From positions 83,797 through 147,796 of the forward strand of contig CAYOJK010000001.1 of assembly GCA_964404285.1 (NCBI GenBank): a DNA stretch of 64,000 nt, given 5' to 3'. The translations under genes were made by a program, and so were the position numbers. How positions within the stretch are numbered: position 1 is the first letter of the stretch; the number at the start of each line of letters is the position of its first letter. The stretch is from an uncultured bacterium (lineage in GTDB: Bacteria > CSSED10-310). Under the pieces are notes generated by a model, which was given only the letters and a program-made list of their open reading frames with translations, was not told where the DNA came from and made no database searches. Shown here one piece after another: positions 1 to 64,000 of this stretch.

Positions 1-213
1 TGTTCGTGGTTTTAACAAATGCAACGTTTTTCCTTTGGTTTTAATATCAGAAACCCAACTTTTTGCTAAACGCCGCCATGGTGTTCCTCTGAACTTTTCT
101 TGTAATTCATCAATTACCAGGAAACCGGCATTATGGCGTGCTTCTGCATATTGTGCTCCAGGATTCCCTAAACCAATAATTCCACGGTAATTCCTGCTTT
201 CCTTTTGTAACAT
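1..213 (-). CDS. pth: peptidyl-tRNA hydrolase (N-terminal part; gene continues beyond window start)
   Basis: Minus-strand translation reads [37 protein letters not shown]..., the canonical Pth N-terminal GLGNPG / RHNxGF motifs; it sits immediately downstream of rplY as in the conserved prs-rplY-pth arrangement. Confidence 0.85.
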
Positions 214-240
214 ATACCAGAATCCAAAAAGGGCCCCAGC

Positions 241-882
241 TTAAGCTGACGCATCTGTTTGGGATTCAGAAGCTTCCGGCGCCCCTTCTTCCACTCCTTC
301 TTCACCAACAGGTTCTTCAACTTCCGCTCTAACCGTAACTATACTAGCAACAACTTTTTCTGGATCGTCAAGAAGTTTGACTGTTTCCGGAAGCTTGATA
401 TCACCCATAAAAATGCTGGCGCCCATCTCAATCGAACTGATATCCACTTCTATAGATTCTGGAATATTTCTGGGTAAGCATTGAATCGTGACTTCTCTTG
501 TCACAAATTGAAGTGTTCCGCCCTTTTCCTTTTCTTTTGCATCCCCAGTAAAAACAATGGGAAGCACAATGGTTATCTTTTCACCACGGGTAACACTATA
601 CAAATCCATGTGGTCCAGTTTACCCGTCAAAGCGTTTCTCTGGATTTCTTTGAACATGACCAACGTCTGGTTATCTTTGACATTTAAACCGTTAATATCC
701 AGCGTTATCAGTTTTCCAGCGCCTCCAACCGCAAGAACTTTTTCGACTTCCAATTGGTTGAGAGACATAGGGATTGGACTTTGATGTTTTCCATACAAAA
801 TCGCCGGTACACGTCCCTGTTTTCTTAAGCGTCTATTCACGCCCTTCCCAACCTGTGATTTAACTTCTGCCGACAGCTTCAT
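241..882 (-). CDS. rplY: 50S ribosomal protein L25 / general stress protein Ctc
   Basis: 213-aa ORF with an L25/Ctc-type N-terminal beta-barrel (RRLRKQGRVPAILYG) and an acidic C-terminal tail; synteny with prs and pth. Confidence 0.9.
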   Translation of the reverse strand: MKLSAEVKSQVGKGVNRRLRKQGRVPAILYGKHQSPIPMSLNQLEVEKVLAVGGAGKLITLDINGLNVKDNQTLVMFKEIQRNALTGKLDHMDLYSVTRGEKITIVLPIVFTGDAKEKEKGGTLQFVTREVTIQCLPRNIPESIEVDISSIEMGASIFMGDIKLPETVKLLDDPEKVVASIVTVRAEVEEPVGEEGVEEGAPEASESQTDASA

Positions 883-903
883 TGATTGTCTCCTTTATAT
901 CCC

Positions 904-1878
904 TCAACAACGACCTTTGTTTCCAACATTCAAAAGAAAACTCACCGATTCCTCATTGTGAATACATCTTATGGCCTTGGCCAATAGTGAGGCTATCGAT
1001 AACACTGTTATCTTTTTGTTCTTTTTTATCTCTTCTGAATGAGCAATTGAATTTGTTACAACCACTTCATCCAGGTATTCGTTATTTTGAATTCTTTCCA
1101 TTGCCGGTGGCGAAAACACTCCATGAGACGCACAGCAGGTGACTGTAGCAGCACCCGCTATCTTCAATGCTTCAACCGCTTTCATAAGTGTCCCTGCACT
1201 ATCGATAATATCATCCAGAATCAAAACACTTCTATTACTGACATCCCCAATGATTCGGATTGTGCTGGTAATTCCCGGCGCTAATCTTCGCTTATCAGCT
1301 ACCGCCAAGTCGACCTCAAGACATCGTGCTAAAAAATTGGCTCGTTCAACCCCCCCAGCATCTGGTGAAACAACCATCAAATTATTTTTAAACGATCGTT
1401 TGTGAATATAATCAATAAAAACGGGAGTTGCATTCAAGTGGTCCATGGGTATTGAAAAAAAACCTTGTATTTGGCCGGCATGAAGATCAATCGCAATGAT
1501 TCGATCTGCTCCAGCCTTTGTCAACAAATCTGCGACAAGTCTTGCTGTAATCGGCACCCGAGGCCTGTCTTTTCGATCTTGTCTAGCATATCCATAATAG
1601 GGAAGCACCGCCGTGATTCGTTTCGCAGATGCGCGTTTAGCTGCATCAATGATTATCAACAATTCCATCAGATTTTCGTTGGCGGGCGAACACGTGGGTT
1701 GAATAATAAATAAATCGTCACCGCGGATATTCTCAAGAATTTGAACAAATATTTCGCCATCATTGAATCGGCGGATATCGACATCGACTGGTTGAATACC
1801 CAAATGACCACAAATTTCCTTACCCAAAGTCGGGTGTGCTGACCCATACAAAATTTTCATGTTATAATTGGATTTCAC
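904..1878 (-). CDS. prs: ribose-phosphate pyrophosphokinase
   Basis: 324-aa ORF with NDGEIFVQI, PYYGYARQDRK and the PRPP-binding loop; a GTG start at 1878 is preceded by an AGGAGA RBS, with an alternative ATG at 1860. Confidence 0.95.
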   Translation of the reverse strand: MKSNYNMKILYGSAHPTLGKEICGHLGIQPVDVDIRRFNDGEIFVQILENIRGDDLFIIQPTCSPANENLMELLIIIDAAKRASAKRITAVLPYYGYARQDRKDRPRVPITARLVADLLTKAGADRIIAIDLHAGQIQGFFSIPMDHLNATPVFIDYIHKRSFKNNLMVVSPDAGGVERANFLARCLEVDLAVADKRRLAPGITSTIRIIGDVSNRSVLILDDIIDSAGTLMKAVEALKIAGAATVTCCASHGVFSPPAMERIQNNEYLDEVVVTNSIAHSEEIKKNKKITVLSIASLLAKAIRCIHNEESVSFLLNVGNKGRC

Positions 1879-1929
1879 GTTGTGTCTCCTGGGATATCAC
1901 TTTTATTAAACCAATATCTATAAAAAAAA

Positions 1930-2001
1930 CTGGGGCGGTAGGATTCGAACCTACGAATGCTGGTGCCAAAAACCAGTGGCTTGCCGCTTGCCGACGCCCC
2001 A
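1930..2001 (-). tRNA. tRNA-Gln (anticodon UUG)
   Basis: The minus-strand sequence UGGGGCGUCGGCAAGCGGCAAGCCACUGGUUUUUGGCACCAGCAUUCGUAGGUUCGAAUCCUACCGCCCCAG folds as a cloverleaf with anticodon loop UUUUGGC, a GGUUCGAAUCC T-arm and a U1-A72 pair. It closely resembles bacterial tRNA-Gln, and the CCA tail is not encoded. Confidence 0.9.
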
Positions 2002-2023
2002 ATTTCCTCCCACATCTATCTCC

Positions 2024-2890
2024 TTAACAGGTCCCTGCAACTGTATGAGCGAGGTAAACCCATGGAAAAAGCTCTTTTGCTTTCCCAGCAGCCCTGGACG
2101 CTAAATCTGAATCCATAAACAATCCAAACACTGTGCCTCCACTACCGGAAACGCAAACCGTATCCGCGCCCTGACCGTGCATCCAGTTCAGCATATCACC
2201 AATCATAGGATAAAGCTTCAAAACCGTGCCTTGCAAATCGTTTTGAACATTTCTGATCAGTTCCATGCCGGTCATTTCACCGGACATTAAAACGGGCAGT
2301 ATGTTAAGAACATTGTTAGATGATGTCAAGTACAACTTGTGCCTGGAATAAACCTCTGCAGTCGAAACAGAAAATCCAGGATTAATCAGCAATACCGGTA
2401 TTTCACCAACAAACGGCAGCGGAACAGTGATCTCACCACGACCTGTCGCCAACGCGGTTCCTCCATTAATAAAAAATGGCACATCTGAACCCAGGCCTGC
2501 TGCTAAGTTATGCAAACATTCCCGTGAAAGAGGTTCTCCCCACAACATATTCAACGCTTTCAAAGTAGCAGCCGCATCTGAAGAACCACCTCCAAGACCC
2601 GCACCAACAGGGATTCTTTTTTTCAAAAAAATTTCAACACCGCCGGGTTCTTCGACCTCACTAAAAAAGGTTTCTGCCGCTTTAACGACAAGATTAGTCG
2701 ACCCCTGCATCATAATTTCAGAATTCGACAAAAATGATATGCCGATTGAACGCTTTTTCTTAAGAATTATCTTGTCACTTAACGATATTGACTGGATAAT
2801 TGACTGCAACTCATGAAATCCATCATCTCTTTTATGCAGAATTTCAAGCATTAAATTTATCTTTGCAGGGCATTCAATCTGCATGATCAT
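2024..2890 (-). CDS. ispE: 4-diphosphocytidyl-2-C-methyl-D-erythritol kinase
   Basis: 288-aa GHMP-kinase-family ORF (PAKINLMLEI, GAGLGGGSSDAAA) in the conserved lolB-ispE-prs arrangement; its ATG overlaps the stop of the upstream gene (ATGA). Confidence 0.93.
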   Translation of the reverse strand: MIMQIECPAKINLMLEILHKRDDGFHELQSIIQSISLSDKIILKKKRSIGISFLSNSEIMMQGSTNLVVKAAETFFSEVEEPGGVEIFLKKRIPVGAGLGGGSSDAAATLKALNMLWGEPLSRECLHNLAAGLGSDVPFFINGGTALATGRGEITVPLPFVGEIPVLLINPGFSVSTAEVYSRHKLYLTSSNNVLNILPVLMSGEMTGMELIRNVQNDLQGTVLKLYPMIGDMLNWMHGQGADTVCVSGSGGTVFGLFMDSDLASRAAGKAKELFPWVYLAHTVAGTC

Positions 2891-3537
2891 TCCACCTTAA
2901 GTATAGCGTCGGAAAATGGAAAATTCATGCATTTTAACCATTCTCCAGGTAAGGTCATCGATGATTGCATTGACGAAGATAGCCGGTCTTCATTCCATTT
3001 GATGGATATTTCAACATTTTTTACCGGGTAACTGATCACAACCCTACCATTACCATCAAAAGTTGGTGGGAAATGACTGATATCAAGATACTGTTTTTTA
3101 TATGAAAAGAGTCGATAGGTCACAGGTTTCTCAGGCCAAGATTCAGGAAATAGCCACTCAATAATATTCTGATAATTGAATGCTCTACCGGAAATATGTC
3201 CCAGCTTGGACAACCATGATTTTTTGACGGCATAACATCGATCAGCCATTGAATATAATTCCAAACGCCTTGAATCCAGCAAGATGACAACTTGTGTTAC
3301 CCCAAATGCATCCAACGCATCTATCCGAACTGACTTTTTTGTTGGGAAGGCAATAAAGAGAGGGGCTGAAATAATTTTTTCTGGAGAGATAATTTTTGCT
3401 GTTGCGTGAATCGTTCTGAAACTGGGTGGCGCTTTGGCAGGTGATAACTGATGATAGGAACAGCCTGTAAGGGCAAGCATTAGACTCAATATCGTCACGT
3501 TGACAATAATTTTCATGGCGCGATTATTTCTCTTCAT
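2887..3537 (-). CDS. outer-membrane lipoprotein, LolB-like (DUF4292-type)
   Basis: 216-aa ORF with lipoprotein signal MKIIVNVTILSLMLALTGC (lipobox LTGC). Its position directly upstream of ispE matches lolB in the E. coli-type lolB-ispE-prs operon. The true start may be the internal ATG at 3516, which avoids overlap with the upstream gene. Confidence 0.55.
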   Translation of the reverse strand: MKRNNRAMKIIVNVTILSLMLALTGCSYHQLSPAKAPPSFRTIHATAKIISPEKIISAPLFIAFPTKKSVRIDALDAFGVTQVVILLDSRRLELYSMADRCYAVKKSWLSKLGHISGRAFNYQNIIEWLFPESWPEKPVTYRLFSYKKQYLDISHFPPTFDGNGRVVISYPVKNVEISIKWNEDRLSSSMQSSMTLPGEWLKCMNFPFSDAILKVE

Positions 3538-5284
3538 TCGTTGAAGAAAATAAAAAGCCTACGTCGATCAAGCCCTTATGGTCGGGGAATTGAGCTGTTG
3601 CCTTTTCCCATAACTCCAAAGCTTTTTCTCGATCACCCAATGCCCAATGAACATGTATCAAATGCTCAATAATAGTCGGGTCATCCGGCATTTTTTCACT
3701 TGCCTTTTCTATCGCTTCCAAGGCTTCGTTCAGTTTACCCATCCGGAATAAAACCCAGCCAAGGCTGTCAAGATAAGCCGCTTCGTCTGGAAATTGCGTC
3801 AAGGCTAACTTGATAAGTGAAAGCGCTCTATCCAGTTCCTTGTTTTTGTCAGCAAGAACGTATCCAATAAAATTAGCCGCATCTGAATCGTTCGGTTCTC
3901 TTTCAAGAATTTTTTCTGCTACTTCTATGGCTTCCTTCCAATCACCCTGTTGTTCAAGCCTTGAAGCAAAATAGATGTTCAGAAAAGAATTTTCGGGAAA
4001 TTTTTCAACACCTTTGCGTAAAATCTCTATAACCCTTTTATGCTGATCCATCTGTTCCAATACATCTACAAATATCAGATAGGATCTAAGATCGTCCGGC
4101 CTTTCCTCCAGTAATCGATCACAAATGTTCAAGGCCATATCATTATGATTCAATTGCAACAGACAATGGATGGCCAGGTCTGCTGACAAAGTTGAGATAG
4201 GCTTTTCTTCCAGGTTATTTTCTATCATTCTCAAGGCATCTCGGCATTTACCCTGTATTTGAAAGACAAGAGCCGTATAAAATGTCGCTTGACGATTATT
4301 TGGCGCTTTCATTACCGCCTGCAGAAAGTATTTTTCTGCTTTTTCGAAATTTTCCAAGCTTAAATATATTTCACCAATCGCTATCAAAGCGTCTATTTCA
4401 AAACGTGGGTCTTGTGCAACAACTTTTAGCAATTCGACCGCATCAGAAAATTTTCCTCGAGCTTTTAAAACATCTATATACAAATTTACAAAATCAACAG
4501 CTAATCCTCTTGTCTGATGAAGATAAGCCAGTATTTCTTCAGCCTCCTCATATCTGTCCAAGCGGAAATAACAAAGCGCTAAGTTGAACATTGCTTCAAA
4601 ATCATCTGAAGATATTTTCAGGTAGTTGTTATATATCGTGATTGCTTCTTCAAAATGATTCGATTCAGCATTGGCTAATGCAAGCACCTTTAAAACATCA
4701 GGATTCGGGATTGTATCATCTTCAAGCAATGAATTAAGCATATCTATAGCTTTTTCAGCATTTTGTTCATGGATAAAAAGACGTGCCAGATCGATTTTTA
4801 TAGCAGCATCATCGGGATTCCTATCAATCAGCTTTTCCAAAATAGCTGTCGCCGCCCTAAATTCTTCGGTTTCTATATAAATACTGGCCATCATTTTTTG
4901 TGCTTCAAAATGTGATGGATCAAGCTCTATTGTTTTAAGAAATGCACCTTTTGAAAGCTCCAGCATGTTGCCGGCAATTTCAGGACTCTGAGCTCTCAAA
5001 GCAAGGTCTAAGTAAAACTTGGCATATTGAAAGTTTAAATCACTATTTTCAGGAAACCTAATTAAAAGATCATCGAAAATAGTAATCGCCTCGGGCACCA
5101 ATCCGATAAAACTCAGATAATGAGCCTGTAATATTGATTCGTAAACATTCTGATCAAACAAATCAGCTTTTTCAGTTGACGGCATTTCCGATGTTTCAAT
5201 TGACAGCCGTTTCGGCGTAGACAGACAGCCCGTAAACACCATGCCAACTAATAAATAAACAAATAATTTTTCGATCAAACTCAT
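3524..5284 (-). CDS. TPR-repeat lipoprotein
   Basis: 586-aa ORF with lipoprotein signal (LVGMVFTGC) followed by many 34-residue TPR-like repeats; translationally coupled to the flanking genes by 4-bp overlaps. Confidence 0.75.
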   Translation of the reverse strand: MSLIEKLFVYLLVGMVFTGCLSTPKRLSIETSEMPSTEKADLFDQNVYESILQAHYLSFIGLVPEAITIFDDLLIRFPENSDLNFQYAKFYLDLALRAQSPEIAGNMLELSKGAFLKTIELDPSHFEAQKMMASIYIETEEFRAATAILEKLIDRNPDDAAIKIDLARLFIHEQNAEKAIDMLNSLLEDDTIPNPDVLKVLALANAESNHFEEAITIYNNYLKISSDDFEAMFNLALCYFRLDRYEEAEEILAYLHQTRGLAVDFVNLYIDVLKARGKFSDAVELLKVVAQDPRFEIDALIAIGEIYLSLENFEKAEKYFLQAVMKAPNNRQATFYTALVFQIQGKCRDALRMIENNLEEKPISTLSADLAIHCLLQLNHNDMALNICDRLLEERPDDLRSYLIFVDVLEQMDQHKRVIEILRKGVEKFPENSFLNIYFASRLEQQGDWKEAIEVAEKILEREPNDSDAANFIGYVLADKNKELDRALSLIKLALTQFPDEAAYLDSLGWVLFRMGKLNEALEAIEKASEKMPDDPTIIEHLIHVHWALGDREKALELWEKATAQFPDHKGLIDVGFLFSSTNEEK

Positions 5285-7194
5285 TCCGTTCTGCCCTGAT
5301 ATATTCCGCTGAATGACAGGATACGCTCTCGAACCTGGTTCAACTGTTTACGTCTTTCTGCGTTCAATGTTGCTTGAATTGCCATATTTAAAACCCTCAA
5401 ACACTCCATTATAGCATTACCAACACGATTTTCTTTGATCAACTTCAAAAATATTTCTGGCTGGATGAGCAGTTTTTCAGGTGTTTGAGCAAAAGGTTCA
5501 ACCAATGCATATAAATAGTCATCTTGGGGTCTTTCATGTTGAATAACCGGATAATTCAACTCAGGATAAGTCGGTGTTTCAAGTAATCCTTTCAACACAA
5601 TACGGTCAAGAGAACCCATTTTGATCCGCCTTGTATAAACGGCAGTTGAAGGATAAGGAATAAGTGATGGTGAATTTGGCAGAATACGAAAAGAATTTGG
5701 ATAGGTTGTGCAAAGCGTGTCCAGAAAAAGAAGTTCTTCTATGAACTCAGGCCAATCAGTTTCAGCATCCGTAACAATCCAATAGTGGTATCCAACCAAT
5801 CCGAATCGATCGATGTCCGCACATATCTGTGTGATCGATTCTGAAGACCCTGGCTTTCCCAAACGTTTCAATCGTTTCGACATAAAAGCATCTGTTCCGA
5901 CCCACAATAAAGGTTTGGCATCCACAAAATAATCGCGTTTTTGGATTTGCGTGAAAAATTTTTCTCTTAACGATTCAGAACTCAAAGAATCGATCGATGT
6001 TTGAATACCCCACAGTCGAAATCCCGTTGACCGGCACATATCCAAAATTCTCAGCGCCCGATCCGGATCCAATAAAATATCATCATCATTAATATTGATT
6101 GTATAATGATCCGGTTGAATTTGCTTTTTCTTCGCTGAGCTGTCCAGCAATCCATACATCCATGTTAAATGTTTCCGGACAACGTAATCAGGGTAGGTGC
6201 GCATTTTCTTACCATGAACGTGCGAACAAAAAACACACGATCTTGGGCAACCACGTGATGTCGAATATTCAAAACCGACAGCAGGGTCCGGGTCATTATC
6301 CTGATCGATCGCCAGTTCAATATCGTCAAAATTATTAATAACCGGCGCCAGTTGAAATTCGCCGGAAACCGCCCAGGTTTCCCCTTGAGTATAAAGCCCT
6401 TCCATATCAGCCATTTTAATCAGTGTCGTAATACTTGGCTTCGTCAGCTCAGCAAAAAACGTCTCCAGGAATTTCGGGAAAGTTTCTTCTACTTCCCCTC
6501 GTAAAAAAGCATTAGCCTGATCACAATGAGCCGCTACGTAGTCAGGCATAAGCGTGACCATTGGCCCTCCTAACACTATCGGCAAGTCACTGATTTTTCT
6601 AATTCGTTCAATCAATTGAATCGTCTCAAAAATGGTGTCCTCATACACACCAATCCCAACACAATCACAGTTTTTGACAAAATCCAGCGAGTCTGATGCT
6701 GCAATTACAGGTCTATATCGAACGAGATGTTTAGCCTTTTTTAGCGCTCCCATCACGATTTGTGCCGATGATGGCAAGCCTAAACTATTCCAGCGTCTAT
6801 CCCCAGGATTCCGTATATTGATCAGTGTAACAGAAATAGAATGCTTATGCGAAGCTATCGGCGAATATTCTGAAACACGATAGGCAAATAGTAATTCCGG
6901 TAAGTTATCGATATTTAGATGAATGTTTTGACGCGCTTCGGTCATTAAGATTTTTTCTTTTGTCAGGTTTTGCTCAAGCTTTTTAGGATTATCAGATATG
7001 ATAACTGGTGTTTTTGAAGATGTTTGACTGTTTGTTTCAAATATTCCGTTTTTCTTCAAACATCTGAAAAAATGTATGGGAGCGCCTTTTTCGGATAGCC
7101 AGGAAATCGTTTCCGGATTAAAAACTTTTAACACATATTTCCCTGAAGGAAATTTCGATACTTGGTCAATGGTTATATTTGGGTGTAACAACAT
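5281..7194 (-). CDS. radical SAM protein with N-terminal B12-binding-like domain (class B-like)
   Basis: 637-aa ORF carrying the CPRSCVFCSH (CxxxCxxC) radical-SAM cluster motif, preceded by a Rossmann-like region typical of cobalamin-binding radical SAM enzymes. Confidence 0.75.
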   Translation of the reverse strand: MLLHPNITIDQVSKFPSGKYVLKVFNPETISWLSEKGAPIHFFRCLKKNGIFETNSQTSSKTPVIISDNPKKLEQNLTKEKILMTEARQNIHLNIDNLPELLFAYRVSEYSPIASHKHSISVTLINIRNPGDRRWNSLGLPSSAQIVMGALKKAKHLVRYRPVIAASDSLDFVKNCDCVGIGVYEDTIFETIQLIERIRKISDLPIVLGGPMVTLMPDYVAAHCDQANAFLRGEVEETFPKFLETFFAELTKPSITTLIKMADMEGLYTQGETWAVSGEFQLAPVINNFDDIELAIDQDNDPDPAVGFEYSTSRGCPRSCVFCSHVHGKKMRTYPDYVVRKHLTWMYGLLDSSAKKKQIQPDHYTININDDDILLDPDRALRILDMCRSTGFRLWGIQTSIDSLSSESLREKFFTQIQKRDYFVDAKPLLWVGTDAFMSKRLKRLGKPGSSESITQICADIDRFGLVGYHYWIVTDAETDWPEFIEELLFLDTLCTTYPNSFRILPNSPSLIPYPSTAVYTRRIKMGSLDRIVLKGLLETPTYPELNYPVIQHERPQDDYLYALVEPFAQTPEKLLIQPEIFLKLIKENRVGNAIMECLRVLNMAIQATLNAERRKQLNQVRERILSFSGIYQGRTE

Positions 7195-7202
7195 ATTGGT
7201 GA

Positions 7203-8015
7203 TTACTTTTTGTTATTGGTCAATAGGACAGTGTCCGTATTGACTATTGAGCGCTCAGGATAAAAACCGCCTTTAACAAACACGCATGGATAAATCCAGG
7301 TTTCGCGGCCGATAAGTGAACCAGGGGCAATCACGGAGTTGCATCCTGTTTCGACTCCATCCCCCAATATTGCCCCAAATTTTGCAAGATTTGTCGAAAG
7401 CTTTTCGTTGCCGACGTTCACGTCAATTTCTGGAAATAGTTGTTTTTGTTTCTGTTCCAGCGATCGGAATCGCAAATTGGCTAGCCGGGTGCCGGCGCCT
7501 AAGTTGACATGGCTTCCGATAATACTATCGCCAATATATGCAAAATGACCCGCTTCACTATGATTCATTAAAACAGCTGATTTTACTTCAGAGGAATGGC
7601 CAATAGTGCAGGAATCACCGACAATCACGCCACCTCGGATATAAGACCCTTGACGTATTTCCGTTTTTCTACCGATGATCAAAGGTGGTTTAATCACCGC
7701 ACCTGGTTCAATCGAAGAACCTTTTCCAATCGCAATCTGAACATCTGAAAACACCGTGTCTTTTTCTGCAGAAAAGCCTTTTACGACGAAAATAACAGTC
7801 TCACTTTGATTGTCTCGAGTAATCCAGGTCTGGCTTTGAAAATTTTCTGATAGAGATTGCGTACTTTTTATACCATCAAAAAACGTTTGACATACTGGGT
7901 AAATTCTATTTAAACCGGTCCAAACAGGCTGGCGCTTTTGGAACAAGCTGGTTATTAAAGGATTGTTCGGGAGTTCAAAAAAGAATTCAAAATCTATCCG
8001 GTATGGTTGCGTCAT
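7203..8015 (-). CDS. hexapeptide-repeat (left-handed beta-helix) transferase, GlmU C-terminal/acyl- or nucleotidyl-transferase-like
   Basis: 270-aa ORF with tandem [LIV]GxxxxI hexapeptide repeats (IGKGSSIEPGAVI, IGDSIIGSHVNLGAGT...); its stop overlaps the start of the next gene. Confidence 0.65.
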   Translation of the reverse strand: MTQPYRIDFEFFFELPNNPLITSLFQKRQPVWTGLNRIYPVCQTFFDGIKSTQSLSENFQSQTWITRDNQSETVIFVVKGFSAEKDTVFSDVQIAIGKGSSIEPGAVIKPPLIIGRKTEIRQGSYIRGGVIVGDSCTIGHSSEVKSAVLMNHSEAGHFAYIGDSIIGSHVNLGAGTRLANLRFRSLEQKQKQLFPEIDVNVGNEKLSTNLAKFGAILGDGVETGCNSVIAPGSLIGRETWIYPCVFVKGGFYPERSIVNTDTVLLTNNKK

Positions 8016-8617
8016 TATATTTCTCCTTTTCCCTTTCGAATAACAACCAATTCCGATTGAGTCATGTCCAAAACCGTCGTATGAGCAGGGGTTATAAGCC
8101 CACCATCGATGATAATGTCCAAATGTATGCCAAAAACGTCACGAATCTGTTTGGGGTCTGCCAGAAACATGCCATCGACTTTTGCCGTCGTCGATATGAT
8201 CGGATTTCCCAACTCACAGATTAACTGATTGCAGATGGCGTTATCCGGAACACGTATTCCAACTGTCGCCCGCTTTGTTCTAAGTATTTTAGGGACTAAT
8301 CGAGTTGCGTTAAGCACAAAGGTATAAGGGCCTGGAGTTACTTTTCGCATGTATTTATATGCCCAATTACCCACATTGGCATATTGCGCAAGATTGGACA
8401 AATCTGCACAGAGAAAAGAAAAAGGTTTCTGCCGATCCCGATTTTTTATCTGATGTAATTTATCTACGGAAGCCACTTCGTAAACATTACAGCCTATGCC
8501 ATATGTCGAATCTGTCGGAAACGCTACCAAGCCGCCTGACTTCAATTTTTCAACCACCTGTTTGATACGTCTAGGTTGAGGATTCAAAGGATTTATTTCC
8601 AATATTTGACAGCTCAT
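8015..8617 (-). CDS. tsaC: L-threonylcarbamoyladenylate synthase (TsaC/YrdC family)
   Basis: 200-aa ORF with the YrdC-domain signature (GGLVAFPTDSTYGIGCN and KNRDRQKPFSFL), involved in t6A tRNA modification. Confidence 0.88.
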   Translation of the reverse strand: MSCQILEINPLNPQPRRIKQVVEKLKSGGLVAFPTDSTYGIGCNVYEVASVDKLHQIKNRDRQKPFSFLCADLSNLAQYANVGNWAYKYMRKVTPGPYTFVLNATRLVPKILRTKRATVGIRVPDNAICNQLICELGNPIISTTAKVDGMFLADPKQIRDVFGIHLDIIIDGGLITPAHTTVLDMTQSELVVIRKGKGEI

Positions 8618-8629
8618 CTTTGTTGTTTT

Positions 8630-9250
8630 TTATATCCCCAATGAAAAAGAATACCGTGCGGATAATCGTAACGATAACCCTCCTACATCTTTCTCACTAA
8701 AATAATAACTCAAATCGCCTGATCCAATAATATCAGGATACGATGAATACTCTGATTCAACCAACAGGCTAAATGAATTATTTATCAACCATTCCACTCC
8801 TGCCAGAGCCAAAAACCCTAATCCGCTTTTAGAAGAACCTTCTGTTTCTTTGAAGCTACAATAACCTATGCCAAGCCCCCAATAAGGTGTAACAGGGATT
8901 TCGAGTGGAAGATACCGACATAAATTCAGAGTTATCGGCAATAATTCAAACGTGATCTTCTCACCAGTTTTCTCCCATCCCCCCCTTCCATCCGGCCAAA
9001 CTCTTACGCCGTCTCCATCAATACTGTCAACAGCCAAACCCACTTTCCAGTAGTCGGAAAGTTTTAGGGCAATCTCCGCGCCCAGCATTAGTTCGCCATT
9101 ATTTGCATAAATGACGTCATAGGTCTTCGACCAATTCGGCAGTAAATAATACCCTGCTCTGGCTGTAATTGAGACCTGAGGATAAGATTGTGCGTCTATA
9201 TTGTTGATAGGGAAGATCAATAGAAGAGCTAAAACAATAATCTGTCTCAT
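8630..9250 (-). CDS. outer-membrane beta-barrel protein (porin/OmpW-like fold)
   Basis: 206-aa ORF with signal peptide MRQIIVLALLLIFPINNIDA, alternating amphipathic beta-strands and a C-terminal aromatic residue typical of OM beta-barrels. Confidence 0.6.
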   Translation of the reverse strand: MRQIIVLALLLIFPINNIDAQSYPQVSITARAGYYLLPNWSKTYDVIYANNGELMLGAEIALKLSDYWKVGLAVDSIDGDGVRVWPDGRGGWEKTGEKITFELLPITLNLCRYLPLEIPVTPYWGLGIGYCSFKETEGSSKSGLGFLALAGVEWLINNSFSLLVESEYSSYPDIIGSGDLSYYFSEKDVGGLSLRLSARYSFSLGI

Positions 9251-10677
9251 TAGTTAGCCCCCCATCCATAACCTCGTTTGACGATTGTCGGAATGTCGAT
9301 CAGTCCATACCCGTATTTTTCATCGAAACCTTTTGGCCCAAGATCCAAACTGGTCTCTTTGATTGCCTGCAGAAACTCATCAGGCCCCCCGCCCATGCGC
9401 GATACAAACAAAGCGGCTGCCGCTGAAACATGTGGAGTTGCCATAGATGTGCCTTGATAAAAATAATATCCGAATTTTTGAGGGTTCCCCTTCGCGATAG
9501 TTTGTTGAAGAATCCCATCTGGATAGCCATCTTTGTTTTGGTCCACATTGATATCTCCGCCCGGAGCCACACACGTCAACTCAGGCCCATAATTCGAGTA
9601 GTAGGCATTTTTTTTGTCATAACGAATAGCTCCCACTGCAATACATTGATTAAAAGCAGCTGGGTAAGACACTCCACCGGTATACCAGGTTTCATAAGCG
9701 TCATTGCCGGATGCCGCCACCAGGATAACGCCTTTGTAATAAGCATACGCAATCGCATCCCGGACGACTTTTCCACCATCGCTGCCAATAGGGAATCCAA
9801 GGCTCATGTTGATGACCTTTGCCCCATTATCAGCAGCCCAACGAATACCCTGCGACAGCGTTCCAGAAGACCCCACCCCTTTTGAATCCAACACCTTAAC
9901 CGGCATCAACGTGCTGCGATAAGCCAAACCGGCAACGCCTATACCGTTGTTAGTCGCTTGAGCAATAGTGCCGGCAACATGCGTTCCATGACCTTCATCG
10001 TCATTGGCATGACTGGTGTTATCAATAAAATTGTACGGATGCGTAAAGGCAATTCCAACCAGGTCGGGAGCAATGGTGTATGAACCATAATTTTCATAAG
10101 CTATACCGCTATCCAAGACTGCGACCACAACTTCACTTTTTCCCCCATTAGTCAATAGCCAGGCGTTTTCTGCACCAACATGCCTGAAATTCCATTGCAT
10201 GGAATAATAGGGGTCATTGGGTATCTTGGACATATAACACAAGTAATCGAATTGAGCGGATTCAACCGAGGGAAGCTGTTGGATATCCGATAAAAACTGC
10301 TCAACAGTTTTATCCGAGGGAACAGGAATCTGAACATAATCCGGCACAATCATATTGATCAAAGCCGATTGATTTACCCCTGCGCTGACTAATTCATGAA
10401 CCAAACCAATTTGACCGCTCTCCTGTCGGTACTTAACCAATATTCTATCTGCTCGATAAGCCCATTCCCCCTGCTTTCGAACAGTTCTTTCAGAACCCGA
10501 AACATGAACAGCCAGATCGTATCCGTCAATTATTCCATCTCCATTATAGTCATATTTCGCATTATAGCTGTCATCTCCAATTCGCGACTGAAAAGATCTG
10601 TCAAACCCGTTTGCCACCATTGGCGGGACAAATAACCAGGCCAAAATTAATGTCAAAATGATCTGTCGCCCTGCCAT
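9250..10677 (-). CDS. secreted subtilisin-like serine peptidase (S8 family)
   Basis: 475-aa ORF with the catalytic triad motifs VAVLDSGI (Asp), HGTHVAGT (His) and GTSMATPHVSAAAAL (Ser). It has a signal peptide and an N-terminal dockerin/EF-hand-like segment (DYNGDGIIDGYD). Confidence 0.9.
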   Translation of the reverse strand: MAGRQIILTLILAWLFVPPMVANGFDRSFQSRIGDDSYNAKYDYNGDGIIDGYDLAVHVSGSERTVRKQGEWAYRADRILVKYRQESGQIGLVHELVSAGVNQSALINMIVPDYVQIPVPSDKTVEQFLSDIQQLPSVESAQFDYLCYMSKIPNDPYYSMQWNFRHVGAENAWLLTNGGKSEVVVAVLDSGIAYENYGSYTIAPDLVGIAFTHPYNFIDNTSHANDDEGHGTHVAGTIAQATNNGIGVAGLAYRSTLMPVKVLDSKGVGSSGTLSQGIRWAADNGAKVINMSLGFPIGSDGGKVVRDAIAYAYYKGVILVAASGNDAYETWYTGGVSYPAAFNQCIAVGAIRYDKKNAYYSNYGPELTCVAPGGDINVDQNKDGYPDGILQQTIAKGNPQKFGYYFYQGTSMATPHVSAAAALFVSRMGGGPDEFLQAIKETSLDLGPKGFDEKYGYGLIDIPTIVKRGYGWGAN

Positions 10678-10804
10678 ATTTATTTCCTTTCAAAGCCAAA
10701 CCGTGCTCATTATAAGTCTTGATTTCATTTTTTTTCAATTAAATCGGTGTAATTGTATTTACCCACCTTGCATGGTATAGACAAATTCAGGGGGTTTTAT
10801 CATT

Positions 10805-11620
10805 ATGAATGAGGAGCAAGCGTCATCTCTCTTCCTTGAACTTTTGAACATTATTCGGACTCTGCGGAGTCCGACCGGTTGTCCTTGGGATCGCAAACAA
10901 ACACATCAAACTCTGATTCCTTATATGCTGGAAGAAGCCCATGAAGCTGTCGCCGCCATTGAAGAAAACAACATGGCCGCCCTGGCGGAGGAACTCGGTG
11001 ATGTTCTGTTGCAGGTCGTATTACATGCCGAAATAGCTTCTGAACGTTTAGAACAAGGTCTGACTGACGGATTTGATATCCAAACAGTATTAAAGGCCAT
11101 AAACTCTAAGTTACGGTATCGCCATCCACATGTTTTCGATGATTTAAAAGTTGAAACCAGCCAAGAAGTTGTTGAAAACTGGACCAAACTCAAATATCTC
11201 GAGCATAAAAGTGATTCAGATGAATCCATTTTAGATACGGTTTCCACTGCCCTGCCGCAACTCACTGCCGCCTGGAAATACCAGGTTCAAGCGGCTCTTA
11301 CCGGTTTTGATTGGGATAACATCGAAGATGTTTTGTATAAAGTTGAAGAGGAATTCCACGAATTAGTGTACGAGATCAAACACGACGAAGGTAAGGAACG
11401 GATCGAAGATGAAGCAGGGGATTTGTTGTTTGCCATCGTAAACCTATGCCGATTTTTGGATGTCAACCCTGAAGACGCTCTGCGTAAGGCGAATAAAAAA
11501 TTCAAACATCGGTTTACTCGTATTGAAAAGCGTTTGGGTGGAGCTGAAAAGATGAAGTTGATGAGTGTAGAAGAACTCGATTTGGAATGGGATAACGTCA
11601 AGCAAGAGGAGACTGAGTAG
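10805..11620 (+). CDS. mazG: nucleoside triphosphate pyrophosphohydrolase MazG
   Basis: 271-aa ORF with tandem MazG domains (RSPTGCPWDRKQTHQTLIPYMLEEAHEAV and EEEFHELVYEIKHDE). Confidence 0.9.
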   Translation: MNEEQASSLFLELLNIIRTLRSPTGCPWDRKQTHQTLIPYMLEEAHEAVAAIEENNMAALAEELGDVLLQVVLHAEIASERLEQGLTDGFDIQTVLKAINSKLRYRHPHVFDDLKVETSQEVVENWTKLKYLEHKSDSDESILDTVSTALPQLTAAWKYQVQAALTGFDWDNIEDVLYKVEEEFHELVYEIKHDEGKERIEDEAGDLLFAIVNLCRFLDVNPEDALRKANKKFKHRFTRIEKRLGGAEKMKLMSVEELDLEWDNVKQEETE

Positions 11621-11624
11621 GCAG

Positions 11625-13682
11625 TCAGTGGATTTCTACGGGTTCGAGTTCAACCCGATTTCTGCCACGTTCTTTTGCTCGATATAATGCTTCATCAGCA
11701 ACCGCAATCAGAGTGGCTGCATCAGCGCCATGCTCTGGAAAACATGAAATTCCGATACTGACGGTTATATTCAATATTTGATCACGTATTTTAATCTTTT
11801 GCTGATCACTTGCTTTCCTGATTCGTTCCGCAATTTTCACTGCCATTTTTGGTTCACATTGTCTCAGTACAATGGCAAATTCCTCGCCTCCATACCTGGC
11901 GACAATATCGATTTCCCGAGCGTGTTGTTTCATCACCTTTGCTAGATGTATCAGGACCTGATCACCAGCTTGATGACCAAAAGTATCGTTGAACCTTTTA
12001 AAATGATCGATATCCAGAAGCAGCAGACAAAATCTCATTGGCTCGCGACGAGAAATAGCAATCAATTCCGACATCCGTTCCTGAAAGCGTCGGTGATTAT
12101 TCAATCCCGTCAAACCATCGGTTTCGGCCAGTTTTTGAATTTTCAGCAGATTTATAACATTTTCCAAGGCAACCCCCAGTTGAGCTGCCAACATCGCAAA
12201 TGCGTCCTTATCTATTTGAGTATAATAATTTTTTCTTGTCGAGCCTAAAAATAACATACCTTTTAGATTGTTTTGCATCGGCAAGGCGACAAACATCATG
12301 CTGTTCAGATCAATTCTTGGTTCACCAGCATAAAAAACAGGGATTCGATCATTTCGCATCTCTTCATACGTCGGAATCAGCACATCGTTTTGCGATTGCA
12401 TGAGTTTACCGGATAGGGAATCTGATTCAATTTCAGCTCCGATCATCCTGGTCAACGTTTCGCCTTCAGCATGTTCAATTGAGCCTGTTCCTCCTTCGTG
12501 CGGAACAACAACAGCAACCTCTTCACTTTGTTTGAACATATTACTTATCTGAATCAGTTTTTCGAGACGCGTTTTTAGATCGAGTTTTGTCTGTATCATG
12601 TCCCTGACAGCTTGATAAAACCCTCCCATATATCCGGCATAAAGGTCTTTTCGTAAGAATATCCGGTAGGTCATGATGAGACTGGCTGCCAAGTTTGAAA
12701 ACATCGCTAAGATCTTGTCTTCATTCTCACCAAACGAAATATTGACTTTAGAATCAACGACAAGTAAGCCTTCCACTTTGTCATTGATCAAAATGGGATG
12801 GACAATACAAGACTGTATTCTCTCCCCCCCAGCATAGTACTCAGGAGTTTGTCGTTCTTTAGGCACCCGATCATATTTCAGCTTTTTTCCATTCTTATAA
12901 ACATGAGACAGAATACCTGGGACAGTTGGATCGATGACTGTGTTAGGTTCGAAAAAGCGAGATCTGGTTTTATATGCTTGAATTTTTAAAGTATTGTCAC
13001 GCTCATCCAAACAGAAAAATATACAGGAATAAAAGGAAACCATCGTATTGATGATTTCAGTGAGTTCCGCTAGAAGCTCGGATAATTTGAATTCGTTTGC
13101 TGCTGATTTAACGAAACGTGTCTCTGTATCTAGATCTGGAATTTCATCCGACAGCAGATTTTTCTCAGCTTGGGACCGAAACTCATCAATTCTTTTCAAT
13201 GTCCCATCATATCTGGCCAAGATAGATTCTTTTTCTCTAGATTGAACCCGTGTCAATAACGCTAAAGCTATACAGAAGATTGCCAACCAGACAAACTGAT
13301 TAATGGATATAAAGCCGCCCCAAGCGCTGGATCCTGTCAAGCAAACCAGAATCACTGAAACAGTGACAGCTTCTTGGAAACGAAGACTAAAAAAAGCGAA
13401 CAATACTGTTACATAAAGCAGAGGAAATATGTCAACAGCTTGTAATGCATAGATTTGCCAGATGGTGCCTATCGCCAGAGGGAAAACCCATTGAAAACGG
13501 AACTCGTCGGCTTGGCCTCCTAGGACTAGTTTGAAGAAGGAGTAAATACAAATCGAGGTGACTACGATAAGCCAAAGGGGATGAAGCGCAAGTGGGTGTC
13601 CTATTATAAAAGAAACACACAATACAATAACGGCAAATCCTGGGATAATGTGTTCAATTGAATGAATAGCGCCAGATTTCAA
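11625..13682 (-). CDS. membrane-anchored GAF-domain diguanylate cyclase (GGDEF)
   Basis: 685-aa ORF with N-terminal transmembrane helices, GAF-like central regions and a C-terminal GGDEF domain (RYGGEEFAIVL, DHFKRFNDTFGH). Only a TTG start is available, so the start is uncertain. Confidence 0.85.
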   Translation of the reverse strand: MKSGAIHSIEHIIPGFAVIVLCVSFIIGHPLALHPLWLIVVTSICIYSFFKLVLGGQADEFRFQWVFPLAIGTIWQIYALQAVDIFPLLYVTVLFAFFSLRFQEAVTVSVILVCLTGSSAWGGFISINQFVWLAIFCIALALLTRVQSREKESILARYDGTLKRIDEFRSQAEKNLLSDEIPDLDTETRFVKSAANEFKLSELLAELTEIINTMVSFYSCIFFCLDERDNTLKIQAYKTRSRFFEPNTVIDPTVPGILSHVYKNGKKLKYDRVPKERQTPEYYAGGERIQSCIVHPILINDKVEGLLVVDSKVNISFGENEDKILAMFSNLAASLIMTYRIFLRKDLYAGYMGGFYQAVRDMIQTKLDLKTRLEKLIQISNMFKQSEEVAVVVPHEGGTGSIEHAEGETLTRMIGAEIESDSLSGKLMQSQNDVLIPTYEEMRNDRIPVFYAGEPRIDLNSMMFVALPMQNNLKGMLFLGSTRKNYYTQIDKDAFAMLAAQLGVALENVINLLKIQKLAETDGLTGLNNHRRFQERMSELIAISRREPMRFCLLLLDIDHFKRFNDTFGHQAGDQVLIHLAKVMKQHAREIDIVARYGGEEFAIVLRQCEPKMAVKIAERIRKASDQQKIKIRDQILNITVSIGISCFPEHGADAATLIAVADEALYRAKERGRNRVELEPVEIH

Positions 13683-13698
13683 AGTCTGTTACACTCAA

Positions 13699-14052
13699 TT
13701 ACCGTTCATGCTTTTCCTGTTCAGTTTTACAGTGAATACAAAGGCTTGCGACCGGCCTCGCTTCCAACCTTTTTATATCGATATTTTCACCGCATCCCTC
13801 ACACAACCCATATGTTCCATTTTTGATTTTGAGTAGACAGGCATCAATTTTTTGAACCAGTTTCAGCTCCCGATCACGTATTCTCAAAAGAAAATTTCTA
13901 TCCGCCTCTTTGTTAGCCAAATCACCATAATCACCTTTGCGAGATAATTCTTCTGATAACGATTCCGATATTGCATCACTGGTTTCATGTAGCAGTGTGT
14001 TTTTCCATTCCAACAGTTTGTTTTCAAAATATTCAAGCTGTTTTTTATCCAT
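13699..14052 (-). CDS. DksA/TraR-family C4-type zinc-finger transcription factor
   Basis: 117-aa ORF with a coiled-coil N-terminus and the C-terminal CxxC-N17-CxxC finger (CEGCGENI...CIHCK). Confidence 0.85.
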   Translation of the reverse strand: MDKKQLEYFENKLLEWKNTLLHETSDAISESLSEELSRKGDYGDLANKEADRNFLLRIRDRELKLVQKIDACLLKIKNGTYGLCEGCGENIDIKRLEARPVASLCIHCKTEQEKHER

Positions 14053-14181
14053 GAAAATACCCTCCGAATTAAATCCGCAGTAATCAAGATGAATGATTCT
14101 ATTCAGGTCATCTTAATGTGTCAAGAACCTGAAGGATTAAATTCAATTTCATCCGAAATATAATCATGCTAGACTGCTTTT

Positions 14182-16443
14182 GTGAAAATTTCAGATCAGA
14201 AACGAAAGATATATTTATTCTGTGCGACCTTTATCGCTTCGTTTGCGCTTTTTCTGTTGTCATCTCCATCCGATGCTGTCTCCGGCGCTAATACCGGTGA
14301 ACTCATTGCAGCCGGCGATACATTGGGTATCGCACATCCAACTGGATATCCTACCTGGACATCGATCGCTCACTTTTTTACAAATACAATCCCGCTTGCG
14401 GATAAAGCTTTCCGTACCACCCTTTTTTCCATAGTCATCGGATGCCTGACTCTACTGTTCACCTATGCCATTCTTATATCGCTCTTCAGAAGCAGTTGGT
14501 TTGTTCTGCCCATACTGGCGGCTGTTGCCGTAGAACCTCTGTTCTGGATTCAATGTGTCTCTGTTGAAGTTTACGGATTTCAAATCCTCCTAACCACGAT
14601 ATTTCTTTACGCTCTTGTCAAAAACAGAACAACTGCCGACGTCCGCTTTGCTTTTCTTGCCGTTTTTACCATTGCCTTGGCTCTGACCAACCATTTGATG
14701 TCCATTTTTTTCTTACCCTTGCTTCTGTTAATCGACTCCAAACACTGGACTTCGATCAAACACCGGCGACACTTTATAACCACAGGAGTTTTGTTGTTCA
14801 TTTTAGGACTGGCTCCTGTTCTCTATCTGCCAATACGCGCCGCTGGCAAACCTCTGTTTTGCTGGCACAATCCGTCTGATTTTCGCGCTTTCATCGCACA
14901 TATCACCGGAAGACAATTTCACGGCCTTGCAACCGGATTCACTCTGGAATTGCTGCTTTCACGTCTGGGATCGATTCCCAAAGAAATTCAGACGCCTATC
15001 CAATTCCTGTTCTGGCTGATCGGAATCCCAGGACTGATTCTTGCCCGAAAATCTTTCTCGGGGAAAGTTGAGCGCAATGCTGTGGAATTGTTTCTGATCG
15101 GTATCATTTTATTTCCTCTTGTTTACCCTATTCACGATATCGATTCTTACTTTTTGCCATTTGTTTGGTTGCTGTATATTGCTTCCAGCTTACTTCTATC
15201 ACGTATCAAAATTTCCGTCTTAAACAAAAATCACTCTATAGATATTCTCACCGCTGCACTGATCGCTGGAATTGGCATTACCTTTTCTCTTCCTGAAGTC
15301 CGATTGCTGAAAAAGACACTATTGCGAAGTTACGGAAAACTAATGCTCGCTTCTGTGCCCGGTACAAGCACCTTTTATTATCAGGGCGATACGGCGATGA
15401 ACAGCATCGCTCTATTGACGGCTGTCGAGCGTTTTGCTGATGACCTAGCGCTGGTGGATAGAGGTCAAAACCTTCAGCCGATCTCATTCGGTCGAAAGCG
15501 ACCTGCAAAAGACGCAGTTGCAACTTCGTTTCGGTTTTTTCAGGAGTATCCGGTATTCAGCCCGAATGGAATGGCTTTTATTTCCCGCGATTTTCAGTAT
15601 CGGTCGGAGGACATCGTCAATCTAAGCAAAAAGCTGCTATTGAACCCTTTAGCGCCGAAAAGCCGCTGGAACCCTTATCGTAATGAGCTGCAAAATCAGG
15701 TGTTATTGAATCTGGCAGACAATGAACTTGAATTCGGCAACTGGGATGATGGTATCCGCTATCTGAAAACCGCTTTCGAACACGCAACGACAACTGAGTT
15801 CAAACGTTATGTCGCTCTAACGATGGCGGAACGCGGCCAAATCGACCTGGCCATCGAAATGAATCAACGCATACTGGAAAATGCTCCAAAAGACCGTTTA
15901 GCCCTGAATGCTGTCGCATCCTATCACTACCTTATCGGAACGGATCTGGAAACGGCGGAAAACTATGCTTACCGCAGTGTGCAGATAAAACCTCCGTTTC
16001 CTGACAGCGTGGTCACGTATTATCGAATTTTGCTGGCCGGAGGCAAGCTCGATACCGCCACCGAAATTGAAACGCAATACCCTCAATTTATCGACTCATC
16101 CTTGACCATGCAAAGGGAACTCCTCTCGCGTTTAGCCAGCAAAATACCTATCGATGTGCAGGCGGATTTAACGCCCACCCAAATAACGGAAATCCTCGAT
16201 AAACTGCCACTGCCGGCTCTGCGTCACCATTATCGACTATTGATGATCAAAAAGCTGGTGAGCGGAGCTTTTACTCCACAGGATTTTATTCATTTTGCAG
16301 AGCTATCCGAAAACCTGGGATACACAAATGCGGCGCTCTACCTTTTAACGCATTACACCGGCCACTATAACGCTGATGATTATCGCGACATCGTGAACCA
16401 ATTGCAGAAAAAGTGTTTTAACTTGTCATTGGTAACCCAGTAA
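14182..16443 (+). CDS. polytopic membrane protein with C-terminal TPR repeats (DUF2723/GT-C-like putative glycosyltransferase)
   Basis: 753-aa ORF with ~11 predicted TM helices in the N-terminal 400 aa and TPR-like repeats in the C-terminal third; GTG start. Confidence 0.6.
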   Translation: MKISDQKRKIYLFCATFIASFALFLLSSPSDAVSGANTGELIAAGDTLGIAHPTGYPTWTSIAHFFTNTIPLADKAFRTTLFSIVIGCLTLLFTYAILISLFRSSWFVLPILAAVAVEPLFWIQCVSVEVYGFQILLTTIFLYALVKNRTTADVRFAFLAVFTIALALTNHLMSIFFLPLLLLIDSKHWTSIKHRRHFITTGVLLFILGLAPVLYLPIRAAGKPLFCWHNPSDFRAFIAHITGRQFHGLATGFTLELLLSRLGSIPKEIQTPIQFLFWLIGIPGLILARKSFSGKVERNAVELFLIGIILFPLVYPIHDIDSYFLPFVWLLYIASSLLLSRIKISVLNKNHSIDILTAALIAGIGITFSLPEVRLLKKTLLRSYGKLMLASVPGTSTFYYQGDTAMNSIALLTAVERFADDLALVDRGQNLQPISFGRKRPAKDAVATSFRFFQEYPVFSPNGMAFISRDFQYRSEDIVNLSKKLLLNPLAPKSRWNPYRNELQNQVLLNLADNELEFGNWDDGIRYLKTAFEHATTTEFKRYVALTMAERGQIDLAIEMNQRILENAPKDRLALNAVASYHYLIGTDLETAENYAYRSVQIKPPFPDSVVTYYRILLAGGKLDTATEIETQYPQFIDSSLTMQRELLSRLASKIPIDVQADLTPTQITEILDKLPLPALRHHYRLLMIKKLVSGAFTPQDFIHFAELSENLGYTNAALYLLTHYTGHYNADDYRDIVNQLQKKCFNLSLVTQ

Positions 16444-16645
16444 CATTTTTTGTTTGCTTCCTTTTATCCGTAACAACTCAAATTCGCTCCGACCCTTTCA
16501 AACCGGACACGGGTGTCCGCATTTCGGACAGTTCGGACTGTAAAAAACATATAATCTTTATATTTCAACAGGTTATATTTGAACAAAATACGGCATCTCT
16601 CTTGCTCTATACAGGGATGATTTCAGGCATCGAGGAGGAAATGAG

Positions 16646-18217
16646 ATGTTAGCGAAAATTCAAACCAGTTCAATTTTAGGCGTTGATGCTCAACCGGTAT
16701 TGGTTGAGATTTTTATTCGATGGGGTCAATTGCCTTGTTTTCTTACGGTCGGTCTTCCGGATACGGCAGTTCGGGAAAGTAAGGAGCGGATTTTTGCCGC
16801 TTTGAGTCATTCAGGGTATCGTGTTCCGCCGGCCAAAATCACGATCAATCTGGCTCCGGCAGATGTTCGGAAAGAGGGTTCTTCTTTCGATTTGCCTATA
16901 GCGGTCGGCCTTTTATCAGCGATGGAGATTTTACCCGATCGTGAATACCCGGACACACTGATCATTGGGGAGTTATCTTTGGATGGTGATATTCGATCGG
17001 TTCGAGGTGTTCTACCTATTGCCGCCGGCGCCAAAAAACATGGCTGGAAACGCATGATAGTTCCGATTGAAAATGCGCCGGAGGCATCTTTTGTCGATGG
17101 TTTGACGGTTTATGGAGTAAAAAACTTACTGGAAGTCATTCAAATATTGAATGGCGAAAGAACAGTTAAACCTTTCGACAAAACTCTTTTTCAGAATCGA
17201 GAGATCGAGCGTAACACCGATATTGATTTTTTCGATGTCAAAGGCCAAGAGCATGCGAAGCGTGCAATAGAAGTCGCTGCCGCCGGAGGCCACAACATTA
17301 TTCTGATCGGGCCTCCCGGTTCAGGTAAAACCATGTTGACGCGGCGTCTTCCGACGATTTTACCCGCGCTGTCTTTGGAAGAAGCGCTTGACATATCCAA
17401 AATACACTCGATTTCCGGTCTGATCGATCCTGGGCAGGGGTTGGTCTTTACGCGGCCGTTTCGAGCGCCTCATCATTCGATATCGGATGCGGGGTTGATC
17501 GGCGGCGGCAGTTATCCGATGCCGGGGGAGGTCAGTCTGGCTCATCACGGGGTATTGTTTTTAGACGAAATGCCGGAGTTCAGACGTCATGTTCTGGAAG
17601 TCATGCGGCAACCGCTCGAAGACGGTGTTGTCACATTGACGCGGGCTCTGGCATCAGTGACCTACCCGTCCCGCTTCATGCTGGTCGGAGCAATGAACCC
17701 CTGCCCATGTGGTTATTACTCACATCCGGAAAAAACCTGTTTGTGCAGACCGGATATCATCGCTAAATATCTGGGTAGGATTTCCGGGCCGTTGTTGGAT
17801 CGCATCGATTTGCATATCGAGGTCAACGCGGTCAAATTCAGTGATCTGCAGGATCGCCGAAGAGGAGAATCTTCCAAATCCATTCGGGAGCGGGTGGAGG
17901 CGGCTCGAAAGATTCAGCAGGCTCGGTTTTCACAGTCGGCCTCGTTAAATGGCAACCTAGCATCCCATTGTAATTCACATATGTCATCCCGAGAAATCCG
18001 GACTTATTGCAAACTCAATAGTGACGGGTATCGTTTGATGGAACACGCCATGAAAAGGCTGGGGCTGACCGCTCGGGCCTATGACAGAATATTGAAAGTC
18101 GCCAGAACCATTGCCGATCTGGCGGATTCCGAAACCATCGAATCGCATCACCTTGCAGAAGCCATTCAGTATCGTGCGCTGGACAGATCGCACTGGACAC
18201 ACGCGCATACCTACTGA
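16646..18217 (+). CDS. comM: Mg-chelatase-like AAA+ ATPase ComM/YifB
   Basis: 523-aa ORF with an N-terminal Lon-like domain, Walker A GPPGSGKT, Walker [10 protein letters not shown] and a C-terminal ChlI/ComM domain. There is a strong GGAGGA RBS. Its 3' 520 bp recurs at 35.0-35.6 kb. Confidence 0.93.
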
Positions 18218-18292
18218 ATTTATTCCTCCTCCCTCCTCCTCATTACCATTAACCCTCCAACCGGCACGCCAACCCGGCGTGCCGACCTTTTT
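17696..18292 (+). repeat. Left copy of a ~595 bp direct repeat (comM 3' end + terminator), putative attL of the integrated island
   Basis: The sequence from CTGCCCATGTGGTTATTACTCACATCCGGAAAAAACCTG through the terminator T-run recurs at 35045-35637 with roughly 90-92% identity and no large indels. Confidence 0.85.
18262..18292 (+). terminator. rho-independent terminator of comM
   Basis: GC-rich hairpin CGGCACGCC-aaccc-GGCGTGCCG followed by ACCTTTTT. Confidence 0.8.
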
Positions 18293-18536
18293 GGAAGAAG
18301 AAATAAGGGTGATGAAACGCTGTAAATTACCAAACAGGCATATAAGAAGATCGTTCACACTATCTGGAAACCCAAAACCAAATTGCAAACATTACTTGAC
18401 ACTAACAACGACCGGATTTATTGACATTGTGATCAGGCTATTCCCGATTGCCATTTAACGTGGGATTTAACATGCTAAATAGGGTGGGACGTGATAATTG
18501 CCAAAGGAAAAATCAAGAAACAGATCAGTATCTTAT

Positions 18537-18830
18537 TCACTGTTTCTTTTCTTGCAGAATAAAGATGTTTTTCCTGATCGAGCCTTCATCTACGTTTTTA
18601 GATTTGGTTAATAATGCTGTTTCCAGATTTACGAGCATTTTAAATCTATCGTGACCGCTACTTGCATGACCATCAACATTACATCCGTGTAATTCGTCAA
18701 AATTTGGATACGACAGAACAAGCCCGCTTTTTAAAGAACCCACTACTGATCCACTCCGAGGATCTACAATGTCAATATCTACCATAAGCTCTATTTCACC
18801 TTCTGTTTCTGGGAAAAAAACTTTTGCCAA
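18537..18830 (-). CDS. hypothetical small protein (island cargo)
   Basis: 97-aa ORF with a TTG start only and no recognisable motifs; listed for completeness. Confidence 0.25.
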   Translation of the reverse strand: MAKVFFPETEGEIELMVDIDIVDPRSGSVVGSLKSGLVLSYPNFDELHGCNVDGHASSGHDRFKMLVNLETALLTKSKNVDEGSIRKNIFILQEKKQ

Positions 18831-19097
18831 TTTTGACTCATATAAATAGCTGCGGATATAATGATGATGTGTGCGTAAAAAGTAATTTTCAGGAAAATCG
18901 ATGTTGTATTTTCAAGGGTTTGCGAAGGGGATTCGAGCTAAAAACAGGGTTTTTACATTTGCATCAATGATCAGTAGAAGCCAATATATCAGATGTATTT
19001 TAAAATTTTTCATAACCTCTCCTTTTTACTCGCCTTTTTCATCATGTCCTCAAGATTTTCTTTTATTCGAGCAGGAGTGAAGTGAGGTGGTCAAGTA

Positions 19098-19134
19098 AAA
19101 ACGGACAGAATCATTAAATGTGACAATTTCATGG
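19098..19134 (-). pseudogene. Remnant 5' end of a paralogue of the 167-aa RHS-adjacent (immunity-like) gene
   Basis: About 37 bp here match 27417-27453 at ~85% identity. It encodes MKLSHLMILSVFT followed by a stop, versus MRLSHLTILSVFFMF... for the intact gene at 27451. Confidence 0.5.
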
Positions 19135-19638
19135 CTAAACCGATGGTTCATTATTACTTCTAACACAACGAATCTGTCGAATCATGAAAAGTATCGGGAT
19201 TAGCAAATGCAGAAGAGATGCCCCCAAATAAGCTACTATTTGAAACGTTTCGAACGGCGCTGCAAAGAGATGTTTCCTTGTGTAAAATATGAAAAACAAG
19301 TGAAAGCCTATTGTAAAGTAACAAAACATCACAAGCATGCTATTGGGTTTATTCCAAAAAGCGATCCCAAACGAAATGAGAAGCAACCATAGCAAACCCT
19401 CTGAAGCAGATAGCCAAAACGGATAGTCTAAGTATTCTTCGTCTGATACGTAGCTTTCATTTGATTGAGAGACATAAGTAATGACATCAGGCAAGTAAAA
19501 CAACAAAGCCATGATGGCACAAAAAAGAATCATAGCACCAAATTTAACAAGCTCTTTTGTATTTCGTTTTTCAGGTGTTGGGCTTATCCCATTCGTCCTC
19601 CTTTGCCGTTTGTCAGAAAGCCTCACCTCCTGAAGCAT
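19135..19638 (-). CDS. orphan cassette: small polytopic membrane protein whose N-terminus is homologous to the RHS C-terminal tail
   Basis: With the ATG at 19636-19638 the product starts MLQEVRLSDKRQRRTNGISPT..., matching the last residues of the RHS protein (LQEVKLYDKRQRRTNRLSPT). Three or four hydrophobic helices follow. The six-frame ORF extends to a GTG at 19713. Confidence 0.4.
   Translation of the reverse strand: MLQEVRLSDKRQRRTNGISPTPEKRNTKELVKFGAMILFCAIMALLFYLPDVITYVSQSNESYVSDEEYLDYPFWLSASEGLLWLLLISFGIAFWNKPNSMLVMFCYFTIGFHLFFIFYTRKHLFAAPFETFQIVAYLGASLLHLLIPILFMIRQIRCVRSNNEPSV
19576..19635. repeat. 60 bp direct repeat, copy 1 (matches the RHS 3' end at 27463-27522)
   Basis: TGTTGGGCTTATCCCATTCGTCCTCCTTTGCCGTTTGTCAGAAAGCCTCACCTCCTGAAG versus TGTTGGGCTTAATCTATTCGTCCTCCTTTGCCGTTTGTCATAAAGCTTCACCTCCTGAAG; 55 of 60 bases identical, same orientation. 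Confidence 0.9.
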
Positions 19639-20213
19639 TTCTTTCGTTTCCGGGTCGATGGATTTTGTAAAGCGGCAAGATAACCGGCCCGCGCTTCCGA
19701 GCGCATAAACCACATTATAGCTCCAATCAGCGCAGGACCGAATAGAAACAGAGCATCACAAAAACCGACCCCCTCATTTTTCTCATTTTTACCTGATCGC
19801 AGTGAATCAATTAGATCGATAAAATAACTTATGATCAGCGTTACTATAAGAAATTGCGCATACACATATTTTGTGAACAAAGCGATAAGCAGCAATATTC
19901 CAGTTGTGATTTTAGATTTCTTGCCCGTTCCCGCCGCCGCTAAAAGTGTCAATACCGTAATAAATGCGCCTTGCATTTCGAGCATCGGTTGTGCTGCGTA
20001 CAGTGTCATCATTGGGGAAGTGATAGACAGAACCAAGGCAATCAAACCGGCGGTCCACGCAGCTCCTGGCGCTGCACTCTTACGGGCCGCCCATATCGTC
20101 GCAGCGATTGTCCCCACCCAGAAAATCAACGACAATAAACGAGACGATAAAAAAGATGGACCGCCTATGAAAAATAAAACGGCAAGAATCCACGAATGAA
20201 GAAACGGCCACAA
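19623..20213 (-). CDS. hypothetical polytopic membrane protein
   Basis: 196-aa ORF with 5-6 hydrophobic helices and a TTG start; its stop lies inside the 60-bp repeat. There is no motif evidence. Confidence 0.35.
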   Translation of the reverse strand: MWPFLHSWILAVLFFIGGPSFLSSRLLSLIFWVGTIAATIWAARKSAAPGAAWTAGLIALVLSITSPMMTLYAAQPMLEMQGAFITVLTLLAAAGTGKKSKITTGILLLIALFTKYVYAQFLIVTLIISYFIDLIDSLRSGKNEKNEGVGFCDALFLFGPALIGAIMWFMRSEARAGYLAALQNPSTRKRKKCFRR

Positions 20214-20448
20214 ATTCTGCGATTTCGTGGCAATTACAAAAGCTCGAAAATCATGATTTTTTAGCGCTGATTAAATATTCAAACCATTAAGGCTATGGTC
20301 GGCTCCATCCCATGTCGGCGGCCCTTGCGTCAAAATGAGGGCTTTGTAATTTATCAAGCAGGTTATTGCGAGGATGCCTATTATTATGACCGAAATTAAT
20401 GATCTGTTTTTGTTTGCAATAGGGTTAAGACTAATCATTAGGCTTATG

Positions 20449-20925
20449 TTAATTTATCGAGACGAAAAGAGTCAGACCTTTAATAATAGCCGTTGCATCC
20501 AGTTCCAGGTTCACCTTCGAGGTTCCGTTCATGTCCGGTGCGTATTTCTGCAATCTTTCGAGGAGTTCCAGGTTGCTTACCGGCACATAAGAAGTCGAAA
20601 GTACGGCCCGACACTCGCGCCCGTCCATCCGGACCAAGAATTCCTTGTCCTGGGAGAGCTTTTGGAGCCATCGGTTCACGTTCTGCGCCCGAAGATCTAC
20701 GAGATCATCATCGCACCGCCGGAGGTATCCGGCCTGCACGCCGATCCGGTTCGCGAGCGTATTGAGGGCCTGGGATTGCAACGGCGATGAATTCATGAAT
20801 CCGCTTAACTTCATCGTGCCGTCCGGGTTCATCCGGATCTCGGATACTGGCAATGTCATGTCGAAGAACCGCTTTTCCCTTTCCCGCAACGTCTCGATTG
20901 CTTCAGATATGCTGATCAGTTTCAT
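20449..20925 (-). CDS. hypothetical protein (GC-rich mobile module), translationally coupled to the Cas4-like nuclease
   Basis: 158-aa ORF starting MKLISISEAIE with an AAAGGAGG RBS; its ATG overlaps the stop of the upstream nuclease gene. The six-frame ORF continues upstream to 21012. Confidence 0.55.
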   Translation of the reverse strand: MKLISISEAIETLREREKRFFDMTLPVSEIRMNPDGTMKLSGFMNSSPLQSQALNTLANRIGVQAGYLRRCDDDLVDLRAQNVNRWLQKLSQDKEFLVRMDGRECRAVLSTSYVPVSNLELLERLQKYAPDMNGTSKVNLELDATAIIKGLTLFVSIN

Positions 20926-21731
20926 GCTGCCACCTCCTTTACGTGGAACTGCCGCATCCCGGAATTTCCTTTCCATTCGATGCATTCCTGAAGATACTCG
21001 CAGTCCGTGCACATCCAGTTTGGCGTCGGGAAGAAGATCCCGGTGCAGATTCCCTGCAACACGGCATTCGCGACATTGAACAGCCGGACATAATCGCTTT
21101 CCGTCCGCTGCACCTTGAAGCTCACAATTCGCGTCTGCTTGGACTTCGTGATGTTGTCCAGCCTGATTCCCGGCTCGATCCGGTCGAACAAGTAGCGGAA
21201 CGCGTAGCTATACGCAGTGAGCTGAAGGCTGGCGTTCACCGTGCTCTCGTCCATGACACGCGCCGATGTCTTGTGCTCGACAATGGTATCGTCGGATTCC
21301 AGCAGGTCGATCACGCCCTTCAGATCCATGTCGAGTATTTCGCCAGTTTCCGGATTCACAAGTGGAATCCTAAACTCTACTTCTACGTCCAGCGGCTTTT
21401 TTTCCGGAAGATTCTCCATGTACTTGAGGATCATCCTCTGGCCGGTTTCGGTGAGTGAATCATGGTTCTGTCCGTCCTTGAACCGAACGTTTTGAAACTT
21501 CCATGCGTACCAGTCTGCCTTGAATATCCGGGCAACTTCTTCCTCGGAGATTTTCGGAGCATGATCTATCCGCCGGCGATGGAGCCACTCAAGCGCGGCA
21601 TGGAAAGAGCTTCCGAATGCCAGCGCAGCAGGCTTGAATTTCGGCTCGATCTCGTCGATGTAGGAAAACCTGTATTTCAAGCTGCACATCATATACAAGT
21701 TGATTTGGCTGACGCTGATGTAATCACGCAT
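20922..21731 (-). CDS. Cas4-like PD-(D/E)XK nuclease with Fe-S cysteine cluster (RecB-family exonuclease)
   Basis: The N-terminus has QINLYMMCSLKYRFSY (the Cas4 motif I region with the first Cys). The core has D...EHK, and the C-terminus has CTDCEYLQEC, so the four Cys spacing resembles the Cas4/AddB Fe-S cluster. AGGAGG RBS; the ATG at 21731 sits just downstream of a TTG. Confidence 0.7.
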   Translation of the reverse strand: MRDYISVSQINLYMMCSLKYRFSYIDEIEPKFKPAALAFGSSFHAALEWLHRRRIDHAPKISEEEVARIFKADWYAWKFQNVRFKDGQNHDSLTETGQRMILKYMENLPEKKPLDVEVEFRIPLVNPETGEILDMDLKGVIDLLESDDTIVEHKTSARVMDESTVNASLQLTAYSYAFRYLFDRIEPGIRLDNITKSKQTRIVSFKVQRTESDYVRLFNVANAVLQGICTGIFFPTPNWMCTDCEYLQECIEWKGNSGMRQFHVKEVAA

Positions 21732-21797
21732 CAATGCCTCCTTTCTGCTTGGCTGGCAGGGAAATTATCCCGTGCCAGCCCGTTTCGATGTTTGCGG

Positions 21798-22271
21798 TTA
21801 CGCCGCCTGCTTGACCATGTCGTCGATCAGCTTGCTCGCCTGGGACTTCGTCACGTCGTTGAGATCATTGACTTTGAGGATCTGGATCAGGGTCGAAAGT
21901 GCTTCGTCGCCCTCGATGCCCCTCTCAGCGAGCAGCCGGAACAGATAACGCCGCTGGGATTCGGTCATCGCGCCGTTCTTCTTCCCGCTGTTCTGTTCCC
22001 GCTTGAACTGGCTCGGAATAACGGAACCGTTGGAGCAGTTTCCCTTGTTCGCCTGGATGACGCTTTCCGGGAGTGTCGAAGCGGGTCTTCCGTTCCCGTT
22101 CGTCCGGCTCTCAAGCTGGCGGGACACGGCTGCTTCCGCCTCCTTGAACAGGTAATCCGCGACTTCCGCGATGTCGTTGAACTCGGTGTCGCATTCCATG
22201 GAGACCGTGAAGGTCTCGTTTTCGTAGTCTCCTGTGGAGACCTTCTTCGAGAAATTGGTCAGGATTCTCAT
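21798..22271 (-). CDS. hypothetical protein (GC-rich mobile module)
   Basis: 157-aa ORF with a strong AGGAGG RBS and no recognisable domain; co-oriented with the nuclease and replication-relaxation genes. Confidence 0.5.
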   Translation of the reverse strand: MRILTNFSKKVSTGDYENETFTVSMECDTEFNDIAEVADYLFKEAEAAVSRQLESRTNGNGRPASTLPESVIQANKGNCSNGSVIPSQFKREQNSGKKNGAMTESQRRYLFRLLAERGIEGDEALSTLIQILKVNDLNDVTKSQASKLIDDMVKQAA

Positions 22272-22607
22272 GGCTTTTACCTCCTTTCCTGACAGGTTCG
22301 GTTACACAGCTTTATTGCTGTCGATTGGGTTATTTATTTGTAAATGAGCGATATCACTCTGGTGATAGCCGATAAAGAAGTGTCCATGCTTGAAGTATGA
22401 ACGCCTCTTCAACGGCCTCCTGCAATCTGCCGGAAACCCATTTCTTGCCGGGAATCCGGCAGATCTGACGACTCTGGCAAGTTTCGGTCATTAAGGACGC
22501 ACTTATGGTGTTTCGGCGCCCCCAGGAAGCCCCAGGAGATTCCTCGCTGGCTCTCGGCAGCCTCTATTGATCCTGGCTTTCAAGAGTAAACGAGGAATGA
22601 CTCTGGA

Positions 22608-23522
22608 TCATTCGGGAATCAAAGCCATGGGACGGTCATAATCGCTGACAGCGCGATACCATATTGGCTCAAAGATGCTTGATGGATTTTCCAAGTTGAT
22701 TCTGTCGAAGGTCGTGAACCAGAAGAAGCCGCTGCCCCTTCCGGAATCGCTGGCCTTTATTGTCGTCCTGATGAGGTTACCCATCCTCCGGTCGTTGGTC
22801 GTGACCGTCAGCACTCGGAAATTCCGCACGCCGTATCTGTCGACATAACCCTTATGCTTCCACCATTCATAATACCCACGCTGCTTCAGCTTGAATTTCC
22901 GATGCCCGATGGTTCCCCTGTCGATCTCCACATACGCGCACATCCTGCCCTTGGGAGTCTGGATGCACATGAACCCGTCCGGAACCAACGGAACCCGAAC
23001 ATGGTGGCCTCTGTCATTTTCAATGAAAATGGTGTCGCCAACAGCCCGATCCTGCTTCCAGAACAGGAAGTCCAGATCTTCACGATCTCGGCATGCGGCA
23101 AGGATCGCTGCCCTGAAGTCGTTTCTTCTCAGCGTATGGTGAAGCAGGAAGTAGTAGTTACGGCTGGAATCCACCCTTGATACTTTTCCCGGTTCTATTC
23201 CGAGCTGTTCTGCAATCAATCTCCGGCCATGCGAGCCGACAACGTATATTGACGGGGGTGAACCTTCGCCAACGAATAACGGGAGATCAACTCGATCAAG
23301 CAATCTGTTTTGCCAGAGCAGGTAAAGCCTGATCCTGGCTGTTTGAAGGTTTGAGTTGATCATGAGCGCGACCTGCTTGGCCGTCGCGAACCTCAGCTCG
23401 GAGACGGATTTGACGATCTGGATGTCGCGCTCAGTTATTTTCATCCTCGGTGGGTTTACCGTGTCCCTCTTGAATCTTGATCTCCGCTTCTTTCTTCTTG
23501 TGAAAAGTGGGTTTCCATTCAT
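22608..23522 (-). CDS. replication-relaxation family protein (Replic_Relax, plasmid/ICE-type)
   Basis: 304-aa ORF. The N-terminal wHTH segment (ITERDIQIVKSVSELRFATAKQVALMI) and overall architecture match the replication-relaxation family. The start overlaps the stop of the upstream small ORF. Confidence 0.65.
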   Translation of the reverse strand: MNGNPLFTRRKKRRSRFKRDTVNPPRMKITERDIQIVKSVSELRFATAKQVALMINSNLQTARIRLYLLWQNRLLDRVDLPLFVGEGSPPSIYVVGSHGRRLIAEQLGIEPGKVSRVDSSRNYYFLLHHTLRRNDFRAAILAACRDREDLDFLFWKQDRAVGDTIFIENDRGHHVRVPLVPDGFMCIQTPKGRMCAYVEIDRGTIGHRKFKLKQRGYYEWWKHKGYVDRYGVRNFRVLTVTTNDRRMGNLIRTTIKASDSGRGSGFFWFTTFDRINLENPSSIFEPIWYRAVSDYDRPMALIPE

Positions 23523-23779
23523 TTTTCTGGATACCTTATGCCGAATGTCTTCGCGTAGAATTTCAGACGGGAGATGAATGAATCGGTTTTGGATCGAGGT
23601 ATGATCGCGATGCTGTTCGCCCTTTCGGTTTCCCTGAGCGCCATACGGATCAATGGCCGGGGAACATTCGAGACGATTTCAAGGAATTGCTTCCAATTCT
23701 TCTCATTGAGTTGCTTCGCCAGGCTTTTTGCTTGAATGCGTGAGATAATTGGATAGAATCGATTTCTTTTTTTTTTCAT
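23519..23779 (-). CDS. hypothetical small basic protein
   Basis: 86-aa ORF translationally coupled to the replication-relaxation gene. Confidence 0.4.
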   Translation of the reverse strand: MKKKRNRFYPIISRIQAKSLAKQLNEKNWKQFLEIVSNVPRPLIRMALRETERANSIAIIPRSKTDSFISRLKFYAKTFGIRYPEK

Positions 23780-23986
23780 TGTCGTTAGTTTTGTTTATCC
23801 ACAAGGAAATGTGGCTGATTAGTAAGGTTTTACGGCAATCAGAGTCGTCCGTTGTTTCTTACTGGAAGCAGTCCGTCGTTGCGTCTCGTAACTTCTAGTT
23901 CATAAATACTTGGTTCTAGTTTCTTCCAAGTGGCACCGGTCAGTGAAATCTTGGAACGGAAGCGGGTTCCGTGTAAAAGCTGTGGA

Positions 23987-24352
23987 CTATTGGCCTGTTT
24001 TTTCTTCCTTCTGGAAGTGGAAGATTGCGAGTCCAGAATGAGGCAGAATGCGGTAGTTAAGCGATGCGAACCGGCCGGACGGCGTTCGCTTTTTCTCAGC
24101 GATATCGATGATCGGCCTTCCGTTTAATCGGAATCTGCTGAGGGATCTTACACGATCCCAGGCTGACGTATGCGAAACCCCGATATCCCTCGCCAACCTT
24201 GCCTGCGATGGATTACATTTCCCGTCCTGGTTCATGTATGTTGCGAGAACGCACAAAGTCTTCCAGTCTCGGTCTGATATTGCCGAGAGCAGCCCGGACT
24301 TCCGGGCTTCTATGTAAAATTTGACGAATATTTTCTTGTTCTGGTCTTGCAT
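23987..24352 (-). CDS. helix-turn-helix DNA-binding protein
   Basis: 121-aa ORF with a wHTH-like segment (QARLARDIGVSHTSAWDRVRSL). Confidence 0.5.
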   Translation of the reverse strand: MQDQNKKIFVKFYIEARKSGLLSAISDRDWKTLCVLATYMNQDGKCNPSQARLARDIGVSHTSAWDRVRSLSRFRLNGRPIIDIAEKKRTPSGRFASLNYRILPHSGLAIFHFQKEEKTGQ

Positions 24353-24455
24353 GATTATTCGATCTGAGCGAATTAGATTACATAAATATTGCTCCGTAGA
24401 ATGGACGAATTATTTTTTCCATTCCAAGTGCGCATGGGTAGCGGTGTAGGACTTG

Positions 24456-24761
24456 CTAGCTGTTGGGCGGATGAGCTTTCTGAGCTGAAATATCTTCCGG
24501 TCGGAAGCCCTCCTGAATGAGTTCATCCCTAGCGTCCCGGGCAAGGTTCGGAAACAACTGGTCGATCCTGGCGTTAAGCAGGAACTGCAACTTCAGAGCG
24601 TTCTTGAGATTCGGCGACTTGAACCCGGTTTCCCAGTAGCCGATTGCCACGGCTGTCTTGTGACCGAGAAGGCTTGCCGCCTTCTTGCGGTTCAGTCCGC
24701 GCAGCTTTCTGACAAGCGCGACTTGGTTTGGAGGATTTGGTTTTATGGGTTTAGTATTCAT
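24456..24761 (-). CDS. XRE-family HTH transcriptional regulator
   Basis: 101-aa ORF with the HTH_3 signature (NRKKAASLLGHKTAVAIGYWETGFKSPNLKNALKL). Confidence 0.75.
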   Translation of the reverse strand: MNTKPIKPNPPNQVALVRKLRGLNRKKAASLLGHKTAVAIGYWETGFKSPNLKNALKLQFLLNARIDQLFPNLARDARDELIQEGFRPEDISAQKAHPPNS

Positions 24762-25082
24762 GGAGCATCCTCCGGATCTCCGGATTTATTAGGTCTCTTA
24801 ATCCTACCAACCTGTCCACAGATACGCTCCCAAAATTGTTTCCCATGAGAAAAAAACCGTCGATCAAAGACGATTCTTTTATCTAAACTATGCGATTTTC
24901 CATGTGGATAACTCGGTCTGAATGTACCTTGACCCGGTACGTGGTACGGGTATTGTACGTACGTTTCTTTTCATCCCGCGCAGGTATTTCCACCTCAAAT
25001 ACTTCCAAAGAGAAGCAAAGTTGCCTGATCTTGCCCGGTATCTCCGTTATGCTGGAAGCAGAAGTAACTTCCAGCAAACAAA

Positions 25083-25259
25083 ATGGAGATTTCAAAAAAG
25101 AAGCTTGAAGAATTCAAGCAAATTATCCGCGAAGACTACGGCCAGGAGCTTTCCGACAAGGAAGCATACCGGGTTGCCAACAAGGTGCTGACAATGTTCA
25201 GGATCATTTGCCAGCCCCAGCCTGAGGACTTCCGAAATAATCACAAACAAGATGCCTAA
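25083..25259 (+). CDS. small ORF (58 aa) overlapping the serine recombinase start; candidate accessory/directionality factor
   Basis: The ATG at 25083 reads through to a TAA at 25257-25259, which overlaps the recombinase ATG at 25252. The product is MEISKKKLEEFKQIIREDYGQELSDKEAYRVANKVL.... It is below the 60-aa cutoff of the supplied track and has no clear RBS. Confidence 0.3.
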   Translation: MEISKKKLEEFKQIIREDYGQELSDKEAYRVANKVLTMFRIICQPQPEDFRNNHKQDA

Positions 25260-26829
25260 ATATTTCGTTTACACGCGCAAATCGACCGAATCGGAGGACA
25301 AACAAGTCCTATCCCTGGAATCCCAGCAAAAAGAGCTGGATAGTTTTGTCGAGCGAGAGAAACTGGAAGTCGTGGAATATATCGAGGGTGAATCGAAGAG
25401 CGCGAAGCAGCCTGGAAGGCCGATTTTCGACAAAATGATCAAGCGGATCGAGAAAGGAGAAGCTGACGGGATCATTGCCTGGCATCCGGATCGGCTTGCT
25501 AGAAATTCCGTTGACGGCGGGAAAATTATTTATCTGCTCGATACAGGCAAGCTGAAAGAGCTGAAATTTCCGACGTACCGTTTCGAGAACGACTCCCAGG
25601 GAAAGTTCATGCTTAACCTGATCTTCGGCCAGTCGAAGTATTACGTTGACAGCCTGAGCGAGAACGTAAGGCGTGGAAACAAAACGAAGCTCGAAAAAGG
25701 CTGGCTTCCGGGCGTCGCGCCCATGGGATACCTGAACGATGTAAAAAACAAGACAATCGTGAAAGATCCAGAAAGGTTTCGGCTGATCAGAAAGATGTGG
25801 AATATGCTGCTTTCCGGCGCGTATTCCGTCCCTGAGATCCACCGGATAGCCTGCGATGACTGGGGCTTTAAGACGAAGAAGTTCAAGCGGACAGGCGGCA
25901 AGGAAATCAGTCGGAGCATGATTTATAGGCTGTTTGAGAATCCATTCTATTACGGGCTGATCAGACGCAATGGCGACACATACCAGGGAGCGCATGAACC
26001 GATGGTGACACTCGCCGAGTTCGAGCGAGTGCAGAGATTACTCGGAAGGGATGAACGTCCAAGATATGAAAAACATGATTTCGCTTATACAGGAATGATC
26101 CGGTGCGCCGAATGCGGTTGTCAGATTACCGCGAGCAATCACAAAAATCGGTTCGGATCTCGGTATATCTATTACCACTGTACAAAACGAAAAAAAGGAG
26201 CCAAATGCTCCCAAAAATATGTGCGATTAGAGGAATTGGAACGGCAGATCCTAAAAATACTGGACGATATTACGATTTCCGATCAGGTCAAGGATTGGGC
26301 TATCCAGTATCTGCGAGAGAAAAATGACAGCGAGATTATTGACCGACAGCAGATATTCAAAGCCCAGCAACGAGCTTATGCAGCCTGCCAGAAGCAACTT
26401 GACGAACTAACCCGGATGCGCCTGAGAGATCAGGTGAACGATTCAGAATATGCCTCCATGAAAAAGGAACTTTTATCGGAACTGATCAGCCTAAAAGAAA
26501 AATTGACCGATACGGAGCATCGGGCGAGTAGATGGTTTGAACTTTCAGAGAAGGCGTTTATATTCGCGAATGAAGCGAAAAAACGGTTCGAGACCGGATC
26601 ATTCAATCAAAAACGGGAAATTGTCCAATCTCTCGGTTTGAACTTTTCATTGAAGGACGGAAAACTGCATGTACAACTGGAAATTCCGTACCTCATAATA
26701 TCGAAAAAACCTAAAAATCGCAGTTGGCAGGCCACAGTAGACATAATCGGAACCTTTTTTCGTAAATTGGACGGTGATTTCCATATTCCAACTTGGACTT
26801 CTGAAAATGAGTCCGCAATCACCCCTTAG
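25252..26829 (+). CDS. large serine recombinase (resolvase/invertase N-domain + recombinase + zinc-ribbon domains)
   Basis: 525-aa ORF with the N-terminal catalytic domain YTRKSTESEDKQVLSLESQ (Ser nucleophile), a DRLAR motif and a central recombinase domain. A Cys pair (CAECGC...HCTKRK) is followed by a coiled coil. Confidence 0.9.
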   Translation: MPKYFVYTRKSTESEDKQVLSLESQQKELDSFVEREKLEVVEYIEGESKSAKQPGRPIFDKMIKRIEKGEADGIIAWHPDRLARNSVDGGKIIYLLDTGKLKELKFPTYRFENDSQGKFMLNLIFGQSKYYVDSLSENVRRGNKTKLEKGWLPGVAPMGYLNDVKNKTIVKDPERFRLIRKMWNMLLSGAYSVPEIHRIACDDWGFKTKKFKRTGGKEISRSMIYRLFENPFYYGLIRRNGDTYQGAHEPMVTLAEFERVQRLLGRDERPRYEKHDFAYTGMIRCAECGCQITASNHKNRFGSRYIYYHCTKRKKGAKCSQKYVRLEELERQILKILDDITISDQVKDWAIQYLREKNDSEIIDRQQIFKAQQRAYAACQKQLDELTRMRLRDQVNDSEYASMKKELLSELISLKEKLTDTEHRASRWFELSEKAFIFANEAKKRFETGSFNQKREIVQSLGLNFSLKDGKLHVQLEIPYLIISKKPKNRSWQATVDIIGTFFRKLDGDFHIPTWTSENESAITP

Positions 26830-26947
26830 GCTTCGTAAGTATAATAGCAGCGGATTAATTAGCTGGCAATGAACACCACTTCCCCTGAGAAGTATTTGTG
26901 GGGATAAAATCTGAATATTTCATCCTCTTTTGATCCTCCTGGGTTTG

Positions 26948-27451
26948 TCATTTCTTCAGATGGAAGACTGTTGTAGCAACTATTGGGTCTATGCAAGGAG
27001 TTGTCTTATATTCATTTAGATTTGTTTTGTCCACCTTTTCTGGCATTTTATATGCTGGTAACGTGAACTTGAGTTCATAGTCACCTTCTGGAAGCTCAAA
27101 GTCTTTTAAGTTTATAGTCTTTTGGCAAACAAGATAACTTGAGCTTGGCAGATAGAAGAAAGTCCTTCCCATTGGGAAATGCACATCTGTAACAAGGAAT
27201 CCTTTGTTAATTGCCGGATCATCTAGTTTGACAAAATGATAAGGTATGTCAGAGCCTACTCTTTCCAAGATCTTATCATCGAGAATACAACCCTCGGCAT
27301 CATCTGCACACATCAATTTAAGATTAATCTGCATTTCTTCACATTCATAAAATGTCTTTTTCTCCAGTTCGATTTCCATCTTTACCTGGCTATATGCAAT
27401 TTGGTGGAACATGAAAAAAACGGATAGTATCGTTAAATGTGACAATCTCAT
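26948..27451 (-). CDS. secreted small protein, candidate immunity protein for the RHS C-terminal metallopeptidase toxin
   Basis: 167-aa ORF with a signal-peptide-like N-terminus (MRLSHLTILSVFFMFHQIAYSQ). Its ATG overlaps the RHS stop codon (ATGA), indicating translational coupling. Confidence 0.5.
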   Translation of the reverse strand: MRLSHLTILSVFFMFHQIAYSQVKMEIELEKKTFYECEEMQINLKLMCADDAEGCILDDKILERVGSDIPYHFVKLDDPAINKGFLVTDVHFPMGRTFFYLPSSSYLVCQKTINLKDFELPEGDYELKFTLPAYKMPEKVDKTNLNEYKTTPCIDPIVATTVFHLKK

Positions 27452-30400
27452 GGTAACTCCTTTGTTGGGCTTAATCTATTCGTCCTCCTTTGCCGTTTGT
27501 CATAAAGCTTCACCTCCTGAAGGACCTTTTTGATATAGGGAATATTTCTAATCTCTTCAGGTCTCTTATTATGGGGCTCATACTGTTTTTTTAGAACCGT
27601 ATAATCATATGCTTCCTGTGCAGCAGTCCCCAGGTTGCTGATTGCGTCTTCTGCGTGCCCAATCTCATGTATCAATACACCTGCTAACTTTTTGTTTCTT
27701 GTAACGAGCACGTCCTCGACGGTGATTGTAACGCCGTATAGAACTGTTAAATCGGGATTTATAGTATCTGTCACTTTAGTCCCTGTGCTATCAAGTTTCA
27801 TTGCGGGAGAAATCCTTGCTTTATGTGTTCCTTCGGCTGGTATACCCGTTGGATCTACAAGGTTCTGGCCAGATGTTATAGTTAAGTCTGGATTTTGAGT
27901 TCCTCTATATTTAGCAAGAGTGCTTTTTACTGTTGGAGATGCATTTTCTAAACTTAAAACCATTCCCTCCAATGCTTTTGAATGGGGTCCTCTGAAAAAT
28001 ATTTCAAGACCGTTAGGATCTGTGAAATTTACAGGGTTATTTTGGCAAAATGTATAGCGGTTCCAACTTTGCGGGTTTTCCAAATATCCTTTTATAGCAT
28101 CAGGACTTAAAAACCTTGGAGGCAATTCATAGTTTGTTTGCTCGGTGATGGCATTAAGATAACGAGCGTTGAAATAGTGTTTCTGGGTTGTAGATTCGAA
28201 CAGTTTACCAGTGTATCGAATATCTTGTGCGGAAAACACCGGACTTCCAAGATCATCAAAATCTGCGCCAAAGGGCTCGTAATTGTGCACCTCATATGGC
28301 AGGCCGCCTGTTTGCTCCGGCCATACTATTGTGGCAACATCATTAGTGAACGCCATTGGGGAGCCAAGGTGATTAAGGTGCGCAAAAATGATAGTAGTTG
28401 TTGCTCCATCATCTGTAACTCTTACTAAGAGTTCTCCACCTAAATAAATATTATCAATGAAAAGCATTGCTGATGTATCGAACTCTGATAGTAAAAGTTC
28501 TCCGAGATATGAATAAATGAATGTGTTGCTTCCTTCTGCCTTGTAAATTCTCTTATCTATTCCGTCATATCGGTATTGAACTGTAGAGTCGGTATCGATC
28601 AGTTTCCCTAGCTCATCGTAGGTGTAAAGATAAATGCTGTCATCGGTCATATTGCCGTCAGCATCATGAGTAACGCTGGCAATCTTGTTATTGGAATAGG
28701 TGAAGCTTGAGGTGTCTGAGGGATTGGTTTTGGCAACACTCAGAATATTGCCCACGCTGTCATAGGAATAGGTGAAATTCCTGCTCCCAAGTCCGGTGGC
28801 CGTCTCAATCCTGTTCAAATTGTCATACGTGAAGGTGGTTGTTCCAAGTTCGGTGATGTTACCAAAGGCATCATAGGCAAAACTATCGTTCACTAAATCA
28901 TCAACGCCGATTTGCGTGACCCAGCTCGATGGCCGATTTCGAACATCATGAGAAATTGTCGTTACAACTCCATTGCCAAACACATACTCTTCAAGCCCGC
29001 CTGCCGGATTGTGCAGGAGACCATTTGCCATGGTCTGTGTTCCGGAACTCCCGGTAAGAGATATTGTTTCCAGTAGATTTGTTCCCGCTCCATATGTGTA
29101 AGAAACATCGATTCCGGACGGATAAACGATATTGTTGAGGTTCCCCAGCGTGTCATATCCAAAGTAATAACTTGCAGTCAGTGCTGGACTTGCAAGGTTT
29201 ACATCTTTTAATAGATTGCGTCCCTGGACATCAAATTCCGGCCAGACTAAAATGCTCTCCTCGTTAAGAGACACACCTTTACGCACTACAGCACCGGTTC
29301 GGTGATTGAAAGCCTCCACATAAAAACCTGGAGCGTCATCACCGGTAAAATTCAATATGTCATCTCCATCATAGTAGTAGTCCACCTTGATTTGATCTGC
29401 TCCGCTGCCGGCATTCTTTGAAGTTAATCTGTAGATCTCATCATACGTGAAGCTGATAACCCTGCCAGAAGCTTTGGAGATTGTCTCGACTTGGCCGGAA
29501 TTATAATAGGTGTAAGTGACGGTGCCTGTTTCCGGATGTGTCTCGCTTGTCAAGCGCCCTAGGCCGTCATAGATAAACGTCCGGTCAGAACACGTCACAT
29601 CATTGGGATGATCTACCAACGTCAGATTATCCAGGACATCATATCCATAGTCGAAAAGCTTGCTGTCGGCATCGGTAATCTGATCCAGCCTGCCCAGAGC
29701 ATCATATAATTTCACTGTTGTCTGGGTTCCTCTAGTAATAGTCACTTCATTTCCGTCATAGGAATAGGTCGTTGTTCCGTCCGGATCAGTCACGTCAATC
29801 AACCTGTTGAGGGGGCCATATGTGTAATACATTCCGTCTGTTGAAGAAGACGAAAATGATGCTTCCGAGATGAAATTTGGATTCCCGACAGCATCGTATT
29901 CCTGATTAATGTAGGATGGCCCGGCTTGGTCGCTCGGAATTATGGTCTGTTTCAATCTGCCTAGAGCGTCGTAATTGTAGGTTATAGAATACGATCCCTG
30001 TGTTGATGTTACCTGTCCGCCAGTCACATCATATGTCAGAGCCGTTTGCAGGTCTGAGGGTGGTGTTATCTGGATCAAATGCCCCAGATCGTCATAAACA
30101 TAATTCGTCGTGTTCCCGTTCGGATCGGTGATGCTTGTCACTCGGCCTGTATCCGGGTCAACTCCTTGTGAAAACGTCATGTAACTTGAATCCGGCAACT
30201 GCTGAGGAGTGGTGATTTGAGAAATGGTTCCGGCATTCCAGGCAAATGTAGTCACCTTGGCTTGTGCATCTGTAATCGTGTAAAGATTGCCTGCATCTCC
30301 TGCTGAAGTGTAATAAGCATATCCCACTATAATGTCAGGGGATCCGGTGGACGGATCTGTCCACTGATTCACCGACTGCAAGCGAGTAAATTTGGGGTCA

Positions 30401-33400
30401 CCTAGACTACTGAAATACTCACTTCGTGTTCTGGATTTGACTGTGCCACCGGTGTTCCCCTCTATTATTTCTTCTTGGTAAACTCCGCTCAGAAAATTGG
30501 CTGTCCTGAAGTTAGAATATCCGGAACAAGCACTTTCCCAGACATAAATGTAGCTGGTCGTCCTCTCAGCGGTATCGGAGTAGTTGTATTCGATCACATT
30601 TCCAGGCATTCCGAGAGCCACATAATTCTCAAGGTCTGCCAGATCCCCATCGGCACCTGGATAGATGTATTCTATTTTGGAGCTTACCTGTCCGCGGGAT
30701 TCCTGTTGCTTCAATAGCGGAACCTGGCTTGAATACAGGTTTTGATTGTGACCAGGTTCTTGCGAAACGGTTTTAATGAGTTGCGAGATCCTTCCCCCTT
30801 TTGTGGTGCCATGTAGAATTGTATCAGTTTGAGTTATCACCGGGAAATGGACATACTCCCGGTCATTGTTTAGTTTACGCCACCTGGAAAGCCGCCTGGA
30901 CTCATAGGTTTTTGTTTCCGTCTTTACTGGCGATCCCCCGGATACCAGACCATCATAGTAGATAATCTCCGCGGACAATCCGATTTTCCACTCCGCGATA
31001 TCCCCGAGATCTGTGGAGTAATAATTCCAGTAGCGATATTGCGTGTCATTACCCAAGGGGTCGTTCACAACCGTATACTGATCCAGCGGGCCATAGGTCG
31101 CGATGCTGTAGGTTGTTGTTCCTGCCGTGACATCTGAGCCGTCTGCCGTTCTGGAAACTATCGAGATGTCTGCGTAGGTTCGATCATAGATGTTGCTTCC
31201 ATCGAAAGCTTTCAGGTGGAACTCGTGCTCTTCATGGGCATATGTGATGGTGCCGCCAGTTGGAAGCAGAATATCTGTCAGAACTCCGAAGGCCGGTGAT
31301 GCAATATCACCGTCATAGCTGTATGCAGTAGACATGTCGCCTGGATCTCCGCCAGTTCCGTTTGCACGAGCAATAACCGTATCCAAAGCGTTCCTGCCAT
31401 AACCGAACTCTGTGACTGAATATTCAATATAGACGCTGTTGTTCGGGCCTCTTATTTGCGTCAGAAATCCGGATGCGTAATCAAACTCAACGACTCTGCT
31501 ATAGGTGTCGGTCACGTTGTCCACGACCATACGTCCGCCTTCAACTCCGTAGGCGATGGAGATACGATTACCGCTTACTCCATCAGCATCCGCGCTCCGG
31601 ATCTCGCTGACCGCAGCGCAATCCTTCTGCCAGCACTCAACCAGATTGGTCTCCGTATAAAAATCTGAGCGATCGAAGTAGTATTTTATCCCGCTGGTCG
31701 TTGTCAGGAGAAGATCATAGGCCAGCCCGCTGACGTTGATTTTTTCAAGCTTCCACAAGTCACTCGTATATTTTGGATATCCTCCCTGACTTCCTGAATG
31801 TGGCACTTCATATGCGACATGCCGGGACCCGTCAGGCATCACGATGACAGGCGTATCGCTATCCATATTTAGGATTTTCCCAAAATGAATATCCCAACCA
31901 AGACCAAGACAGGTTTCCGGGATGAATTTTTGAGTGAAAATATTGTCGTCACCCCACGGCGTCCGCTCTTTGATGCAGCTGCTATATGTCCTCAAAACAT
32001 TTACGTCCAAACCGCCTTTGCCCGACAGATGGAGGTCGGTATAAGTCAGGTTTACCTTCCCGGTGAATGTATCGATAGACTCTTCCGGCATTCCGGCCAG
32101 ATTGACATGGTTGGCATCGAATCCTGGCGTTGAAAAATGTTCAGGATAATACACGTAATCATCCCCTGGATGCCCTCGATCTTTATTCGTGCTGATCCAA
32201 CAGAAATTGGCTACTCCGACAGGGTTGTCTGCCGTCAGTGTCACATATTCCGGATTCGGATAGGCATAGATGCTGCTCTTCTCGGCAGTGACGGTATAGG
32301 ATGCGGGGAATGTTCCGGGATTGAGCGCAAAGTAGTAGTCTCCTTCTGTTGTGGTTTCTCTTGTCAGCCCGCCAGGATTCAGCGTTATTGTGGCTCCGCT
32401 GACCGGGCCTGTGGGAGAACGCACCTTGCCGTGGATCATTGCACATACAACCTGGATATCACGCTCATATGTCCTGGGTTCGGAAACGACAACCGTTTCC
32501 ATAGATTCCTGGCAATCATCGACTAGAGCAACAACATAATACGTTCCCAGGGGAAGAATTGTCGGGTCATCTGCTGTGGTGTATACGCCTTCTACATTGG
32601 TTTGAACAGTGAAGTAGAAGTCTTCCACCAGATTTATAACAATTACATCCTCTCCGGAGCCGACAGGCGTTTCTCCGGGATATTCACCGATTGTAACCGT
32701 TCCGGTAATAACCGGTTTTTCAAGATAGACTTGAAAATAGACAGGGGAGCCAAAGTCTGCGTTGGCGCAGGTTGCCCGAACCCAGATATCTCCCTCATAG
32801 TTCGGTAACGGGCCGATCCATGAGGCATTACCCTCTGAGTCTGTGGTTACATTATCAAGTAAGGTGTAAGAACCATACTGCGTTGTTGACCATTCAAAAA
32901 CGACATTCTCACCGGGGACACCTGAAAGCGGATCGTCTGTGGCTATCAATAATTTTGGTCTCTTCTGAGGATCTCCAACATACTCCGAGCTATAACACCA
33001 AGCGTAATAATCGTAACCGGTTCCTACTGCCCAAAGGCCAAGGCCATAACTGGACGGACTCGCTGAGAACCAATCCTGAACCAAACCGGACGGAAGATCG
33101 TAATAATTATACTGGTCATCGACGATTGTAAAATCTTCGCCGGGATTGATCTCATACCAGTCAGGTCGAGTATTCCATGTCACTGAAGTCTCATACCAGT
33201 CTTCGGTAACATTGAACATCCATCCATGCAAAAGAGTTGACGACGGATAAGTATCGTAAACGTAAAGCCTCAGGGTGCCACCCAAGACATTGTATGGATA
33301 TGAGGGGTTATTAAACTTAAGATACGTGTAAGCTTCCCTGGGCTGCGTGACAACTATTCTTCTTCCGAAATTCAAGTCTGTGCCGTTAAGGTTCTGATCG

Positions 33401-34554
33401 GGCCATCTCTGATCCACAAAAGCATCATTTGTCGGCTCAACCTCTGTTGTGTAAACTAGCCGAGCGACAAGCGGCTCTTCCAGGTCTTTTGTGGGGACAC
33501 CGGATTGATTGTTGCCGCTGGCCATGGTCAACATCGTGGATTGGGCAAAGGTCGCCGGAATGGATAGAGCCAGCAAGATCGCGATTGATAAAACGGCCTT
33601 TCTTCTCATTTTCATAACTCCTCCGATGAGAAACAGGGCAATAAAAATTCCCCAAATGCTCATGCTCGGCAGTGGGGGAAGCACATATTCAAACCATCCC
33701 ATATCAAAATCTGAACTCCAATAAGGGTATTCATCACCCTGGTCTGTTCCCGCATCGAAGCAGGGAGACATCTCATTGATTCGGTAGTTCGAATCCCAAA
33801 GCGGGTCTTGGCTGATGCTGTTCGGACCGGCTGAGCAACCAACATAGTTGTCGTCCAAATTATTCCAGACATCGTTATAATCCAGTGTGGGAAGGGCTGA
33901 TCCGGAGCACCGGATTCCGGCCGTTCCCATCCCTGTCTGGCCGTTTCCCGCGACGATGTTGTCCTGAATGTCTGCTGATGACTCATAAGCCCGGATACCG
34001 TCGTTACTGTTGCTTGCGATGGAATTATAGTGCACAAAGGCTGACGAATAGACCAGTTCAAGCCCGATTCCCCCGTTTTCAGCGATCAGGTTTTTATGAA
34101 TAATGCCATCACCGAGGAGATAGAGTCCGCCTCCTGCATTGTTGATTATCCGGTTGCCAACGACTTCAACCGTTTCGAAATATCCATGGACGGCAAATCC
34201 AGACGAGCTTCCTCCGGTTATTGTGAACCCTTCCAACCTTGAGTCGTTTGCCAACTCTACAACAGGAAATGAACCGTTCCCGTCAATTACCGTGACTCCC
34301 GACTTATAGAAATAGTCATTGTAACCATCCGTTCCCTGGTCATAACTTTTCAGGGTTACTCCATCTTTCATCGTGACTTGCTCCTGGTAAGTTCCCGGAT
34401 AAACGACAACTTCATCCCCATATTCCGCGGCTATCAAAGCTTCATGGATAGTTGGATAATCCTGACCGCTGGGGCCAACTGTGATCGTGGCTGCAAATGA
34501 TGAAAAAGAATACACCAAGGTAATTAATAAAAGCATCAGGATTGCCAGTTTCAT
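27448..34554 (-). CDS. RHS/YD-repeat polymorphic toxin with C-terminal HExxH zinc-metallopeptidase toxin domain, fused in frame to an N-terminal ~313-aa parallel beta-helix protein
   Basis: Single 2368-aa frame. Residues 1-313 carry signal peptide 1, a pectate-lyase-like beta-helix and a C-terminal hydrophobic anchor followed by RRK. Residues 314 onward begin MKMRRKAVLSIAILLALSIPATFA (signal peptide 2) preceded by a GGAGGA RBS, followed by Ig/carboxypeptidase-regulatory-like domains and many YD repeats (YTYDALGRL, YGYDVLDNL...). The RHS core ends NPVNFTDPNGL, and a ~180-aa C-terminal domain has LIHEIGHAED. Confidence 0.85.
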   Translation of the reverse strand: MKLAILMLLLITLVYSFSSFAATITVGPSGQDYPTIHEALIAAEYGDEVVVYPGTYQEQVTMKDGVTLKSYDQGTDGYNDYFYKSGVTVIDGNGSFPVVELANDSRLEGFTITGGSSSGFAVHGYFETVEVVGNRIINNAGGGLYLLGDGIIHKNLIAENGGIGLELVYSSAFVHYNSIASNSNDGIRAYESSADIQDNIVAGNGQTGMGTAGIRCSGSALPTLDYNDVWNNLDDNYVGCSAGPNSISQDPLWDSNYRINEMSPCFDAGTDQGDEYPYWSSDFDMGWFEYVLPPLPSMSIWGIFIALFLIGGVMKMRRKAVLSIAILLALSIPATFAQSTMLTMASGNNQSGVPTKDLEEPLVARLVYTTEVEPTNDAFVDQRWPDQNLNGTDLNFGRRIVVTQPREAYTYLKFNNPSYPYNVLGGTLRLYVYDTYPSSTLLHGWMFNVTEDWYETSVTWNTRPDWYEINPGEDFTIVDDQYNYYDLPSGLVQDWFSASPSSYGLGLWAVGTGYDYYAWCYSSEYVGDPQKRPKLLIATDDPLSGVPGENVVFEWSTTQYGSYTLLDNVTTDSEGNASWIGPLPNYEGDIWVRATCANADFGSPVYFQVYLEKPVITGTVTIGEYPGETPVGSGEDVIVINLVEDFYFTVQTNVEGVYTTADDPTILPLGTYYVVALVDDCQESMETVVVSEPRTYERDIQVVCAMIHGKVRSPTGPVSGATITLNPGGLTRETTTEGDYYFALNPGTFPASYTVTAEKSSIYAYPNPEYVTLTADNPVGVANFCWISTNKDRGHPGDDYVYYPEHFSTPGFDANHVNLAGMPEESIDTFTGKVNLTYTDLHLSGKGGLDVNVLRTYSSCIKERTPWGDDNIFTQKFIPETCLGLGWDIHFGKILNMDSDTPVIVMPDGSRHVAYEVPHSGSQGGYPKYTSDLWKLEKINVSGLAYDLLLTTTSGIKYYFDRSDFYTETNLVECWQKDCAAVSEIRSADADGVSGNRISIAYGVEGGRMVVDNVTDTYSRVVEFDYASGFLTQIRGPNNSVYIEYSVTEFGYGRNALDTVIARANGTGGDPGDMSTAYSYDGDIASPAFGVLTDILLPTGGTITYAHEEHEFHLKAFDGSNIYDRTYADISIVSRTADGSDVTAGTTTYSIATYGPLDQYTVVNDPLGNDTQYRYWNYYSTDLGDIAEWKIGLSAEIIYYDGLVSGGSPVKTETKTYESRRLSRWRKLNNDREYVHFPVITQTDTILHGTTKGGRISQLIKTVSQEPGHNQNLYSSQVPLLKQQESRGQVSSKIEYIYPGADGDLADLENYVALGMPGNVIEYNYSDTAERTTSYIYVWESACSGYSNFRTANFLSGVYQEEIIEGNTGGTVKSRTRSEYFSSLGDPKFTRLQSVNQWTDPSTGSPDIIVGYAYYTSAGDAGNLYTITDAQAKVTTFAWNAGTISQITTPQQLPDSSYMTFSQGVDPDTGRVTSITDPNGNTTNYVYDDLGHLIQITPPSDLQTALTYDVTGGQVTSTQGSYSITYNYDALGRLKQTIIPSDQAGPSYINQEYDAVGNPNFISEASFSSSSTDGMYYTYGPLNRLIDVTDPDGTTTYSYDGNEVTITRGTQTTVKLYDALGRLDQITDADSKLFDYGYDVLDNLTLVDHPNDVTCSDRTFIYDGLGRLTSETHPETGTVTYTYYNSGQVETISKASGRVISFTYDEIYRLTSKNAGSGADQIKVDYYYDGDDILNFTGDDAPGFYVEAFNHRTGAVVRKGVSLNEESILVWPEFDVQGRNLLKDVNLASPALTASYYFGYDTLGNLNNIVYPSGIDVSYTYGAGTNLLETISLTGSSGTQTMANGLLHNPAGGLEEYVFGNGVVTTISHDVRNRPSSWVTQIGVDDLVNDSFAYDAFGNITELGTTTFTYDNLNRIETATGLGSRNFTYSYDSVGNILSVAKTNPSDTSSFTYSNNKIASVTHDADGNMTDDSIYLYTYDELGKLIDTDSTVQYRYDGIDKRIYKAEGSNTFIYSYLGELLLSEFDTSAMLFIDNIYLGGELLVRVTDDGATTTIIFAHLNHLGSPMAFTNDVATIVWPEQTGGLPYEVHNYEPFGADFDDLGSPVFSAQDIRYTGKLFESTTQKHYFNARYLNAITEQTNYELPPRFLSPDAIKGYLENPQSWNRYTFCQNNPVNFTDPNGLEIFFRGPHSKALEGMVLSLENASPTVKSTLAKYRGTQNPDLTITSGQNLVDPTGIPAEGTHKARISPAMKLDSTGTKVTDTINPDLTVLYGVTITVEDVLVTRNKKLAGVLIHEIGHAEDAISNLGTAAQEAYDYTVLKKQYEPHNKRPEEIRNIPYIKKVLQEVKLYDKRQRRTNRLSPTKELP
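27463..27522. repeat. 60 bp direct repeat, copy 2 (inside the last codons of the RHS gene)
   Basis: See copy 1 at 19576-19635. Confidence 0.9.
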
Positions 34555-34790
34555 TACAATTCCCTCCTAACTAAATCAAACGTCTATTGCTGATCATATC
34601 CCCGGAACTGGTCTGAAGTCAATCAACGGTATTTTCTGGTGTGACCGGAGAAAGTTTGACATCATTTACATCCTCGCTGGCAAGGCGCTTTAATGCGTAG
34701 TAAAATACTATGACCGCAGATTTTCCCGGTATCCTCAAAGTCATATCCGTCATCACCAGTTACCCCAAGAAACAACCTGCTTCGGTGAAA

Positions 34791-35042
34791 TTACGGATTA
34801 CGTGGGTCATACCCAATAAACTCGATAATCTTTAGGATCAGTTTGTCCTGGGGATACGAGTGAGACATCTCCCAGTTGTGAATGGTGCCTTCGTCAACAC
34901 CGATTATGTTGGCAACATCTCTCTGGAAAAGCTTCAAGTCCATCCGTCTCCTGCGGATATGGTCGCCAATCGTTCTTGGCGTTTCCGGGTACGAGAAAGG
35001 CAATGGTTTCGAGGCTTTGAGCGTAAGTGGCAACTGTTCCAC
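34791..35042 (-). CDS. XRE-family HTH regulator at the island edge
   Basis: 83-aa ORF with an HTH_3-like segment (IRRRRMDLKLFQRDVANIIGVDEGTIHNWEMSHSYP). Its GTG start abuts the right comM repeat, so the start is uncertain. Confidence 0.55.
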   Translation of the reverse strand: MEQLPLTLKASKPLPFSYPETPRTIGDHIRRRRMDLKLFQRDVANIIGVDEGTIHNWEMSHSYPQDKLILKIIEFIGYDPRNP

Positions 35043-35044
35043 GC

Positions 35045-35637
35045 AACCCTGCCCATGTGGTTATTACTCACATCCGGAAAAAACCTGTTTGTGCAGACCG
35101 GATATCATCGCTAAATATTTGGGGCGGATATCCGGGCCATTGTTGGATCGTATCGACTTACACATTGAGGTCAACGCGGTCAAATTCAGCGATCTGCAGG
35201 ATCGCCGACGAGGGGAATCTTCCAAGTCCATTCGGGAACGAGTGGAAGCCGCTCGACAGATTCAGCAGACGCGGTTTTCGGAATCGGCCTCGTCAAATGG
35301 CAACCTGGCATCACACTGCAATTCTCACATGTCATCCCGTGAAATCCGGACCTATTGCAAGCTCAACAGTGACGGGTATCGTTTGATGGAACATGCCATG
35401 AAAAGGCTGGGGCTGACGGCTCGAGCCTACGACAGAATATTGAAAGTCGCCAGAACCATTGCTGATCTGGCGGATTCCGAAACCATAGAATCGCATCATC
35501 TTGCAGAAGCCATTCAGTATCGTGCGCTGGACAGATCTCACTGGACACAGGCGCATACTTACTGAGTTTGCTCCTCTTCCTCCTCATTACCATTAACCCT
35601 TCAACCGGCACGCCAATCACGGCGTGCCGACCTTTTT
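35045..35637 (+). pseudogene. orphan 3' fragment of comM (right copy of the ~595 bp repeat, putative attR) with its own terminator
   Basis: It encodes the last ~175 aa of ComM ([69 protein letters not shown]...) with several substitutions relative to the intact gene and no N-terminal ATPase domain. A six-frame ORF at 34882-35565 extends upstream into unrelated sequence. Confidence 0.85.
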
Positions 35638-36038
35638 TGTTTATCCCACAACACTATACCCTTAGCTACTCCGGAGAAGAAGGTCGGGGCTCGCTTTTCT
35701 AAAGCCATCCATTCTGCCGTTGATTTAATGACTGCCTGAACTTTGATCCCCTCTTTCCCATCTTCGGATAAATAGAGCTTAAACGGTTCTTTAATCTCTT
35801 CTTTTCTGTTGCCAATAATCAGGATATCAACGTCGCTGTCCTTGGCATTCTCTCCTCTTGAATAGCTACCATAGAGAACGATCCGATTTGAAAACTCACG
35901 AACCGGTTCCATGATTTCTGCTAGGAGAACAACAATATTCAGTATTTTGAACTGCCGAACAGCCGGATTAGAATCATTCAGGATGTACATCATTGTTTTT
36001 CCGACACTTCGAGGGTGTAAAATTCCCTCAGAATACAA
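35601..36038 (-). CDS. nucleotidyltransferase-domain protein (minimal nucleotidyltransferase, MNT/antitoxin-like)
   Basis: The ORF has GSYSRGENAKDSDVDILIIG, the GS-x9-DxD nucleotidyltransferase motif. No HEPN partner lies adjacent, and the 3' end reads through the duplicated comM terminator hairpin. Only a TTG start is available, so the true start is probably an internal ATG (MMYILN or MEPVREF). Confidence 0.6.
   Translation of the reverse strand: MYSEGILHPRSVGKTMMYILNDSNPAVRQFKILNIVVLLAEIMEPVREFSNRIVLYGSYSRGENAKDSDVDILIIGNRKEEIKEPFKLYLSEDGKEGIKVQAVIKSTAEWMALEKRAPTFFSGVAKGIVLWDKQKRSARRDWRAG
35605..35637 (+). terminator. rho-independent terminator (duplicate of the comM terminator)
   Basis: CGGCACGCC-aatcac-GGCGTGCCG hairpin followed by ACCTTTTTT. 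Confidence 0.75.
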
Positions 36039-36280
36039 AGTATTCGGCGCTCTGTTATACTACCGGCGCTGACACCTATTTCTCGAGACAATTGTCCTTC
36101 ATATCTCTCCATCTTTTACACTTTAAATGAACGATGCAGGTGTCTGAAAGTAATTGACACATTCCGGTGGGATCGGTAAATTGGCGGGCAGTCATATACA
36201 GGCCAACAATCAGCAGAATTAACCCTGTAAGTTAGGAACAGCGGGAAAGCTATCGAGCAAAAGGTGACCTTTCTCATTTT

Positions 36281-37756
36281 TCATCTTCCCTCTATTTGGG
36301 CTAAAGGAGGAAACTGAAATTCAACGAATTCCGACTGGGTTATGAGATATATGCGTCCGACTTTTTCATCAAGGATAACTCGGGCATTCTTTAGATCACG
36401 GCTCCTCAGGCCTTTGGTAGAAAATTCTCTTTGAATTTTTGCATGAGCAACCGGATTCAAGTCAGAATTCAAGATTAAGAGTAATCTATTTCCTTTTGTT
36501 ATCCCAGATTCCAAATCAGCTTTGAAAGAGTCACCGACACAGAAATAATAGTCTTGGTCATCATCACAAGCGATAGGATCAGACAGGCCATAGTATACTC
36601 TCTTCAATTCTTTTAGGTGTTCGGGTTGGCTTTCAACATCTGATTCTGATTTGTAAAGTACCCCGCCTACCATAACCTGTCTTATATCTCCCCACTTTTT
36701 TAAAAATCCAGAGGATAGAGCAGTACAAGAGATCCTTTTTTCGGCAATAGAACTGCTAGTCTCCTCTAATAGAACACAGAACTTTTCTGAATTTGATCGT
36801 TTTGGTGACTCGCAAAATATGATGCTTTTTCCATCTCTCGACAAATTAATTGAAGACATCATTGATGGATTGGTCTCCGGTTCTGGTTGCCAGAGAATTT
36901 CTCCATCAGAACATCTGATTACTGATAAAATATCAGATGAATCTGCACTCGTTTTAACAAGAAGCCGGGTTCCATCTTCACTGAAGACGGCGAATTCTAT
37001 AGGTGATGTGCCAAAATCCTTTAAAAGTACACCTGATCTTTCATAGAGTGCCTTAGTGGTCAGATTTCTGTTCGGAAGAAAATGTCCGTGAGTCAGAAAA
37101 AGCTGACCACTATTCGAAATAATAAAATATTCAACAGGCTTTATATCGACACGGGTTCCTTGAGACCAGGGAATCCCGGGGAAAGACGGATTGATTTTTG
37201 CTACGTCATTTTTGTTTTGTATTTCCTTTGTGGGCGGTTCCCACAAAATATTGCCTTGATGATCTAATAAAAAAAAGCGTGACTGAATCAATTCGTAACC
37301 GACAAACTGTTGCAATATATTAATGCCGACATATTTGTGGTTTGTGCTCAGTCTGACATCACACACGAATGTCAGTGGATCGCCTTTGTCAGATGTAAAC
37401 CTAAATTCTATTTTCCTATGAGCATGATTATTTTGACTGTAATAAGGATCTAATCTTTCCACTCCTATCATCAGTTCATTCAAATATGAATTGTCGAATG
37501 TCCCTGAATAATCCGGATTGTATCCATCCTTGATTCTCTTTATAAATGCTCTTAGGCATGTCTCGACGGTTGGACTATTCACCTCAATTATCTGTGGCTC
37601 ACTCGTGATTGACACCTCAGAATATTCAACTTTTCTTATTAGCTTCAGTTGATCGTCAAGAAGTAGATTATTTAGTCCTGAAGCAAGTGCGGATAAGCAA
37701 AAGGGTAAGAATATAAGAAAGATCTTAGCTATTATTCTCATGACAATTACCTCCAA
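36281..37756 (-). CDS. hypothetical secreted protein
   Basis: 491-aa ORF with an N-terminal signal peptide (MRIIAKIFLIFLPFCLSALA) and no recognisable catalytic motifs. Confidence 0.5.
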   Translation of the reverse strand: MEVIVMRIIAKIFLIFLPFCLSALASGLNNLLLDDQLKLIRKVEYSEVSITSEPQIIEVNSPTVETCLRAFIKRIKDGYNPDYSGTFDNSYLNELMIGVERLDPYYSQNNHAHRKIEFRFTSDKGDPLTFVCDVRLSTNHKYVGINILQQFVGYELIQSRFFLLDHQGNILWEPPTKEIQNKNDVAKINPSFPGIPWSQGTRVDIKPVEYFIISNSGQLFLTHGHFLPNRNLTTKALYERSGVLLKDFGTSPIEFAVFSEDGTRLLVKTSADSSDILSVIRCSDGEILWQPEPETNPSMMSSINLSRDGKSIIFCESPKRSNSEKFCVLLEETSSSIAEKRISCTALSSGFLKKWGDIRQVMVGGVLYKSESDVESQPEHLKELKRVYYGLSDPIACDDDQDYYFCVGDSFKADLESGITKGNRLLLILNSDLNPVAHAKIQREFSTKGLRSRDLKNARVILDEKVGRIYLITQSEFVEFQFPPLAQIEGR

Positions 37757-38012
37757 AGGAATATGCCATCAAAGTGATCAACACCTTATACATCCGATTA
37801 TCTAATTACTAATCTGCCAATTCAAATAGCTCCTTATGTTAGGATGATTCAACAGCTCTTTTTCTTGTAGCAAAGACTATTTTTCTTTTGGATTATTTTG
37901 TGAAATTCGGGTCGGATTGACCAATCACCCAAAATCCTCCATAATACAAGCATTGCTGCCTTTGCAAAGGCTTATGTTTGTTAGTTTGCACTCATTAACA
38001 CAGGCAAGGACT

Positions 38013-38630
38013 ATGGATACAAAAATTGCAGTTTTCAAAGGGAAGAAAGTCCGGAAAACCATTCACAATAATGAATGGTGGTTTTCGGTAGTTGATGTAT
38101 GTTCAATTTTAACAGAGAGCGCCGATCCAGGCGCTTATTGGCGCAAGTTAAAACAACGACTGAAAGAAGAAGGAAGTGAAGTCGTGACATTTTGTCACGG
38201 GTTGAAATTAGAAGCTCCGGACGGAAAGATGAGAAGCGCCGATTGCGCAAATACAGAGCTTCTCTTCCGTGTAATCCAATCAATCCCGTCACCCAAGGCA
38301 GAACCATTCAAACGATGGCTCGCAAAAGTCGGATACGAACTGGTTCAGGAAATCGAAGATCCAGAGTTGGCGACAAAGCGCACCCGGGCTTTATATAAAG
38401 CCAAGGGATATAGTGACAACTGGATCGAAAAGCGGATGCGCGGAATCGCAATCCGGGATGAACTCACCGATGAATGGCAGAAGCGTGGTGTCAGGGAAGC
38501 GTCCGAATACGCGATACTGACAGCGGAGATATCCAAGGCGGCATTCGACATGACGCCATCGGAATATAAAAAGCACAAGAATCTGAACGGGAAAATCGAT
38601 GGGATCATTCATGCCCGTATTGGATTATAA
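38013..38630 (+). CDS. Bro-N domain protein (phage BRO/antirepressor-like N-terminal domain)
   Basis: The ATG at 38013 gives MDTKIAVFKGKKVRKTIHNNEWWFSVVDVCSILTES..., a typical Bro-N domain pattern. The six-frame ORF starts at 37917, upstream of this ATG. Confidence 0.65.
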   Translation: MDTKIAVFKGKKVRKTIHNNEWWFSVVDVCSILTESADPGAYWRKLKQRLKEEGSEVVTFCHGLKLEAPDGKMRSADCANTELLFRVIQSIPSPKAEPFKRWLAKVGYELVQEIEDPELATKRTRALYKAKGYSDNWIEKRMRGIAIRDELTDEWQKRGVREASEYAILTAEISKAAFDMTPSEYKKHKNLNGKIDGIIHARIGL

Positions 38631-39003
38631 GGGAGTGTCCTACGGTTTTTTTGTGCTTAGGACATACGGCGCGATCGAGATACAGTTTTAGCATTTAAAA
38701 CAAAAGCCACCATTCGATCATATCGACATGCGCAATCTGTTGCGCAGTAAGTTAAACGAAATTAAGAATGTTGATATCCCAGAAGACGGTATTGAAAGAA
38801 GACCTAGTTATAAAGTCTCCATGATAACGAAAGAATCACAGTTTAATACGTTTATCTCGGCAATGAACTGGGCAGTTTCGCAGATAAAAAATCAATCTTC
38901 ATATCACACCAGATAGTTTGTCTAAAAAAGCCTTATCAACCAGTTCTTTCATTTATGCTGAAAAATGGGTACTATTAGCAGTAAGAAAATGTGAGGATTG
39001 TTT

Positions 39004-42000
39004 ATGAATACACAAGAAAACGATGCCAATACCTCTGGATTAAATGTTTTAAAACCAAGAAAAGCTCTAAACAAAGCATTTCTAAAAGTTAAACCCAAGA
39101 GGATAGAATTTGAATATTTTAAGAATAATCTTATCCAGTTACTTGACAGGATCAATGAAACAGAATCAGAAGAGTTTCACAAAAATCTAGTCATCGATTT
39201 TTTTAAAAAAACTTATTATGAACCGAATCATTTTATCAATACCAAAGGACGAACAGACCTTGTAATACACAACGGAGACAAAGCGAATAGTTCAGTAGGT
39301 GTAGTTATCGAAACCAAAAAGCCTACGAACCGAAGTGAAATAGTAACCACTTCGAATCTCAATACAAAGGCATTTCATGAACTGGTGCTTTACTATTTGC
39401 GCGAACGAATCACCGAAAATAATCTAGAAGTAAAACATCTGATAATCACAAATATCAATGAATGGTTTATTTTTGATGCGACAACATTTGACAGAATGTT
39501 TGCACAAAACAAACACTTTGTAAAACAATTCAACGATTTTGAGAGCGGGCGTTTGGCAGACATTAAAACCGACTTCTTCTACAGACAAATTGCTGACCCA
39601 TTTATTGCAAACTTTAAAAATGTAATTGAATTTACATATTTCAACATTCAGGATTACCAACAATTTCTTCGAAATGGAAATAAAGCTGATGACAACAAAC
39701 TGATAGCTCTTTTAAAAATCTTATCACCTGAACACCTTTTAAAGCTTCCATTTGCCAATGATAGTAACAGCCTTGATAAAAGTTTTTACAGCGAACTGCT
39801 GCATATTATCGGTTTGACAGAGGTTAAAGAAAAGAGCAAAAGACTTATTCAAAGAAGCAAGGAAGGTGAACGAAATTCTGGCAGTATTTTGGAAGATGCT
39901 ATTGTACAAATTGATAGCCTGGATAAAATATCACGATTGGACCAGCCAGAAAAATACGGAAAAACTAAAGAAGAACAGTTTTTCAATGTTGCGCTAGAGC
40001 TTACCATTACTTGGATAAACAGAATATTGTTTTTAAAATTATTGGAAGCGCAATTACTTACCTACCACAAAGGTGATGAATCATATTCGTTTCTAAAAAT
40101 TGAAAGAGTTAAAAATTATGATGACTTAAACAGTCTGTTTTTCCAGGTGTTGGCTAAAAAACATGACGAACGTAATGCAAATGTTAGAAGAATGTTTGAG
40201 AAAATCCCTTACCTGAATTCCTCGCTTTTCGAGATGACAGAATTAGAACATATATGCTTCTCGATTACCCAGTTGAATAACAATTCTGAAATGCCAATCT
40301 ATCAACAGACTGTTTTAAAAACAGACACGGGTAAAAAGCGTAGTGGTGTAATCCCAACGCTGGAATATCTATTTGAATTCCTAAGCGCTTATGATTTTAG
40401 TAGTGAAGGATCAGAGGAAATACAGGAAGAAAACAAAACGCTTATAAATGCATCTGTTTTAGGATTGATATTCGAAAAAATTAACGGTTATAAAGATGGT
40501 TCATTTTTTACGCCTGGCTTTATTACCATGTACATGAGCCGTGAAACTATACGCAAAGCGGTTGTTCAGAAGTTTAATGAAGTAAAGAACTGGAATTGTG
40601 AAAACCTTACAGACCTTTATGACAAAATTGATAGCCGAGATGAAGCTAATGAGATAGTCAATAGTCTTAGAATTTGCGATCCAGCAGTTGGATCAGGGCA
40701 TTTTCTGGTATCAGCTCTGAATGAAATCCTTGCTGTTAAAAACGATCTTAAAATCCTGCAAGATCGTCAAGGCAGGCGCCTGAAGGAATATCAGGTTGAA
40801 GTTGAAAACGATGAGCTTATCGTAACGGACGAAGAAGGTGAGTTGTTTGAATACAAACCGAATAATAAAGAGAGTCAACGAGTTCAAGAAACACTGTTTC
40901 ATGAAAAGCAGACAATTATAGAAAACTGTCTTTTTGGGGTAGATATAAATCCTAACTCGGTAAAAATATGCCGTTTGCGATTATGGATCGAGCTTTTAAA
41001 AAATGCTTATTACAAAACCAATAACGAGCTTGAAACACTTCCCAATATCGATATCAACATAAAAACTGGAAACTCTCTCATAAATCGATTTAGCCTAGAT
41101 TCAGATATTAAAAAGGCATTAGGAAACAGCAAATGGACTATTGATGGTTATAAGGTTGCAGTATCGGCCTATCGCAATGCCCAGAACAGAGAACACAAAA
41201 AAGATATGTTACGAATTATTGATGATATTAAAAAAGATTTTCGGATGGAGTGTACTTTCAATGACCCCAAGAAGAAGAAACTAAGAAACTTGGGAGGTGA
41301 TTTATACACCCTGACAAAACAAAAAAGTATCTTTGAATTCACACCACAGGAAAAGAAGGAATGGGAAAACAAGGTTAAGAAAATTACAAACGAGATTGAA
41401 AAGCTTGAAAAAGAGATAGAAGAATTAGAAACAAGTAAAATTTTTGATAATGCATTTGAATGGCGTTTTGAATTTCCAGAAGCGCTGAATGATGACGGTG
41501 ATTTTGTGGGATTTGATGTGGTGATTGGTAATCCGCCATATATTCAATTGCAAAGCAATGGTGGACAACTGGCGAATCTGTATAAAAACCAGAATTATGA
41601 GACCTTTGACCGCAGCAGCGATATTTATAGCCTATTTTACGAAAAAGGCATAAACTTGTTGAAACCAAAAGGGCATTTGACTTTTATAACGTCTAACAAA
41701 TGGATGCGTGCCGCATACGGTAAAAGCACTCGAGAGTTCTTTTGCAAACATAAACCCGTCACGTTAATCGATTTGGGAAGTGATGTTTTTGAATCGGCTA
41801 CGGTGGATACCAATATACTGATTATGCAAAAAACAGATGAAAAAACACCTACCTGTTCCGTGAATGCTCTGGATATTTCAAAAGAGAAAGAAATAATCAG
41901 TTTTGATCGATTTGAAGACCAATGGATAGTTCTACAAAATCTGACTGAAGAGAGTTGGACAATAGTATCACCCTCAGAACAACGGATTATAGAAAAAATC

Positions 42001-42804
42001 GAACGCGCAGGTAAGCCATTGAAAGAATGGGACGTGCAGATTAATTATGGTATAAAAACCGGTTATAACAAAGCATTTATAATTGATGGCAAAATAAAGG
42101 AAGAAATTTTAAGCAACTGTCAAGATAAAGTTGAGCGTGAACGAACAAAAGTGATTCTTAAGCCGGTTTTGAGAGGCCGAGATATTAAACGATATAAGGC
42201 GGAATATAAGGATTTATGGTTGATAAACACTCACAACGGTGTGAGAGGAAAAATTCCACGGATAAATGTAAAAAAAGACTATCCTGCTGTTTATAGACAC
42301 TTAAAACAATATGAAGCAGAGCTTAAAAAAAGACAAGACAAAGGCGATCATTGGTCGAATCTTAGAAATTGTGCGTATCTCGAGGATTTTGAGAAAGAGA
42401 AGATTATTTATCCAGTAATCTCAGATACCACTAAATGTTTTTCTTATGTTAAAGAAACAATTTTCTTTAATGATAAATGTTTTATGATAATTGGTGATTC
42501 TCTTAAATATTTAATATCCTTTTTCAACTCAACTCTATTTGAATTCGCTTTTAAAACTCACTTCCCGCCTTTGGGTAGCGAAGGAATAGAATTAAGAAAA
42601 GTATTTTTTGAAAATATTCCTGTTCCAGACATCCCACATTCCCAGCAACAACCCTTCATTTCCCTTGTCGATAAGATCATTTCTGGAAAAGATCGGGGTG
42701 AAGACACATCGGTCTTCGAAAGGCAAATTGACCGGATGGTTTATGATTTATACGGTCTTGCCGATGAGGAGATTAAAATTATTGAAGGAGAAGAACGAGC
42801 ATAA
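39004..42804 (+). CDS. Type IIG/IIL restriction-modification enzyme (MmeI-like: N-terminal PD-(D/E)XK endonuclease + gamma-class N6-adenine methyltransferase + TRD)
   Basis: About 1266 aa. The N-terminus has a D-x-ExK nuclease motif (TDLVIHNGDK...VGVVIETKKP). The central methyltransferase has FFTPGFIT (SAM motif I-like), CDPAVGSGHFL and the catalytic VVIGNPPYIQLQ (NPPY), and there is a long C-terminal target-recognition region. The gene is very AT-rich. The ATG at 39004 follows a GTGAGGA RBS. Confidence 0.8.
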   Translation: MNTQENDANTSGLNVLKPRKALNKAFLKVKPKRIEFEYFKNNLIQLLDRINETESEEFHKNLVIDFFKKTYYEPNHFINTKGRTDLVIHNGDKANSSVGVVIETKKPTNRSEIVTTSNLNTKAFHELVLYYLRERITENNLEVKHLIITNINEWFIFDATTFDRMFAQNKHFVKQFNDFESGRLADIKTDFFYRQIADPFIANFKNVIEFTYFNIQDYQQFLRNGNKADDNKLIALLKILSPEHLLKLPFANDSNSLDKSFYSELLHIIGLTEVKEKSKRLIQRSKEGERNSGSILEDAIVQIDSLDKISRLDQPEKYGKTKEEQFFNVALELTITWINRILFLKLLEAQLLTYHKGDESYSFLKIERVKNYDDLNSLFFQVLAKKHDERNANVRRMFEKIPYLNSSLFEMTELEHICFSITQLNNNSEMPIYQQTVLKTDTGKKRSGVIPTLEYLFEFLSAYDFSSEGSEEIQEENKTLINASVLGLIFEKINGYKDGSFFTPGFITMYMSRETIRKAVVQKFNEVKNWNCENLTDLYDKIDSRDEANEIVNSLRICDPAVGSGHFLVSALNEILAVKNDLKILQDRQGRRLKEYQVEVENDELIVTDEEGELFEYKPNNKESQRVQETLFHEKQTIIENCLFGVDINPNSVKICRLRLWIELLKNAYYKTNNELETLPNIDINIKTGNSLINRFSLDSDIKKALGNSKWTIDGYKVAVSAYRNAQNREHKKDMLRIIDDIKKDFRMECTFNDPKKKKLRNLGGDLYTLTKQKSIFEFTPQEKKEWENKVKKITNEIEKLEKEIEELETSKIFDNAFEWRFEFPEALNDDGDFVGFDVVIGNPPYIQLQSNGGQLANLYKNQNYETFDRSSDIYSLFYEKGINLLKPKGHLTFITSNKWMRAAYGKSTREFFCKHKPVTLIDLGSDVFESATVDTNILIMQKTDEKTPTCSVNALDISKEKEIISFDRFEDQWIVLQNLTEESWTIVSPSEQRIIEKIERAGKPLKEWDVQINYGIKTGYNKAFIIDGKIKEEILSNCQDKVERERTKVILKPVLRGRDIKRYKAEYKDLWLINTHNGVRGKIPRINVKKDYPAVYRHLKQYEAELKKRQDKGDHWSNLRNCAYLEDFEKEKIIYPVISDTTKCFSYVKETIFFNDKCFMIIGDSLKYLISFFNSTLFEFAFKTHFPPLGSEGIELRKVFFENIPVPDIPHSQQQPFISLVDKIISGKDRGEDTSVFERQIDRMVYDLYGLADEEIKIIEGEERA

Positions 42805-43607
42805 ATAGTCCTGACTGGATTATGCTTTTCAATGTGAAGAAAATTTCTTGCACTGCTGGAACGCAGGACACGCTGAGTTTAAAGAATCTGCGAGACAAAA
42901 AATTGAATACGAAATGCGGTGCTTCACACTTTGAAGAATTCGAAGACGTTGAGTACTAGCATGTGACAAAGGTCGCTGATTTAAATTGATTTTACTCATA
43001 CCGCATATGAAGACCATGGAACGTTTACATACAGCTGATTTTCTAGAAAGTGAGGAATTAAAAATTGGCCAGTTACGAGCATAAAAAGTTATTAGAATAT
43101 ATCGTACGCCTGGACAAAGTCCCAGAGGATTCCAGACGGATTGAGTCAAACCTTTGAGACGCCCGCGGCGTTCATTTAAGGACTGACTCTTTGTCTGTAG
43201 TCAAGGTTTTCCGTGTTATTGATCCCGGCTATTTTCCATCGCATCCTTTCTATCCTCGCTCTCAAAGTTTACTACGCTAATCTTTTATAGGCTAGGTGTC
43301 TCATTCATATTGACACAGAGGGTCCTTTATAGTTTTACGGTACTGTAACCATGAGTAGCTGAAAGTGTTTCACTCATGCACATGCAATTCTTAATTTCAA
43401 CGATATTTAGTCTCACAAATCGCTGGTCATGTCAAGAACTTATTGACACCTGCCCCGTTTATTAAAAATCTGATTTTTTTGCTGTCACCAGGCCTCCTTG
43501 CATCTGCGATCCAAGCTGTTACCGAATATTTTTACCCATGCTCCAAATTATCGCCAATAATTTGACCTTTGCTCCAAATTATCGTATAAAAAACCGAGGT
43601 GATGACT

Positions 43608-44747
43608 ATGATTGAAAGAATTCTGAAAATCGATCTTCCCATGGACCGTTCGGCTTTCCTGTGGGGACCGCGAAAAACCGGTAAAACAACGTTGCTGAAA
43701 CATCAGTTTCCGGAAGCTTTGTTCCTGGATCTACTGAATTATGACCTCTACCTTGCGCTGAGTAGAGAGCCGATGCAATTGCGTCGAATGCTGGACGCTG
43801 AACAAAACCACACCGTCATTATCGATGAAGTGCAAAAAGCGCCTCATCTAATGGACGAAATTCATTGGCTGATTGAAAATCGACCTTATCGATTTATACT
43901 TTCCGGTTCCAGCGCACGGAAATTCAGGCGTGGTCAGGTGAATTTGTTGGGAGGTCGAGCTTGGCGATATGAACTGTATCCTCTTGTTTCTGCTGAATTG
44001 GGGTCATTCGACCTCGAGAAAACACTGTTATCCGGATTTCTTCCATCGCATTATCTGTCTTCTAATAGTCTTATGGACTTGAAGGCATACGTACACGACT
44101 ATTTGAAAGAAGAAATACAGGCTGAGGCGTTGACACGGAACCTTCCGGCATTTTCCAGATTTCTGCAGTCCGCCGCCCTGACCAGCGGCATGCTGTTGAA
44201 TTATTCTAATGCTGCCCGCGATTCTGGTGTTTCGGTCAAAACAATCCGCGAATACTATCAGATTCTTGAGGACACATTGATCGGACGATTACTGGAGCCC
44301 TGGAAACGATCCAAATCCCGCCGTTTGATAGAAACATCGAAATTTTATTTTTTTGATACCGGAATAATTGCAACCTTGCTCGATTACCGTACTTTGAATC
44401 CCGGCACTAGGGAATTCGGTCGCATCTTCGAACATTTTATCATTCAAGAATGTTTTGCCTATAGACATTACAGCCGAAAGGATTTTCCGATATCGTTCTG
44501 GCGAACGGCAAATGGATCCGAGGTTGATCTGATATTGGGTGATGCACAAGTTGCCCTCGAGATAAAATCCGGTAAACAAGCAAGCAGTTTGAAACCCAAC
44601 GGGTTACACCTTTTTGGTCAGGAATATAAGCCGGCTAAAAAAATTATCGTCTCACGGGATCCATTTCCGCAAAAACTATTATCCGGCATTACCCTATTGC
44701 CATGGCAAAATTTCTGTGAACAGCTTTGGAGCGGAGACCTGATATAA
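43608..44747 (+). CDS. AAA+ ATPase, DUF4143 family
   Basis: The ORF has Walker A GPRKTGKTT and Walker B VIIDEVQK, with a C-terminal DUF4143-like region. A GAGGTG RBS sits 6 nt upstream of the ATG at 43608. Confidence 0.75.
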   Translation: MIERILKIDLPMDRSAFLWGPRKTGKTTLLKHQFPEALFLDLLNYDLYLALSREPMQLRRMLDAEQNHTVIIDEVQKAPHLMDEIHWLIENRPYRFILSGSSARKFRRGQVNLLGGRAWRYELYPLVSAELGSFDLEKTLLSGFLPSHYLSSNSLMDLKAYVHDYLKEEIQAEALTRNLPAFSRFLQSAALTSGMLLNYSNAARDSGVSVKTIREYYQILEDTLIGRLLEPWKRSKSRRLIETSKFYFFDTGIIATLLDYRTLNPGTREFGRIFEHFIIQECFAYRHYSRKDFPISFWRTANGSEVDLILGDAQVALEIKSGKQASSLKPNGLHLFGQEYKPAKKIIVSRDPFPQKLLSGITLLPWQNFCEQLWSGDLI

Positions 44748-44871
44748 CACTATTACGCATCGAAACGAGTGTTCTTCGTTGCCGAAGCGTCTGAATCACA
44801 CCAGCTTGTCCGATACCGAAGAATGCGCTATAAATACGCTGTTATTTTTAGGATGCTAGCGAGGGGGCGCT

Positions 44872-45555
44872 ATGAATTCACATCGAAAAATCATGCAGGA
44901 AGAATGGAAAGACAACACGCATCGATACACTGATCCAATCGGCATGACCGGCAGGCGCCCTGATCAAAAAGAGTTTTCTGCTACTGTGGAAGATATCCGT
45001 TCCAAATTCGATCTCTCCAACTGTCCCCATAATCGCATCCTGGATGTCGGGTGTAACAACGGTTACCTGTTGAGTCGTTTGAATCCGAATGCCAAACACC
45101 TTATCGCTATCGATTTCTGCTTAACACCTCTTCGTAGCGGCAAAGCCAAGTTTGAAGCGATTGACTTCATTCAAGGCGATATAAGTAATCTTCCTTTCAA
45201 AAAAGATAGTTTTGATAGAGTGCTCTGCTATAATATGTTTCATTATTTACCGACTCAAAAGCATGCCCGGGATGCAACGACCGAACTGTTTAGAGTGCTT
45301 GCTCCGAGAGGCATTCTGTTAATTGGGGACATTTTTGTAGAAGAGTGTAAACATCTGATCCCAATCGATGATATAAAGCGATGGGACGATCCAGAAAGGC
45401 CTTTTATGCACCGAATCAGTAACTGGCTGTTTGTTTCACTCAAAGATCTTCAACACCATCTTTTAACCTTGGGAGCAGAAACGGTTGAAATTCATGGCCA
45501 GAAGCAGGATGTCAGATGTTCCGGATACCGGTTTGATCTGATCGTGAAAAAATAA
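44872..45555 (+). CDS. class I SAM-dependent methyltransferase
   Basis: 227-aa ORF with motif I ILDVGCNNGYL and the post-I/II acidic residues typical of Methyltransf_11/25. Confidence 0.8.
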   Translation: MNSHRKIMQEEWKDNTHRYTDPIGMTGRRPDQKEFSATVEDIRSKFDLSNCPHNRILDVGCNNGYLLSRLNPNAKHLIAIDFCLTPLRSGKAKFEAIDFIQGDISNLPFKKDSFDRVLCYNMFHYLPTQKHARDATTELFRVLAPRGILLIGDIFVEECKHLIPIDDIKRWDDPERPFMHRISNWLFVSLKDLQHHLLTLGAETVEIHGQKQDVRCSGYRFDLIVKK

Positions 45556-45558
45556 AGG

Positions 45559-46293
45559 GTGAAAATGCGAGGAACGATTTTACAACCTGGTTACCTGCCT
45601 TGGCTCGGGTTTTTCAACCAGATGGCTCTGTCGGATGTTTTTGTTTTCTATGACGATGTTCAATACGACAAACGAGGATGGCGAAACAGGAACCGGATAA
45701 AAGGCATTTCAGGCCCTATCTGGCTGACCGTGCCGGTTATCACCAAGGGTTGCTTTGAACAAGAATTGCGCCATACACAGATTGACAATTCTCAAAACTG
45801 GGCCAGAAAACACATCGAGGCGATCCGCTTCAATTATCGAAAGGCTCCGTTTTTCAACGATTTTTTTCCAGAAATAGACTCTATTCTTAACACTCATTAC
45901 GACAATCTGACGGCTCTGGACCTTGCATTGATCGACTTGCATGTGCGTTGGCTGCAAATCGATACGGTCAAAACGATGCGCTCATCAGATCTATCGATCG
46001 AATCGACGGATAAAACCGGTCGGTTGGTAGAAATCTGTCTTAAACTGGGCATCACCGATTATATCAGCGGACCGTTGTGCAGAAACTACTTGGACATAAA
46101 TCAGTTTCACCAAGCGGGTTTACGCGTGCTTTTACATGAATATGATCATCCGGAGTATTCTCAACTGCACGGGGAGTTTGTTCCCTATATGGCAACCGTG
46201 GATTTGATGTTCAATGAAGGTGATCGCGCTTTGGAGATTTTGAAGCAGGAATCAGCGCTTGTTGAATACTTCGGTGAGTCCTCAACTGATTGA
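45559..46293 (+). CDS. WbqC-family protein (LPS/O-antigen-associated)
   Basis: 244-aa ORF starting [49 protein letters not shown], characteristic of the WbqC-like family. Confidence 0.75.
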
Positions 46294-47397
46294 GTCTTTG
46301 ATTTTTTCGAACAGCGATTTTTTTCTACCCGGCAGGACGGGAGTGCCTTCTATTTTGGCCAGTTCTTCAAGTAATCGCCGTTGTTCCGGGTCAAGTCGTG
46401 TCGGCGTGACAACGATGACTTTGACATAAAAGTCACCGGGGTAACCGCTTTGGACATTTTTGACGCCTTTCCCCTTCAGAACAAAACTTTTGCCGGTTTG
46501 GGTGCCCGCTGGTATTTTGAGTGTATCTTCCCCATCCAACAAGTCGATTGTAACATGACTTCCCAGGGCAGCCTGAGCAAATGAAATCGGATATTCAAGC
46601 AAGATATCGTCACCATGGCGCTGAAAAACCTCGTGGTCTTTTACCCTGATAACGATGTACAAATCACCTGGCGGACCACCAAAGCTACCCGGTTCACCTT
46701 CACCACGAAGTCGAATTCGAGATCCGCTATCGACGCCTGGAGGAATTTTGACGGTAAGAGTTTTTCGTTTCTCGACTTTTCCAAATCCTCTACAGTTTTT
46801 GCAGGGGTTTTGAATAAATTGGCCTGAACCACGACATTGTGGACATGGCGTTGCAATCGTGAAGAAGCCTTGTGAACGGCGCACCTGCCCACTACCACCA
46901 CATTGCGGACAAAGGGTTGGGCTTGATCCCGGTTCTGCACCGATTCCGGAACACGTTTCGCAGGCTGCCAACTTTTCAACATCAATTTGTTTTTCAATGC
47001 CCTTAACCGCATCCATGAATTCGATCGCCAAATCATACCGCAAGTCGTCTCCAGCCGTTGCTCTGGTTCGTGATCGTCTTCCGGAACCAAAAATATCACC
47101 GAAAATATCGCCAAAAGATTCAAAAATTTCGTCAAACCCCGAGTATGATTGAAACCCGCCCCCATTGAGTCCTTGATGTCCAAACTGGTCATATCTTTGC
47201 CGCTTCACAGGGTCAGACAATACCTGATAGGCCTCGGAAATTTCCTTGAATTTATCCTCTGCTTCACTATCACCATGATTTCTATCCGGGTGATATTTCA
47301 AGGCGAGTTTTCGGTATTTTTGCTTGATGGCTTGTTGATCGGCATTTCGATCGACACCCAGTATTTCATAGTAATCACGTTTGTTGCGGGTCGCCAT
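46282..47397 (-). CDS. dnaJ: molecular chaperone DnaJ (type I, with CxxCxGxG zinc finger)
   Basis: 371-aa ORF with an N-terminal J domain (YYEILGV...HPDRN), four CxxCxGxG repeats and C-terminal substrate-binding domains. Confidence 0.92.
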
Positions 47398-47414
47398 TTA
47401 CCTTTCTCCAAACA

Positions 47415-47810
47415 CTACATTTTTCCGAAGTCGATAATCTGGATCAATGTGCTCATCGATGTCCTCATCGGAAATTTATCCCCCTCCATCTGATCCATGT
47501 AATTCCGAAGAATTTTACCTGCTTCATAAAGCATTTGATACAGTTGATCCTTTTCTTTTTCCACTGCTTGGATGCGTTGAACAAGCTTGATGATCACCTC
47601 GATACCGGCAAGATTGACTTTCAAATCCTGAGTCAGTTTCAGAATCATTTTTAAGGTATCGACATCGTCATCGGAATAGAGGCGTGTATTTCCCTGTGAT
47701 CGCCTGGGTGTGATAAACCCTCTTTCTTCATAGCCCCTGATTGTCTGAGGCGTGATATTCAGCATTTCAGCGACGATACCAATAGTATATTTACCATCAG
47801 TCAAGGCCAA
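47415..47810 (-). CDS. hspR: MerR-family heat-shock repressor HspR
   Basis: 131-aa ORF with a MerR HTH ([30 protein letters not shown]) sitting between two dnaJ genes downstream of dnaK, matching the HspR operon context. Confidence 0.8.
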
Positions 47811-48924
47811 ACATTCCTTTCCTGGGCTCGTAATGGTTCAACCGATCAAACTCACGAATCAGATCCTTCACATCCTCCCGCACCTGCGGCGGTGAGACTA
47901 TTTTAACTTTTACCATAAGATCACCGGTTTTCCCACCCTTGATATCCTGAAACCCTTTACCAGACAACCTGAACGTTTGATCGACGTTACAGGCGGGCGG
48001 AATTGTCATTTTGACCATACCACCTGGCGTTGGAATAGAAATCCTGGCGCCCAATAGCGCTTCCGATACCGTAATTGGAATTTCAAGCATGATGTTTTTA
48101 CCGCTTCGTTTGAAATACGGATGCTCTTTGACATTGATCGAAATAATGATATCTCCGGCGGATCCACCGTTTTCGCCTGGATGCCCTTTACCTGCCACTC
48201 GCACTTTTGATCCTGTGTCAACGCCGGCAGGGATTTTGACTCGAATTCTCTGCATTTGAGGCACAAAACCTTTTCCATGACATTTTTGGCACTTTGCAAC
48301 GTTAACTTTGCCTGAACCTTTACAATTAGGACAAGCATGCGCCACCTTGAACGGACCCGTAGCCGACTCAACTTGGCCGGTTCCCTGACACACCGGACAC
48401 GTCTGTGCAGACGTTCCAGGCTCATTTCCATCGCCATTGCACCTATCACATACTGTAGGCGCTTGAAGTTGCAATTCCGTTGTAACTCCACGGAAGGCAT
48501 CCATAAATGATACTTCCAAGTTGTAATGAATATCTTGTCCTTGAACAGGGCCTCGTCGAACCGACTCTTCACGACCGAAGATATCTCTAAAAAAATCACG
48601 AAAGTTCCCCGGCCCCTGCTGATCATGCCTACCCGTCTGCGAAAAGTTAAAATCAAACCCTTCAAAAGGATTTCCCCCGGAATACGCTTGACTCTGCCCG
48701 GGTTGCCTAAAATATCCTGAGCCAAACTCATCATATTCCGCGCGCTTTTTGGGATCGGACAAAACTGAATATGCATCGGAAATTTTTTTAAACCGTTCTT
48801 CAGAAGCAGTGTTTCCTGGATTCACATCCGGATGATACTTCCGTGCTAATTTACGATAGGCTTTTTTAATATCAGCCGCGGATGCCTTTTTATCGACACC
48901 AAGTATTTTATAGTAATCTTCCAT
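47797..48924 (-). CDS. dnaJ: second DnaJ paralogue (J domain + zinc finger)
   Basis: 375-aa ORF with a J domain (YYKILGV...HPDVN), a Gly/Phe-rich linker and four CxxCxGxG repeats. Its 3' end overlaps hspR by 14 bp. Confidence 0.9.
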
Positions 48925-48993
48925 TTTTCTGTTTTAAATGGAACCAGAGAACACCCTATTTAGAAGCTCTCTGGTCCCCTGTTTTCTCTTCAA

Positions 48994-50898
48994 TTAGTTT
49001 GATTCTTCAAATTCAGCATCGACGACATCATTTTGACCGGATTTATGCGTTTCTTCCTGCCCTGTATAAGTGTTGGATGTATTCTGCTGCTGATTTGCCT
49101 GAGCTTCTTTGTAGATGATCTCAGCCAATTTATGAGATGCCTGAGTCAATGCGCTTATTTTCTGCTCTATTTCAAATTTATCACCATTCTCTACAACAGA
49201 TTTCAAGTCTTCGATCGCTGTGCGAACAGCGCCGGCTTCAACATCAGAAATCTTATCCGAATTTTCATTCAGAACTTTCTCGGTGTTGTAAATCAGATTA
49301 TCTGCCTGATTGCGGATATCGATAAGCTCTCGCTGTTTTTTATCACTATCAGCATGAGCGTCTGCATCATCAACCATTTTATTGATTTCATCTTTCGATA
49401 AACCTGAAGATGCTGTAATGGTAATTCTCTGCTCTTTTCCCGTGCCCAGATCCTTTGCCGACACATTGACGATACCGTTTGCATCGATGTCGAAAGAGAC
49501 TTCAATCTGAGGCATTCCCCTGGGAGCCGGTGGAATACCAACCAAGTTAAATCGACCTAAAGTTCTGTTTTGGTTTGCCATAGGCCTTTCGCCCTGTAGA
49601 ACATGGATTTCAACCTGAGTTTGATTGTCAGCCGCTGTTGAAAAAACCTCGCTTTTCTTAGTCGGTATCGTTGTATTACGCTCGATCAGCTTTGTCATAA
49701 CACCACCAAGCGTTTCAATACCCAGCGATAACGGCGTCACATCCAGCAACAAGACATCCTTGACATCTCCCGCAAGAATACCTCCCTGTATGGCGGCGCC
49801 AAGGGAAACAACTTCATCAGGGTTCACACCTTTGTGAGGATCCCTTCTGAAAAAGTCACGTACCATTTCCTGCACTTTGGGGATACGTGTCGAACCACCA
49901 ACCAGAACCACTTCATCGATCGCATCAGGCTCTAATCCGGCATCTTTCAGAGCTTTTCGACAAGGTTCCAAAGTGCGTTTTAATTCATCTTCAACCAACT
50001 GTTCAAATTTAGCTCGCGTTAAAGTCATCACCAAATGTTTCGGCCCAGATGCATCAGCAGTTATAAAGGGTAGATTAATAGAGGTCTCTTTAACACTGGA
50101 CAACTCGATTTTAGCCTTTTCCGCTGCTTCCCGAAGACGCTGAAGAGCCATGGGGTCATTCGACAAATCGATGCCCTGTTCCTTTTTGAATTCTGTTGTG
50201 ATCCAGGTGTAAATTTTGTGATCCAAATTATCTCCACCCAAATGGGTATCACCATTGGTCGATTTGACTTCCACCACCTGATCACCCACTTCCAAAATGG
50301 ATATATCAAATGTCCCACCACCAAAATCATAGACTGCTATGGTCTGATCTTCTTTCTTTTCCAAACCATACGCCAAGGCCGCTGCCGTGGGTTCATTGAT
50401 GATTCTCTCCACCTTCAACCCGGCAATTGTACCGGCATCTTTGGTTGCCTGGCGTTGACTGTCATTGAAGTATGCAGGAACAGTGATCACCGCTCGAGTT
50501 ATTTTTTCACCCAGATAATCTTCAGCGGCCTGTTTGAGTTTCTGTAATACCATGGCAGAAAGCTCCGGAGGGCTGAATTGCTTGTCATCGATTTTTATTC
50601 TGACATCACCATTTTTCCCCTCAACAACTTTGAAAGGAACCATACCGATTTCTTCAGCTACCTCACGATAACGTCGACCCATAAACCGTTTGATTGAATA
50701 CACTGTTTTTTCAGGATTTGTTACGGCCTGCCGCTTGGCCACTTGACCGACAACCCTGCTACCATCTTTGACGAAACCAATGACAGACGGTGTTGTCCTA
50801 TTACCTTCCTCATTCGGAATAATCGTCGGTTCGCCACCTTCCATCACAGAAACACATGAATTTGTTGTTCCAAGATCTATTCCTATTACTTTGCTCAT
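48994..50898 (-). CDS. dnaK: molecular chaperone DnaK (Hsp70)
   Basis: 634-aa ORF with all Hsp70 signatures ([29 protein letters not shown]); GGAGGA RBS. Confidence 0.97.
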
Positions 50899-50935
50899 AG
50901 TTGGTCCTCCTTGTTAAACACTTGACCTGATCACT

Positions 50936-50965
50936 AATATAAACTCTTAGTCTGATATTGTCAAG
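50936..50965 (-). promoter_or_regulatory. sigma70-type promoter of dnaK (TTGACA-17-TATATT) overlapping a degenerate HAIR-like inverted repeat
   Basis: The minus strand reads CTTGACAATATCAGACTAAGAGTTTATATT. A -35 TTGACA and a -10 TATATT are separated by 17 bp, ~30 nt upstream of the dnaK ATG. The segment CTTGACA-N7-ACTAAGA matches the HspR operator consensus CTTGAGT-N7-ACTCAAG at 10 of 14 positions. Confidence 0.6.
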
Positions 50966-52139
50966 CTTTTTTCTGTGACCACCATTGTATCCAGGTCTCG
51001 ACTAACAAGGGAACTAACGTGACACCATCAATCAAATCTTTGATTTCAATGTATTCATCGTGGCTGTGAACCGCTGTTTGCCCTGTGCCGATAACCGCAG
51101 TTTGAATTTTATTTGCATTAAAAACGTTGGCATCACTTCCTCCCATATTCCTGCTTTGCATCACTTCACGCCCAATTGCAGTCAGAGCCTGAGATGCACA
51201 AGCAACAACAGGACTATCGGAGCTAAGCAAGAACCCATCAAATTCACGATGAACCTGCACATCGATCATCGATGAAACCACTTTTTCAGCCACATTGACG
51301 TGCCATTTTTTACGAGTGTTTTCACAAATATTATGAAGTACTTCCGTCAATGCATCGATTGTGTTCAGGTTATGGCTTCGTATTTCTAATTCTGTGATAC
51401 ACGTATCTGGAACAACGTTCCTTGCGGCGCCTCCAGAAATCGTCCCGACATTTGAGGTTGTTTCCGGATCGATTTGGCCGAAAGGAAATTTTTTCAAGAT
51501 ATCGGACATGATCAAAATGCTATTGATGCCTTCATCGGGATTAACGGCAGCATGAGAAGATCTCCCATTGGCAGTTACGGTGATTGCATTATAGTATGGA
51601 GCTCCTATTCCGATTCTTCCGAGACCACTGGAGTCCAGCGAAAAACCATGTTTTGATTTAAGTTGTCCATAGTCTAAACCTATCGCTCCTTGAAGCCCGC
51701 TTTCTTCGCTGACGGTCAATACCACTTCGATTGTGCAAGGGTGTGTTTTATACTTTTTGAACAATTCTTTCAATCCAACCAGAATCATCACCAGCCCGGC
51801 CCTGTTATCCGCACCTAAAATCGTATCCGTTTCACTGATTATTCTTGTTCCTCTAATGATTGGAACAATTTGGCCGCCCGGTTCAACTGTGTCCATATGG
51901 GCATTTAAAAGAATTGGAGGTATCGTGGTATCTTCTCCTTCAAAAACAGCAATAATATTTCCTGCATTTCCACCTGTTTTTGTGCCCGCATCATCTTCAA
52001 TAACGCGCGCTCCCATGCTCTGAAGCATTTCTTTACAAAAATCTGCTGTCTCCCGTTCATGGCCTGAGGGCGCATGTATCCGGGCTAATTCTATAAACAA
52101 TTCAACAGGTAATATATTTTTATCATGAAATGATTTCAT
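50961..52139 (-). CDS. M20-family metallopeptidase (peptidase T / deacylase-like)
   Basis: 392-aa ORF with the metal-binding motif LLNAHMDTVEPGG and a dimerisation domain. Confidence 0.8.
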   Translation of the reverse strand: MKSFHDKNILPVELFIELARIHAPSGHERETADFCKEMLQSMGARVIEDDAGTKTGGNAGNIIAVFEGEDTTIPPILLNAHMDTVEPGGQIVPIIRGTRIISETDTILGADNRAGLVMILVGLKELFKKYKTHPCTIEVVLTVSEESGLQGAIGLDYGQLKSKHGFSLDSSGLGRIGIGAPYYNAITVTANGRSSHAAVNPDEGINSILIMSDILKKFPFGQIDPETTSNVGTISGGAARNVVPDTCITELEIRSHNLNTIDALTEVLHNICENTRKKWHVNVAEKVVSSMIDVQVHREFDGFLLSSDSPVVACASQALTAIGREVMQSRNMGGSDANVFNANKIQTAVIGTGQTAVHSHDEYIEIKDLIDGVTLVPLLVETWIQWWSQKKA

Positions 52140-52308
52140 CTAACTCTCCTTGCTTCAAACGATAAAAAGCAGCAACAAAGCCTCATTATTTATTTTAACA
52201 GGCTCTTACATCCCACGAAATATAATTCAGGAGTTGTGTTATTTTTCAGAAAAGCAAACAGAAAACTGCCGGAATTTTAACTGCCAAACCGTTTATTTAG
52301 AGTGGCAT

Positions 52309-52869
52309 CTAGTTTTTAGAATCCGGTTTTGGTGTTCGCTTTGACGATCCACAGGGCGGAAAGGTCGGCATTCTTTCAAAATCGGATCCTTTCTTGACAG
52401 GTTTGATTGAATTACCACAGATAACCGGTTCAAAACCGCTATGAAGTGATGCTGGATTCACATACCAGTCATCCTCTTCCCAAATCCAGCTCATTGTTTT
52501 TCTCCGCGCCAAGGATGGAGATGGCAAACCAGCCCTAAATCCCATTTCGACCATGTAAGCCATGCCTTCATCACCATCGATGTCTATCGCTTCGATAAAA
52601 ACTGCCACCAAGCCAATAGAAATCCCAACAGCATAATTCTGAAAATCATCAAAACTCATCTCTCTTCGAAATGCCGGAGAGAACAGTTGATATAGAGTGT
52701 CCATGTTAGCGGACTTTTGACTAGAAATATAATCTTCTACTCTTGCTCTCAAGCGACGTTGCTGCATCATCGTCTTGTCCATTCCCGGTTTTTCAACAGC
52801 AGAGCTAACTGATATCAGGCAAAAAACCAATAATGAATAAAATGCCAATATCCTTGTAAAGGTTCTCAT
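52309..52869 (-). CDS. hypothetical secreted protein
   Basis: 186-aa ORF with a signal peptide; a 4-bp overlap couples it to the upstream TPR lipoprotein gene. Confidence 0.45.
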   Translation of the reverse strand: MRTFTRILAFYSLLVFCLISVSSAVEKPGMDKTMMQQRRLRARVEDYISSQKSANMDTLYQLFSPAFRREMSFDDFQNYAVGISIGLVAVFIEAIDIDGDEGMAYMVEMGFRAGLPSPSLARRKTMSWIWEEDDWYVNPASLHSGFEPVICGNSIKPVKKGSDFERMPTFPPCGSSKRTPKPDSKN

Positions 52870-53942
52870 CTCTCCTCCTCATTTTCAGATACAATTGCAT
52901 CATCTGAAATGATGACTCTTTCAGGCGCAAAAAACAAGACCTCTTCCATAAGCTCCTCTACCCTGTCGTATTTGTGCTGATCTCGAAAAATAGTCGCCAT
53001 CAGTTGAAGACGCAATCCTTCGAAGTAGGCTATACCCAGCCCTTCCATTTCATCCAGAAGAACCATGGCTTTGTCCAGGTTTGAATCTGCGTATTCTTTT
53101 CTAGCCTGAACCAGTTTTTTCATCCAAGGCAATAATTGAGATTGTTCTGTCAGTTCCATCTGCAGGAAAACCTTTTCAATTTCATCAATGGACGCATTCT
53201 GAGCGGATAACAGCTCAACTTTCTCAGCTAGATAAAGCTCGTTTGAGGGATCTTTTGATAGCAGGCTATCAATTAACGATGCCACCTCAGAATAATTTTT
53301 ATCTCCAATATAGATTCTAACTAAAGTCAAATCCAGTGATTTTCTCAACGTACTATCAACAGGGACTTTTTGAATTAACTCTTTGCTTTGCTCTCTTTTA
53401 CCATTTAACAATAAAGACTTGATATAAATTTGATTCATTCGGGCATCACCCTGTGCAAAACCATAACCTCTCGTTGCCATTTCCTCGGCCATTTTCCAGT
53501 CTTTTTTTTCCATGTATATCTGAGCCATATTATAATATGGCATATGGTAAGATTTATGAAACTCGGTCGACTTCTGGTAAGATTCTATGGCTTTGTCCAG
53601 TTCGCCTTCACGCCAATAAACACCGGCAATGTTATTATGATATGCAGCATTCGATGGTTTTTCCTTCATAAGCTCTTCCCAAATTTTAATGGCTTTTTCA
53701 GGTTCATTTACATATTCGGCATATAAAATTGCCAAATTATTCTTTATATGTTCTAGATCTGGCTTTAGGTCCAAAGCATTCAAAAATTTTTTTTCAGCTT
53801 GAGAATAGTCTTGTGTCTGAATAGCAATCGCTGCTTCTCTTTCCAGTTGCCATAGCCGGCGAGTCACTGCTTTTTCTTTATTGACACATCCGGGAAAGAT
53901 GAAGAAACTGATCAACAATATAAAGCTACATTTTATTTTCAT
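52866..53942 (-). CDS. TPR-repeat lipoprotein
   Basis: 358-aa ORF with a lipoprotein signal (LISFFIFPGC) and multiple TPR repeats. Confidence 0.7.
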   Translation of the reverse strand: MKIKCSFILLISFFIFPGCVNKEKAVTRRLWQLEREAAIAIQTQDYSQAEKKFLNALDLKPDLEHIKNNLAILYAEYVNEPEKAIKIWEELMKEKPSNAAYHNNIAGVYWREGELDKAIESYQKSTEFHKSYHMPYYNMAQIYMEKKDWKMAEEMATRGYGFAQGDARMNQIYIKSLLLNGKREQSKELIQKVPVDSTLRKSLDLTLVRIYIGDKNYSEVASLIDSLLSKDPSNELYLAEKVELLSAQNASIDEIEKVFLQMELTEQSQLLPWMKKLVQARKEYADSNLDKAMVLLDEMEGLGIAYFEGLRLQLMATIFRDQHKYDRVEELMEEVLFFAPERVIISDDAIVSENEEER

Positions 53943-54023
53943 AGTAAACTCCCCTAGGAAATTAACAGGTAAAGCGTAACACCCAAAGACACCTTTTTCA
54001 ATATCCTTCCATGAAATCTATTC

Positions 54024-56504
54024 TCATAAAAACCAGTTTGCCAGCGAATCATTCCAAATAGAGTTACGCAAAAAATATCCGGCAACTATTAAAATCACCA
54101 CAATGGCCGACCATGTATAAAGGCCATTCAGATCCGGTTGATCATCAGGTGTCTTTTCTTTAAAAAAATAATTCGATTGATACTTATTGGATAAAACAAA
54201 AACATAAAACAGTAACACAAGTAATGTAATAAATAGACCTAATCGGTAGGATACAGGATCATAAATCAGGTTCAAACGATGAAACCCCGCTGGTAACAAC
54301 AGTGCCTGAAACAAAAGATCACCTCGATACATCCGAATTGGTTTGTTATCAACGAAAGCTTTCCATCCCTGATCAAATGCCTCAGAAATAACTATGCAGC
54401 CGGGATCATCCATCTGGACAGTAATTTCCTTTGAGTGCTCCGTCTGTCGATCGATAGAGATTGTTCCGTGCAATTGTTCGCTATTATACTGGCTCTCGCT
54501 CTCTAAGCCCACTATCAATACTTCCCTCGAACTCAGCGAACGGTCTGCTATGAGTTTTAATATACTTTCATCATCAGCGTCAGTTGCTAAGGGTATTCTG
54601 AAATCAACAGCTTTTCCCCTATAAGGCTCAGAAATTTCATCAATCACCCAGTTGTCTTTTGCTATCAGTTCACTGCCTTTAAACAATTTGTTGGCAACTG
54701 GTGAACATATATATCTGACATTAAAATATTTTATAATATGCCGCTCAAGTCTTCCGGCATTCTGTGCCCATAAGGTATAACTCGAATAATGCAAAGGACT
54801 CCATTCATCAAATGTCAGCAATTTCAATTTGTGTATCATACCGGAATACATCGGAAATACATCTTTGAGCCTGGCATAATCGCTGTGGTCTTTTTTAATC
54901 CATCCACCATGCCAGTCTTCTGGAATGAGTATTGAGCTGGAATGATACAACGACATTATACGGGAATCCTGATCTGTGATAGAGGTCATTCCAAGCGGCT
55001 CAGCAAACAACAAACTTTTATCACCTGTTGAAGGATAGGCGTGATGCGCCCAAAACAGTTCGGAGAACACCAGCAATGGGATCAGAAGCCCTGCCTGTTT
55101 ATGCTTAACAACCCAGATAACAGCAATCAGGCCAGTGGTTAGTATCAGAAAGACAAGGGCTCCGAAGCATGCTTTTTGAAATTGAGGATTTGTATTCCAA
55201 GCTTGATTTTGGCGAAGAAACATCCATGCAGCGGTGAGTAACACCAATAAGCTCGGTAAACTCCTTGTAAAATACTTCCGACAGGTTTCTTTACTTTTTT
55301 CGGAGACCAAATCATTTGCCGTGTGCGCTAACAAACCTGAAAATCCAATAATCATCAGAAACGCCCATCTGGCAGGAGCTCTAAGCATATTGGTGAAAGG
55401 TAGTAAGCGAAGGATATCGGTACTTAAACTGTAAGGTCCTAAAGATAGAAAAAGCCCAGTTACGATACAAAATCCAAAAAAACGAACTCGTCGTGATTTC
55501 CATGAGGTGGCTAGAGCAAGCGCCACAGTTGAAAGACCAATAAATATATTCAATTCCCATTCATAAGCAGGCCACCTGTTAATATCGAACGATCCTGTTG
55601 CTGCGTTACCGAACGGATCATTCAAAATCAAATTTGGGATATAGGAGGGTGGCAGAGGCATTTGGGCTGAAAACATATTGGGTGACAGGTCGATACTTCT
55701 AGATGCCTCAAACATGAGTTCTGCCGTTGGTAATAATTGCCAGGCTCCCATAATTATCCCTGCCACTGTAATCATCGTCAGTAGAACGATTTTTTGTCTA
55801 TAAGGAATAAATACTGGGCCCAACAGGCCATAAAGCCATAACAATGTGATCGTTATAACTATCACTTGTGGATGCCCGGCAAGGCAAATCAGCGCTAATA
55901 TCGCCATACCGGATGCAATCGGTTTAACCGAATCGACTTTTCCAAAACCCTTTTGAAAGGTGATGACAGATAATAACCAAGGAGCCCAACTCAAAGCTTG
56001 AATATAGTTTACAAACATCAACTTACGAATGACATAACCGGAAAATGTGCAGCAAACAGCTCCAGCCAAAGCAGCTACCGGCACATAACGGAATCTTCTA
56101 AATAAAAAATAAAAACCATAACTCATCCACAACACGTGGATAATTAGCGTCAAATTATACGCCTGCACAAACGATAACAGATTATAAAACGGCCAGATCA
56201 ATAAATAAGATGCGCCACTCTGCCCTTCCGCGAATAAAGGAAAACCTGCAGCAGAAAACGGACACCATAAAGGCATTCGTCCTTCGTTGATTTGACTGAA
56301 AGCATAATACCGGAAAGGAACATTTTGAAAGCCGTGATCCATATAGAAAAAAAGCTCGTCTGTTTTAAAAGCTTTTAAAAAAAACAGGCAAGTCAGGAGC
56401 GTTAGAATAGCTATCGGTATCCAATTTTTTTTTATCAGCGCCCACACCCTCGTTGACCCGGCGCCATGGAATTTGAGCTTGCTTGTGAATCCGACCACGC
56501 CCAA
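54024..56504 (-). CDS. large polytopic membrane protein, YfhO/GT-C-like putative glycosyltransferase
   Basis: 826-aa ORF with 12 or more predicted TM helices in the N-terminal 500 aa and two further helices at the C-terminus; TTG start. It overlaps the upstream gene by ~70 bp, so the true start is probably further downstream (a GTG near 56447). Confidence 0.55.
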   Translation of the reverse strand: MGVVGFTSKLKFHGAGSTRVWALIKKNWIPIAILTLLTCLFFLKAFKTDELFFYMDHGFQNVPFRYYAFSQINEGRMPLWCPFSAAGFPLFAEGQSGASYLLIWPFYNLLSFVQAYNLTLIIHVLWMSYGFYFLFRRFRYVPVAALAGAVCCTFSGYVIRKLMFVNYIQALSWAPWLLSVITFQKGFGKVDSVKPIASGMAILALICLAGHPQVIVITITLLWLYGLLGPVFIPYRQKIVLLTMITVAGIIMGAWQLLPTAELMFEASRSIDLSPNMFSAQMPLPPSYIPNLILNDPFGNAATGSFDINRWPAYEWELNIFIGLSTVALALATSWKSRRVRFFGFCIVTGLFLSLGPYSLSTDILRLLPFTNMLRAPARWAFLMIIGFSGLLAHTANDLVSEKSKETCRKYFTRSLPSLLVLLTAAWMFLRQNQAWNTNPQFQKACFGALVFLILTTGLIAVIWVVKHKQAGLLIPLLVFSELFWAHHAYPSTGDKSLLFAEPLGMTSITDQDSRIMSLYHSSSILIPEDWHGGWIKKDHSDYARLKDVFPMYSGMIHKLKLLTFDEWSPLHYSSYTLWAQNAGRLERHIIKYFNVRYICSPVANKLFKGSELIAKDNWVIDEISEPYRGKAVDFRIPLATDADDESILKLIADRSLSSREVLIVGLESESQYNSEQLHGTISIDRQTEHSKEITVQMDDPGCIVISEAFDQGWKAFVDNKPIRMYRGDLLFQALLLPAGFHRLNLIYDPVSYRLGLFITLLVLLFYVFVLSNKYQSNYFFKEKTPDDQPDLNGLYTWSAIVVILIVAGYFLRNSIWNDSLANWFL

Positions 56505-57298
56505 TACGGTGCCGTAGAACCCCTTGTTCCTGAAGAATAAGAAGTCTCAGCATTATTTTGCTGCATTTGTCTGCCCCGTCCAGTAAAACGAGACTCAGCC
56601 CTGTCAGCGCCGGCCATTTCTTTTTCTCTCTTCATTTCTTCTTCTTTTTCCCGTTCTTGTTGAGAAGCGGGGCGTCTTTGATTGTTCCCGGGGACAGCTC
56701 TTTGCTGTGTCGGGCCGCCACCGGCTACCGGCTGCCGGCCTCCTCTGGCCGGAGGTCTCCCCGCAACTTGGGATGGTTTCAACTGCAGCAATGCAATCTC
56801 TTCCCCACGCATTAGGGTTACCCGATTAGATTCTATCAATGATATCAAATAATCACCTATCCACTCACCTTGTCCATACTTTCGCACCTTGTTTCGCATC
56901 GATGGATCAGCGTCATTTGCATTTTTTATGAAGGCATAACTACTTTTATCAACAGTCTTCTGCAGTGTGCCAACCAATTCCAAATTTGGCACATCTATCT
57001 GCATGCGCGCTGGTGTCGGCTCTGGTTCAACAGGAATATCTTCCTGTCCAATATCTAGAAAAACTCTATCTGGACTGAAAAGTGTTTTCAGATAAATATC
57101 GTCGTATTTCATTTGGGATCCAGAAGATTTCTTTAGCTGAATATTTGGATTGGCTGTTATATCATCCGCAATGAAAACAGCGTCTTCAATCTCATCAGAA
57201 ACCCAATCTGTCACGTCGACTTCTGAACACCCGAACAAACATAGCATCAGAACAATCGACAAAATACTTGTTAAAATCCACCTTTCGAAAAACTTCAT
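56435..57298 (-). CDS. lipoprotein with Arg/Gly/Gln-rich low-complexity C-terminal tail
   Basis: The ATG at 57298 gives MKFFERWILTSILSIVLMLCLFGC (lipobox) followed by a globular region. The C-terminal ~120 aa are low-complexity (RPPARGGRQPVAGGGPTQQRAV...EREKEEEMKREKE). The six-frame ORF extends upstream to 57403. Confidence 0.5.
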   Translation of the reverse strand: MKFFERWILTSILSIVLMLCLFGCSEVDVTDWVSDEIEDAVFIADDITANPNIQLKKSSGSQMKYDDIYLKTLFSPDRVFLDIGQEDIPVEPEPTPARMQIDVPNLELVGTLQKTVDKSSYAFIKNANDADPSMRNKVRKYGQGEWIGDYLISLIESNRVTLMRGEEIALLQLKPSQVAGRPPARGGRQPVAGGGPTQQRAVPGNNQRRPASQQEREKEEEMKREKEMAGADRAESRFTGRGRQMQQNNAETSYSSGTRGSTAPYWAWSDSQASSNSMAPGQRGCGR

Positions 57299-57305
57299 GT
57301 TCCGC

Positions 57306-58295
57306 CTATTCGAGTGTCCCCCAACTCTGGCCTCCGTCATCGCTGAATACAACCCCGGAAGATGTCGTAAAAATAAGATGATCAAAATTATTCCGATCAA
57401 CATCTATAGAAAAGGTTAGAAAACGGTTGCTTGCCAAATACCGTAGATCATAATGGTTTCTTTTTTCCAACGTGATCATCAAAGGCGCAACTCCGATTGT
57501 CGCCGCCATGAAAACATTCGCTTTCTGGGGATGACGCTTGATAAAAGTCGGTCGAGCCGACATAAAAGATATATTGAAATACTCCTGGTTTTCACCCAGA
57601 GCAAAATAGCTAAACCCACCTTTTTTTAAATGGGCGCCATGTTCTAAAGTTTTTTCCGGAATACTCACTAATTCTCCCGTCTCCCAATTACATCGATAGC
57701 GAGACTCTTTCGTTCCAGAAATCAAAAACCATTCATCACTAATAATATCCGAAAAAGCAAATACAATCCTATCTTCATAAGGTTCCATCGAAACGGTTTT
57801 ATTCACTATCAACTCATTCCCATCAAAGGAGCAAAGCGCTATCGTGTCCGTACCGGCAAATAAGATTTTGTCAGGTAAACTATCATGAAAAAGAATGGAT
57901 TTCACAATGCCGACTGATGCCTGCTGAAGCAAATCCAATTTTGTATATTTGAAAACGTTGTCAGCAAAGAAGCTGAGATACACATCACCTTGATCCGATG
58001 CAAAGGCCACATGACCTTCCTTATGCGGATTAGACATCATAGCTGTAATCACAGTATCTTCTAACACCTTTTCTGTAACTTTTTTACTCCCGATCTCAAT
58101 AATGGAAATCCCTTTTGAATCCCCTTTTATTACATACGACGAACTTAAAAACTGGGCATAAACCGGACGTTGATAAAAGGGCGGCGCAAACGGCAAACTA
58201 GCTCCGGGATTCACCTGTCCCCGAACTCCAGTAACAAATATTACCATTATCAACACGCTTGCCATCACTATTTTGTTCGTTAATTTTTTTGCCAT
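57306..58295 (-). CDS. hypothetical secreted protein
   Basis: The ATG at 58295 gives MAKKLTNKIVMASVLIMVIFVTGVRG (signal peptide). The rest is predicted to be mostly beta. Confidence 0.45.
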   Translation of the reverse strand: MAKKLTNKIVMASVLIMVIFVTGVRGQVNPGASLPFAPPFYQRPVYAQFLSSSYVIKGDSKGISIIEIGSKKVTEKVLEDTVITAMMSNPHKEGHVAFASDQGDVYLSFFADNVFKYTKLDLLQQASVGIVKSILFHDSLPDKILFAGTDTIALCSFDGNELIVNKTVSMEPYEDRIVFAFSDIISDEWFLISGTKESRYRCNWETGELVSIPEKTLEHGAHLKKGGFSYFALGENQEYFNISFMSARPTFIKRHPQKANVFMAATIGVAPLMITLEKRNHYDLRYLASNRFLTFSIDVDRNNFDHLIFTTSSGVVFSDDGGQSWGTLE

Positions 58296-58321
58296 ATTAA
58301 AACCCCCTAACAGGCTCGAGT

Positions 58322-60310
58322 TTAAGGCAACACACAATACATGTCAATGTACCAATTGGATAGCTCCAATTCAAGAAAAACGGGTTTCAGCCAGATTACA
58401 CGCCCATCAGAACATCCCGTGGAACATGAAGTAACGAGGTCCAACCTGGTCGCTTCGTCGTAACGCATCAGAATCGGAACAGCCAGAAAAGCATAATTTT
58501 CATTTCTGTCATATTCTATCGTACTCACGGGTATATCATTGATCCTGATTTCAGCTCTTAACGAGCAATCTTCTGAAAACAATGATGACTCAAACAAAAC
58601 CACGCAGTAGAGCACAGTGTCATTTAGCGGAGATATTTCAAATTGGATTTCCGAGCCACACTCTTGAACGAGTATTTCCGATTTGTCCTCCACAAGCCCT
58701 TGTATTTGCAATATTGTATTAATCCCAACAGCATGCGCGACGGCATCCGAGAAGTCATGTAATAACAAAGGAGAATCTTTAGGTTTTCGACGATATATAT
58801 CAAAACCCGCAGCTCTCTCCCAACGATAATAATCACTCAATATCCACATCATCAGCTCAGGATATTGCTTCGAAAAACGGCGTGATTCTTCGTCATCAAA
58901 GGGTATATCATTGATTAAAAAAATGTCCGGTGCATGTTGACTGACTTCCTCAAGCATATCCTGGTAATAGATCGGATGAGTAAGCATGCCGGGTAGAAGC
59001 CATTCAAAGTATGATGTATTTTGCAAATTTGTTATGAAATTCAATAGTGGATGAAAAGGAAGCGTCATCATCGTTTGATATTGCATGGTTTTCAACTGCT
59101 CAAGACCACTGATCAGCTCAGACATTTGACGACATTCAGAAGCAAAAACTTTAGCCGAGTAACGGGGATGAGATAACAGGACATTATCTGACTTGATGAC
59201 ACCGATAGATTGATAAATATGGGGATTTTTTATCAGCGAGTCCAATAATAATCCAACAAAGAAAAAGGTTCCGACAATATATTTTATACCCTGATATGTT
59301 TTATTTCTTGTTATCAACCAAACCGACAAAATACTGATCGGAGGAAAACAGCGTAACAAATTTCCAAATCCAGTTCGCCAGATAACCAATCCGAAACCGA
59401 TAAATCCCGTTATAACGATTGCAGTCCGCCACGCATTAAATTGCTTTGACAAGATAATAGACAACCCACTCAACAGCAGTATAATTCCCGTTACATAAAA
59501 AAGGCTGTCCTGAAACAACGAAAAATAATTATTATTTTGAAGGTATTGGAAAGAAAACAAAGGTGGCCAAGAAAGTGACATCCCTTTGAATCCTCCCGAA
59601 AAAGTATTTGTACACAACCCAACATAATGAAGCCATGACTTGATACCTCCTGTATATAACACCAAACTTATTTGACCCGCATACAAAATAAAGCTTGGCA
59701 AAGCATTTATCATATTGGGCCGATTATCTTTTAATCTCCAGTTAATCACCATAAGAAAAGGAAACAGCGCCAATAAAATTATTCCCAATTCAAAACGAAA
59801 CCAGCAGATAAGCAATGCTAAAACACCGCTAATTATCGTATTTAAATAGGTGAGGGGTTTCAGTTGAAGCGCTAGGCTTATGATCATCAGAACAAGGCTG
59901 AATGAAAAAAATCTATAGTAGTAATACATGGGAGTTAATAGATATATAACCCAAGGAATTATAGCGCTTTTTTTCAGGCCTGCTTTTCTGCCTATCAGCC
60001 AGATTAGAGTAGCAAAAAAGGCTGATAGAAATGCCTGTAAAATTCTGGGAGACGACACATGCAATCCACCAATTTTCATTGATAGATAATATAAAATGTA
60101 TCGACCCGGCGGGTAGGCAAAAAAATCTCTAATAGGCCTTTCACCTTGAAACATTCGCAAAGCCCCATTTAAAGGAACTCCTTCATCCCAAATATTCATC
60201 CCATAATTGAAGTAACTTAAAAAATACAGGCACGAAATCAGAAAAATCGTGCAAATGACGGCGACATCTTTTTGCCTGAATCGATTTTTTTTCTGAGAAT
60301 TATCACCCAT
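58322..60310 (-). CDS. polytopic membrane protein, GT-C (ArnT/PMT-like) putative glycosyltransferase
   Basis: 662-aa ORF with ~13 TM helices followed by a ~260-aa soluble C-terminal domain; adjacent to GT2 and sugar-phosphotransferase genes. Confidence 0.55.
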   Translation of the reverse strand: MGDNSQKKNRFRQKDVAVICTIFLISCLYFLSYFNYGMNIWDEGVPLNGALRMFQGERPIRDFFAYPPGRYILYYLSMKIGGLHVSSPRILQAFLSAFFATLIWLIGRKAGLKKSAIIPWVIYLLTPMYYYYRFFSFSLVLMIISLALQLKPLTYLNTIISGVLALLICWFRFELGIILLALFPFLMVINWRLKDNRPNMINALPSFILYAGQISLVLYTGGIKSWLHYVGLCTNTFSGGFKGMSLSWPPLFSFQYLQNNNYFSLFQDSLFYVTGIILLLSGLSIILSKQFNAWRTAIVITGFIGFGLVIWRTGFGNLLRCFPPISILSVWLITRNKTYQGIKYIVGTFFFVGLLLDSLIKNPHIYQSIGVIKSDNVLLSHPRYSAKVFASECRQMSELISGLEQLKTMQYQTMMTLPFHPLLNFITNLQNTSYFEWLLPGMLTHPIYYQDMLEEVSQHAPDIFLINDIPFDDEESRRFSKQYPELMMWILSDYYRWERAAGFDIYRRKPKDSPLLLHDFSDAVAHAVGINTILQIQGLVEDKSEILVQECGSEIQFEISPLNDTVLYCVVLFESSLFSEDCSLRAEIRINDIPVSTIEYDRNENYAFLAVPILMRYDEATRLDLVTSCSTGCSDGRVIWLKPVFLELELSNWYIDMYCVLP

Positions 60311-60391
60311 AACCGTTCGTTTGAAAGGACTCCCCTACCTTGACGCCAAACGTCAATATGAGTAGTGTATGTTATTGTGGAGCGAATAGGA

Positions 60392-61282
60392 ATGATTTCG
60401 ATAATAATTGTGTCTTACAATGTCCCAGATCTTCTAGTCAATTGTATTGAATCCGTAGAAAAATCGGAACAAGCTGGTACATACGAAATCATTGTTGTTG
60501 ACAATGCATCAAAAGACAATGCTCGAGTTATGGTTCAAGAACGTTTTCCAAAAGTTGTTTGGATCCAAAATCAAACCAATCTCGGCTTCGCTTCAGCAGT
60601 CAACATCGGGCTTTTACATGCCCGTGGTAATATCTTTGTTTTGCTCAACCCCGATTCAATCATCCATTCCAATGCCCTGTCTTCACTCAGAGTTTTCTGG
60701 CAATTACACCCGGATGCAGGCATTGTCGGTGGAAAAGTGCTGAATCCAGATGGATCCTTCCAAAAGCAATGCCGACGAAGTTTTCCTACTCCATCAAGCG
60801 CTTTTTTCAGACTATTTAGATTGTCTCGTCTTTTTCCTAATTATAAATTAGCTCATTCTTATGAATTGGATATCGAAGGTATTAATGAAACCCATGAAAT
60901 TGATGCTGTTGCCGGAGCCTTTATGAGTTTTACACGTAATCTGACAGAACTCATAGGTATGTTTGATGAAGGTTATTTTCTAATGGGTGAAGATCTTGAC
61001 TTTTGTTATCGAACAAAACTTGCATCAAAGAAAATCTTTTTTTCTCCAGAAGCAACCATCACACATTTTCATGGCGCCAGTAGACAAACCCAACCAATGA
61101 AAAGCACTTATCATAGCCACATCGCTATGTTCAGATACTTTCGGAAGTTCTTAAAGGATGATTACTCAGCGCTATCGGGCGCTCTTATTTATTCCGGTAT
61201 TGTAATTCATCTACTGATATTCTTGTGTTTAAATTTAATCCCTATGGCCAAGCAACAGTTATCACGACGTGAAAAAGATTAG
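60392..61282 (+). CDS. family 2 glycosyltransferase
   Basis: The ATG at 60392 gives MISIIIVSYNVPDLLVNCIESV...VVDNASKDN, the classic GT2 N-terminus with a DxD-type motif. Confidence 0.85.
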   Translation: MISIIIVSYNVPDLLVNCIESVEKSEQAGTYEIIVVDNASKDNARVMVQERFPKVVWIQNQTNLGFASAVNIGLLHARGNIFVLLNPDSIIHSNALSSLRVFWQLHPDAGIVGGKVLNPDGSFQKQCRRSFPTPSSAFFRLFRLSRLFPNYKLAHSYELDIEGINETHEIDAVAGAFMSFTRNLTELIGMFDEGYFLMGEDLDFCYRTKLASKKIFFSPEATITHFHGASRQTQPMKSTYHSHIAMFRYFRKFLKDDYSALSGALIYSGIVIHLLIFLCLNLIPMAKQQLSRREKD

Positions 61283-62663
61283 TGAACTTCGACGATTGAC
61301 AGTTTTTGTCCTATTTTTGGGAGACCTTATCTGGACTCCTGTCATCTACATGTTTTCCTACTGGCTTCGATCTAAGAGTGCACTGATATTTTTTCATGAG
61401 AAAATGCCATTAGATAGAATGGAAATCGTTAACCATCGTCTGTGGATTCTTATCTTCATGCATATTTTATTTCTATATCTTCATGGTTTTTATGATACGA
61501 TGTCTCTCAGAAGAAAACATGAATCCATTGCTTTAATCATTCGATTGGTTACGTTAGAAACGCTAATCCTGGTTTCAATCTACTTTTTCAGCCAAGATAT
61601 TCTATTTCCTCGATCAATTTTTATAATGATATGGATCCTACTGATTATTTTTACCAGTATATGGCACGTCAATATTAGGCGTATTTTTCAAACTCAGAGC
61701 CTTGAAAGAAGCGTACTTATTGTCGGATCTAATGACGGCATCCAAAAGATTATCGAAGAAATCCGAAGACTCCCAACATACGGTTTAACTATCAAGGGCG
61801 TTCTATTGGATCATGCTAACGGGAAGCCGGCTGCCGATATATTAGGGGTTCCTGTTCTTGGGACTCGTGACGAATTACTGCAGATCATCGATCAACACCA
61901 TATCGATGAAGTTATCCTGTCAGAAAGACAAACATGGCAAGAAAATCTTGTCGATTCAATAAGTAAAATAGAACAGTTGCCGACACGTATTTGTATCCTA
62001 CCGAATTTTTATGAGATATTGATTGGAAAAATTAATCACTTGCGCCTGTATGATATTCCTCTTATCGAGATGATTAAGCATCCGGAAACACCAGCTTCCA
62101 AACGATTTTTCGATATCATAATATCCTTGGCCGTTCTGATTTTATCCTTACCGATTTTACTAGTTGCTTGCCTCTTTGTATTCCTGCTGATGGGACCACC
62201 AATAATATTTAAACAGGAACGTGTAGGAAAAGATAAAAAAAGTTTTTCGATCTATAAGCTCAGAACAATGATTCGAGATGCTGAGATAGAAACCGGCCCG
62301 GTTTTAACTGGAGAAATCGATCCGCGCATCACTCCACTAGGCCGTATTTTGCGAAAATATCGAATAGATGAGATACCACAAGTATTTAATATTCTTCAAG
62401 GAGATATGAGTTTTGTCGGTCCCAGGCCTGAAAGACCGCATTTTGTCAATCAATACATCAATCAAGTTGTAGGGTATGGGGAGAGATTTAAAGCTCTTCC
62501 CGGCTTGACTGGATTGGCACAGGTCAATGGTGGCTATGCATCGTCTCCTGAAAACAAATTGAAATATGATTTAGCATATATTTATAACCGATCACTTTGG
62601 CTGGACCTTAAAATCATTATTGAGACCATAAAAGTGATTTTGACGGGTCGTGTCAACCCTTAA
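61269..62663 (+). CDS. polyprenyl (undecaprenyl)-phosphate glycosyl-1-phosphate transferase (WbaP/EpsL-type sugar transferase)
   Basis: 464-aa ORF with N-terminal TM helices, a central Rossmann-like region and a C-terminal bacterial sugar-transferase domain (KLRTM...ILQGDMSFVGPRPERP); GTG start. Confidence 0.88.
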   Translation: MKKISELRRLTVFVLFLGDLIWTPVIYMFSYWLRSKSALIFFHEKMPLDRMEIVNHRLWILIFMHILFLYLHGFYDTMSLRRKHESIALIIRLVTLETLILVSIYFFSQDILFPRSIFIMIWILLIIFTSIWHVNIRRIFQTQSLERSVLIVGSNDGIQKIIEEIRRLPTYGLTIKGVLLDHANGKPAADILGVPVLGTRDELLQIIDQHHIDEVILSERQTWQENLVDSISKIEQLPTRICILPNFYEILIGKINHLRLYDIPLIEMIKHPETPASKRFFDIIISLAVLILSLPILLVACLFVFLLMGPPIIFKQERVGKDKKSFSIYKLRTMIRDAEIETGPVLTGEIDPRITPLGRILRKYRIDEIPQVFNILQGDMSFVGPRPERPHFVNQYINQVVGYGERFKALPGLTGLAQVNGGYASSPENKLKYDLAYIYNRSLWLDLKIIIETIKVILTGRVNP

Positions 62664-62710
62664 AACCTTTTAAAACGACGAATTCGTCAGGAACATTTAA
62701 TTGGCCTGAC

Positions 62711-63934
62711 TCAAAAAGCCGGAATCAATAATTTCCGACCGGCAATGATCAAATCATTTTGCAGTAGATTTGTTGCCATCAACGACTCAACCGTAATTCC
62801 AAAGCGGTAAGAAATACCGATCAACGTATCCCCAGGTTGAATGACATACTCAATTTCTTTGTCCCCAGAATTTGCTAAAGCAAGAAAATCTTGTATTTTT
62901 TTAAAGTGATCAACCGGTATATTTAATTCAAAACCAGGATATTCCGGAGGTGTTATATTTCGTTTCAGAGCTGGGTTGAGTTCTTTTATTTTTTGAAGTG
63001 GAATCCCTGTTTTTTCCGAAAGAAAACGTAAGTCCAACTGTTTGTCCAACGATAGAACAGCCATTTCCTGCATTTTTGGCGCTGGGAACATGACCCCGTG
63101 TGATTCAGGGTCTCTTTCAATCAAAGCAAGCGCCATCAATGCTGCAACGTAAAAACGAGTTTGTGGGGAGAACTCTTTTTTTTGTGCCATTTCCCAGTAA
63201 TCTTCGCTCCCGTTATTGCGTATTGCTTTGAAAACACATCCTTCACCGCTGTGATAGGCTGCAAACGCCAAAAACCAATTACCGGTCTTTTCATAAAGAT
63301 ACTCTAGTAAATCCAAGGCTGCCTGTGTCGCTTTGACCGGATCTCGTCGCTCATCTATCCACTTGTCTATTCTTAAGCCAAATGAACGGGCAGTCATTGG
63401 CATCAGTTGCCACAAGCCGGCCGCATTCGATTTTGACGTTGCCGAATTCAAAAACCAGGATTCAACCATTGGAATCCATTTAACCGCTTCCGGCATACCC
63501 CTTTGACGGACTTGATCCTGAATCATCTCAATTGACAACCTACGACGCACTAAAGCAGATTCATAATCATCTCTATATTTGACTAAAAAATAATTTTTAC
63601 ATCTGCCTACAAGTCCAACCTCTGGAACATTTAATTGAACCAAGGCTTTTTGCAGCTGTTCTTCCTCCTGGTCACCCTCACAGATTTGATCAGAAATTTT
63701 TTCTATATCTAACAACTCTTCTTCTGTACCTGATTCTTGAAAAAGCTCTTCATCAAAAGTTAACAGATTCTTTTCCATTACAGGTTGCTCATCATCCAGG
63801 ATCAAATCGACAGGTCCCATCACATCATTTTTTTTCCAATGTATACAGCCAACCAAGTGAATGATCGCAAAAATTACATATATTTTATAAATAAAAGACC
63901 GCATAACGACGAATAGTTCCGCCGAAAAACCCAT
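62711..63934 (-). CDS. membrane-bound lytic murein transglycosylase with C-terminal LysM domain (MltD-like)
   Basis: 407-aa ORF with an SLT-domain catalytic region (ES...GLWQLMP, AAYHSGEG) and a C-terminal LysM (YVIQPGDTLIGISYRFGITVESL). Confidence 0.8.
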   Translation of the reverse strand: MGFSAELFVVMRSFIYKIYVIFAIIHLVGCIHWKKNDVMGPVDLILDDEQPVMEKNLLTFDEELFQESGTEEELLDIEKISDQICEGDQEEEQLQKALVQLNVPEVGLVGRCKNYFLVKYRDDYESALVRRRLSIEMIQDQVRQRGMPEAVKWIPMVESWFLNSATSKSNAAGLWQLMPMTARSFGLRIDKWIDERRDPVKATQAALDLLEYLYEKTGNWFLAFAAYHSGEGCVFKAIRNNGSEDYWEMAQKKEFSPQTRFYVAALMALALIERDPESHGVMFPAPKMQEMAVLSLDKQLDLRFLSEKTGIPLQKIKELNPALKRNITPPEYPGFELNIPVDHFKKIQDFLALANSGDKEIEYVIQPGDTLIGISYRFGITVESLMATNLLQNDLIIAGRKLLIPAF

Positions 63935-64000
63935 TTTTTAGTTTTTCAGTGTATTGATTAAAAGGTCGATCTGACTTCTCAGATCAGAATTTGACTCCAT

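Follow-up and report, generated by a model that had tools for sequence, protein, structure and literature searches.

A composite, probably decayed integrative element between two copies of the comM 3′ end in an uncultured bacterium

Mg-chelatase-type genes are targeted by 12.4% of the predicted site-specific large serine recombinases (LSRs) and are their commonest target (Durrant et al., 2022; PMC10083194). The described LSR elements in Mg-chelatase/ComM (YifB) genes cut comM within the NPCPCG motif, at a conserved position, and combine LSR-family genes with cargo and defence genes and with empty sites in relatives (PMC10083194). The locus analyzed here, which lies in a 64,000-nt stretch of DNA from an uncultured bacterium (the window, to which all positions refer), resembles them in these respects. 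Canonical elements of this type carry an integrase on the junction and disrupt comM; in contrast, the window holds a truncated element, no junction integrase and a comM that a second 3′ allele renders intact. The sr1WO prophages of Wolbachia are reportedly also Mg-chelatase/ComM-targeting LSR elements.

A replacement 3′ end of the target gene is carried by phage 21 and e14 in E. coli icd and by tRNA/tmRNA islands, and the Dehalococcoides ssrA islands are said to be elements of this kind. As in these elements, the island in the window is flanked by a full-length target gene and, on its far side, by a diverged and orphaned 3′ fragment. In those elements, however, a neighbouring integrase recombines the att sites at one fixed crossover, whereas in the window no integrase is adjacent, the crossovers are homologous and variable, and the host/island boundary is not fixed. 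The AbaR/AbGRI (Tn7-like) and defence islands in Acinetobacter comM are comparable in that comM is a hotspot for mobile genetic elements (MGEs) and defence genes, and in that foreign alleles may restore comM (PMC11472951). The window differs from them by an insertion site where the Mg_chelatase domain ends and by serine-recombinase chemistry; Pfam scans of the main island ORFs revealed no TniA/TniB/TniC-type transposition genes, transposase or TniB-type ATPase.

The two comM 3′ copies and the DNA between them

A first-pass annotation of the window had described ∼595-bp direct repeats of the comM 3′ end and its terminator. This was borne out by blastn, which returned a sole alignment between the two copies (direct, 595 columns, 90.8% identity, 3 gaps, E = 0), with edges that differ by 2–3 bases at most from those first given (Table 1). 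The same hairpin and T-run close both copies. The left copy is the 3′ end of an intact comM, 100% identical to P0001, and the right copy, as had been claimed, encodes the C-terminal part of ComM only (residues 352–523). Between the copies, 38 codons differ synonymously and 5 non-synonymously, and any two of the three sequences (left copy, right copy, sister species) are 9–10% apart. The 38:5 ratio indicates that each copy has a history of purifying selection within a working gene, and the two repeats would therefore be two functional comM alleles rather than attachment sites of a working system. Informative sites for the native copy were split 29 to 23, segment distances were three-way equidistant, and an island-free conspecific strain was not found. 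A second comM 3′ fragment was present at 0 of the 80 other comM loci surveyed.

The longest identical run between the repeats, which had been proposed as the place to look for the crossover, is 72 bp and lies at their extreme 5′ edge (17699–17770 = 35047–35118); the next-longest runs are 38 and 32 bp. The chance of such a run somewhere in 595 bp at 9% divergence is roughly 6%. In every model the left-versus-right differences reflect the divergence of two alleles, so that the run need not mark a crossover, and it was dropped as crossover evidence.

Table 1. Features of the comM locus in window coordinates
Feature	Position	Strand	Basis or remark
comM, intact, 523 aa (ChlI, Mg_chelatase, Mg_chelatase_C)	16646–18217	+	Pfam
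Left repeat: comM codons 352–523 and terminator (hairpin 18262–18284)	17699–18292	+	blastn
Spacer homologous to the comM-downstream spacer of uninterrupted L099	18293–18383		76.7% over 90 bp
AT-rich 2.1 kb: o97 (18537–18830), o192 (19135–19713), o196 (19623–20213)	18384–20485	-
Surviving fragment of the element-family backbone	20486–∼26940		82.9% nucleotide identity to L209 over 20486–26849 only
DUF932, N-terminal half	20485–20925	-	Sharp breakpoint inside frame
PD-(D/E)XK	20922–21734	-
o157	21798–22271	-
Replic_Relax	22608–23522	-
o86	23519–23779	-
HTH_36	23987–24352	-
HTH_3	24456–24761	-
o58	25083–25259	+
LSR1, intact large serine recombinase (Resolvase, Recombinase, Zn_ribbon_recom)	25252–26829	+	Pfam
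Putative immunity gene, 167 aa, downstream of RHS	26948–27451	-	Function inferred
RHS/YD-repeat toxin, 2368 aa	27448–34554	-	RHS_repeat Pfam match, YD repeats
Non-coding right end of element (RHS promoter region), up to junction J1 (35046/35047)	34555–35046
Right repeat: orphaned comM 3′ part from codon 352, coding to 35565, and terminator (35606–35629)	35047–35637	+
Second variable segment Y, absent from L099	35638–43518
MNT	35601–36038	-	In or near Y
486-aa ORF	36281–37741	-	In Y
Bro-N	37917–38630	+	In Y
Type IIG RM	38998–42804	+	In Y

The gene content agrees with that first reported and comprises an RHS toxin, a large serine recombinase, Replic_Relax, PD-(D/E)XK and HTH regulators, with MNT on the right; the heterogeneous G+C content is also confirmed (0.40 at 18–20 kb, 0.53–0.54 at 21–23 kb and 0.39–0.49 over the RHS gene). 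In the alignment with L099, a relative with an uninterrupted comM, homology of the left spacer is clear to 18383 and weak to about 18410 (∼90–125 bp in all). The AT-rich segment beyond it is always island-linked in other contigs, and its ORFs have no Pfam or PHROG matches. It contains a 60-bp orphan relic of an RHS C-terminal tail (19576–19635), fused to a multi-pass membrane, immunity-like ORF. The context of o192 was uninformative as a clue to origin, since o192 is found with the island only.

LSR1 keeps the family-invariant N-terminal R9-K10-S11 motif and is followed on its 3′ side by ∼100 bp of conserved sequence. This tail is real, but its conservation points to no particular function and did not serve to recognise an LSR1 attachment site. 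Among the small ORFs, the PHROGs scan gave only a nicking-initiator-like match (Replic_Relax) and an unknown-function match (DUF932 fragment). The RHS C-terminal domain after the DPNGL motif carries HEIGH; YD repeats, a DPxGL boundary, a downstream putative immunity gene and an orphan remnant, the marks of an RHS toxin locus, are all present. The non-coding right end had no match in the other loci, from which the comM 3′-side end of intact family members is absent.

In L099, comM runs straight to the sequence at window position 43519, and relative to this locus the insertion is 25.1 kb (18384–43518) and not 17.3 kb. The left copy continues colinearly into the L099-type empty-site spacer, and the next bases of L099 are those from 43519 onward. 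In L093, comM is followed immediately by the sequence that flanks the right copy on its right, with the first 530 bp of Y (93.6%). The empty site that had been predicted, with comM joined to the MNT region, exists in L093–L098 at 92–94% identity. When a genome collection was scanned with ComM, the closest species representative was 58% identical, and no close empty site was found. The proposal that the interval was acquired horizontally, at the comM hotspot, is supported by L099, which is without 18384–43518, and by L093, where comM is followed by 35638 onward.

The element family and its breakpoint in comM

Comparison of loci defines a widespread family of conjugative or mobilisable two-recombinase elements. 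The order of their backbone is T4 coupling protein, ParB, DUF932, PD-(D/E)XK, Replic_Relax, HTH_36, HTH, small ORF, LSR1, cargo and LSR2. The comM 5′ fragments of L122, L181, L204–L208 and L202 end at residues 351–361 and are abutted directly by a convergent LSR2, which is 49–85% identical among these loci. In L122, L181, L202 and L204, comM is disrupted, LSR2 is on the junction and no comM 3′ copy is present. The right copy in the window starts within the same AAC/CCC codons, or CCC(C) run, as the LSR2 junctions in four unrelated lineages. Its 5′ edge is a genuine insertion scar at the LSR2 breakpoint, and on this point the earlier claim of a site-specific insertion at comM stands.

The synteny from DUF932 to LSR1 in the window matches that of L180–L183 and L209. 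The L209-type loci (ERZ724084 NODE_455 = L209/L204; L181, L183) share with the window the order DUF932, PD-(D/E)XK, o157, Replic_Relax, o86, HTH_36, HTH, o58 and LSR1, at 60–90% amino-acid identity and, for L209, 83% nucleotide identity, and in both the cargo slot begins ∼100 bp after LSR1. In the window, however, the coupling protein and LSR2 that mark a complete L209-type element are missing, as is ParB, and DUF932 is cut sharply at residue 147 of 324. Homology to the intact L209 ends abruptly on both sides, leaving 6.4 kb of backbone, and tblastn detected no homologue or relic of LSR2 or of the coupling protein in the window. The RHS gene and its putative immunity gene fill the cargo slot that holds AAA_13 and RM genes in L181/L209, and the orientation of the module relative to comM is opposite to that in L181/L209 and the same as in L122.

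LSR1 and LSR2 are only 18–22% identical, and LSR1 is placed 7.5 kb and 8.2 kb from the island ends. No annotated relatives of either recombinase above about 30% identity were found in the plasmid database, and a degenerate attP pattern gave 0 matches in viral contigs and in the loci. The first-pass annotation had found no obvious integrating enzyme; this puzzle is solved, because LSR2 sits on the comM junction in intact relatives and has been lost from the window copy. As judged from these sequence comparisons, (i) the window element is a truncated remnant of a serine-recombinase element; and (ii) LSR1 appears to be an internal member of the family, not the junction enzyme.

The island passes between strains by homologous recombination

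In another strain (L005/L184/L192), the backbone is 2.2% diverged from the window up to position 17785, only 8 mismatches follow to 36829, and divergence resumes after about 37000. The island is 99.95% identical between these two strains. The boundaries of the shared block (17785/6 and ∼37000) are not at the repeats: the differences in L005 extend 72–87 bp beyond the recombinase breakpoint, and near-identity goes 1.3–1.9 kb past the right copy. Zero mismatches were observed at ∼35134–36400, where roughly 13–28 were expected. The right part of Y differs in strain L192. Within comM, a patch at 17351–17698 is diverged by 12.9% and the adjoining 17699–17785 by 8.0%, showing interspecies recombination inside the gene. 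These data show that the block is exchanged between strains through homologous recombination in comM and Y on its two flanks, and not site-specifically.

Origin of the arrangement and its meaning

We favor, with a probability of roughly 0.58, a composite, decayed integrative element in the comM hotspot that was truncated, with comM salvaged by a second comM allele. As the comparison of junctions shows, a family member was inserted by LSR2 between comM codons 351 and 352, leaving the orphaned 3′ part that is now the right repeat. Of this element, the interval from mid-DUF932 to LSR1 is left, flanked by RHS cargo, with LSR2 and the coupling protein gone. Recombination with a second allele, from another lineage, may then have made comM intact again, and this allele would have brought its own terminator and empty-site spacer. 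Such a salvage or assembly by recombination would have involved one join, illegitimate or module-to-module; salvage of an interrupted comM by recombination has been raised before (PMC11472951). The whole block now moves between strains through its comM and Y flanks, as documented above, and it would be lost through RecA-type recombination of the two repeats, with an intact hybrid comM as the product.

Three orders of events, each of which needs about one illegitimate join, fit the structure: comM may have been salvaged in the resident lineage, a partial element may have been imported together with the orphaned comM end into an intact locus, or flanking comM may have been captured by aberrant excision. 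The RHS tail relic ties 18384–20485 to the island cargo and not to the host flank, which implies an extra junction at ∼18384, one not expected from the simplest salvage model.

Capture by aberrant excision, after the manner of specialised transducing phages, we regard as unlikely. An LSR2-type element in a donor comM would have excised imprecisely, losing its LSR2 and coupling-protein side, picking up the comM 3′ end, terminator and spacer, and docking homologously in the intact comM of a new host. The left copy would then be island-borne, and entry would have been via the 595-bp homology and not site-specific. This would account for an intact comM, for the lack of LSR2, for the truncation of DUF932 and for the L099-type spacer beside the left copy, and it would leave the right copy and Y as the resident arrangement, matching L093. 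However, the relic that makes 18384–20485 cargo-related calls for a second illegitimate junction, and the sole reconstructable transfer (L005) is a double crossover rather than Campbell-type docking. The spacer also ends where L099 has its own junction to the downstream backbone, a coincidence that capture does not predict.

The first-pass annotation had proposed site-specific integration into comM. On this reading the repeats would be attL and attR of a self-contained island, which would carry its own comM 3′ end as att site and enter and exit site-specifically via LSR1 or an unrecognised enzyme, restoring comM; the icd and tRNA-gene elements named above are precedents. The repeats do bound the island with comM intact, the comM–MNT empty site exists, the longest identical run lies at the 5′ edge of the repeats beside the recombinase breakpoint, and LSR1 is intact, with a cI-like regulator and a conserved small ORF next to it. 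Nevertheless, four independent family members disrupt comM with no restoring copy, and the junction enzyme, LSR2, is missing here. The element is truncated, no attP-type junction was found in the viral contigs or the loci, the 80 other comM loci surveyed are devoid of a second 3′ fragment, and the exchange with L005 ignores the repeats and reveals no fixed crossover. With serine integrases, moreover, identical right half-sites give attL = attB and attR = attP, and directionality is lost. The attL/attR reading is not supported, and a self-contained island is quite improbable.

ComM is a helicase that aids integration of heterologous DNA. The paired comM 3′ copies might conceivably be built-in homology arms, by which a recombinase-less island is knocked into any intact comM by transformation and a double crossover with ComM kept, although we give this only a slim chance. 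If so, the host would stay competent and the island would keep spreading, and the structure would be a selected strategy and not an accident of decay.

An old segmental duplication of the comM 3′ end, with unrelated DNA gathering between the copies, would fit their about equal distance from the sister species, but this reading, which the earlier annotation had likewise rejected, is effectively refuted by purifying selection on both copies, by an island 99.95% identical between strains with a 2.2% backbone difference, by relatives without the duplication and by a right copy that starts exactly at the recombinase breakpoint. A metagenome chimera joining two strains at comM is as good as dismissed: the window is indeed metagenome-assembled, and near 19.1 kb many short contigs come to an end, but an IS insertion polymorphism lies at these breaks, collapse is not expected of copies 9% apart, and single contigs of independent assemblies span both copies (ERZ3460579, 1.08 Mb; ERZ4239849, 232 kb; GCA_046128275.1, 378 kb).

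The window element is of an ordinary kind with an instructive history, and LSR targeting of comM has already been published. The family breakpoint in comM is now pinned to one codon pair, which may help the prediction of attB and attP. For island-finding the locus is a caution: direct repeats of a target gene may be long and diverged without being attachment sites. LSRs target comM more often than any other gene, comM is a hotspot for mobile elements and defence genes, and MGE insertion in it is thought to blunt natural transformation. On the salvage reading, the locus would be a natural example, from an uncultured lineage, of an element that decays, a gene made whole again via a foreign allele and a toxin-bearing remnant that spreads homologously.

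Two comM alleles at the ends of the island

The first-pass annotation proposed a site-specific island in comM bounded by ~595 bp direct repeats of the comM 3' end with its terminator hairpin. The repeat was confirmed by blastn (90.8% identity over 595 columns, 3 gaps), and the same G+C-rich hairpin with T-run closes each copy. When the copies were aligned for an identical core, as that annotation had suggested, the longest identical run was at the 5' edge of the repeat (see table). The left repeat forms the end of a complete 523-aa ComM; the right repeat encodes ComM residues 352-523 only. Of 173 codons, 38 differ synonymously and 5 non-synonymously between the copies, so both evolved within working genes.

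Two variants of the ComM protein cluster, P0121 and P0122, belong to a sister lineage; nucleotide identity between its backbone and that of the window is 81-85%. Each pairwise comparison among the left copy, the right copy and the sister lineage gives 9-10% divergence, yet the comM 3' ends of the two sister-lineage haplotypes, L093 and L099, are identical; one window copy therefore comes from a third, species-level lineage. The two repeats are two comM alleles.

The sister haplotypes also showed the locus without the island. In L099, the AAA_14 gene found at 43.6 kb of the window comes immediately after comM, the comM terminator and a ~125 bp spacer. The left copy is colinear with this spacer until L099 switches to homology with window position 43519. 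The right copy runs on into L093-type sequence: in L093-L098, comM and its terminator lead directly into the sequence found to the right of the right copy (92% over 1121 bp; 93.6% over 530 bp past the terminator). The predicted empty site, with comM joined to the MNT region, thus exists. The toxin, recombinase and replication-type genes described between the repeats were recovered with Pfam, and G+C varied between 0.39 and 0.54 across the island, as had been noted.

Features of the comM locus (window positions, or order where no position applies)
Feature	Position	Remarks
comM patch	17351-17785	~435 bp; spans the recombinase breakpoint
Left repeat	17699-18292	
Longest identical run	17699-17770	72 bp
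Three small ORFs	first after left repeat	no family match
Insertion relative to L099	18384-43518	25.1 kb, all of this interval
RHS tail relic	19576-19635	last ~20 RHS codons, at the start of o192
DUF932 gene	after the three small ORFs	truncated
Homology to NODE_455	20486-26849	82.9%; abrupt edges
PD-(D/E)XK nuclease, Replic_Relax, HTH_36 and HTH_3 regulators	after DUF932, in this order	
58-aa ORF	25083-25259	overlaps start of LSR1
LSR1	after 58-aa ORF	525-aa large serine recombinase
Conserved ~100 bp after LSR1 stop	26830-26940	TTAGGCTTC...GTATAATAGCA
167-aa ORF, then RHS toxin	last before right repeat	RHS toxin of 2368 aa
RHS C-terminus	27448-28050	
Second copy of 60-bp repeat	27463-27522	
Right repeat	35047-35637	
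Genes downstream of right repeat	35638-44640	MNT, Bro-N, Type IIG RM (DUF7149/DUF7814/Eco57I/TaqI_C), AAA_14

Defence genes make the region downstream of comM a variable hotspot. L093 (11645-21410) carries an HTH/M78 peptidase pair, an HMUDK_hel/thymidylate-kinase (kinase-helicase) gene, a radical SAM gene and a Type ISP RM. Strain locus L192 (5534-9567) carries a different version again, with a longer Bro-N and a 225-aa gene.

A recombinase breakpoint in comM and a truncated element

Eighty metagenome loci encoding relatives of LSR1, the internal recombinase of the island, were fetched and checked for ComM. A match was found in 1 of the 80 (L122, residues 2-355 only). Closer LSR1 relatives agree with this: L181 carries comM residues 1-358, ERZ724084 (L204-L208) a comM 5' gene of 352 aa, and the IMG/VR contig L202 residues 66-351. 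In all four lineages (4/4) the truncated comM is directly abutted by a second, convergent and very dissimilar large serine recombinase, LSR2 (49-85% identity among LSR2 proteins, 18-22% to LSR1). The junctions line up on a break within AAC/CCC, codons 351-352, and the comM homology of the right copy begins at these same codons, so the right repeat represents the other half of a comM gene split by an LSR2-type insertion. By this alignment, the comM breakpoint is a serine-recombinase site. Durrant et al. (2022; PMC10083194) report the strongest enrichment among LSR targets for Mg-chelatase-type genes, which 12.4% of predicted site-specific LSRs hit, along with enrichment in competence genes.

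The LSR2 family (P0255-P0374) is unusually conserved (65-85% amino-acid identity, 120 best hits). Named sources are Planctomycetota, Chloroflexota, Patescibacteria, Deltaproteobacteria and a Thiodiazotropha symbiont, and some versions (~645 aa) have an added HTH domain.

The element on ERZ724084 NODE_455, whose LSR1 is >90% identical to that of the window (same 90% cluster), is apparently complete. The element comprises, in sequence, coupling protein, cargo, ParB, DUF932 (324 aa), PD-(D/E)XK, 161 aa, Replic_Relax, 86 aa, HTH_36, HTH, 58 aa, LSR1, AAA_13 and type I RM cargo, LSR2 and the comM 5' part. Nucleotide homology with the window is confined to one interval. Its left edge is a sharp breakpoint in the DUF932 frame (residue 147/324), and its right edge lies ~100 bp beyond the LSR1 stop, where cargo varies among family members. 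No relic of LSR2 or of the coupling protein was detected in the window by tblastn. The window thus holds a truncated member of this family.

The RHS tail relic, fused to a multi-pass membrane-protein ORF, matches the second copy of the 60-bp direct repeat at 55/60 positions (92%), and a 6.4-kb recombinase module separates it from the main RHS-immunity pair. It has the appearance of an orphan toxin tail with an immunity remnant, and since it sits in the 2.1-kb stretch on the left side of the breakpoint, this stretch is cargo-related rather than host flank.

Several further features were observed. The ~100 bp after LSR1 are conserved in L181 and L209 (NODE_455), cargo divergence begins right after them, and they may serve as a recombination site or mark where cargo is inserted. 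In L209 (1161-3266), an AAA_23/AAA_15 ATPase and a radical SAM/SPASM protein lie between coupling protein and ParB as extra cargo; elements of this type appear to ferry defence genes. The 55-58-aa ORF overlapping the LSR1 start codon, conserved in every family member (L180-L183, L209) and divergently oriented from the cI-like HTH gene, is a candidate directionality factor or regulator. Beyond the DPNGL boundary motif, the RHS toxin domain had no Pfam family match; its HEIGH motif suggests a putative zinc-metallopeptidase-type toxin.

Exchange between strains

Strain ERZ3460579 (L005, L184, L192) carries the island and offers the clearest view of how it moves at present. Upstream of comM, 182 mismatches scattered across 10716-17785 put its backbone 2.2% away from the window, but only 8 mismatches were found over 17786-36829. 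Divergence climbs back to ~1% past ~37000, with a break in homology at 38608. The start of the shared block falls 87 bp into the left repeat, hence past the recombinase breakpoint, and the block extends through the right repeat into neighbouring genes. A block bounded in this way is the trace of a double homologous crossover rather than of site-specific recombination at the repeats. Just left of the block, within the comM patch, L005 and L184 differ from the window by 12.9% (17351-17698) and 8.0% (17699-17785), against 0.8-3.2% to its left, in strains that are otherwise conspecific; diverged comM alleles thus recombine within the population, and the patch is a product of interspecies recombination inside comM.

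Other differences were seen. L005 (2482-3795) has an IS between o97 and o192 (DDE_Tnp_1_4 transposase, 437 aa), and many short metagenome contigs end at its insertion point (window ~19133-19151). At 52500-54000 (186-aa and TPR-protein genes), L192 shows up to 135 mismatches per 500 bp, far above the surroundings, and it lacks ~54057-56241.

Assembly of the locus

Three steps have good support. The right junction was created by an LSR2-type insertion; the element was shortened and lost its junction integrase in at least one illegitimate event; and a second comM 3' allele, which keeps the gene whole, arrived by recombination. Three orders of events fit the data about equally well. An imported intact allele could have salvaged a disrupted comM, an idea raised for interrupted comM in Acinetobacter (PMC11472951). 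A partial element with its orphaned comM end could have been imported into an intact locus, or aberrant excision could have captured flanking comM before homologous docking. The readings based on recombinational assembly are favoured because canonical relatives never have a restoring comM copy, the spacer beside the left copy stops precisely at the edge of the hotspot, and the sole reconstructable transfer was homologous.

That the island is self-mobile, with the repeats as its att sites, as first proposed, is unlikely: the junction enzyme is missing from the window, the element is truncated, and L005 shows that the boundary is not fixed. Serine integrases would moreover lose their directionality with identical right half-sites, and a degenerate attP pattern had 0 matches in viral contigs and fetched loci. 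In-situ duplication of the comM 3' end, already dismissed by the first-pass annotation, was effectively excluded, as was an assembly artefact, since independent assemblies share this structure on long contigs (GCA_046128275.1: 100% identity over the compared span, 6646-28217).

This kind of element and its target are already known; the two-recombinase family and its comM breakpoint are described here, from metagenomes. The restored comM is an unusual but explicable state.

Follow-up and report, generated by a model that had tools for sequence, protein, structure and literature searches.

The window, i.e., the whole stretch of 64,000 nucleotides analyzed here, carries a full-length RHS/YD-repeat protein gene, a putative toxin/immunity pair at its 3′ end, an orphan copy of the junction of that pair, and a truncated mobile element (Table 1). 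The YD shell of the RHS protein was recognized by Pfam RHS_repeat (E = 1e-29 over four stretches), with TEN_YD-shell also among the matches. Its core closes with NPVNFTDPNGL, which follows the core-end motif PxxxxDPxGL and matches the end of TIGR03696 Rhs_assc_core, a match that is below cutoff and was obtained with only the last 22 positions as query. The domain after DPNGL, ToxA, is a putative toxin with a HEIGH motif of the HExxH type; its homologs, P0001 and P0002 (47% identity) and P0003 (35%), have in common GVLIHEIGHA and a C-terminus of the form ...PT.ELP. ImmA, its putative cognate immunity gene, follows immediately 3′ through an ATGA overlap. In the unrelated locus L022, the ToxA homolog P0003 is immediately followed by a homolog of ImmA (165 aa, 28% identity, E = 4e-18). 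This distant locus confirms ToxA and ImmA as a predicted pair. Since ToxA is directly followed by an ImmA homolog there as well, the adjacency of the toxin tail (T) and the immunity start (S) is best taken as the ancestral state. Searches of Pfam, NCBIfam, and PDB sequences gave no family name for ToxA, ImmA, or the two further proteins X and ToxB introduced below. A scan of genome contigs returned no relatives of the RHS C-terminal region, and neither T as an exact 24-mer nor the ToxA profile matched any metagenome contig.

Table 1. Features of the RHS locus and its surroundings, in window coordinates
Feature	Coordinates	Strand	Basis
comM copy A, 3′ end of intact comM/yifB plus terminator	17699..18292	+	Pfam, NCBIfam; terminator 18262-18284
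Repeat b, dispersed repeat including a 97-aa ORF	18501..19082		97-99% identical to L117, L119, L122
S2, orphan ImmA start (MKLSHLMILSVFT, then stop)	19091..19134	-	similarity to S1 ends at 19097
X, immunity-type membrane protein gene, four hydrophobic segments	19135..19575	-	homologs; hydropathy
T2, orphan ToxA tail without stop codon, in frame with X; ATG 19638 at upstream edge	19576..19644	-	alignment to T1
GT-C/PMT_2-like membrane glycosyltransferase pseudogene, 5′ part only, in-frame stop	19645..20440	-	translation
M′, truncated serine-recombinase integrative element	20486..26907		Pfam; gene order as in L114, L116
ImmA, 167-aa ToxA partner, signal-peptide-like N-terminus	26948..27451	-	homolog in L022
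S1, ATGA stop/start overlap plus first 12 ImmA codons	27416..27453	-	repeat copy
RHS/YD-repeat protein gene, full-length, 2368 aa	27448..34554	-	ORF; Pfam RHS_repeat, Beta_helix, CBM96, DUF6531
ToxA, C-terminal toxin domain after DPNGL, ~185 aa, HEIGH motif	27451..28005	-	homologs
T1, in last ~23 codons of ToxA (VLQEVKLYDKRQRRTNRLSPT)	27463..27531	-	repeat copy; tail conserved in ToxA homologs
comM copy B, detached 3′ fragment (codon ~352 to stop plus terminator)	35047..35637	+	closes 17.3-kb island

Both T, which is the conserved C-terminal tail of ToxA, and S recur 7.9 kb downstream of the full-length RHS gene on the same strand, each in two copies only. For T, the initial annotation had given 55 of 60 identities between 27463-27522 and 19576-19635; coordinates and count proved exact, and the match extends over 27463-27531 and 19576-19644 (60/69; the longest uninterrupted identity is 25 bp). 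The ~37-bp repeat that it had placed at the ATGA-coupled start of the immunity-like gene was confirmed as well (27417-27453 versus 19098-19134, 33/37; 34/38 with one extra base, perfect run of at most 14 bp), and both pairs are in direct orientation, as claimed. Its translations of the orphan, MLQEVRLSDKRQRRTN... from the ATG at 19638 and MKLSHLMILSVFT* for the reduced downstream gene, were also right. At the RHS 3′ end, S and T are separated by 9 bp, compared with 441 bp in the orphan; these 441 bp, formerly described as ~440 bp of hydrophobic helices, do encode four hydrophobic segments. Against the rest of the window, T and S reached best local scores of 51 and 30, where 200 dinucleotide shuffles gave maxima of 20 and 18. 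Furthermore, an identical structure in more than 30 independent assemblies speaks against an assembly artefact. Chance or faulty assembly can thus be dismissed with near certainty as the source of the similarity.

The orphan spans 548 bp (19097-19644). Within it, X is without its own first ~6-9 codons and would be expressed, if at all, as a T2-X fusion of 167 aa (P0004), the first ~20 residues of which are the translation of T2, an extension absent from the other members of the X family. This family is small (P0005, 59% identity; P0006, 43%; P0007, 46%) and was found only by a full HMMER scan, as a k-mer-indexed protein search matched X to itself alone. In the loci L112 and L113, X homologs immediately follow a gene for another Rhs-CT toxin, ToxB; the two ToxB genes share 49% identity (E = 7e-35), and both carry the Rhs core-end motif. 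The intact gene X pairs with ToxB elsewhere, not with ToxA, and with the ToxB domain absent from the window, X stands here as an orphan immunity gene. Because its sole relatives sit behind a different Rhs toxin, X is a foreign immunity-type gene exactly at the junction of the ToxA stop and the ImmA start, and it may protect against ToxB-type toxins of competitors. The 19-kb copy is indeed an orphan remnant of an RHS toxin-tail/immunity-start junction; the earlier view of it as an alternative tail/immunity cassette, with the 441-bp insert as the alternative tail, is not supported, since the insert codes for an immunity-type protein that goes with a different family of Rhs toxins.

Little of the original toxin and immunity genes is left in the orphan, namely ~23 ToxA codons and 13 ImmA codons. 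A tblastn search with the last 900 RHS residues against 18250-20520 found only the 28-residue tail, with neither core homology nor DPxGL; the same interval held no remnant of ToxA, ImmA, or the RHS core beyond T2 and S2, and downstream of S2 there was no ImmA similarity other than S2 itself. X has taken the place of 9 bp and lacks no more than ~6-9 codons at its start, an unusually precise placement that could hint at something more directed. T and S might form a conserved landing pad, at which foreign immunity genes are captured between Rhs toxin and immunity gene by short-homology double crossover. If so, T2-X-S2 would be the donor or the product of such a capture and the landing pad a dedicated route by which Rhs loci gather extra immunity genes, but we regard this idea as a long shot.

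On either side, the orphan is cut off by unrelated sequence. The GT-C pseudogene, recognized by a weak PMT_2 match (E = 0.002-0.003), puts ~800 bp between M′ and T2; it proved unrelated to the PMT_2 gene that neighbors the second repeat b in L117, of which it had been considered a possible copy. Repeat b starts 15 bp from S2 and marks the cut-off of the ImmA′ remnant, and its counterpart lies beside a tRNA at another place in the same metagenome-assembled organism (L117, L119, L122). As a whole, the 17-kb region forms an island within the comM 3′ end. The 595-bp comM duplication that brackets it had been overlooked in the initial annotation; its two copies are 90.6% identical, and their first 73 bp are the same. 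In L114, comM is interrupted by an element with a large serine recombinase (LSR), and the codons concerned are those at which the island in the window begins. An integrase belonging to the island itself was not identifiable. When GTDB representatives were scanned for comM, identity did not exceed 58% (Marinimicrobia, KSB1, Bacteroidota, and others), so that there was no close genome for an empty-site comparison.

The mobile element M′ comprises genes for an LSR (25252-26829, + strand), an Xre-type HTH protein, HTH_36, an 86-aa protein, Replic_Relax, a 157-aa protein, a PD-(D/E)XK nuclease, and DUF932. The LSR has its Resolvase, Recombinase, and Zn-ribbon domains (Pfam), and more than 7,800 homologs of it were found, the closest non-identical ones at 64 to 66% identity. 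M′ and L114 are homologous at the DNA level as far as 26907 on the right side, which is 40 bp beyond the ImmA stop codon, and as far as 20486 on the left side, where a deletion within DUF932 cuts the protein after residue 147 of 324; the genes that lie past DUF932 in L114 and L116 are missing here. A candidate inverted repeat at the module ends (20269-20281 and 26912-26924, 12/13) was rejected, as its score is at chance level and it lies outside the boundaries defined by comparison. The repeats are not placed as attachment sites would be: S1 and T1 lie ~510-550 bp and T2 and S2 840-1350 bp outside M′, their copies are only 87-89% identical, and the left boundary is itself a deletion. A foreign mobile element does lie between the copies, as had been noted, but the repeats do not bracket it cleanly, since it ends at 26907 and 20486 and a pseudogene intervenes before T2. 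That the repeats arose when a circular module carrying a T-S segment integrated by single-crossover homologous recombination is hardly credible, even though direct repeats around replication and recombinase genes would fit a Campbell-type integration. The related elements L114 and L116 contain no T, S, X, or ImmA sequence, the homology to them ends outside the repeats, and the copies are 12% apart, with a 441-bp insert in one of them and the unrelated pseudogene between M′ and T2.

We consider it reasonably likely that T2-X-S2 is the relic of a second ToxA/ImmA junction into which the foreign gene X was inserted, and which was truncated later. This second junction would differ by ~12% from the live junction with which the RHS gene ends. 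The immunity gene X of another Rhs toxin family would have entered exactly between toxin stop and immunity start, by an illegitimate or a microhomology-mediated event. Later truncations would then have removed the remainder of the second toxin and its ImmA, leaving the GT-C pseudogene upstream of T2 and the dispersed repeat downstream of S2, while the serine-recombinase module would have landed 40 bp past ImmA and subsequently lost its far end. The extent of the homology, the family assignments, the ToxA|ImmA and ToxB|X synteny, the boundaries of the element, and the stability of the arrangement are observed directly. We infer the order of events and the way in which X was inserted from a single locus, because T and S exist in two copies only and the searches turned up no relative in which ToxA-X-ImmA is intact or the orphan array longer. 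The persistence of X is probably explained by its still intact 167-aa ORF and by a possible protection against the ToxB-type toxins of competitors. If the orphan is such a truncated relic, the repeat pairs would be paralogous leftovers, neither sites that the recombinase element made or used nor a working switch.

According to the initial annotation, a contiguous tandem array could have been split by insertion of the module. Such an array would have run from RHS-ToxA-ImmA to an orphan ToxA′-X-ImmA′ before a simple insertion of the serine-recombinase element separated the two. The right end of M′ so close to the ImmA stop, the orphan in the same orientation on its far side, and the documented interruption of orphan modules by mobile elements in CDI/Rhs loci (PMC3150448) make this a possibility, though a doubtful one: the left end of M′ is no element end but the deletion in DUF932, and the GT-C pseudogene follows before T2. 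With the original sequence on the left side lost, the former adjacency is no longer demonstrable, and the simple version of this claim cannot be reconstructed. Alternatively, the orphan might be the rest of a second RHS island in tandem at the same comM site, which by a deletion lost its RHS gene along with the comM copy in between and further sequence. comM has been reused as an integration site, as seen in the 595-bp duplication and in the L114 element at the same codons, and the divergence of the T/S copies equals that of the two comM 3′ copies (~12% in both cases). This equality may be a coincidence, and neither a third comM fragment nor a second RHS remnant is present, so that a second island appears rather unlikely.

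It had further been proposed that recombination between the repeats can remove the module or exchange the RHS tail. As working homology arms for RecA, T1/T2 or S1/S2 would constitute a toxin switch; they are direct, T contains the 25-bp perfect run, and recombination between main rhs gene and orphan is known in Salmonella (PMC3967940). However, the arms measure just 69 and 38 bp at 87-89% identity, with a run of only 14 bp in S. In known cases of orphan switching, recombination goes through homology in the core region and supplies a complete new CT together with its immunity gene, whereas no alternative CT exists here. Either crossover is predicted to delete ImmA, and one at T would join the toxin in frame to X. 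Consistently, all 24 RHS-bearing contigs that were read retain ImmA and the LSR downstream. Such a switch is therefore a very improbable function of the repeats. The arrangement recurs at 99.98-100% identity in the more than 30 ENA, Logan, and NCBI assemblies, in contigs that include ones of 1.08 Mb and 378 kb, and is unchanged in a strain with a 2% diverged core flank. Alternative arrangements were looked up by the exact proteins ImmA, X, LSR, and RHS. No S-type deletion was seen, as every contig with RHS, ImmA, or LSR matched the arrangement of the window; this look-up is blind to a T1×T2 recombinant, in which the RHS product would be altered and the separate X gene lost. Apparent variants of 154 and 275 aa were different gene calls on identical DNA. 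Among the X-carrying contigs, the sole departure lies beyond repeat b (L123), and T2-X-S2 is intact there.

Overall, the locus looks like the ordinary debris that accumulates beside polymorphic-toxin genes and reveals no new mechanism. It nevertheless provides a clear example of the decay of a polymorphic-toxin locus and of the pick-up of a foreign immunity gene in an uncultured, poorly represented lineage, and it defines two small uncharacterized toxin/immunity pairs, ToxA(HExxH)/ImmA and ToxB/X. Besides, it cautions against taking any short direct repeats that flank a mobile module close to an RHS gene for a switch or for the signature of an insertion.

Orphan rhs-CT/rhsI and cdiA-CT/cdiI modules are known to sit downstream of full-length polymorphic-toxin genes (PMC3150448, Poole et al. 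2011; PMC3967940, Koskiniemi et al. 2014). The present locus resembles them in that toxin fragments and an immunity-type gene follow a full-length rhs gene on the same strand, with mobile-element sequences among them, and some described modules likewise are without the delimiting motif or the immunity gene. In contrast to these modules, the homology here is limited to the last ~23 CT codons and the first 12 immunity codons. Since the core and the DPxGL region lie outside this homology, recombination would be unable to build a new toxin. Moreover, the embedded immunity gene comes from another toxin family, lies at the toxin|immunity junction, and is fused to the toxin tail. Like the orphan immunity genes and acquired interbacterial defence genes outlined in PMC10539506 and PMC12247911, X has no cognate toxin in its locus and could plausibly protect against non-self toxins; compared with those genes as outlined there, X is single, with neither an array nor a dedicated recombinase system. 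Finally, the sr1WO prophages of Wolbachia are large-serine-recombinase elements next to Mg-chelatase/comM-like genes (PMC5447182). M′ shares with LSR integrative elements the Resolvase, Recombinase, and Zn-ribbon architecture and a conserved element synteny. It differs from LSR elements at comM in being truncated and in its location away from comM in the window, and the island around it has a 595-bp replacement comM 3′ end, which is not a product of simple LSR integration.

The two direct-repeat pairs noted in the initial annotation, which link the RHS 3′ end to an orphan copy at ~19 kb, were reproduced exactly in coordinates and identity counts. The T pair, located in the tail of ToxA (the C-terminal toxin domain of the RHS gene), matches at 55 of 60 positions (60/69 when extended; longest perfect run, 25 bp), and the S pair, at the start of the partner gene ImmA, matches at 33 of 37 (longest perfect run, 14 bp). 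Both pairs are in direct orientation, and the S-T spacing is 9 bp at the RHS end versus 441 bp in the 19-kb copy. The top scores elsewhere in the window were 51 for T and 30 for S, far above the maxima of 20 and 18 obtained from 200 dinucleotide shuffles. Furthermore, exact-protein look-ups with ImmA, the inserted gene X, the recombinase, and RHS showed the arrangement unchanged in more than 30 independent assemblies (99.98 to 100% identity; contigs of 1.08 Mb and 378 kb among them). Therefore, the repeats are neither chance similarity nor an assembly artefact, the two possibilities that the initial annotation had named as refuting its reading.

Features of the RHS locus and its orphan copy (window coordinates)
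Feature	Position	Strand	Remarks
comM 3′ end, copy A (left)	17699-18292		completes intact gene
Repeat b	18501-19082 (~580 bp)		dispersed repeat; starts 15 bp beyond S2; includes 97-aa ORF
S2	19098-19134		orphan copy of S
X	19135-19575		441 bp
T2	19576-19635		orphan copy of T
Glycosyltransferase 5′ fragment	19645-20440	-	GT-C/PMT_2-like, membrane; upstream of T2; in-frame stop
M′ block	20.5-26.9 kb		truncated element; LSR (recombinase) 25252-26829, two HTH proteins, Replic_Relax, PD-(D/E)XK nuclease
ImmA	26948-27451	-	167-aa ORF overlapping RHS end by ATGA
S1	27417-27453		at ImmA start
RHS gene	27448-34554	-	2368 aa; ATGA overlap with ImmA
T1	27463-27522		in ToxA tail
comM 3′ end, copy B (right)	35047-35637		detached fragment from codon ~352

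ToxA is a domain of ~185 aa downstream of the Rhs core-end motif …NPVNFTDPNGL and carries a HEIGH motif; searches of Pfam families and PDB sequences gave no match. Among 5.8 billion proteins, three homologs were found: two stand-alone secreted proteins of 226 aa and P0003, a 302-aa orphan Rhs-CT. All of them terminate in …PT.ELP and conserve the T-encoded helix, which identifies T as a true part of the toxin domain, its C-terminal tail. In the unrelated locus that encodes P0003 (L022), a 165-aa protein 28% identical to ImmA (E = 4e-18) begins 14 nt after the toxin gene. This layout indicates that ToxA and ImmA form a conserved pair and that T running straight into S is the ancestral order. The two stand-alone homologs, P0001 and P0002, are the closest to ToxA (47% identity) and have signal peptides; the P0001 gene (L020 5001-5681; L021) is flanked by an acetyltransferase gene and mutS, and its vicinity contains no ImmA-like gene. 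Thus, the ToxA domain is not always used as an Rhs toxin.

As one of two options, the initial annotation had proposed an array of alternative tail/immunity cassettes; the homologs of X show that the insert between T2 and S2 is not an alternative tail. A word-indexed protein search matched X alone, and HMMER run in full against 1.84 billion representatives gave a small family comprising P0005 (145 aa, 59% identity), P0006 (151 aa, 43% identity), and P0007, which are four-helix membrane proteins by alignment and hydropathy. In two comparison loci (L112 and L113), the X homolog either follows the preceding gene by 3 nt or overlaps its end. That gene in L113 is a 204-aa orphan Rhs-CT with NDPINYFDPDGE and an Rhs_assc_core end, whose toxin, ToxB, is unrelated to ToxA; its counterpart in L112 has a C-terminus homologous to L113 ToxB (49% identity, E = 7e-35). 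Since X homologs lie directly behind ToxB, X is predicted to be an immunity-type gene of this other Rhs toxin family. ToxB itself was searched for within the window and is absent.

The first ~20 residues of the X product in the window (MLQEVRLSDKRQRRTNGI…) are an extension absent from the X family and correspond to the translation of T2. X lacks roughly its first 6 to 9 codons and continues the reading frame of the toxin tail, and its stop codon lies 2 nt ahead of the S2 ATG. It thereby takes the place of the 9 bp precisely at the ToxA-stop/ImmA-start junction. One insertion of X may account for both junctions, and two separate deletions that both ended within a few bases of one gene boundary appear very unlikely. 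This exact siting of a heterologous immunity gene at a toxin/immunity junction is the sole unusual feature of the locus, and would have arisen by illegitimate or microhomology-mediated insertion.

On either side of the orphan, nothing more of ImmA or of the last 900 RHS residues was found by tblastn against 18250-20520. From 18.3 to 20.5 kb the sequence is pieced together from gene fragments; the glycosyltransferase fragment is wedged between M′ and T2, and repeat b recurs at 97 to 99% identity at another, tRNA-adjacent locus of this organism. Window segments 18501-19082, 37912-38084, and 43293-43326 match L117 9650-10572 at 97 to 99%, 90%, and 97%, respectively; there they form one contiguous tRNA-adjacent stretch, but in a different order. 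In another contig (L123), repeat b connects the orphan block to a flank of this L117 type, at 92% identity. In strain ERZ3460579 (L011 10582-12142), an IS5-like IS encoding a 437-aa DDE_Tnp_1_4 transposase sits exactly at the X-stop/S2-ATG junction (window 19134/19135), with an apparently duplicated TTAG target.

Elements headed by LSR homologs 64 to 65% identical to that of M′ occur in L114 and L116 in the same gene order, which runs on through a 324-aa DUF932 protein and more genes. In the window, DUF932 is cut to residues 1 to 147 and DNA homology breaks off abruptly at 20486; on the right side, homology to L114 continues beyond the LSR stop as far as 26907, which leaves 40 bp to the ImmA stop. 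These boundaries suggest that the element landed just 3′ of ImmA and that a later deletion took its left part along with whatever lay beyond. T and S lie ~510 to 1350 bp outside the boundaries, are only 87 to 89% identical, and have no counterpart in the related elements. They are neither attachment sites nor products of the M′ insertion.

As its other option, the initial annotation had suggested that recombination between the repeats can delete the module or swap the RHS tail. As a working switch, this is very unlikely. A T1×T2 crossover would take out ImmA, M′, and the glycosyltransferase pseudogene and, T2 having no stop codon, would join ToxA to X in a single reading frame. After an S1×S2 crossover, only a 13-codon stub would follow ToxA. 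In either case the toxin would lose its partner, and no alternative CT is present to be brought in. The repeat arms do not exceed the minimum that RecA recombination usually requires. ImmA and LSR are kept in all 24 RHS-bearing contigs read (24/24), although the look-ups are blind to a T1×T2 product. The earlier interpretation holds in that the 19-kb copy is an orphan remnant and a foreign element separates the copies; it does not hold for the nature of the insert or for a functional role of the repeats.

The 3′ end and terminator of comM/yifB are present twice in direct orientation, over 595 bp (90.6% identity; the first 73 bp identical, the remainder ~88%), which the initial annotation overlooked. 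This duplication places RHS, ImmA, M′, and the orphan within one 17.3-kb island, inserted in comM and bringing a replacement 3′ end. In the unrelated metagenome contig L114 (19640-19900), the break in comM falls at the same NPCPCGY codons as at window ~17716-17720, and a different LSR (496 aa) abuts the junction, which suggests a conserved LSR attB inside comM. L114 also has its M-type element 8 kb away. LSR prophages adjoining Mg-chelatase-like genes are known in Wolbachia (PMC5447182). The second strain, ERZ3460579 (L001, L011, L023), is 2 to 7% diverged from the window in the core flank, from 10.7 to ~17.8 kb (17785), but 99.98% identical from ~17786 to ~37 kb, ~1.5 kb past copy B. The island has thus passed from strain to strain through homologous recombination, as a block already holding both repeat pairs and with one endpoint inside comM.

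The stretch 3′ of copy B (35638-43300) is low in GC (0.33 to 0.41) and resembles an additional island or defence cargo. It encodes a nucleotidyltransferase, a 491-aa uncharacterised protein, a Bro-N protein, and a 1268-aa type IIG restriction-modification enzyme (DUF7149, DUF7814, Eco57I, and TaqI_C domains). Two adjacent minus-strand DnaJ paralogs (46282-47397 and 47797-48924; 60 to 65% nucleotide similarity) adjoin dnaK (48994-50898). Reference collections cover this organism poorly: the top comM matches among the 185,579 GTDB species representatives are no more than 51 to 58% identical and scattered over Marinimicrobia, KSB1, Bacteroidota, Latescibacterota, and others, and neither the last 800 aa of RHS nor the ToxA profile found relatives in genome or JGI metagenome collections.

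The Salmonella rhs orphan system recombines through core homology (PMC3967940, PMC3150448), whereas the orphan in the window has no alternative CT to offer. With neither core homology nor a complete CT, it does not qualify as an orphan module in the strict sense. Of the known categories, the nearest is the debris of degenerate toxin/immunity orphans in Rhs and CDI loci.

Follow-up and report, generated by a model that had tools for sequence, protein, structure and literature searches.

A probable fixed remnant of a mobilizable element family with serine recombinase, MOBC relaxase and VirD4-like T4CP, predicted to insert in comM

The streptococcal integrative mobilizable elements (IMEs) of IME_Class_8 are composed of a serine integrase, MobC and VirD4 (PMC5357655). 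The Pfam family PF13814 represents the MOBC relaxase superfamily, and CONJscan treats it as MobC (PMC5357655). PF13814 belongs to the PD-(D/E)XK superfamily (PMC3424549), and according to the account of Francia (2013) given in PMC6499999 MOBC relaxases are relatives of restriction endonucleases. Another described system of relevance is Red-beta, the C-terminal domain (CTD) of which binds lambda Exo and SSB (PMC6393309).

The window, i.e., the whole 64-kb stretch of DNA that was analyzed, contains a block of genes whose relatives resemble IME_Class_8 in that they likewise carry a serine integrase, MobC and VirD4 (PMC5357655). With a probability of about 0.8, the region 20486-26849 covers the regulatory, DNA-processing and integrase functions of an IME family that is characterized by a serine recombinase, a MOBC (PF13814) relaxase and a VirD4-like T4CP and inserts in comM at codon 351/352, and that is present here as a fixed, non-autonomous remnant. 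The features of the locus are as follows:

16646-18217, plus strand: intact comM/yifB (Pfam ChlI, Mg_chelatase and Mg_chelatase_C)
18384-20485, no strand: gene debris between comM and the truncated DUF932 gene (repeats, ORFs, weak PMT_2 match)
20486-26849, no strand: conserved foreign block, mobilization module plus serine recombinase cassette (blastn colinearity)
20449-20925, minus strand: truncated DUF932 gene, the 158-aa ORF (tblastn; PHROG 1362, positions 71-166 of 391)
20922-21731, minus strand: Cas4-like/RecB-family PD-(D/E)XK nuclease, 269 aa, with a four-Cys (Fe-S) motif (Pfam PDDEXK_1, E 4.4e-30)
21798-22271, minus strand: p157, 157 aa, with a small N-terminal domain, a disordered linker and a three-helix C-terminal domain (AF2)
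22373-22605, minus strand: structured non-coding element, core 22373-22533, candidate oriT (covariation, MFE)
22608-23522, minus strand: predicted MOBC-type relaxase, 304 aa, with an N-terminal winged HTH and a PD-(D/E)XK-like domain (Pfam Replic_Relax)
23519-23779, minus strand: 86-aa protein, conserved ORF, the stop of which overlaps the relaxase start (ATGA)
23987-24352, minus strand: HTH_36 DNA-binding protein, 121 aa (Pfam HTH_36, E 2.7e-8; PHROG 12720 'DNA binding protein', E 5e-31)
24456-24761, minus strand: XRE-type HTH regulator, 101 aa, first gene of the module (Pfam HTH_3, E 3.4e-5)
25083-25259, plus strand: conserved 58-aa ORF overlapping the recombinase start (found in relatives)
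25252-26829, plus strand: large serine recombinase (integrase), 525 aa (Pfam Resolvase, Recombinase and Zn_ribbon_recom; PHROG 95 integrase, E 2e-77)
26948-34554, minus strand: Rhs/YD-repeat toxin (2368 aa) and putative 167-aa immunity gene (RHS_repeat/TEN_YD-shell Pfam matches on the identical protein)
34791-35042, minus strand: HTH_3 gene, 83 aa, element end next to attR (Pfam HTH_3)
35047-35639, plus strand: repeat copy B, a displaced 3' end of comM (91% identity with copy A, first 72 nt identical)

The GC content is 0.513 at 20440-24800, in contrast to 0.429 for the whole window and 0.423 ± 0.022 (maximum 0.462) for 4.36-kb segments of the non-island sequence, and this is the most GC-rich 4.36-kb segment of the 64 kb. 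The compositional step that the initial annotation had seen at about 20.45-24.8 kb is therefore real, and the profile is not flat. The seven block genes have GC3 values of 0.53-0.80, compared to 0.38-0.50 for host genes; relatives of the block have a GC content of 0.47-0.52 independent of their flanks, and a donor of higher GC is plausible. GC also rises at the 3' end of comM (17.3-18.2 kb; 0.51-0.54) and in the Rhs gene (0.46-0.47). Long antisense ORFs, which had been regarded as spurious, are present on the plus strand (21462-22292, 276 aa; 20943-21458, 171 aa; 20645-21079, 144 aa). The seven co-oriented minus-strand genes, divergent from the recombinase, are real, as they have Pfam/PHROG matches and are all kept in relatives. 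ATGA overlaps link the 86-aa gene to the relaxase gene (23519-23522) and, as had been noted before, the nuclease gene to the 158-aa ORF (20922-20925). While the GC excess and the seven genes stand, the limits of 20440-24800 have to be revised and the eighth conserved gene, encoding 58 aa, had been overlooked: blastn colinearity (83% over 6.4 kb with L001, 71% with L004, 66-77% in four pieces with L006) breaks off sharply at both 20486 and 26849.

The block is foreign and horizontally acquired: in the related strain L091, comM is followed directly by a DUF4143 gene, without the sequence of window positions 18384-43518. The block is also missing at the syntenic locus of the related strains L091-L094, and the same gene order recurs beside a serine recombinase in unrelated contigs. 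The core of the initial annotation, an acquired integrative or mobilizable element, thus survives, and conserved chromosomal synteny was not found. As far as each contig extends, nine loci (L001, L002, L004, L005, L006, L100-L103) have a serine recombinase gene diverging from genes for XRE, HTH_36, 86 aa, relaxase, about 160 aa and PDDEXK_1. In all seven of these loci with a contig reaching past the nuclease (L001, L004, L006 and L100-L103), the next gene encodes a DUF932-type protein of 321-325 aa. L001 and L002 additionally have a ParB gene, and L001, L002 and L004 continue with a gene for 147-159 aa and then a VirD4-like T4CP of about 1020 aa with TrwB_AAD_bind, T4SS-DNA_transf and TraG-D_C domains. 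Judged from this gene content, the relatives are mobilizable elements with serine integrase, MOBC relaxase and T4CP. The individual proteins conserved are the recombinase (90% identity to L001), the HTH_36 protein (82-85% in L001/L004), the XRE regulator (69-74% in L001/L004), the 58-aa protein (90% to the 58-aa gene of L001, 39-51% to L004/L006) and the 86-aa protein (44-90% in L001/L004/L006). The 86-aa protein had no match in Pfam, PHROG and NCBIfam and the 58-aa protein none in Pfam and NCBIfam; a role of the latter as recombination directionality factor is speculative.

Insertion of the family in comM at codon 351/352 is proposed because copy B of comM in the window, the comM fragment of L004 and the N-terminal comM fragment of L090 all break at AMN(351)|PCPCG(352). 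Copy B begins at codon 352 (PCPCG) at an attR-type junction at 35046/35047, the L004 fragment begins at the same PCPCG, and in L090 comM is broken after AMN(351), with a serine recombinase adjacent. The 83-aa HTH_3 protein, which shares 70% identity with the beginning of the terminal HTH_3 protein of L004, likewise encoded beside a comM 3' fragment, marks an end common to both elements, and the flank downstream of copy B matches L092 at 93%. The position at the 3' end of the recombinase gene holds variable cargo, in the window the Rhs toxin/immunity pair, in contrast to AAA_13 and restriction-modification genes in L001/L004.

The other end of the element is lost. The 158-aa ORF is a truncated DUF932 gene, because its homology ends at 20485/20486, codon 147: tblastn alignments with the 324-aa DUF932 proteins of L001/L004/L006 do not extend beyond residue 147, only residues 1-147 (20485-20925) are homologous, and the final 11 codons derive from the junction. 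In L004, the full-length protein has a Pfam DUF932 match. An identical 158-aa product is encoded on 18 contigs. The C-terminal half of DUF932, ParB, the 147-aa gene and the T4CP are absent at the cut, and no further piece of them was found within the 64 kb. Between comM and the cut lies debris, absent from L091 and without relatives in any locus, with a 97-aa ORF, an orphan Rhs-tip/immunity remnant (19097-19713; the repeats D2/D7 match the Rhs tip) and a frameshifted 5' fragment of a PMT_2 glycosyltransferase gene (about 19650-20438). There is no attL junction, because comM is intact; its 3' 519 nt lie within repeat copy A (17699-18292), with an uninterrupted attB-type sequence at codons 351/352. 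The cut in DUF932, the missing genes and the lack of attL lead to the reading as a fixed, non-autonomous remnant. Relative to the attR-side end (34791-35046) the orientation of the block is opposite to that in L004, and the recombinase orientation is opposite to that in L090; we assume that an inversion and deletion, or illegitimate recombination, led to the present layout.

The 304-aa protein of the module is predicted to be a MOBC relaxase, based on a Pfam score of 62.3 bits for Replic_Relax (cutoff 25.3) and the published equivalence of PF13814 with MobC. Three residues, D182, E199 and D201, are invariant in alignment A1. Relaxase homologues adjoin T4CP genes; of the 36 loci spanning 8 kb or more that contain distant homologues, 24 have a T4CP homologue, mostly within 2 kb. 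The roles of relaxase, oriT, T4CP and recombinase are predicted from family membership and gene neighborhood. The initial annotation had taken the block for the replicative or maintenance core of a small element, and one might go further and regard it as that of an autonomous, functional one, with the nuclease and the 158-aa protein as a RecE/RecT-like pair. The 304-aa protein indeed matches PHROG 9381 'replication initiation by nicking' (E 2.6e-12), and relaxases of some integrative elements, e.g., NicK of ICEBs1, also serve as rolling-circle initiators. A dual role is thus possible, and 'replicative' may contain some truth. In addition, every gene is intact and bears the mark of past purifying selection, and the recombinase is intact in seven of seven assemblies. 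However, Pfam and PHROG revealed no replication initiator, helicase or primase in the block, a partition gene is lacking and the ParB of L001/L002 is missing, the 158-aa ORF is a gene fragment, comM is uninterrupted without attL, and the T4CP of the relatives is a mark of conjugative mobilization, so an autonomous replication core is quite unlikely.

Directly 3' of the relaxase gene lies a conserved structured element of about 160-230 nt, which is a candidate oriT. RNAalifold with eight relatives yielded 53 pairs, 24 of which have compensatory changes, compared to 13.2 ± 2.4 in shuffles (0/500), and 88.9% of cells were paired versus 40-51% when slid. It is possible, though tentative, that the element is instead a gene-strand RNA, namely a small RNA or else a riboregulator or 5' leader belonging to the p157-nuclease operon. 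The element lies in the 5' untranslated region of that operon, the MFE z-score is -7.1 for the sense strand versus -3.1 for the antisense strand, and the many conserved U-G/G-U pairs, which would be A-C mismatches on the opposite strand, are at least as compatible with an RNA leader as with a DNA oriT. Yet G-T pairs can also form when the transferred single strand of an oriT folds. Moreover, the covariance model R1 matches directly 3' of the relaxase gene in the distant loci L011, L012 and L068, which lack the nuclease operon and in which no p157 or nuclease homologue was detected, but not upstream of the P0083/P0088 and nuclease pairs in L095-L097, and Rfam contained no match.

The nuclease is Cas4-like at the motif level, as had been proposed, with invariant C17, C242, C245 and C251 and the RecB motifs D143, K155, Q171 and Y175 in alignment A6; with the NCBIfam cas4 model it reaches 34.6 bits, under the cutoff of 65. 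A recombination exonuclease with an upstream partner had also been suggested. This fits p157 and not the 158-aa ORF, which as a 5' remnant of a DUF932 gene is no candidate annealase or accessory. The C-domain of p157 (pLDDT 85-88 in AF2) resembles that of Red-beta, its top PDB folds being 8tg7_A/8tfu_B (probability 0.97/0.96, TM 0.65/0.61, with an E-value of 0.4 over 63 residues). A weak match to Pfam DUF3072 was found as well, and Pfam and fold searches gave no recognizable SSAP fold for the N-terminal domain. C-domains of the p157 type on other N-domains also occur immediately upstream of PDDEXK_1 genes, and the pair is kept even in distant elements (L008, L016, L059, L095-L097). These observations lend weak support to an exonuclease/annealase-like pair. 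The nuclease also matches phage exonuclease PHROGs, it has homologues of 23-25% identity in Bacillus, Geobacillus and Staphylococcus phages, and the nearest of these, in Geobacillus phage TP-84, adjoins an annotated SSAP. Together with the serine integrase, the XRE repressor and DUF932 this might suggest the early region of a temperate phage, and thus a prophage or phage-satellite remnant; PHROG families match six of eight proteins scanned, and L090 stems from the IMG/VR viral collection. That origin is highly improbable, however, since genes for capsid, terminase, tail or lysis were found neither in the island nor in any relative, the signature neighbors are instead those of mobilization, namely a MOBC relaxase and a VirD4-like T4CP, a search of 2.9 million viral contigs with the relaxase alignment gave a single locus, and the recombinase and T4CP queries gave none.

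The same truncated arrangement was found in seven assemblies from different samples with 99.98-100% nucleotide identity. Versus L001, dN/dS is 0.05-0.12 for every gene (0.08 for the 86-aa gene) except the XRE regulator (0.32). The intact genes could equally mean retained function instead of decay, and p157 with the nuclease, the regulators and the recombinase are candidates for a domesticated service to the host in recombination/repair, defence, or regulation of the neighboring Rhs toxin. The position between the Rhs toxin/immunity pair and its orphan tip, in a defence-rich hot spot, would be in agreement with this. Nevertheless, domestication is unlikely: the seven near-identical copies have no time depth to separate retention from recency, the low dN/dS mostly reflects selection from the time when the two copies were mobile, there is no specific host function to propose, and the DUF932 fragment has been preserved no less well than the intact genes, which speaks for recency.

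For intact members of the IME family, family membership and gene order suggest the following mode of action. The XRE and HTH_36 regulators would control the divergent promoters, and the serine recombinase, perhaps together with the 58-aa protein, would integrate and excise the element at comM. The MOBC relaxase would bind and nick the candidate oriT, and the element's own T4CP of about 1020 aa would deliver the complex of relaxase and DNA to the type IV secretion system of a helper. The products of the operon that follows the oriT-like element, namely p157, the Fe-S nuclease, DUF932 and sometimes ParB, would act on the transferred or excised DNA, and p157 most likely tethers the nuclease via its Red-beta-CTD-like domain. 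The locus therefore seems to represent a known kind of element in immobilized form, which nevertheless contains the conserved nuclease pair and the structured, oriT-like element.

The block at 20486-26849 can be read, with a probability of about 80%, as the part of an integrative mobilizable element (IME) that contains its regulatory, DNA-processing, and integrase genes, and not as a replication core. This reading rests on the gene order of its relatives, the recognition of PF13814 as MobC, and the linkage to a type IV coupling protein (T4CP). The compositional anomaly reported in the initial annotation was confirmed: the GC content is 0.513 at 20440-24800 versus 0.429 for the whole window, and this region ranks first among the 4.36-kb windows of the 64 kb (non-island windows of equal size: 0.423 ± 0.022, maximum 0.462). 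GC3 values are 0.53-0.80 for block genes compared to 0.38-0.50 for host genes. The long antisense ORFs and the seven co-oriented genes pointing away from the recombinase were likewise found as described, the seven on the minus strand and the recombinase on the plus strand. The proposed ATGA overlap between the nuclease gene and the 158-aa ORF is located at 20922-20925, a second one is present at 23519-23522, and a conserved 58-aa gene had been overlooked. The genes of the block are:

24761-24456, minus strand: HTH_3 protein, 101 aa (family assignment)
24352-23987, minus strand: HTH_36 protein, 121 aa (family assignment)
23779-23519, minus strand: 86-aa protein without a family match
23522-22608, minus strand: Replic_Relax protein, 304 aa (family assignment)
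22271-21798, minus strand: p157, 157 aa, with a weak DUF3072 match
21731-20922, minus strand: PDDEXK_1 nuclease, 269 aa (family assignment)
20925-20449, minus strand: 158-aa ORF, a truncated DUF932 gene (homology to DUF932 proteins of relatives)
25083-25259, plus strand: conserved 58-aa gene, overlapping the start of the recombinase gene
25252-26829, plus strand: large serine recombinase, 525 aa, with Resolvase, Recombinase, and Zn_ribbon_recom domains

Promoter and terminator scans revealed no signals above shuffled expectation. A promoter-like sequence, TTGACC-16-TATTGT, lies within GGTACG repeats at 24929-24956 on the plus strand, where the XRE gene and the 58-aa gene diverge. It is kept in the window and in the homologous loci L001, L004, and L006, and it is probably the promoter/operator of the recombinase operon. 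In addition, inverted copies of a dyad, CTTCC-N5-6-GAAGTATTTG, at 24981-25015 and 26879-26913 bracket the cassette of the 58-aa gene and the recombinase gene, both copies being conserved in L001 and L004. The recombinase or a regulator could bind there, and the dyads may be relevant to the inversion of the block.

Contigs sharing the gene order of the block were reached through homologues of the 304-aa protein. The common order is a divergent serine recombinase gene with a 55-58-aa gene, followed by genes for an XRE protein of about 100 aa, a 121-aa HTH_36 protein, an 86-90-aa protein, Replic_Relax, a 150-169-aa protein, and a PDDEXK_1 protein of 252-269 aa (L001/L002, L004/L005, L006/L007, L100-L103). 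Where the contig is long enough, a DUF932-type protein of 321-325 aa is encoded next (L001/L002, L004, L006, L100-L102), and L001/L002 additionally encode a ParB_N protein. Further on, L001/L002/L004 contain a gene for a 147-159-aa protein and one for a protein of about 1020 aa with TrwB_AAD_bind, T4SS-DNA_transf, and TraG-D_C domains, which also matches the NCBIfam VirD4-like/TraD family and is, by these assignments, a predicted T4CP. At the DNA level the block is colinear with L001 (83%), L004 (71%), and, in pieces, L006 (66-77%), and its ends are sharp. Type IV secretion genes are absent from the window island, and the relatives carry the T4CP only. As neither Rep nor helicase nor primase genes are present in the block, Replic_Relax is a MOBC family, and the relatives encode a T4CP, the initial designation as a replicative module does not hold. 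The block encodes an integrase of its own, the 525-aa serine recombinase, which is intact in seven assemblies, as well as a relaxase and a candidate oriT without a complete type IV secretion system. GTDB representative genomes yielded only two loci, both distant, and viral contigs gave no match to the recombinase or the T4CP. In one of the relatives, L101, a second, divergent Replic_Relax gene adjoins a gene for a 541-aa T4CP at 10055-12573, about 6 kb from the first relaxase module, as would be expected of nested elements or of a tandem of two MOBC systems.

The relaxase matches PF13814 with 62.3 bits (cutoff 25.3) over profile positions 2-187 of 191. This family, named 'Replic_Relax', is recognised as MobC by CONJscan (PMC5357655) and has been placed in the PD-(D/E)XK superfamily (PMC3424549); MOBC relaxases are related to restriction endonucleases (Francia et al., 2013, cited in PMC6499999). 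D182, E199, and D201 (PDG...EIDxGT) as well as H129, N134, D135, and R137 are invariant in an alignment of 18 sequences down to 28% identity. The protein is thus predicted to be organized like MOBC relaxases, with an HTH and, behind it, a PD-(D/E)XK-like core that has conserved acidic residues. Linkage to a T4CP is found in the relatives, including L001/L004, and the window itself lacks a T4CP. Of the 36 metagenome loci that encode distant relaxase homologues (26-40% identity) and are at least 8 kb long, 24 contain a T4CP homologue, mostly at most 2 kb away, and eight a serine recombinase. A profile search of the PDB with the relaxase gave no match; as of 2019, no three-dimensional structure had been reported for MOBC relaxases (PMC6499999).

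The foreign origin of the block, also proposed initially, is well supported by related strains (80-93% nucleotide identity to the window flanks), which were located through members of the comM cluster. In one of them, L091, genes for GGDEF, DksA, and TMEM260-like proteins and comM are followed immediately by genes for a DUF4143 ATPase, a methyltransferase, WbqC, and DnaJ. Its alignment with the window spans 6644-18383 and 43519-53315, and the 25.1 kb in between (18384-43518) are missing. Three further strains, L092-L094, carry a different island after comM. Therefore, the block does not belong to a conserved chromosomal synteny. A 31-nt tandem repeat (1.9 copies) is located at 43525-43584, exactly at the right boundary (43519) of the stretch missing from L091, and a similar repeat is present at the empty site of L091. 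Downstream of comM lies a hot spot of variable defence genes (window 35640-43518, L092 11573-21410, L093, and L094), with nothing at this position in L091. The related strains encode an HTH/Peptidase_M78 pair, a thymidylate-kinase/HMUDK_hel protein, a radical SAM protein, and a Type ISP enzyme in it; in the window its genes are:

35601-36038: nucleotidyltransferase-like ORF
within 35640-43518: 491-aa protein
37917-38630: Bro-N protein
38998-42804: type IIG restriction-modification enzyme, 1268 aa

The island contains a second copy of the comM 3' end. The comM/yifB gene at 16646-18217 is intact. A stretch of its last 519 nt and the terminator, copy A (17699-18292), recurs as copy B at 35047-35639 with 91% identity, and the first 72 nt do not differ between the two. 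Copy B begins exactly at codon 352 (AMN|PCPCG), after an 83-aa HTH_3 gene (34791-35042, minus strand), and likewise L004 has a homologous terminal HTH_3 gene and then a comM fragment beginning at PCPCG. In L090, a distant relative from IMG/VR, the N-terminal part of comM runs up to AMN(351) and there abuts a serine recombinase gene at the latter's 3' end. Together, the junctions in copy B, L004, and L090 place the apparent target of the element family between codons 351 and 352 of comM. In a further locus, L079, comM is interrupted elsewhere, near residue 220. The window contains only the attR-type junction (35046/35047), and since its comM gene is uninterrupted at codon 351/352, with an attB-type sequence, there is no attL junction. 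The sequence 'GCAATGAAC' at 26866-26874, downstream of the recombinase gene, resembled a comM-derived attL remnant; it was rejected as a junction, because the L001/L004 alignment places it in a conserved element-internal region.

The element is cut within the 158-aa ORF, which had been regarded as the partner of the nuclease. It aligns to residues 1-147 of 324-aa DUF932 proteins with 84-90% identity, homology is then lost, and the break at the DNA level lies at 20485/20486. The ORF is thus a DUF932 gene broken after residue 147. The DUF932 domain (PF06067) comprises residues about 110-299 of the 324-aa relatives; the ORF, with residues 1-147 only, has no Pfam match, and the full-length protein of L004 scores 32.2 (cutoff 23). 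A word-index search with the ORF retrieved only the ORF itself, and the full-length relatives were taken from the loci; a full-length protein had no match among PDB sequences. No trace of the C-terminal half of DUF932, ParB, the 147-aa gene, or the T4CP was detected within the 64 kb. The exact truncated product is encoded on 18 contigs, and the arrangement is identical in seven assemblies from different samples (99.98-100% nucleotide identity), one of which has an extra IS. Versus L001, dN/dS is 0.32 for the XRE gene and lies at 0.05-0.12 for every other gene, the DUF932 fragment included, which suggests that the block genes evolved under constraint and that the truncation is recent relative to the divergence from L001.

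Several features of the surrounding sequence should be mentioned. The 5' part of a PMT_2-type glycosyltransferase gene (19650-20438, minus strand) begins 10 nt past the stop codon of the truncated DUF932 gene. It contains a frameshift, and its 3' side is cut by an orphan Rhs tip; neither this fragment nor a 97-aa ORF has relatives in any of the loci. The extra IS, of the DDE_Tnp_1_4 type, was found in the debris region of L104 (14477-15790; ERZ3460579, a 1.08-Mb contig), at about 19.1 kb of the window, and the L104 flank over 16000-19151 is only 97.5% identical, compared to 99.98% for the remaining island. An apparent truncation of the recombinase in L106/L107 (275-aa call) was a gene-calling artefact, as tblastn recovered 100% intact copies. 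Homology to L001/L004 stops shortly past the end of the recombinase reading frame, and these loci then encode AAA_13 and restriction-modification proteins. At the same position the window has a 167-aa putative immunity gene and a gene for a 2368-aa Rhs/YD-repeat toxin (26948-34554, minus strand), whose C-terminal tip contains an HExxH motif (LIHEIGHAED) and which the immunity gene overlaps. An orphan copy of toxin end and immunity start (19097-19713, minus strand; 87-89% identical over 69 + 38 nt) is located 7.9-8.3 kb downstream of the main gene and is fused to a multi-TM ORF, and the mobilization block lies between the main Rhs gene and this orphan copy.

The block with the recombinase module is inverted compared to L004, relative to the HTH_3|comM-C junction, and the recombinase orientation also differs from that in L090. 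The present arrangement would have needed an inversion with one breakpoint in DUF932 and a loss from the C-terminal part of DUF932 to a 216-aa gene, or illegitimate recombination. Two histories fit. The element could have carried in a surrogate comM 3' end, or one-sided homologous plus illegitimate recombination could have rebuilt comM or imported a foreign chromosome chunk with a partial element. Copy A is followed by about 90 nt of L091-type downstream sequence and copy B by 600 nt of L092-type sequence (93%), and copy B has protein-level variants of L091/L092. The native comM 3' copy is not told by identity, as copies A and B and L091/L092 are all about 91% identical to each other. The window copy is best described as a truncated, inverted, and immobilised IME copy.

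The 336-nt spacer between the relaxase gene and the p157 gene is unusually conserved. RNAalifold predicted five helices with 53 pairs for eight relatives, and compensatory changes occur at 24 pairs versus 13.2 ± 2.4 in column shuffles (0/500). The fraction of paired cells is 88.9% versus 79% after shuffling and 40-51% with slid partners, for a structure derived from the same alignment. For the window sequence, the folding energy of the gene strand is -117.7 kcal/mol (z -7.1, versus z -3.1 for the other strand), and no Rfam family matched. A covariance model was built on the core (22373-22533), and a search of 958 kb gave three weak extra matches (E 0.003-0.02; L011, L012, and L068), all directly 3' of the relaxase gene and on the same strand. 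No p157 or nuclease homologue was detected in these three loci, and the model had no match upstream of the nuclease pairs of P0083 and P0088, two proteins sharing the C-domain of p157. The structured element thus travels with the relaxase, which favours an oriT, and we lean slightly towards this assignment. The many U-G pairs in the sense strand would suit an RNA leader, a reading that we hold to be rather less probable.

The initial claim of a Cas4-like nuclease was well founded. The match to PDDEXK_1 (E 4e-30) extends across the entire protein, phage exonuclease PHROGs match as well, and the RecB motifs (D143, (E/D)-x-K155, Q171, Y175) and four Fe-S cysteines (C17, C242, C245, C251; C...Cx2Cx5C) are invariant in alignment A6 of six homologues, down to 37% identity. 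Cas4 profiles score under their cutoffs (TIGR00372 34.6 versus 65 bits, Pfam Cas_Cas4 18.1 versus 22.7), TRF found no CRISPR array in the window, no cas genes are present among the ORFs scanned, and the neighbours are relaxase and DUF932. Sequence motifs and context mark the protein as a putative Cas4-like, RecB-family Fe-S nuclease, not a Cas4. Its nearest phage homologue, of Geobacillus phage TP-84 (24.6% identity, E 7e-15), adjoins an annotated SSAP.

In its model, the adjacent p157 has a small N-domain (about 58 residues; a beta-hairpin and a helix, pLDDT 50-70) that a disordered linker joins to a three-helix C-domain (pLDDT 85-88). The best PDB fold matches of the C-domain are the Red-beta C-terminal domain structures 8tg7_A/8tfu_B (probability 0.97/0.96, E 0.4; TM 0.65/0.61, rmsd about 3 Å over 63 columns), a domain that binds lambda Exo and SSB (PMC6393309). 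The C-domain also occurs on other N-domains (P0082-P0094); P0083 and P0088 are encoded directly upstream of a PDDEXK_1 gene in T4CP elements, P0083 in L097 also with a serine recombinase, and the p157-nuclease pair is adjacent in L008, L016, and L059, too. In such elements, a Cas4-like nuclease thus regularly comes with a small protein that has a Red-beta-CTD-like domain, and a physical pair of p157 and the nuclease is rather likely. That p157 itself anneals DNA seems rather unlikely. It has no SSAP profile match in Pfam or NCBIfam and no similarity to the TP-84 SSAP, BFVD matches to ERF/SSAP/RecT are weak (E 0.01-0.9, TM 0.2-0.3), and neither p157 nor the nuclease matched PDB sequences. A 100% match between p157 and P0083-P0088 was discarded as circular, because alignment A4 included A5 sequences; for the N-domains alone the hhalign probability is 0.1 or less. 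The 229-235-aa proteins P0083-P0088 (L095 8001-8696, L096 1753-2442) share the C-domain but have a larger N-domain, in which the motif 'GDA.P.NV....PH.IRMAETRAKARALRDAVN.G' is invariant and for which there was no profile or confident fold match; by eye, 'GDA..N...RMAETRAKARALR' may resemble the Rad52/Sak annealase core. The AF2 model of P0083 is of low confidence (pLDDT 56) and has no meaningful PDB fold match.

The nearest known system is IME_Class_8 of streptococci (Coluzzi et al., 2017, PMC5357655), in which a serine integrase, a Rel_PF13814/MobC relaxase, and a VirD4 coupling protein occur together, and the present family is its environmental relative. The intact relatives have the same three signature modules, are compact, and lack type IV secretion genes, and therefore transfer should depend on a helper conjugative element. 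In contrast to IME_Class_8, the host is an uncultured MAG lineage and not a Firmicute, the target is comM codon 351/352, and the family has an XRE/HTH_36/86-aa regulatory set and an operon of p157, the Cas4-like nuclease, and DUF932 (plus ParB); the window copy also lacks the coupling protein and one end. PF13814, an N-terminal HTH plus a restriction-endonuclease-like domain with conserved acidic residues, and T4CP linkage are shared with the MOBC proteins TraX of pAD1 and MobC of CloDF13 (Francia et al., 2013, cited in PMC6499999). However, similarity to plasmid copies is limited to two weak PLSDB matches (23-30% identity), and otherwise none was detectable.

The nuclease pair was compared with the two-component (exonuclease plus annealase) recombinases lambda Exo/Red-beta, RecE/RecT, the RecB-like protein plus SSAP of TP-84, and Bet/Exo of SXT-family ICEs. 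By family and motifs, the nuclease would suit the role of the 5'-3' exonuclease in such a system. Common features are the tight linkage of a putative RecB-family exonuclease gene to a small partner gene and, for lambda, the resemblance of the p157 C-domain to the Red-beta CTD. Differences are the short p157 N-domain without a recognisable SSAP profile or confident fold, the gene order (partner, then nuclease), and the nuclease type, which is Cas4/AddB with an Fe-S motif, unlike lambda Exo or RecE. The protein differs from Cas4/AddB itself in the sub-cutoff TIGR00372 score, the absence of CRISPR/cas, and the mobilization-module context. AbaR/Tn6022-type islands of Acinetobacter, which are Tn7-like transposons targeting comM/yifB, share the target gene and a variable island at the locus. 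However, the present family uses a large serine recombinase and one fixed codon, and comM is intact in the window due to the duplicated 3' end.

The main result is thus a correction, from a replicative module to a conjugative mobilization module and from a nuclease partner to a broken DUF932 gene, and therefore the block should be annotated as a degraded IME at comM, and the labels of an active replicon or a new recombination system should be avoided. The comparison defines an environmental serine-integrase/MOBC/T4CP family with a precise insertion point in comM, and a covariation-supported candidate oriT is now available for MOBC relaxases. We only tentatively suggest, and consider it rather doubtful, that two features are jointly undescribed, namely, the cassette of adaptor and Cas4-like Fe-S exonuclease in MOBC/T4CP elements and the multi-hairpin oriT architecture. 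The short Red-beta-CTD-like protein, with interchangeable N-domains, would recruit the nuclease, and the two might form a minimal system that recombines the element's DNA, or processes its ends, after entry or excision. If this is true, the multi-hairpin element of about 160-230 nt would be the first defined oriT architecture for the environmental MOBC branch, and in the window a frozen copy would have preserved relaxase, oriT-like element, and nuclease pair together.

Follow-up and report, generated by a model that had tools for sequence, protein, structure and literature searches.

A Sec-signal-bearing RHS/YD-repeat protein with a predicted zincin-like tip and a candidate exported immunity partner on a comM island

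The large reverse-strand reading frame of this 64-kb stretch of DNA (hereafter the window, meaning the whole stretch analysed) can be regarded with moderate confidence as encoding a T6SS-independent, Sec-exported RHS polymorphic toxin, whose cargo would be a 185-aa gluzincin-type metallopeptidase of a rare and uncatalogued family. The features central to this reading are the following.

27448..34554, minus strand: RHS/YD-repeat ORF, putative polymorphic toxin, 2368 aa, with an AGGAGG Shine-Dalgarno sequence 7 nt upstream of the ATG at 34554
28006..32082, minus strand: RHS shell, comprising a DUF6531-like plug (weak), YD repeats and an RHS repeat-associated core ending in DPNGL
27451..28005, minus strand: predicted C-terminal toxin domain (the tip), aa 2184-2368, 185 residues directly after DPNGL
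27655..27669 (aa 2296-2300) and 27553..27564, minus strand: tip motifs HEIGH and RPEE, respectively
26948..27451, minus strand: candidate immunity protein, 167 aa, with a signal peptide and three conserved Cys

At least 16 independent contigs yield this identical 2368-aa product, Y521S being the single variant among them. A pseudogene was ruled out because the ORF is intact in these contigs, and an assembly artefact at the fused N-terminus because the full-length call recurs in independent assemblies. The shell is real: the ORF matches Pfam RHS_repeat at E 1e-29 (102.7 bits, cutoff 22) and TIGR01643 YD_repeat_2x at E 1e-16 (60.3 bits, cutoff 15.8), it carries a precomputed TEN_YD-shell match, and it contains 26 YD dipeptides vs 12.8 expected. 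However, the "dozens" of YD repeats read into it by the earlier note are a generous figure, since a regular-expression count gives about 14-17 recognisable xYxYDxxG-type motifs. The plug (DUF6531, PF20148, aa 825-912) stays below its cutoff, with 21.5 bits vs 24.1. The core, for which a search against the RHS-associated core model had been proposed, matches TIGR03696 Rhs_assc_core at aa 2092-2183 over the full model (1-76; 47.4 bits, cutoff 32.5), and it closes, as expected from the first inspection, with a DPxGL motif, DPNGL at aa 2179-2183 (window 28006..28020). Of the paired DPxGL-type aspartyl-protease motifs of Rhs cores, it is the second that supplies the catalytic Asp (Jurenas 2021, PMC8636562). 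Here the second is canonical (D2179) and the first degenerate, SPDAIKG at aa 2150-2156 (SPD2152-AIKG), 22 residues upstream of the second vs 17 in the published pair. A promoter and terminator scan gave no signal above chance.

The roughly 180 residues after the core, in which a zincin-like HExxH had been noticed, proved to be 185, and HEIGH is the sole HExxH in the whole 2368-aa protein. P39, G54, H113, E114, H117, R148 and E151 (tip numbering) are invariant in all 24 aligned members of the family, which are 24-47% identical; the last five correspond to H2296, E2297, H2300, R2331 and E2334 of the full protein. The conserved motifs of the family are PDL, GATxTI, HExGHxxDA and RPxE. Structure prediction, also proposed earlier as a check, confidently returned a zincin fold: in the AF2 model of the tip (pLDDT 94), H113, E114 and H117 lie in the middle of helix 104-123 and the invariant E151 of RPxE lies on helix 149-153, with D120 conserved in 17 of 24 members. 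The earlier note had named as its refutation a C-terminus with no peptidase fold and a chance HExxH; we found instead a predicted zincin fold, and a chance match was ruled out because the motif is invariant across the family.

From these invariant residues and the fold, the tip is predicted to be a gluzincin-type zinc metallopeptidase. It is very improbable that the zincin-like tip is no peptidase and that its fold serves instead a different metal-dependent hydrolase (such as a YbeY-type RNase) or a binding module, or that its HExxH is structural. Both the Glu of HExxH and the downstream Glu are invariant, a combination that is the signature of gluzincin peptidases and is absent from YbeY-type sites, and the exported, disulfide-type partner described below argues against an RNA or DNA target.

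As far as the searches reach, the tip family is rare, and in Pfam and NCBIfam it is uncatalogued. An exhaustive HMMER scan of 1.84e9 representatives returned 30 relatives at E<=1e-3, most of them C-termini of RHS/YD proteins located directly after DPxG[LHR]. A word-indexed homologue search with the tip found no relatives, the window tip matched none of the Pfam, NCBIfam and PDB sequence models even at E 10, Foldseek of the tip model against the PDB gave noise only, and tblastn against PLSDB plasmids gave no match. The comparison with Tox-MPTase and other zincin toxin families that the earlier note had recommended did not place the tip in any of them, as it matches no catalogued Tox-MPTase or M91 model: no Pfam model named Tox-MPTase is matched by any of the 24 family members at E<=1, and the nearest Pfam model, Peptidase_M91, is matched by 5 of the 24 with a best E of 0.0042 and 17.1 bits, below the gathering threshold of 25. 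A locus search with the tip sub-alignment found one genome locus, in a CSSED10-310 MAG, and in tblastx that locus and the window have the toxin domain alone in common.

Concerning the downstream gene, 4 nt (ATGA) are shared between its start and the RHS stop, and its AAGGAG Shine-Dalgarno sequence lies inside the K-E codons of the toxin. The 167-aa protein, which had been singled out as a possible immunity partner, gained support from homologues found directly 3' of related toxins in two other loci, L013 (toxin 38%, partner 28%, E 4e-18) and L015 (toxin 54%, partner 40%, E 4e-36, with the same 4-nt overlap). Judged by their sequences, toxin and partner co-occur and co-diverge in three loci, and from this co-divergence and the conserved adjacency we infer that the partner is an exported immunity protein. 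All three partners (window, L013 and L015) have an N-terminal signal peptide and three invariant Cys, which fits such a protein and a periplasmic target. The partner itself has no Pfam match and no homologues by word-indexed search, and its single-sequence structure model is unusable (pLDDT 39). In a distant subfamily of the toxin, the protein encoded next downstream is a different one, also signal-bearing (translated for L014), and the gene after the relative P0028 is similar in size to the L014 protein.

The N-terminal part of the RHS protein has these features.

34492..34554, minus strand: signal peptide 1, aa 1-21, MKLAILMLLLITLVYSFSSFA followed by A, by eye and hydropathy
33670..34491, minus strand: right-handed parallel beta-helix module, aa 22-295 (Pfam Beta_helix E 5e-9, DUF1565, NosD)
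33544..33663, minus strand: hydrophobic hairpin, made of a TM segment (aa 298-314), a basic KMRRK and signal peptide 2
aa 316-337, in this hairpin: signal peptide 2, MRRKAVLSIAILLALSIPATFA followed by Q, with GGAGGA 9 nt upstream of the M316 ATG
32944..33426, minus strand: DNRLRE / CBM96 carbohydrate-binding-type domain, aa 377-537

The signal peptides were assigned from the layout of n-, h- and c-regions by eye plus hydropathy alone, and the hydropathy profile has three hydrophobic segments (aa 1-21, 298-314 and 319-337). The DNRLRE/CBM96 domain matches NCBIfam NF033679 at 75.8 bits (cutoff 34) and Pfam CBM96 at E 6e-11. Relatives of the beta-helix module are standalone secreted beta-helix proteins, one of which (P0036) terminates in a TM segment plus RRRS, and the hairpin junction of the window protein has the look of an in-frame join between one protein's C-terminal anchor and the start of a second protein. 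The presence of two signal peptides would result from the in-frame fusion of a complete module with signal peptide, beta-helix and C-terminal anchor to an RHS protein with its own Shine-Dalgarno-preceded start and signal peptide. The observation that the protein carries "its own signal peptides" thus stands for the N-terminal signals, which are likewise found at the start of P0026, P0028 and P0008 (full-length relatives, with no PAAR), but the plural reflects the fusion of two modules. An internal TM segment plus RRK was also considered as a PEP-CTERM/IPTL-CTERM sorting signal; no such NCBIfam model matched at E<=10, and it is not claimed.

In agreement with the absence of VgrG, PAAR and Hcp nearby that had been reported at first, Pfam detected none of them in the RHS protein or in the 35 window ORFs scanned. 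No PAAR or related Pfam/NCBIfam model matches the RHS protein at E<=0.01, its N-terminus consisting of signal peptide, beta-helix and CBM96, and no T6SS, hcp-vgrG or Eag-chaperone cluster occurs among the 35 ORFs scanned. The product of ORF 8630..9250 marginally matches OMP_b-brl (29.6 bits, cutoff 28.7), an outer-membrane beta-barrel model, so that the host is probably diderm, and Sec would then account for the first export step alone, reaching the periplasm. The earlier proposal of Sec-dependent, WapA/teneurin-like delivery is therefore supported by the signal peptides and by the lack of T6SS context in the window, but it covers only part of the route.

Delivery could instead depend on an apparatus encoded elsewhere in the genome (T6SS, eCIS/PVC, T2SS, T9SS or other), the signal peptides serving only for loading into the periplasm or membrane. 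With 64 kb of genome in view, and with a probable diderm host in which some outer-membrane step is required, there is room for such an apparatus, and several trafficking modes have been listed for RHS-zincin toxins (Zhang et al. 2012, PMC3482391). We nevertheless consider this unlikely, since no apparatus genes are found on the island or its flanks. For a T6SS in particular, the protein has no PAAR, prePAAR, VgrG-binding or Eag-chaperone-type TM region, T6SS cargo is not characterised by a cleavable Sec signal, and P0026, P0028 and P0008 share both the signal peptide and the lack of PAAR.

The genomic setting of the locus is defined by four further features.

26948..28719, minus strand: low-GC cassette, made of the last ~240 aa of the RHS core, the putative toxin and the candidate immunity gene
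17699..35046, no strand: integrative island in comM, 17.35 kb, carrying its own comM 3' surrogate (17699..18217)
25252..26829, plus strand: large serine recombinase, 525 aa (Pfam Resolvase, Recombinase, Zn_ribbon_recom)
19097..19644, minus strand: scar left by a second junction between toxin tail and immunity start, of the same family, from repeats D2 (87%) and D5 (89%), alignment and ORFs

The GC content is about 0.39 in the cassette vs about 0.47 upstream, with the step at about 28.7 kb, and the free-standing module of L015 aligns from RHS aa 1946 onward. In composition and alignment, the putative toxin/immunity tip is a low-GC swappable cassette, of the kind exchanged by recombination. The RHS locus sits at the right end of the island, which has a GC content of 0.467 vs 0.41-0.425 in the flanks and is bordered by imperfect direct repeats (17699-18272 and 35047-35616; 570 nt, 89% identity). 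The intact comM (16646..18217) is restored to 523 aa, and the displaced comM 3' fragment (35047..35565) is 95% identical to it at the protein level. In a related lineage (L017), comM is uninterrupted, and this gene together with the DNA downstream of it aligns with window 35047-36167 at 92%. Horizontal mobility, previously suggested from the island location, is consequently corroborated by the direct repeats, the serine recombinase and the uninterrupted site. The recombinase adjoins the immunity gene in the loci of five other assemblies with a complete gene call; in L004 the recombinase gene is split, and in L007 the contig ends within it. The scar, broken by a 432-nt insert coding for a membrane protein, lies ~8 kb from the toxin locus, across the recombinase and replication genes.

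The protein might instead be a secreted or surface protease carrier acting on non-bacterial or extracellular substrates (Tc-toxin/teneurin-like, or in nutrient or matrix proteolysis), with the partner as a periplasmic inhibitor or chaperone silencing the protease during export. The closest homologue of the tip, P0001 (47% identity), is a standalone signal-peptide protein encoded between a GNAT gene and mutS, without a partner gene, so that the domain is not always kept with an immunity gene and might have non-self or extracellular substrates. A beta-helix and CBM96/DNRLRE are also typical of secreted carbohydrate-binding proteins, and the structural neighbours of the tip include host-directed proteases (BoNT light chains, GtgA and NleC). 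However, toxin and partner diverge together across three loci and are accompanied by orphan-type cassettes and recombination scars of the sort typical of interbacterial polymorphic toxins, and the family consists overwhelmingly of RHS tips; we therefore give this explanation only a small probability.

For the Sec-exported polymorphic toxin that we favour, a course of action can be proposed. The RHS and immunity genes would form one operon, translationally coupled through the observed overlap and embedded Shine-Dalgarno sequence. The protein would be exported by Sec, as its signal peptides suggest, and by homology the YD shell would enclose the C-terminal domain, which the aspartyl autoprotease of the core (both its motif and the TIGR03696 match being observed) would release by cutting after DPNGL, between L2183 and E2184. 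The beta-helix and DNRLRE/CBM96 modules may bind surface carbohydrate, as their domain families would predict. The freed tip would cleave an extracytoplasmic protein or peptide in a neighbouring cell, with H2296, H2300 and E2334 as putative zinc ligands and E2297 as general base, roles consistent with their invariance and the fold, and the Cys-containing exported partner, given its adjacency and co-divergence in three loci, may neutralise the toxin in the periplasm of the producer. A more elaborate version, in which the single ORF yields two signal-peptidase-processed products (an anchored beta-helix surface module and a Sec-exported RHS cocoon) and the cocoon reaches neighbours without a T6SS, freeing the uncatalogued gluzincin at a periplasmic target, seems doubtful to us; if true, it would mean a distinct T6SS-independent route of RHS delivery in diderms.

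Several known systems resemble the locus. In Salmonella Dublin, SED_RS06335/SED_RS06340 comprise an Rhs effector with a C-terminal Peptidase_M91 (HopH1/NleD-like), whose tip shows toxicity in the periplasm but none in the cytoplasm, and a membrane/periplasmic immunity protein that counteracts it (PMC13556075). This periplasm-only toxicity is a precedent for the proposed toxin/exported-immunity reading, and both loci combine a small HExxH zincin tip on an RHS shell with an extracytoplasmic downstream immunity protein (a candidate in the window). The Salmonella effector, however, has an N-terminal PAAR, a T6SS cluster and a TM immunity protein, whereas the window protein combines signal peptides with beta-helix and CBM modules, lacks T6SS context and is paired with a soluble exported candidate. 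The third ligand also differs: counted from the second His, Salmonella Dublin is reported to have an Asp 6 residues on, and the window tip probably has a Glu 34 residues on. The motifs of the tip family differ as well from those listed for the Tox-MPTase1-5/HopH1-like domains (Zhang et al. 2012, PMC3482391); no Tox-MPTase1 model occurs among the Pfam matches of the tip family. Minigluzincins (proabylysin, projannalysin and selecase) and the SprT domains of Wss1/Spartan are 7-16% identical to the tip, with no HMM-level relationship; Wss1/Spartan use a third His, and neither minigluzincins nor SprT proteins are toxin cargo.

The displacement of C-termini in enterobacterial rhs genes, with orphan tip/immunity modules, was reportedly described by Jackson et al. 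in 2009. We liken to it the lower-GC cassette of core tail, tip and immunity gene, the free-standing L015 and the older junction scar. In the window, however, the scar is about 8 kb off, not immediately downstream, and the setting is a comM serine-recombinase island, not a chromosomal rhs hotspot. The WapA proteins of Bacillus subtilis and Streptococcus suis (PMC12704120), with other contact-dependent YD/RHS toxins that use Sec, share several traits with the window protein: the Sec signal and the modules binding carbohydrate or wall are N-terminal, a YD shell precedes a variable C-terminal tip, and an immunity gene (a candidate in the window) lies downstream. WapA belongs to a monoderm cell wall, whereas the window host probably has an outer membrane (the marginal OMP_b-brl match), and unlike WapA the window protein has a second, internal signal peptide behind a fused beta-helix module. 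To our knowledge, the WapA tips characterised so far are nucleases.

A class of RHS proteins with zincin-like tips and Sec signals was predicted in 2012 (Zhang et al. 2012, PMC3482391), and killing from the periplasm was demonstrated only recently for one such tip, the T6SS-delivered M91 (PMC13556075). The locus would be a bacterial weapon of a familiar type, new in its tip, and the general picture of polymorphic toxins is unchanged. What it adds is a tip family that is rare (~30 relatives in 1.84 billion representatives) and whose catalytic signature is clear, and a clear-cut case of a toxin/immunity cassette carried by a serine-recombinase island that targets comM. It also raises the concrete question of how a Sec-exported RHS cocoon leaves a diderm cell, and the confident AF2 model, together with two exported partner families, makes it a tractable system for finding the periplasmic substrate of such toxins.

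The RHS open reading frame (27448..34554, minus strand; 7107 nt) encodes a protein of 2368 amino acids and is preceded by an AGGAGG Shine-Dalgarno sequence with a spacing of 7 nt to the ATG. The identical product was called in at least 16 contigs of independent assemblies, with Y521S as the sole variant, and an assembly artefact as the origin of this ORF is therefore ruled out. Its domains were defined by matches in Pfam and NCBIfam:

aa 27-237: Beta_helix/DUF1565/NosD
aa 369-537: DNRLRE/CBM96
aa 825-912: DUF6531 plug, weak match
RHS/YD repeats: RHS_repeat, E 1e-29
aa 2092-2183: RHS repeat-associated core TIGR03696, 47.4 bits (cutoff 32.5)

As the earlier note had proposed, the core ends in DPxGL: DPNGL occupies aa 2179-2183, where the TIGR03696 match stops, and exactly 185 residues remain after it. 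A regular expression recognises about 14-17 YD-type motifs, and YD dipeptides number 26 against 12.8 expected; the "dozens" of YD repeats first described were thus a generous count, but the RHS assignment is secure.

These 185 residues, the tip of the toxin, contain HEIGH (aa 2296-2300), the sole HExxH of the whole protein. With the threshold relaxed to E 10, the tip still matched nothing in Pfam, NCBIfam or PDB sequences, and a word-indexed search of 5.8 billion proteins returned zero homologues. Relatives were found by an exhaustive HMMER search of 1.84 billion cluster representatives, which gave 30 proteins at E<=1e-3, six of them at E<=1e-10; most are C-termini of RHS/YD proteins and start right after ...NNPxxxxDxxG[LHR]. 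An alignment of 24 sequences, 24-47% identical to the query, has seven invariant positions in tip numbering (P39, G54, H113, E114, H117, R148 and E151, the last five being H2296, E2297, H2300, R2331 and E2334 of the full-length protein), with G116, A121 and P149 nearly invariant. From these columns we derived the family signature HExGHxxDA, followed about 30 residues on by RPxE. A gluzincin carries two His ligands and the catalytic Glu on the same helix and has a further Glu ligand on a helix downstream; the arrangement found here is that of a gluzincin, with putative ligands and a putative catalytic Glu.

We also scanned each family member against Pfam. Zincin matches were the only ones obtained, all of them sub-threshold, and the commonest was Peptidase_M91 (HopH1/NleD), found in 5 of the 24 members with a best E of 0.0042; the relative P0009, for instance, scored 17.1 bits (cutoff 25) over HMM positions 53-126 of 176. 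No member matched a Tox-MPTase model, and Peptidase_M91 stayed under its cutoff. Judged by its sequence, the tip belongs to no catalogued family.

The AlphaFold2 model of the tip, built on the 24-sequence alignment, is of high confidence (pLDDT 93.9, pTM 0.88) and predicts a beta-sheet and a long helix (104-123) with the HExxH in its middle, while E151 is carried by a short helix (149-153). A Foldseek search with this model gave no significant match, so structural likeness would be limited to the zincin core of about 95 residues. The possibility, raised in the earlier note, that the domain lacks a peptidase fold and that the HExxH is a chance match fails, since the fold is confidently predicted and the motif is invariant across the family. 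In two independent metagenome contigs, locus L015 (1990-2070) and the contig of the relative P0005, the reading frame of the tip breaks into two overlapping ORFs shortly before the HExxH helix. Coverage of the L015 assembly is only 1.8x, and the split may reflect a sequencing error, a pseudogene or another cause.

Directly downstream of the toxin lies its candidate immunity gene:

26948..27451 (-): ORF of 167 aa, its start ATG overlapping the RHS stop (ATGA)
27448-27475 (-): C-terminal tail PT[KRE]ELP of the close tip subfamily, overlapping AAGGAG and ATGA

The AAGGAG Shine-Dalgarno sequence of the 167-aa gene sits within the terminal K-E codons of the toxin, and this, together with the ATGA overlap, indicates that the two genes are translationally coupled. 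Conservation of the tail may partly be a constraint at the nucleotide level. The 167-aa protein matched no Pfam family. It has homologues behind related toxins at two other loci: at L013 the toxin (P0004, 38% identical) has a 165-aa homologue behind it (28% identical, E 4e-18), and at L015 a homologue 40% identical (E 4e-36) comes after a toxin of 54% identity, with the same 4-nt overlap as in the window. More distant toxins (P0025, P0028 and P0030) have another gene downstream. Its 263-aa product at locus L014, and the C-terminal part of P0030 that matches this product, both start with a signal peptide and show no relation to the 167-aa protein; the gene after P0028 is similar in size (264 aa). 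Toxin/immunity pairs are expected to co-occur and to co-diverge, and the toxin and its 167-aa partner do both across the three loci.

The closest homologue of the tip is P0001 (47% identity), which stands alone as a signal-peptide protein of 226 aa and is encoded at 9569-10249 of locus L002 (MAG PWNJ01000128, candidate division CSSED10-310) and present also at L001. Its locus holds no RHS gene and no partner gene, the neighbours being a GNAT gene and mutS, which would count against a strict immunity requirement for the tip family. P0001 keeps a C-terminal ...PTRELP tail despite its standalone form.

The 167-aa protein has a signal-peptide-like segment at its N-terminus, and all three partners (window, L013 and L015) share a hydrophobic signal at the N-terminus and a set of three invariant cysteines, features that would fit a disulfide-bonded extracytoplasmic protein. 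Predicted export of the partner implies an extracytoplasmic site of action for the toxin. We found a single tested RHS-zincin in the literature, Salmonella Dublin SED_RS06335: its M91 tip arrests E. coli only if directed to the periplasm, and an immunity protein of the membrane/periplasm neutralises it (PMC13556075). Extracytoplasmic action, here inferred, is what the two would share.

Concerning delivery, Pfam and NCBIfam revealed no PAAR or other T6SS adaptor in the 2368-aa protein, and Hcp, VgrG or any other T6SS component was absent from the 35 window ORFs scanned, in agreement with the initial observation; the flanks are housekeeping genes (L25, PRPP synthetase, IspE, DnaK, DnaJ). The full-length relatives P0026, P0028 and P0008 have a signal peptide at the start and RHS repeats only, and Zhang et al. 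(2012) had listed, as a class, RHS proteins that combine a signal peptide with a small zincin tip "distantly related to Wss1" (PMC3482391). Sec export is therefore the best-supported candidate for the first delivery step. The host is probably diderm, as suggested by a marginal match:

8630..9250 (-): outer-membrane beta-barrel family OMP_b-brl, score just over threshold

In such an envelope Sec by itself would leave the RHS protein in the periplasm, so that of the proposed WapA/teneurin-like delivery the Sec-dependent step is retained, but the likeness to WapA would be functional and not one of membership.

The N-terminus of the protein is unusual. Hydropathy detects three hydrophobic segments (aa 1-21, 298-314 and 319-337), and the first ~319 residues look like a protein complete in itself, in which a signal peptide leads into a beta-helix and a TM segment is followed by KMRRK. 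A beta-helix relative, P0036, is a standalone protein of the same layout whose C-terminus is a TM segment followed by RRRS; another, P0031 (68% identical), ends at a contig end and gives no information on the module boundary. A second signal peptide, MRRKAVLSIAILLALSIPATFA and then Q, directly follows KMRRK, and the ATG of its M316 has GGAGGA 9 nt upstream:

33544-33663 (-), aa 298-337: TM segment, KMRRK and second signal peptide (hydropathy, sequence)

A complete-looking first module followed by a second signal peptide and start argues that the RHS ORF is an apparent in-frame fusion of a protein with signal peptide, beta-helix and C-terminal anchor to an RHS protein. The "own signal peptides" of the earlier note are thus present as two segments, but their plural reflects this fusion of two modules. 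A full-length precursor could insert as a hairpin that keeps KMRRK on the cytoplasmic side, and signal peptidase would then separate a beta-helix that stays anchored from an RHS protein that is set free; another possibility is that translation of the RHS protein begins at the internal start M316. At the fusion junction NCBIfam gave no PEP-CTERM/IPTL-CTERM-type match.

The 3' part of the toxin gene differs in composition. At roughly 28.7 kb GC falls from about 0.46-0.48 to about 0.37-0.43, and it stays low across the tip and the immunity gene. The step falls at the point where similarity begins to a free-standing module of L015 (691-2679), from another metagenome. This module is composed of its own start, a hydrophobic N-terminus, the last ~240 RHS-core residues, the tip and the immunity gene, and its alignment with the window protein runs from aa 1946 (= 28719) on at 54% identity. 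We infer an exchangeable unit of about 26948..28719 (-). This cassette resembles the units of classical rhs C-terminal displacement, reportedly described by Jackson and colleagues in 2009. Repeat matches located a second toxin-tail/immunity-start junction of the same family:

19097..19644 (-): junction scar

One part of the scar (69 nt) matches the last codons of the toxin (27463-27531) at 87% and the other (38 nt) the stop/immunity start (27416-27453) at 89%; between them lies a 432-nt insert that codes for a multi-TM protein, the extended frame being ORF 19135..19713. An ArnT-like membrane-protein fragment (19623..20213) lies upstream of the scar.

The operon is located in an island at comM:

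16646..18217: intact comM, 523 aa
17699-18272 and 35047-35616: direct repeats, 89% nucleotide identity
25252..26829: large serine recombinase, mid-island and not at an end
35047..35565: displaced comM 3' fragment, 95% identical at the protein level

In L017, a locus of a related lineage (about 82% nucleotide identity over the left flank), comM is uninterrupted, and its 3' end with about 600 nt downstream matches window 35047-36167 at 92%. The repeats, the displaced fragment and this uninterrupted site identify 17699..35046 (17.35 kb; GC 0.467 against 0.41-0.425 in the flanks) as inserted DNA that supplied a comM 3' end of its own, and the mobile-island location proposed at first is upheld. The RHS/immunity operon forms the right end of the island, 44% of its length; other cargo includes a Replic_Relax protein and a PD-(D/E)XK nuclease. 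Loci of six other assemblies have the RHS 3' end and the immunity gene, then the recombinase gene, which is intact in four of the six, split in L004 and truncated by the end of the contig in L007. The interrupted recombinase of L004 (3623-5143) consists of a 275-aa remnant and a 228-aa gene on the opposite strand.

Just past the displaced comM fragment lies a stretch of low GC (0.35-0.39):

36281-44747: defence-like genes, namely a Bro-N protein (PADLOC PDC-S13), a 1268-aa type IIG restriction-modification enzyme and AAA_14/DUF4143 (PDC-S01)

The same place in L017 (10423-17572) holds instead an HTH/M78 pair, an HMUDK-type kinase, a radical SAM protein and a type ISP enzyme, and the region downstream of comM looks like a defence-island hotspot.

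Taken together, the observation of the earlier note is confirmed and its interpretation is supported. Systems of this kind, in which an RHS polymorphic toxin has a zincin tip and a Sec signal, is followed by an immunity gene, exchanges cassettes and travels on a mobile island, are well known. With respect to the databases the novelty lies in the tip family, which is rare, is covered by no model and shows a clear gluzincin signature and a confidently predicted fold, as well as in the exported partner families of the tip and in the unusual N-terminal fusion.
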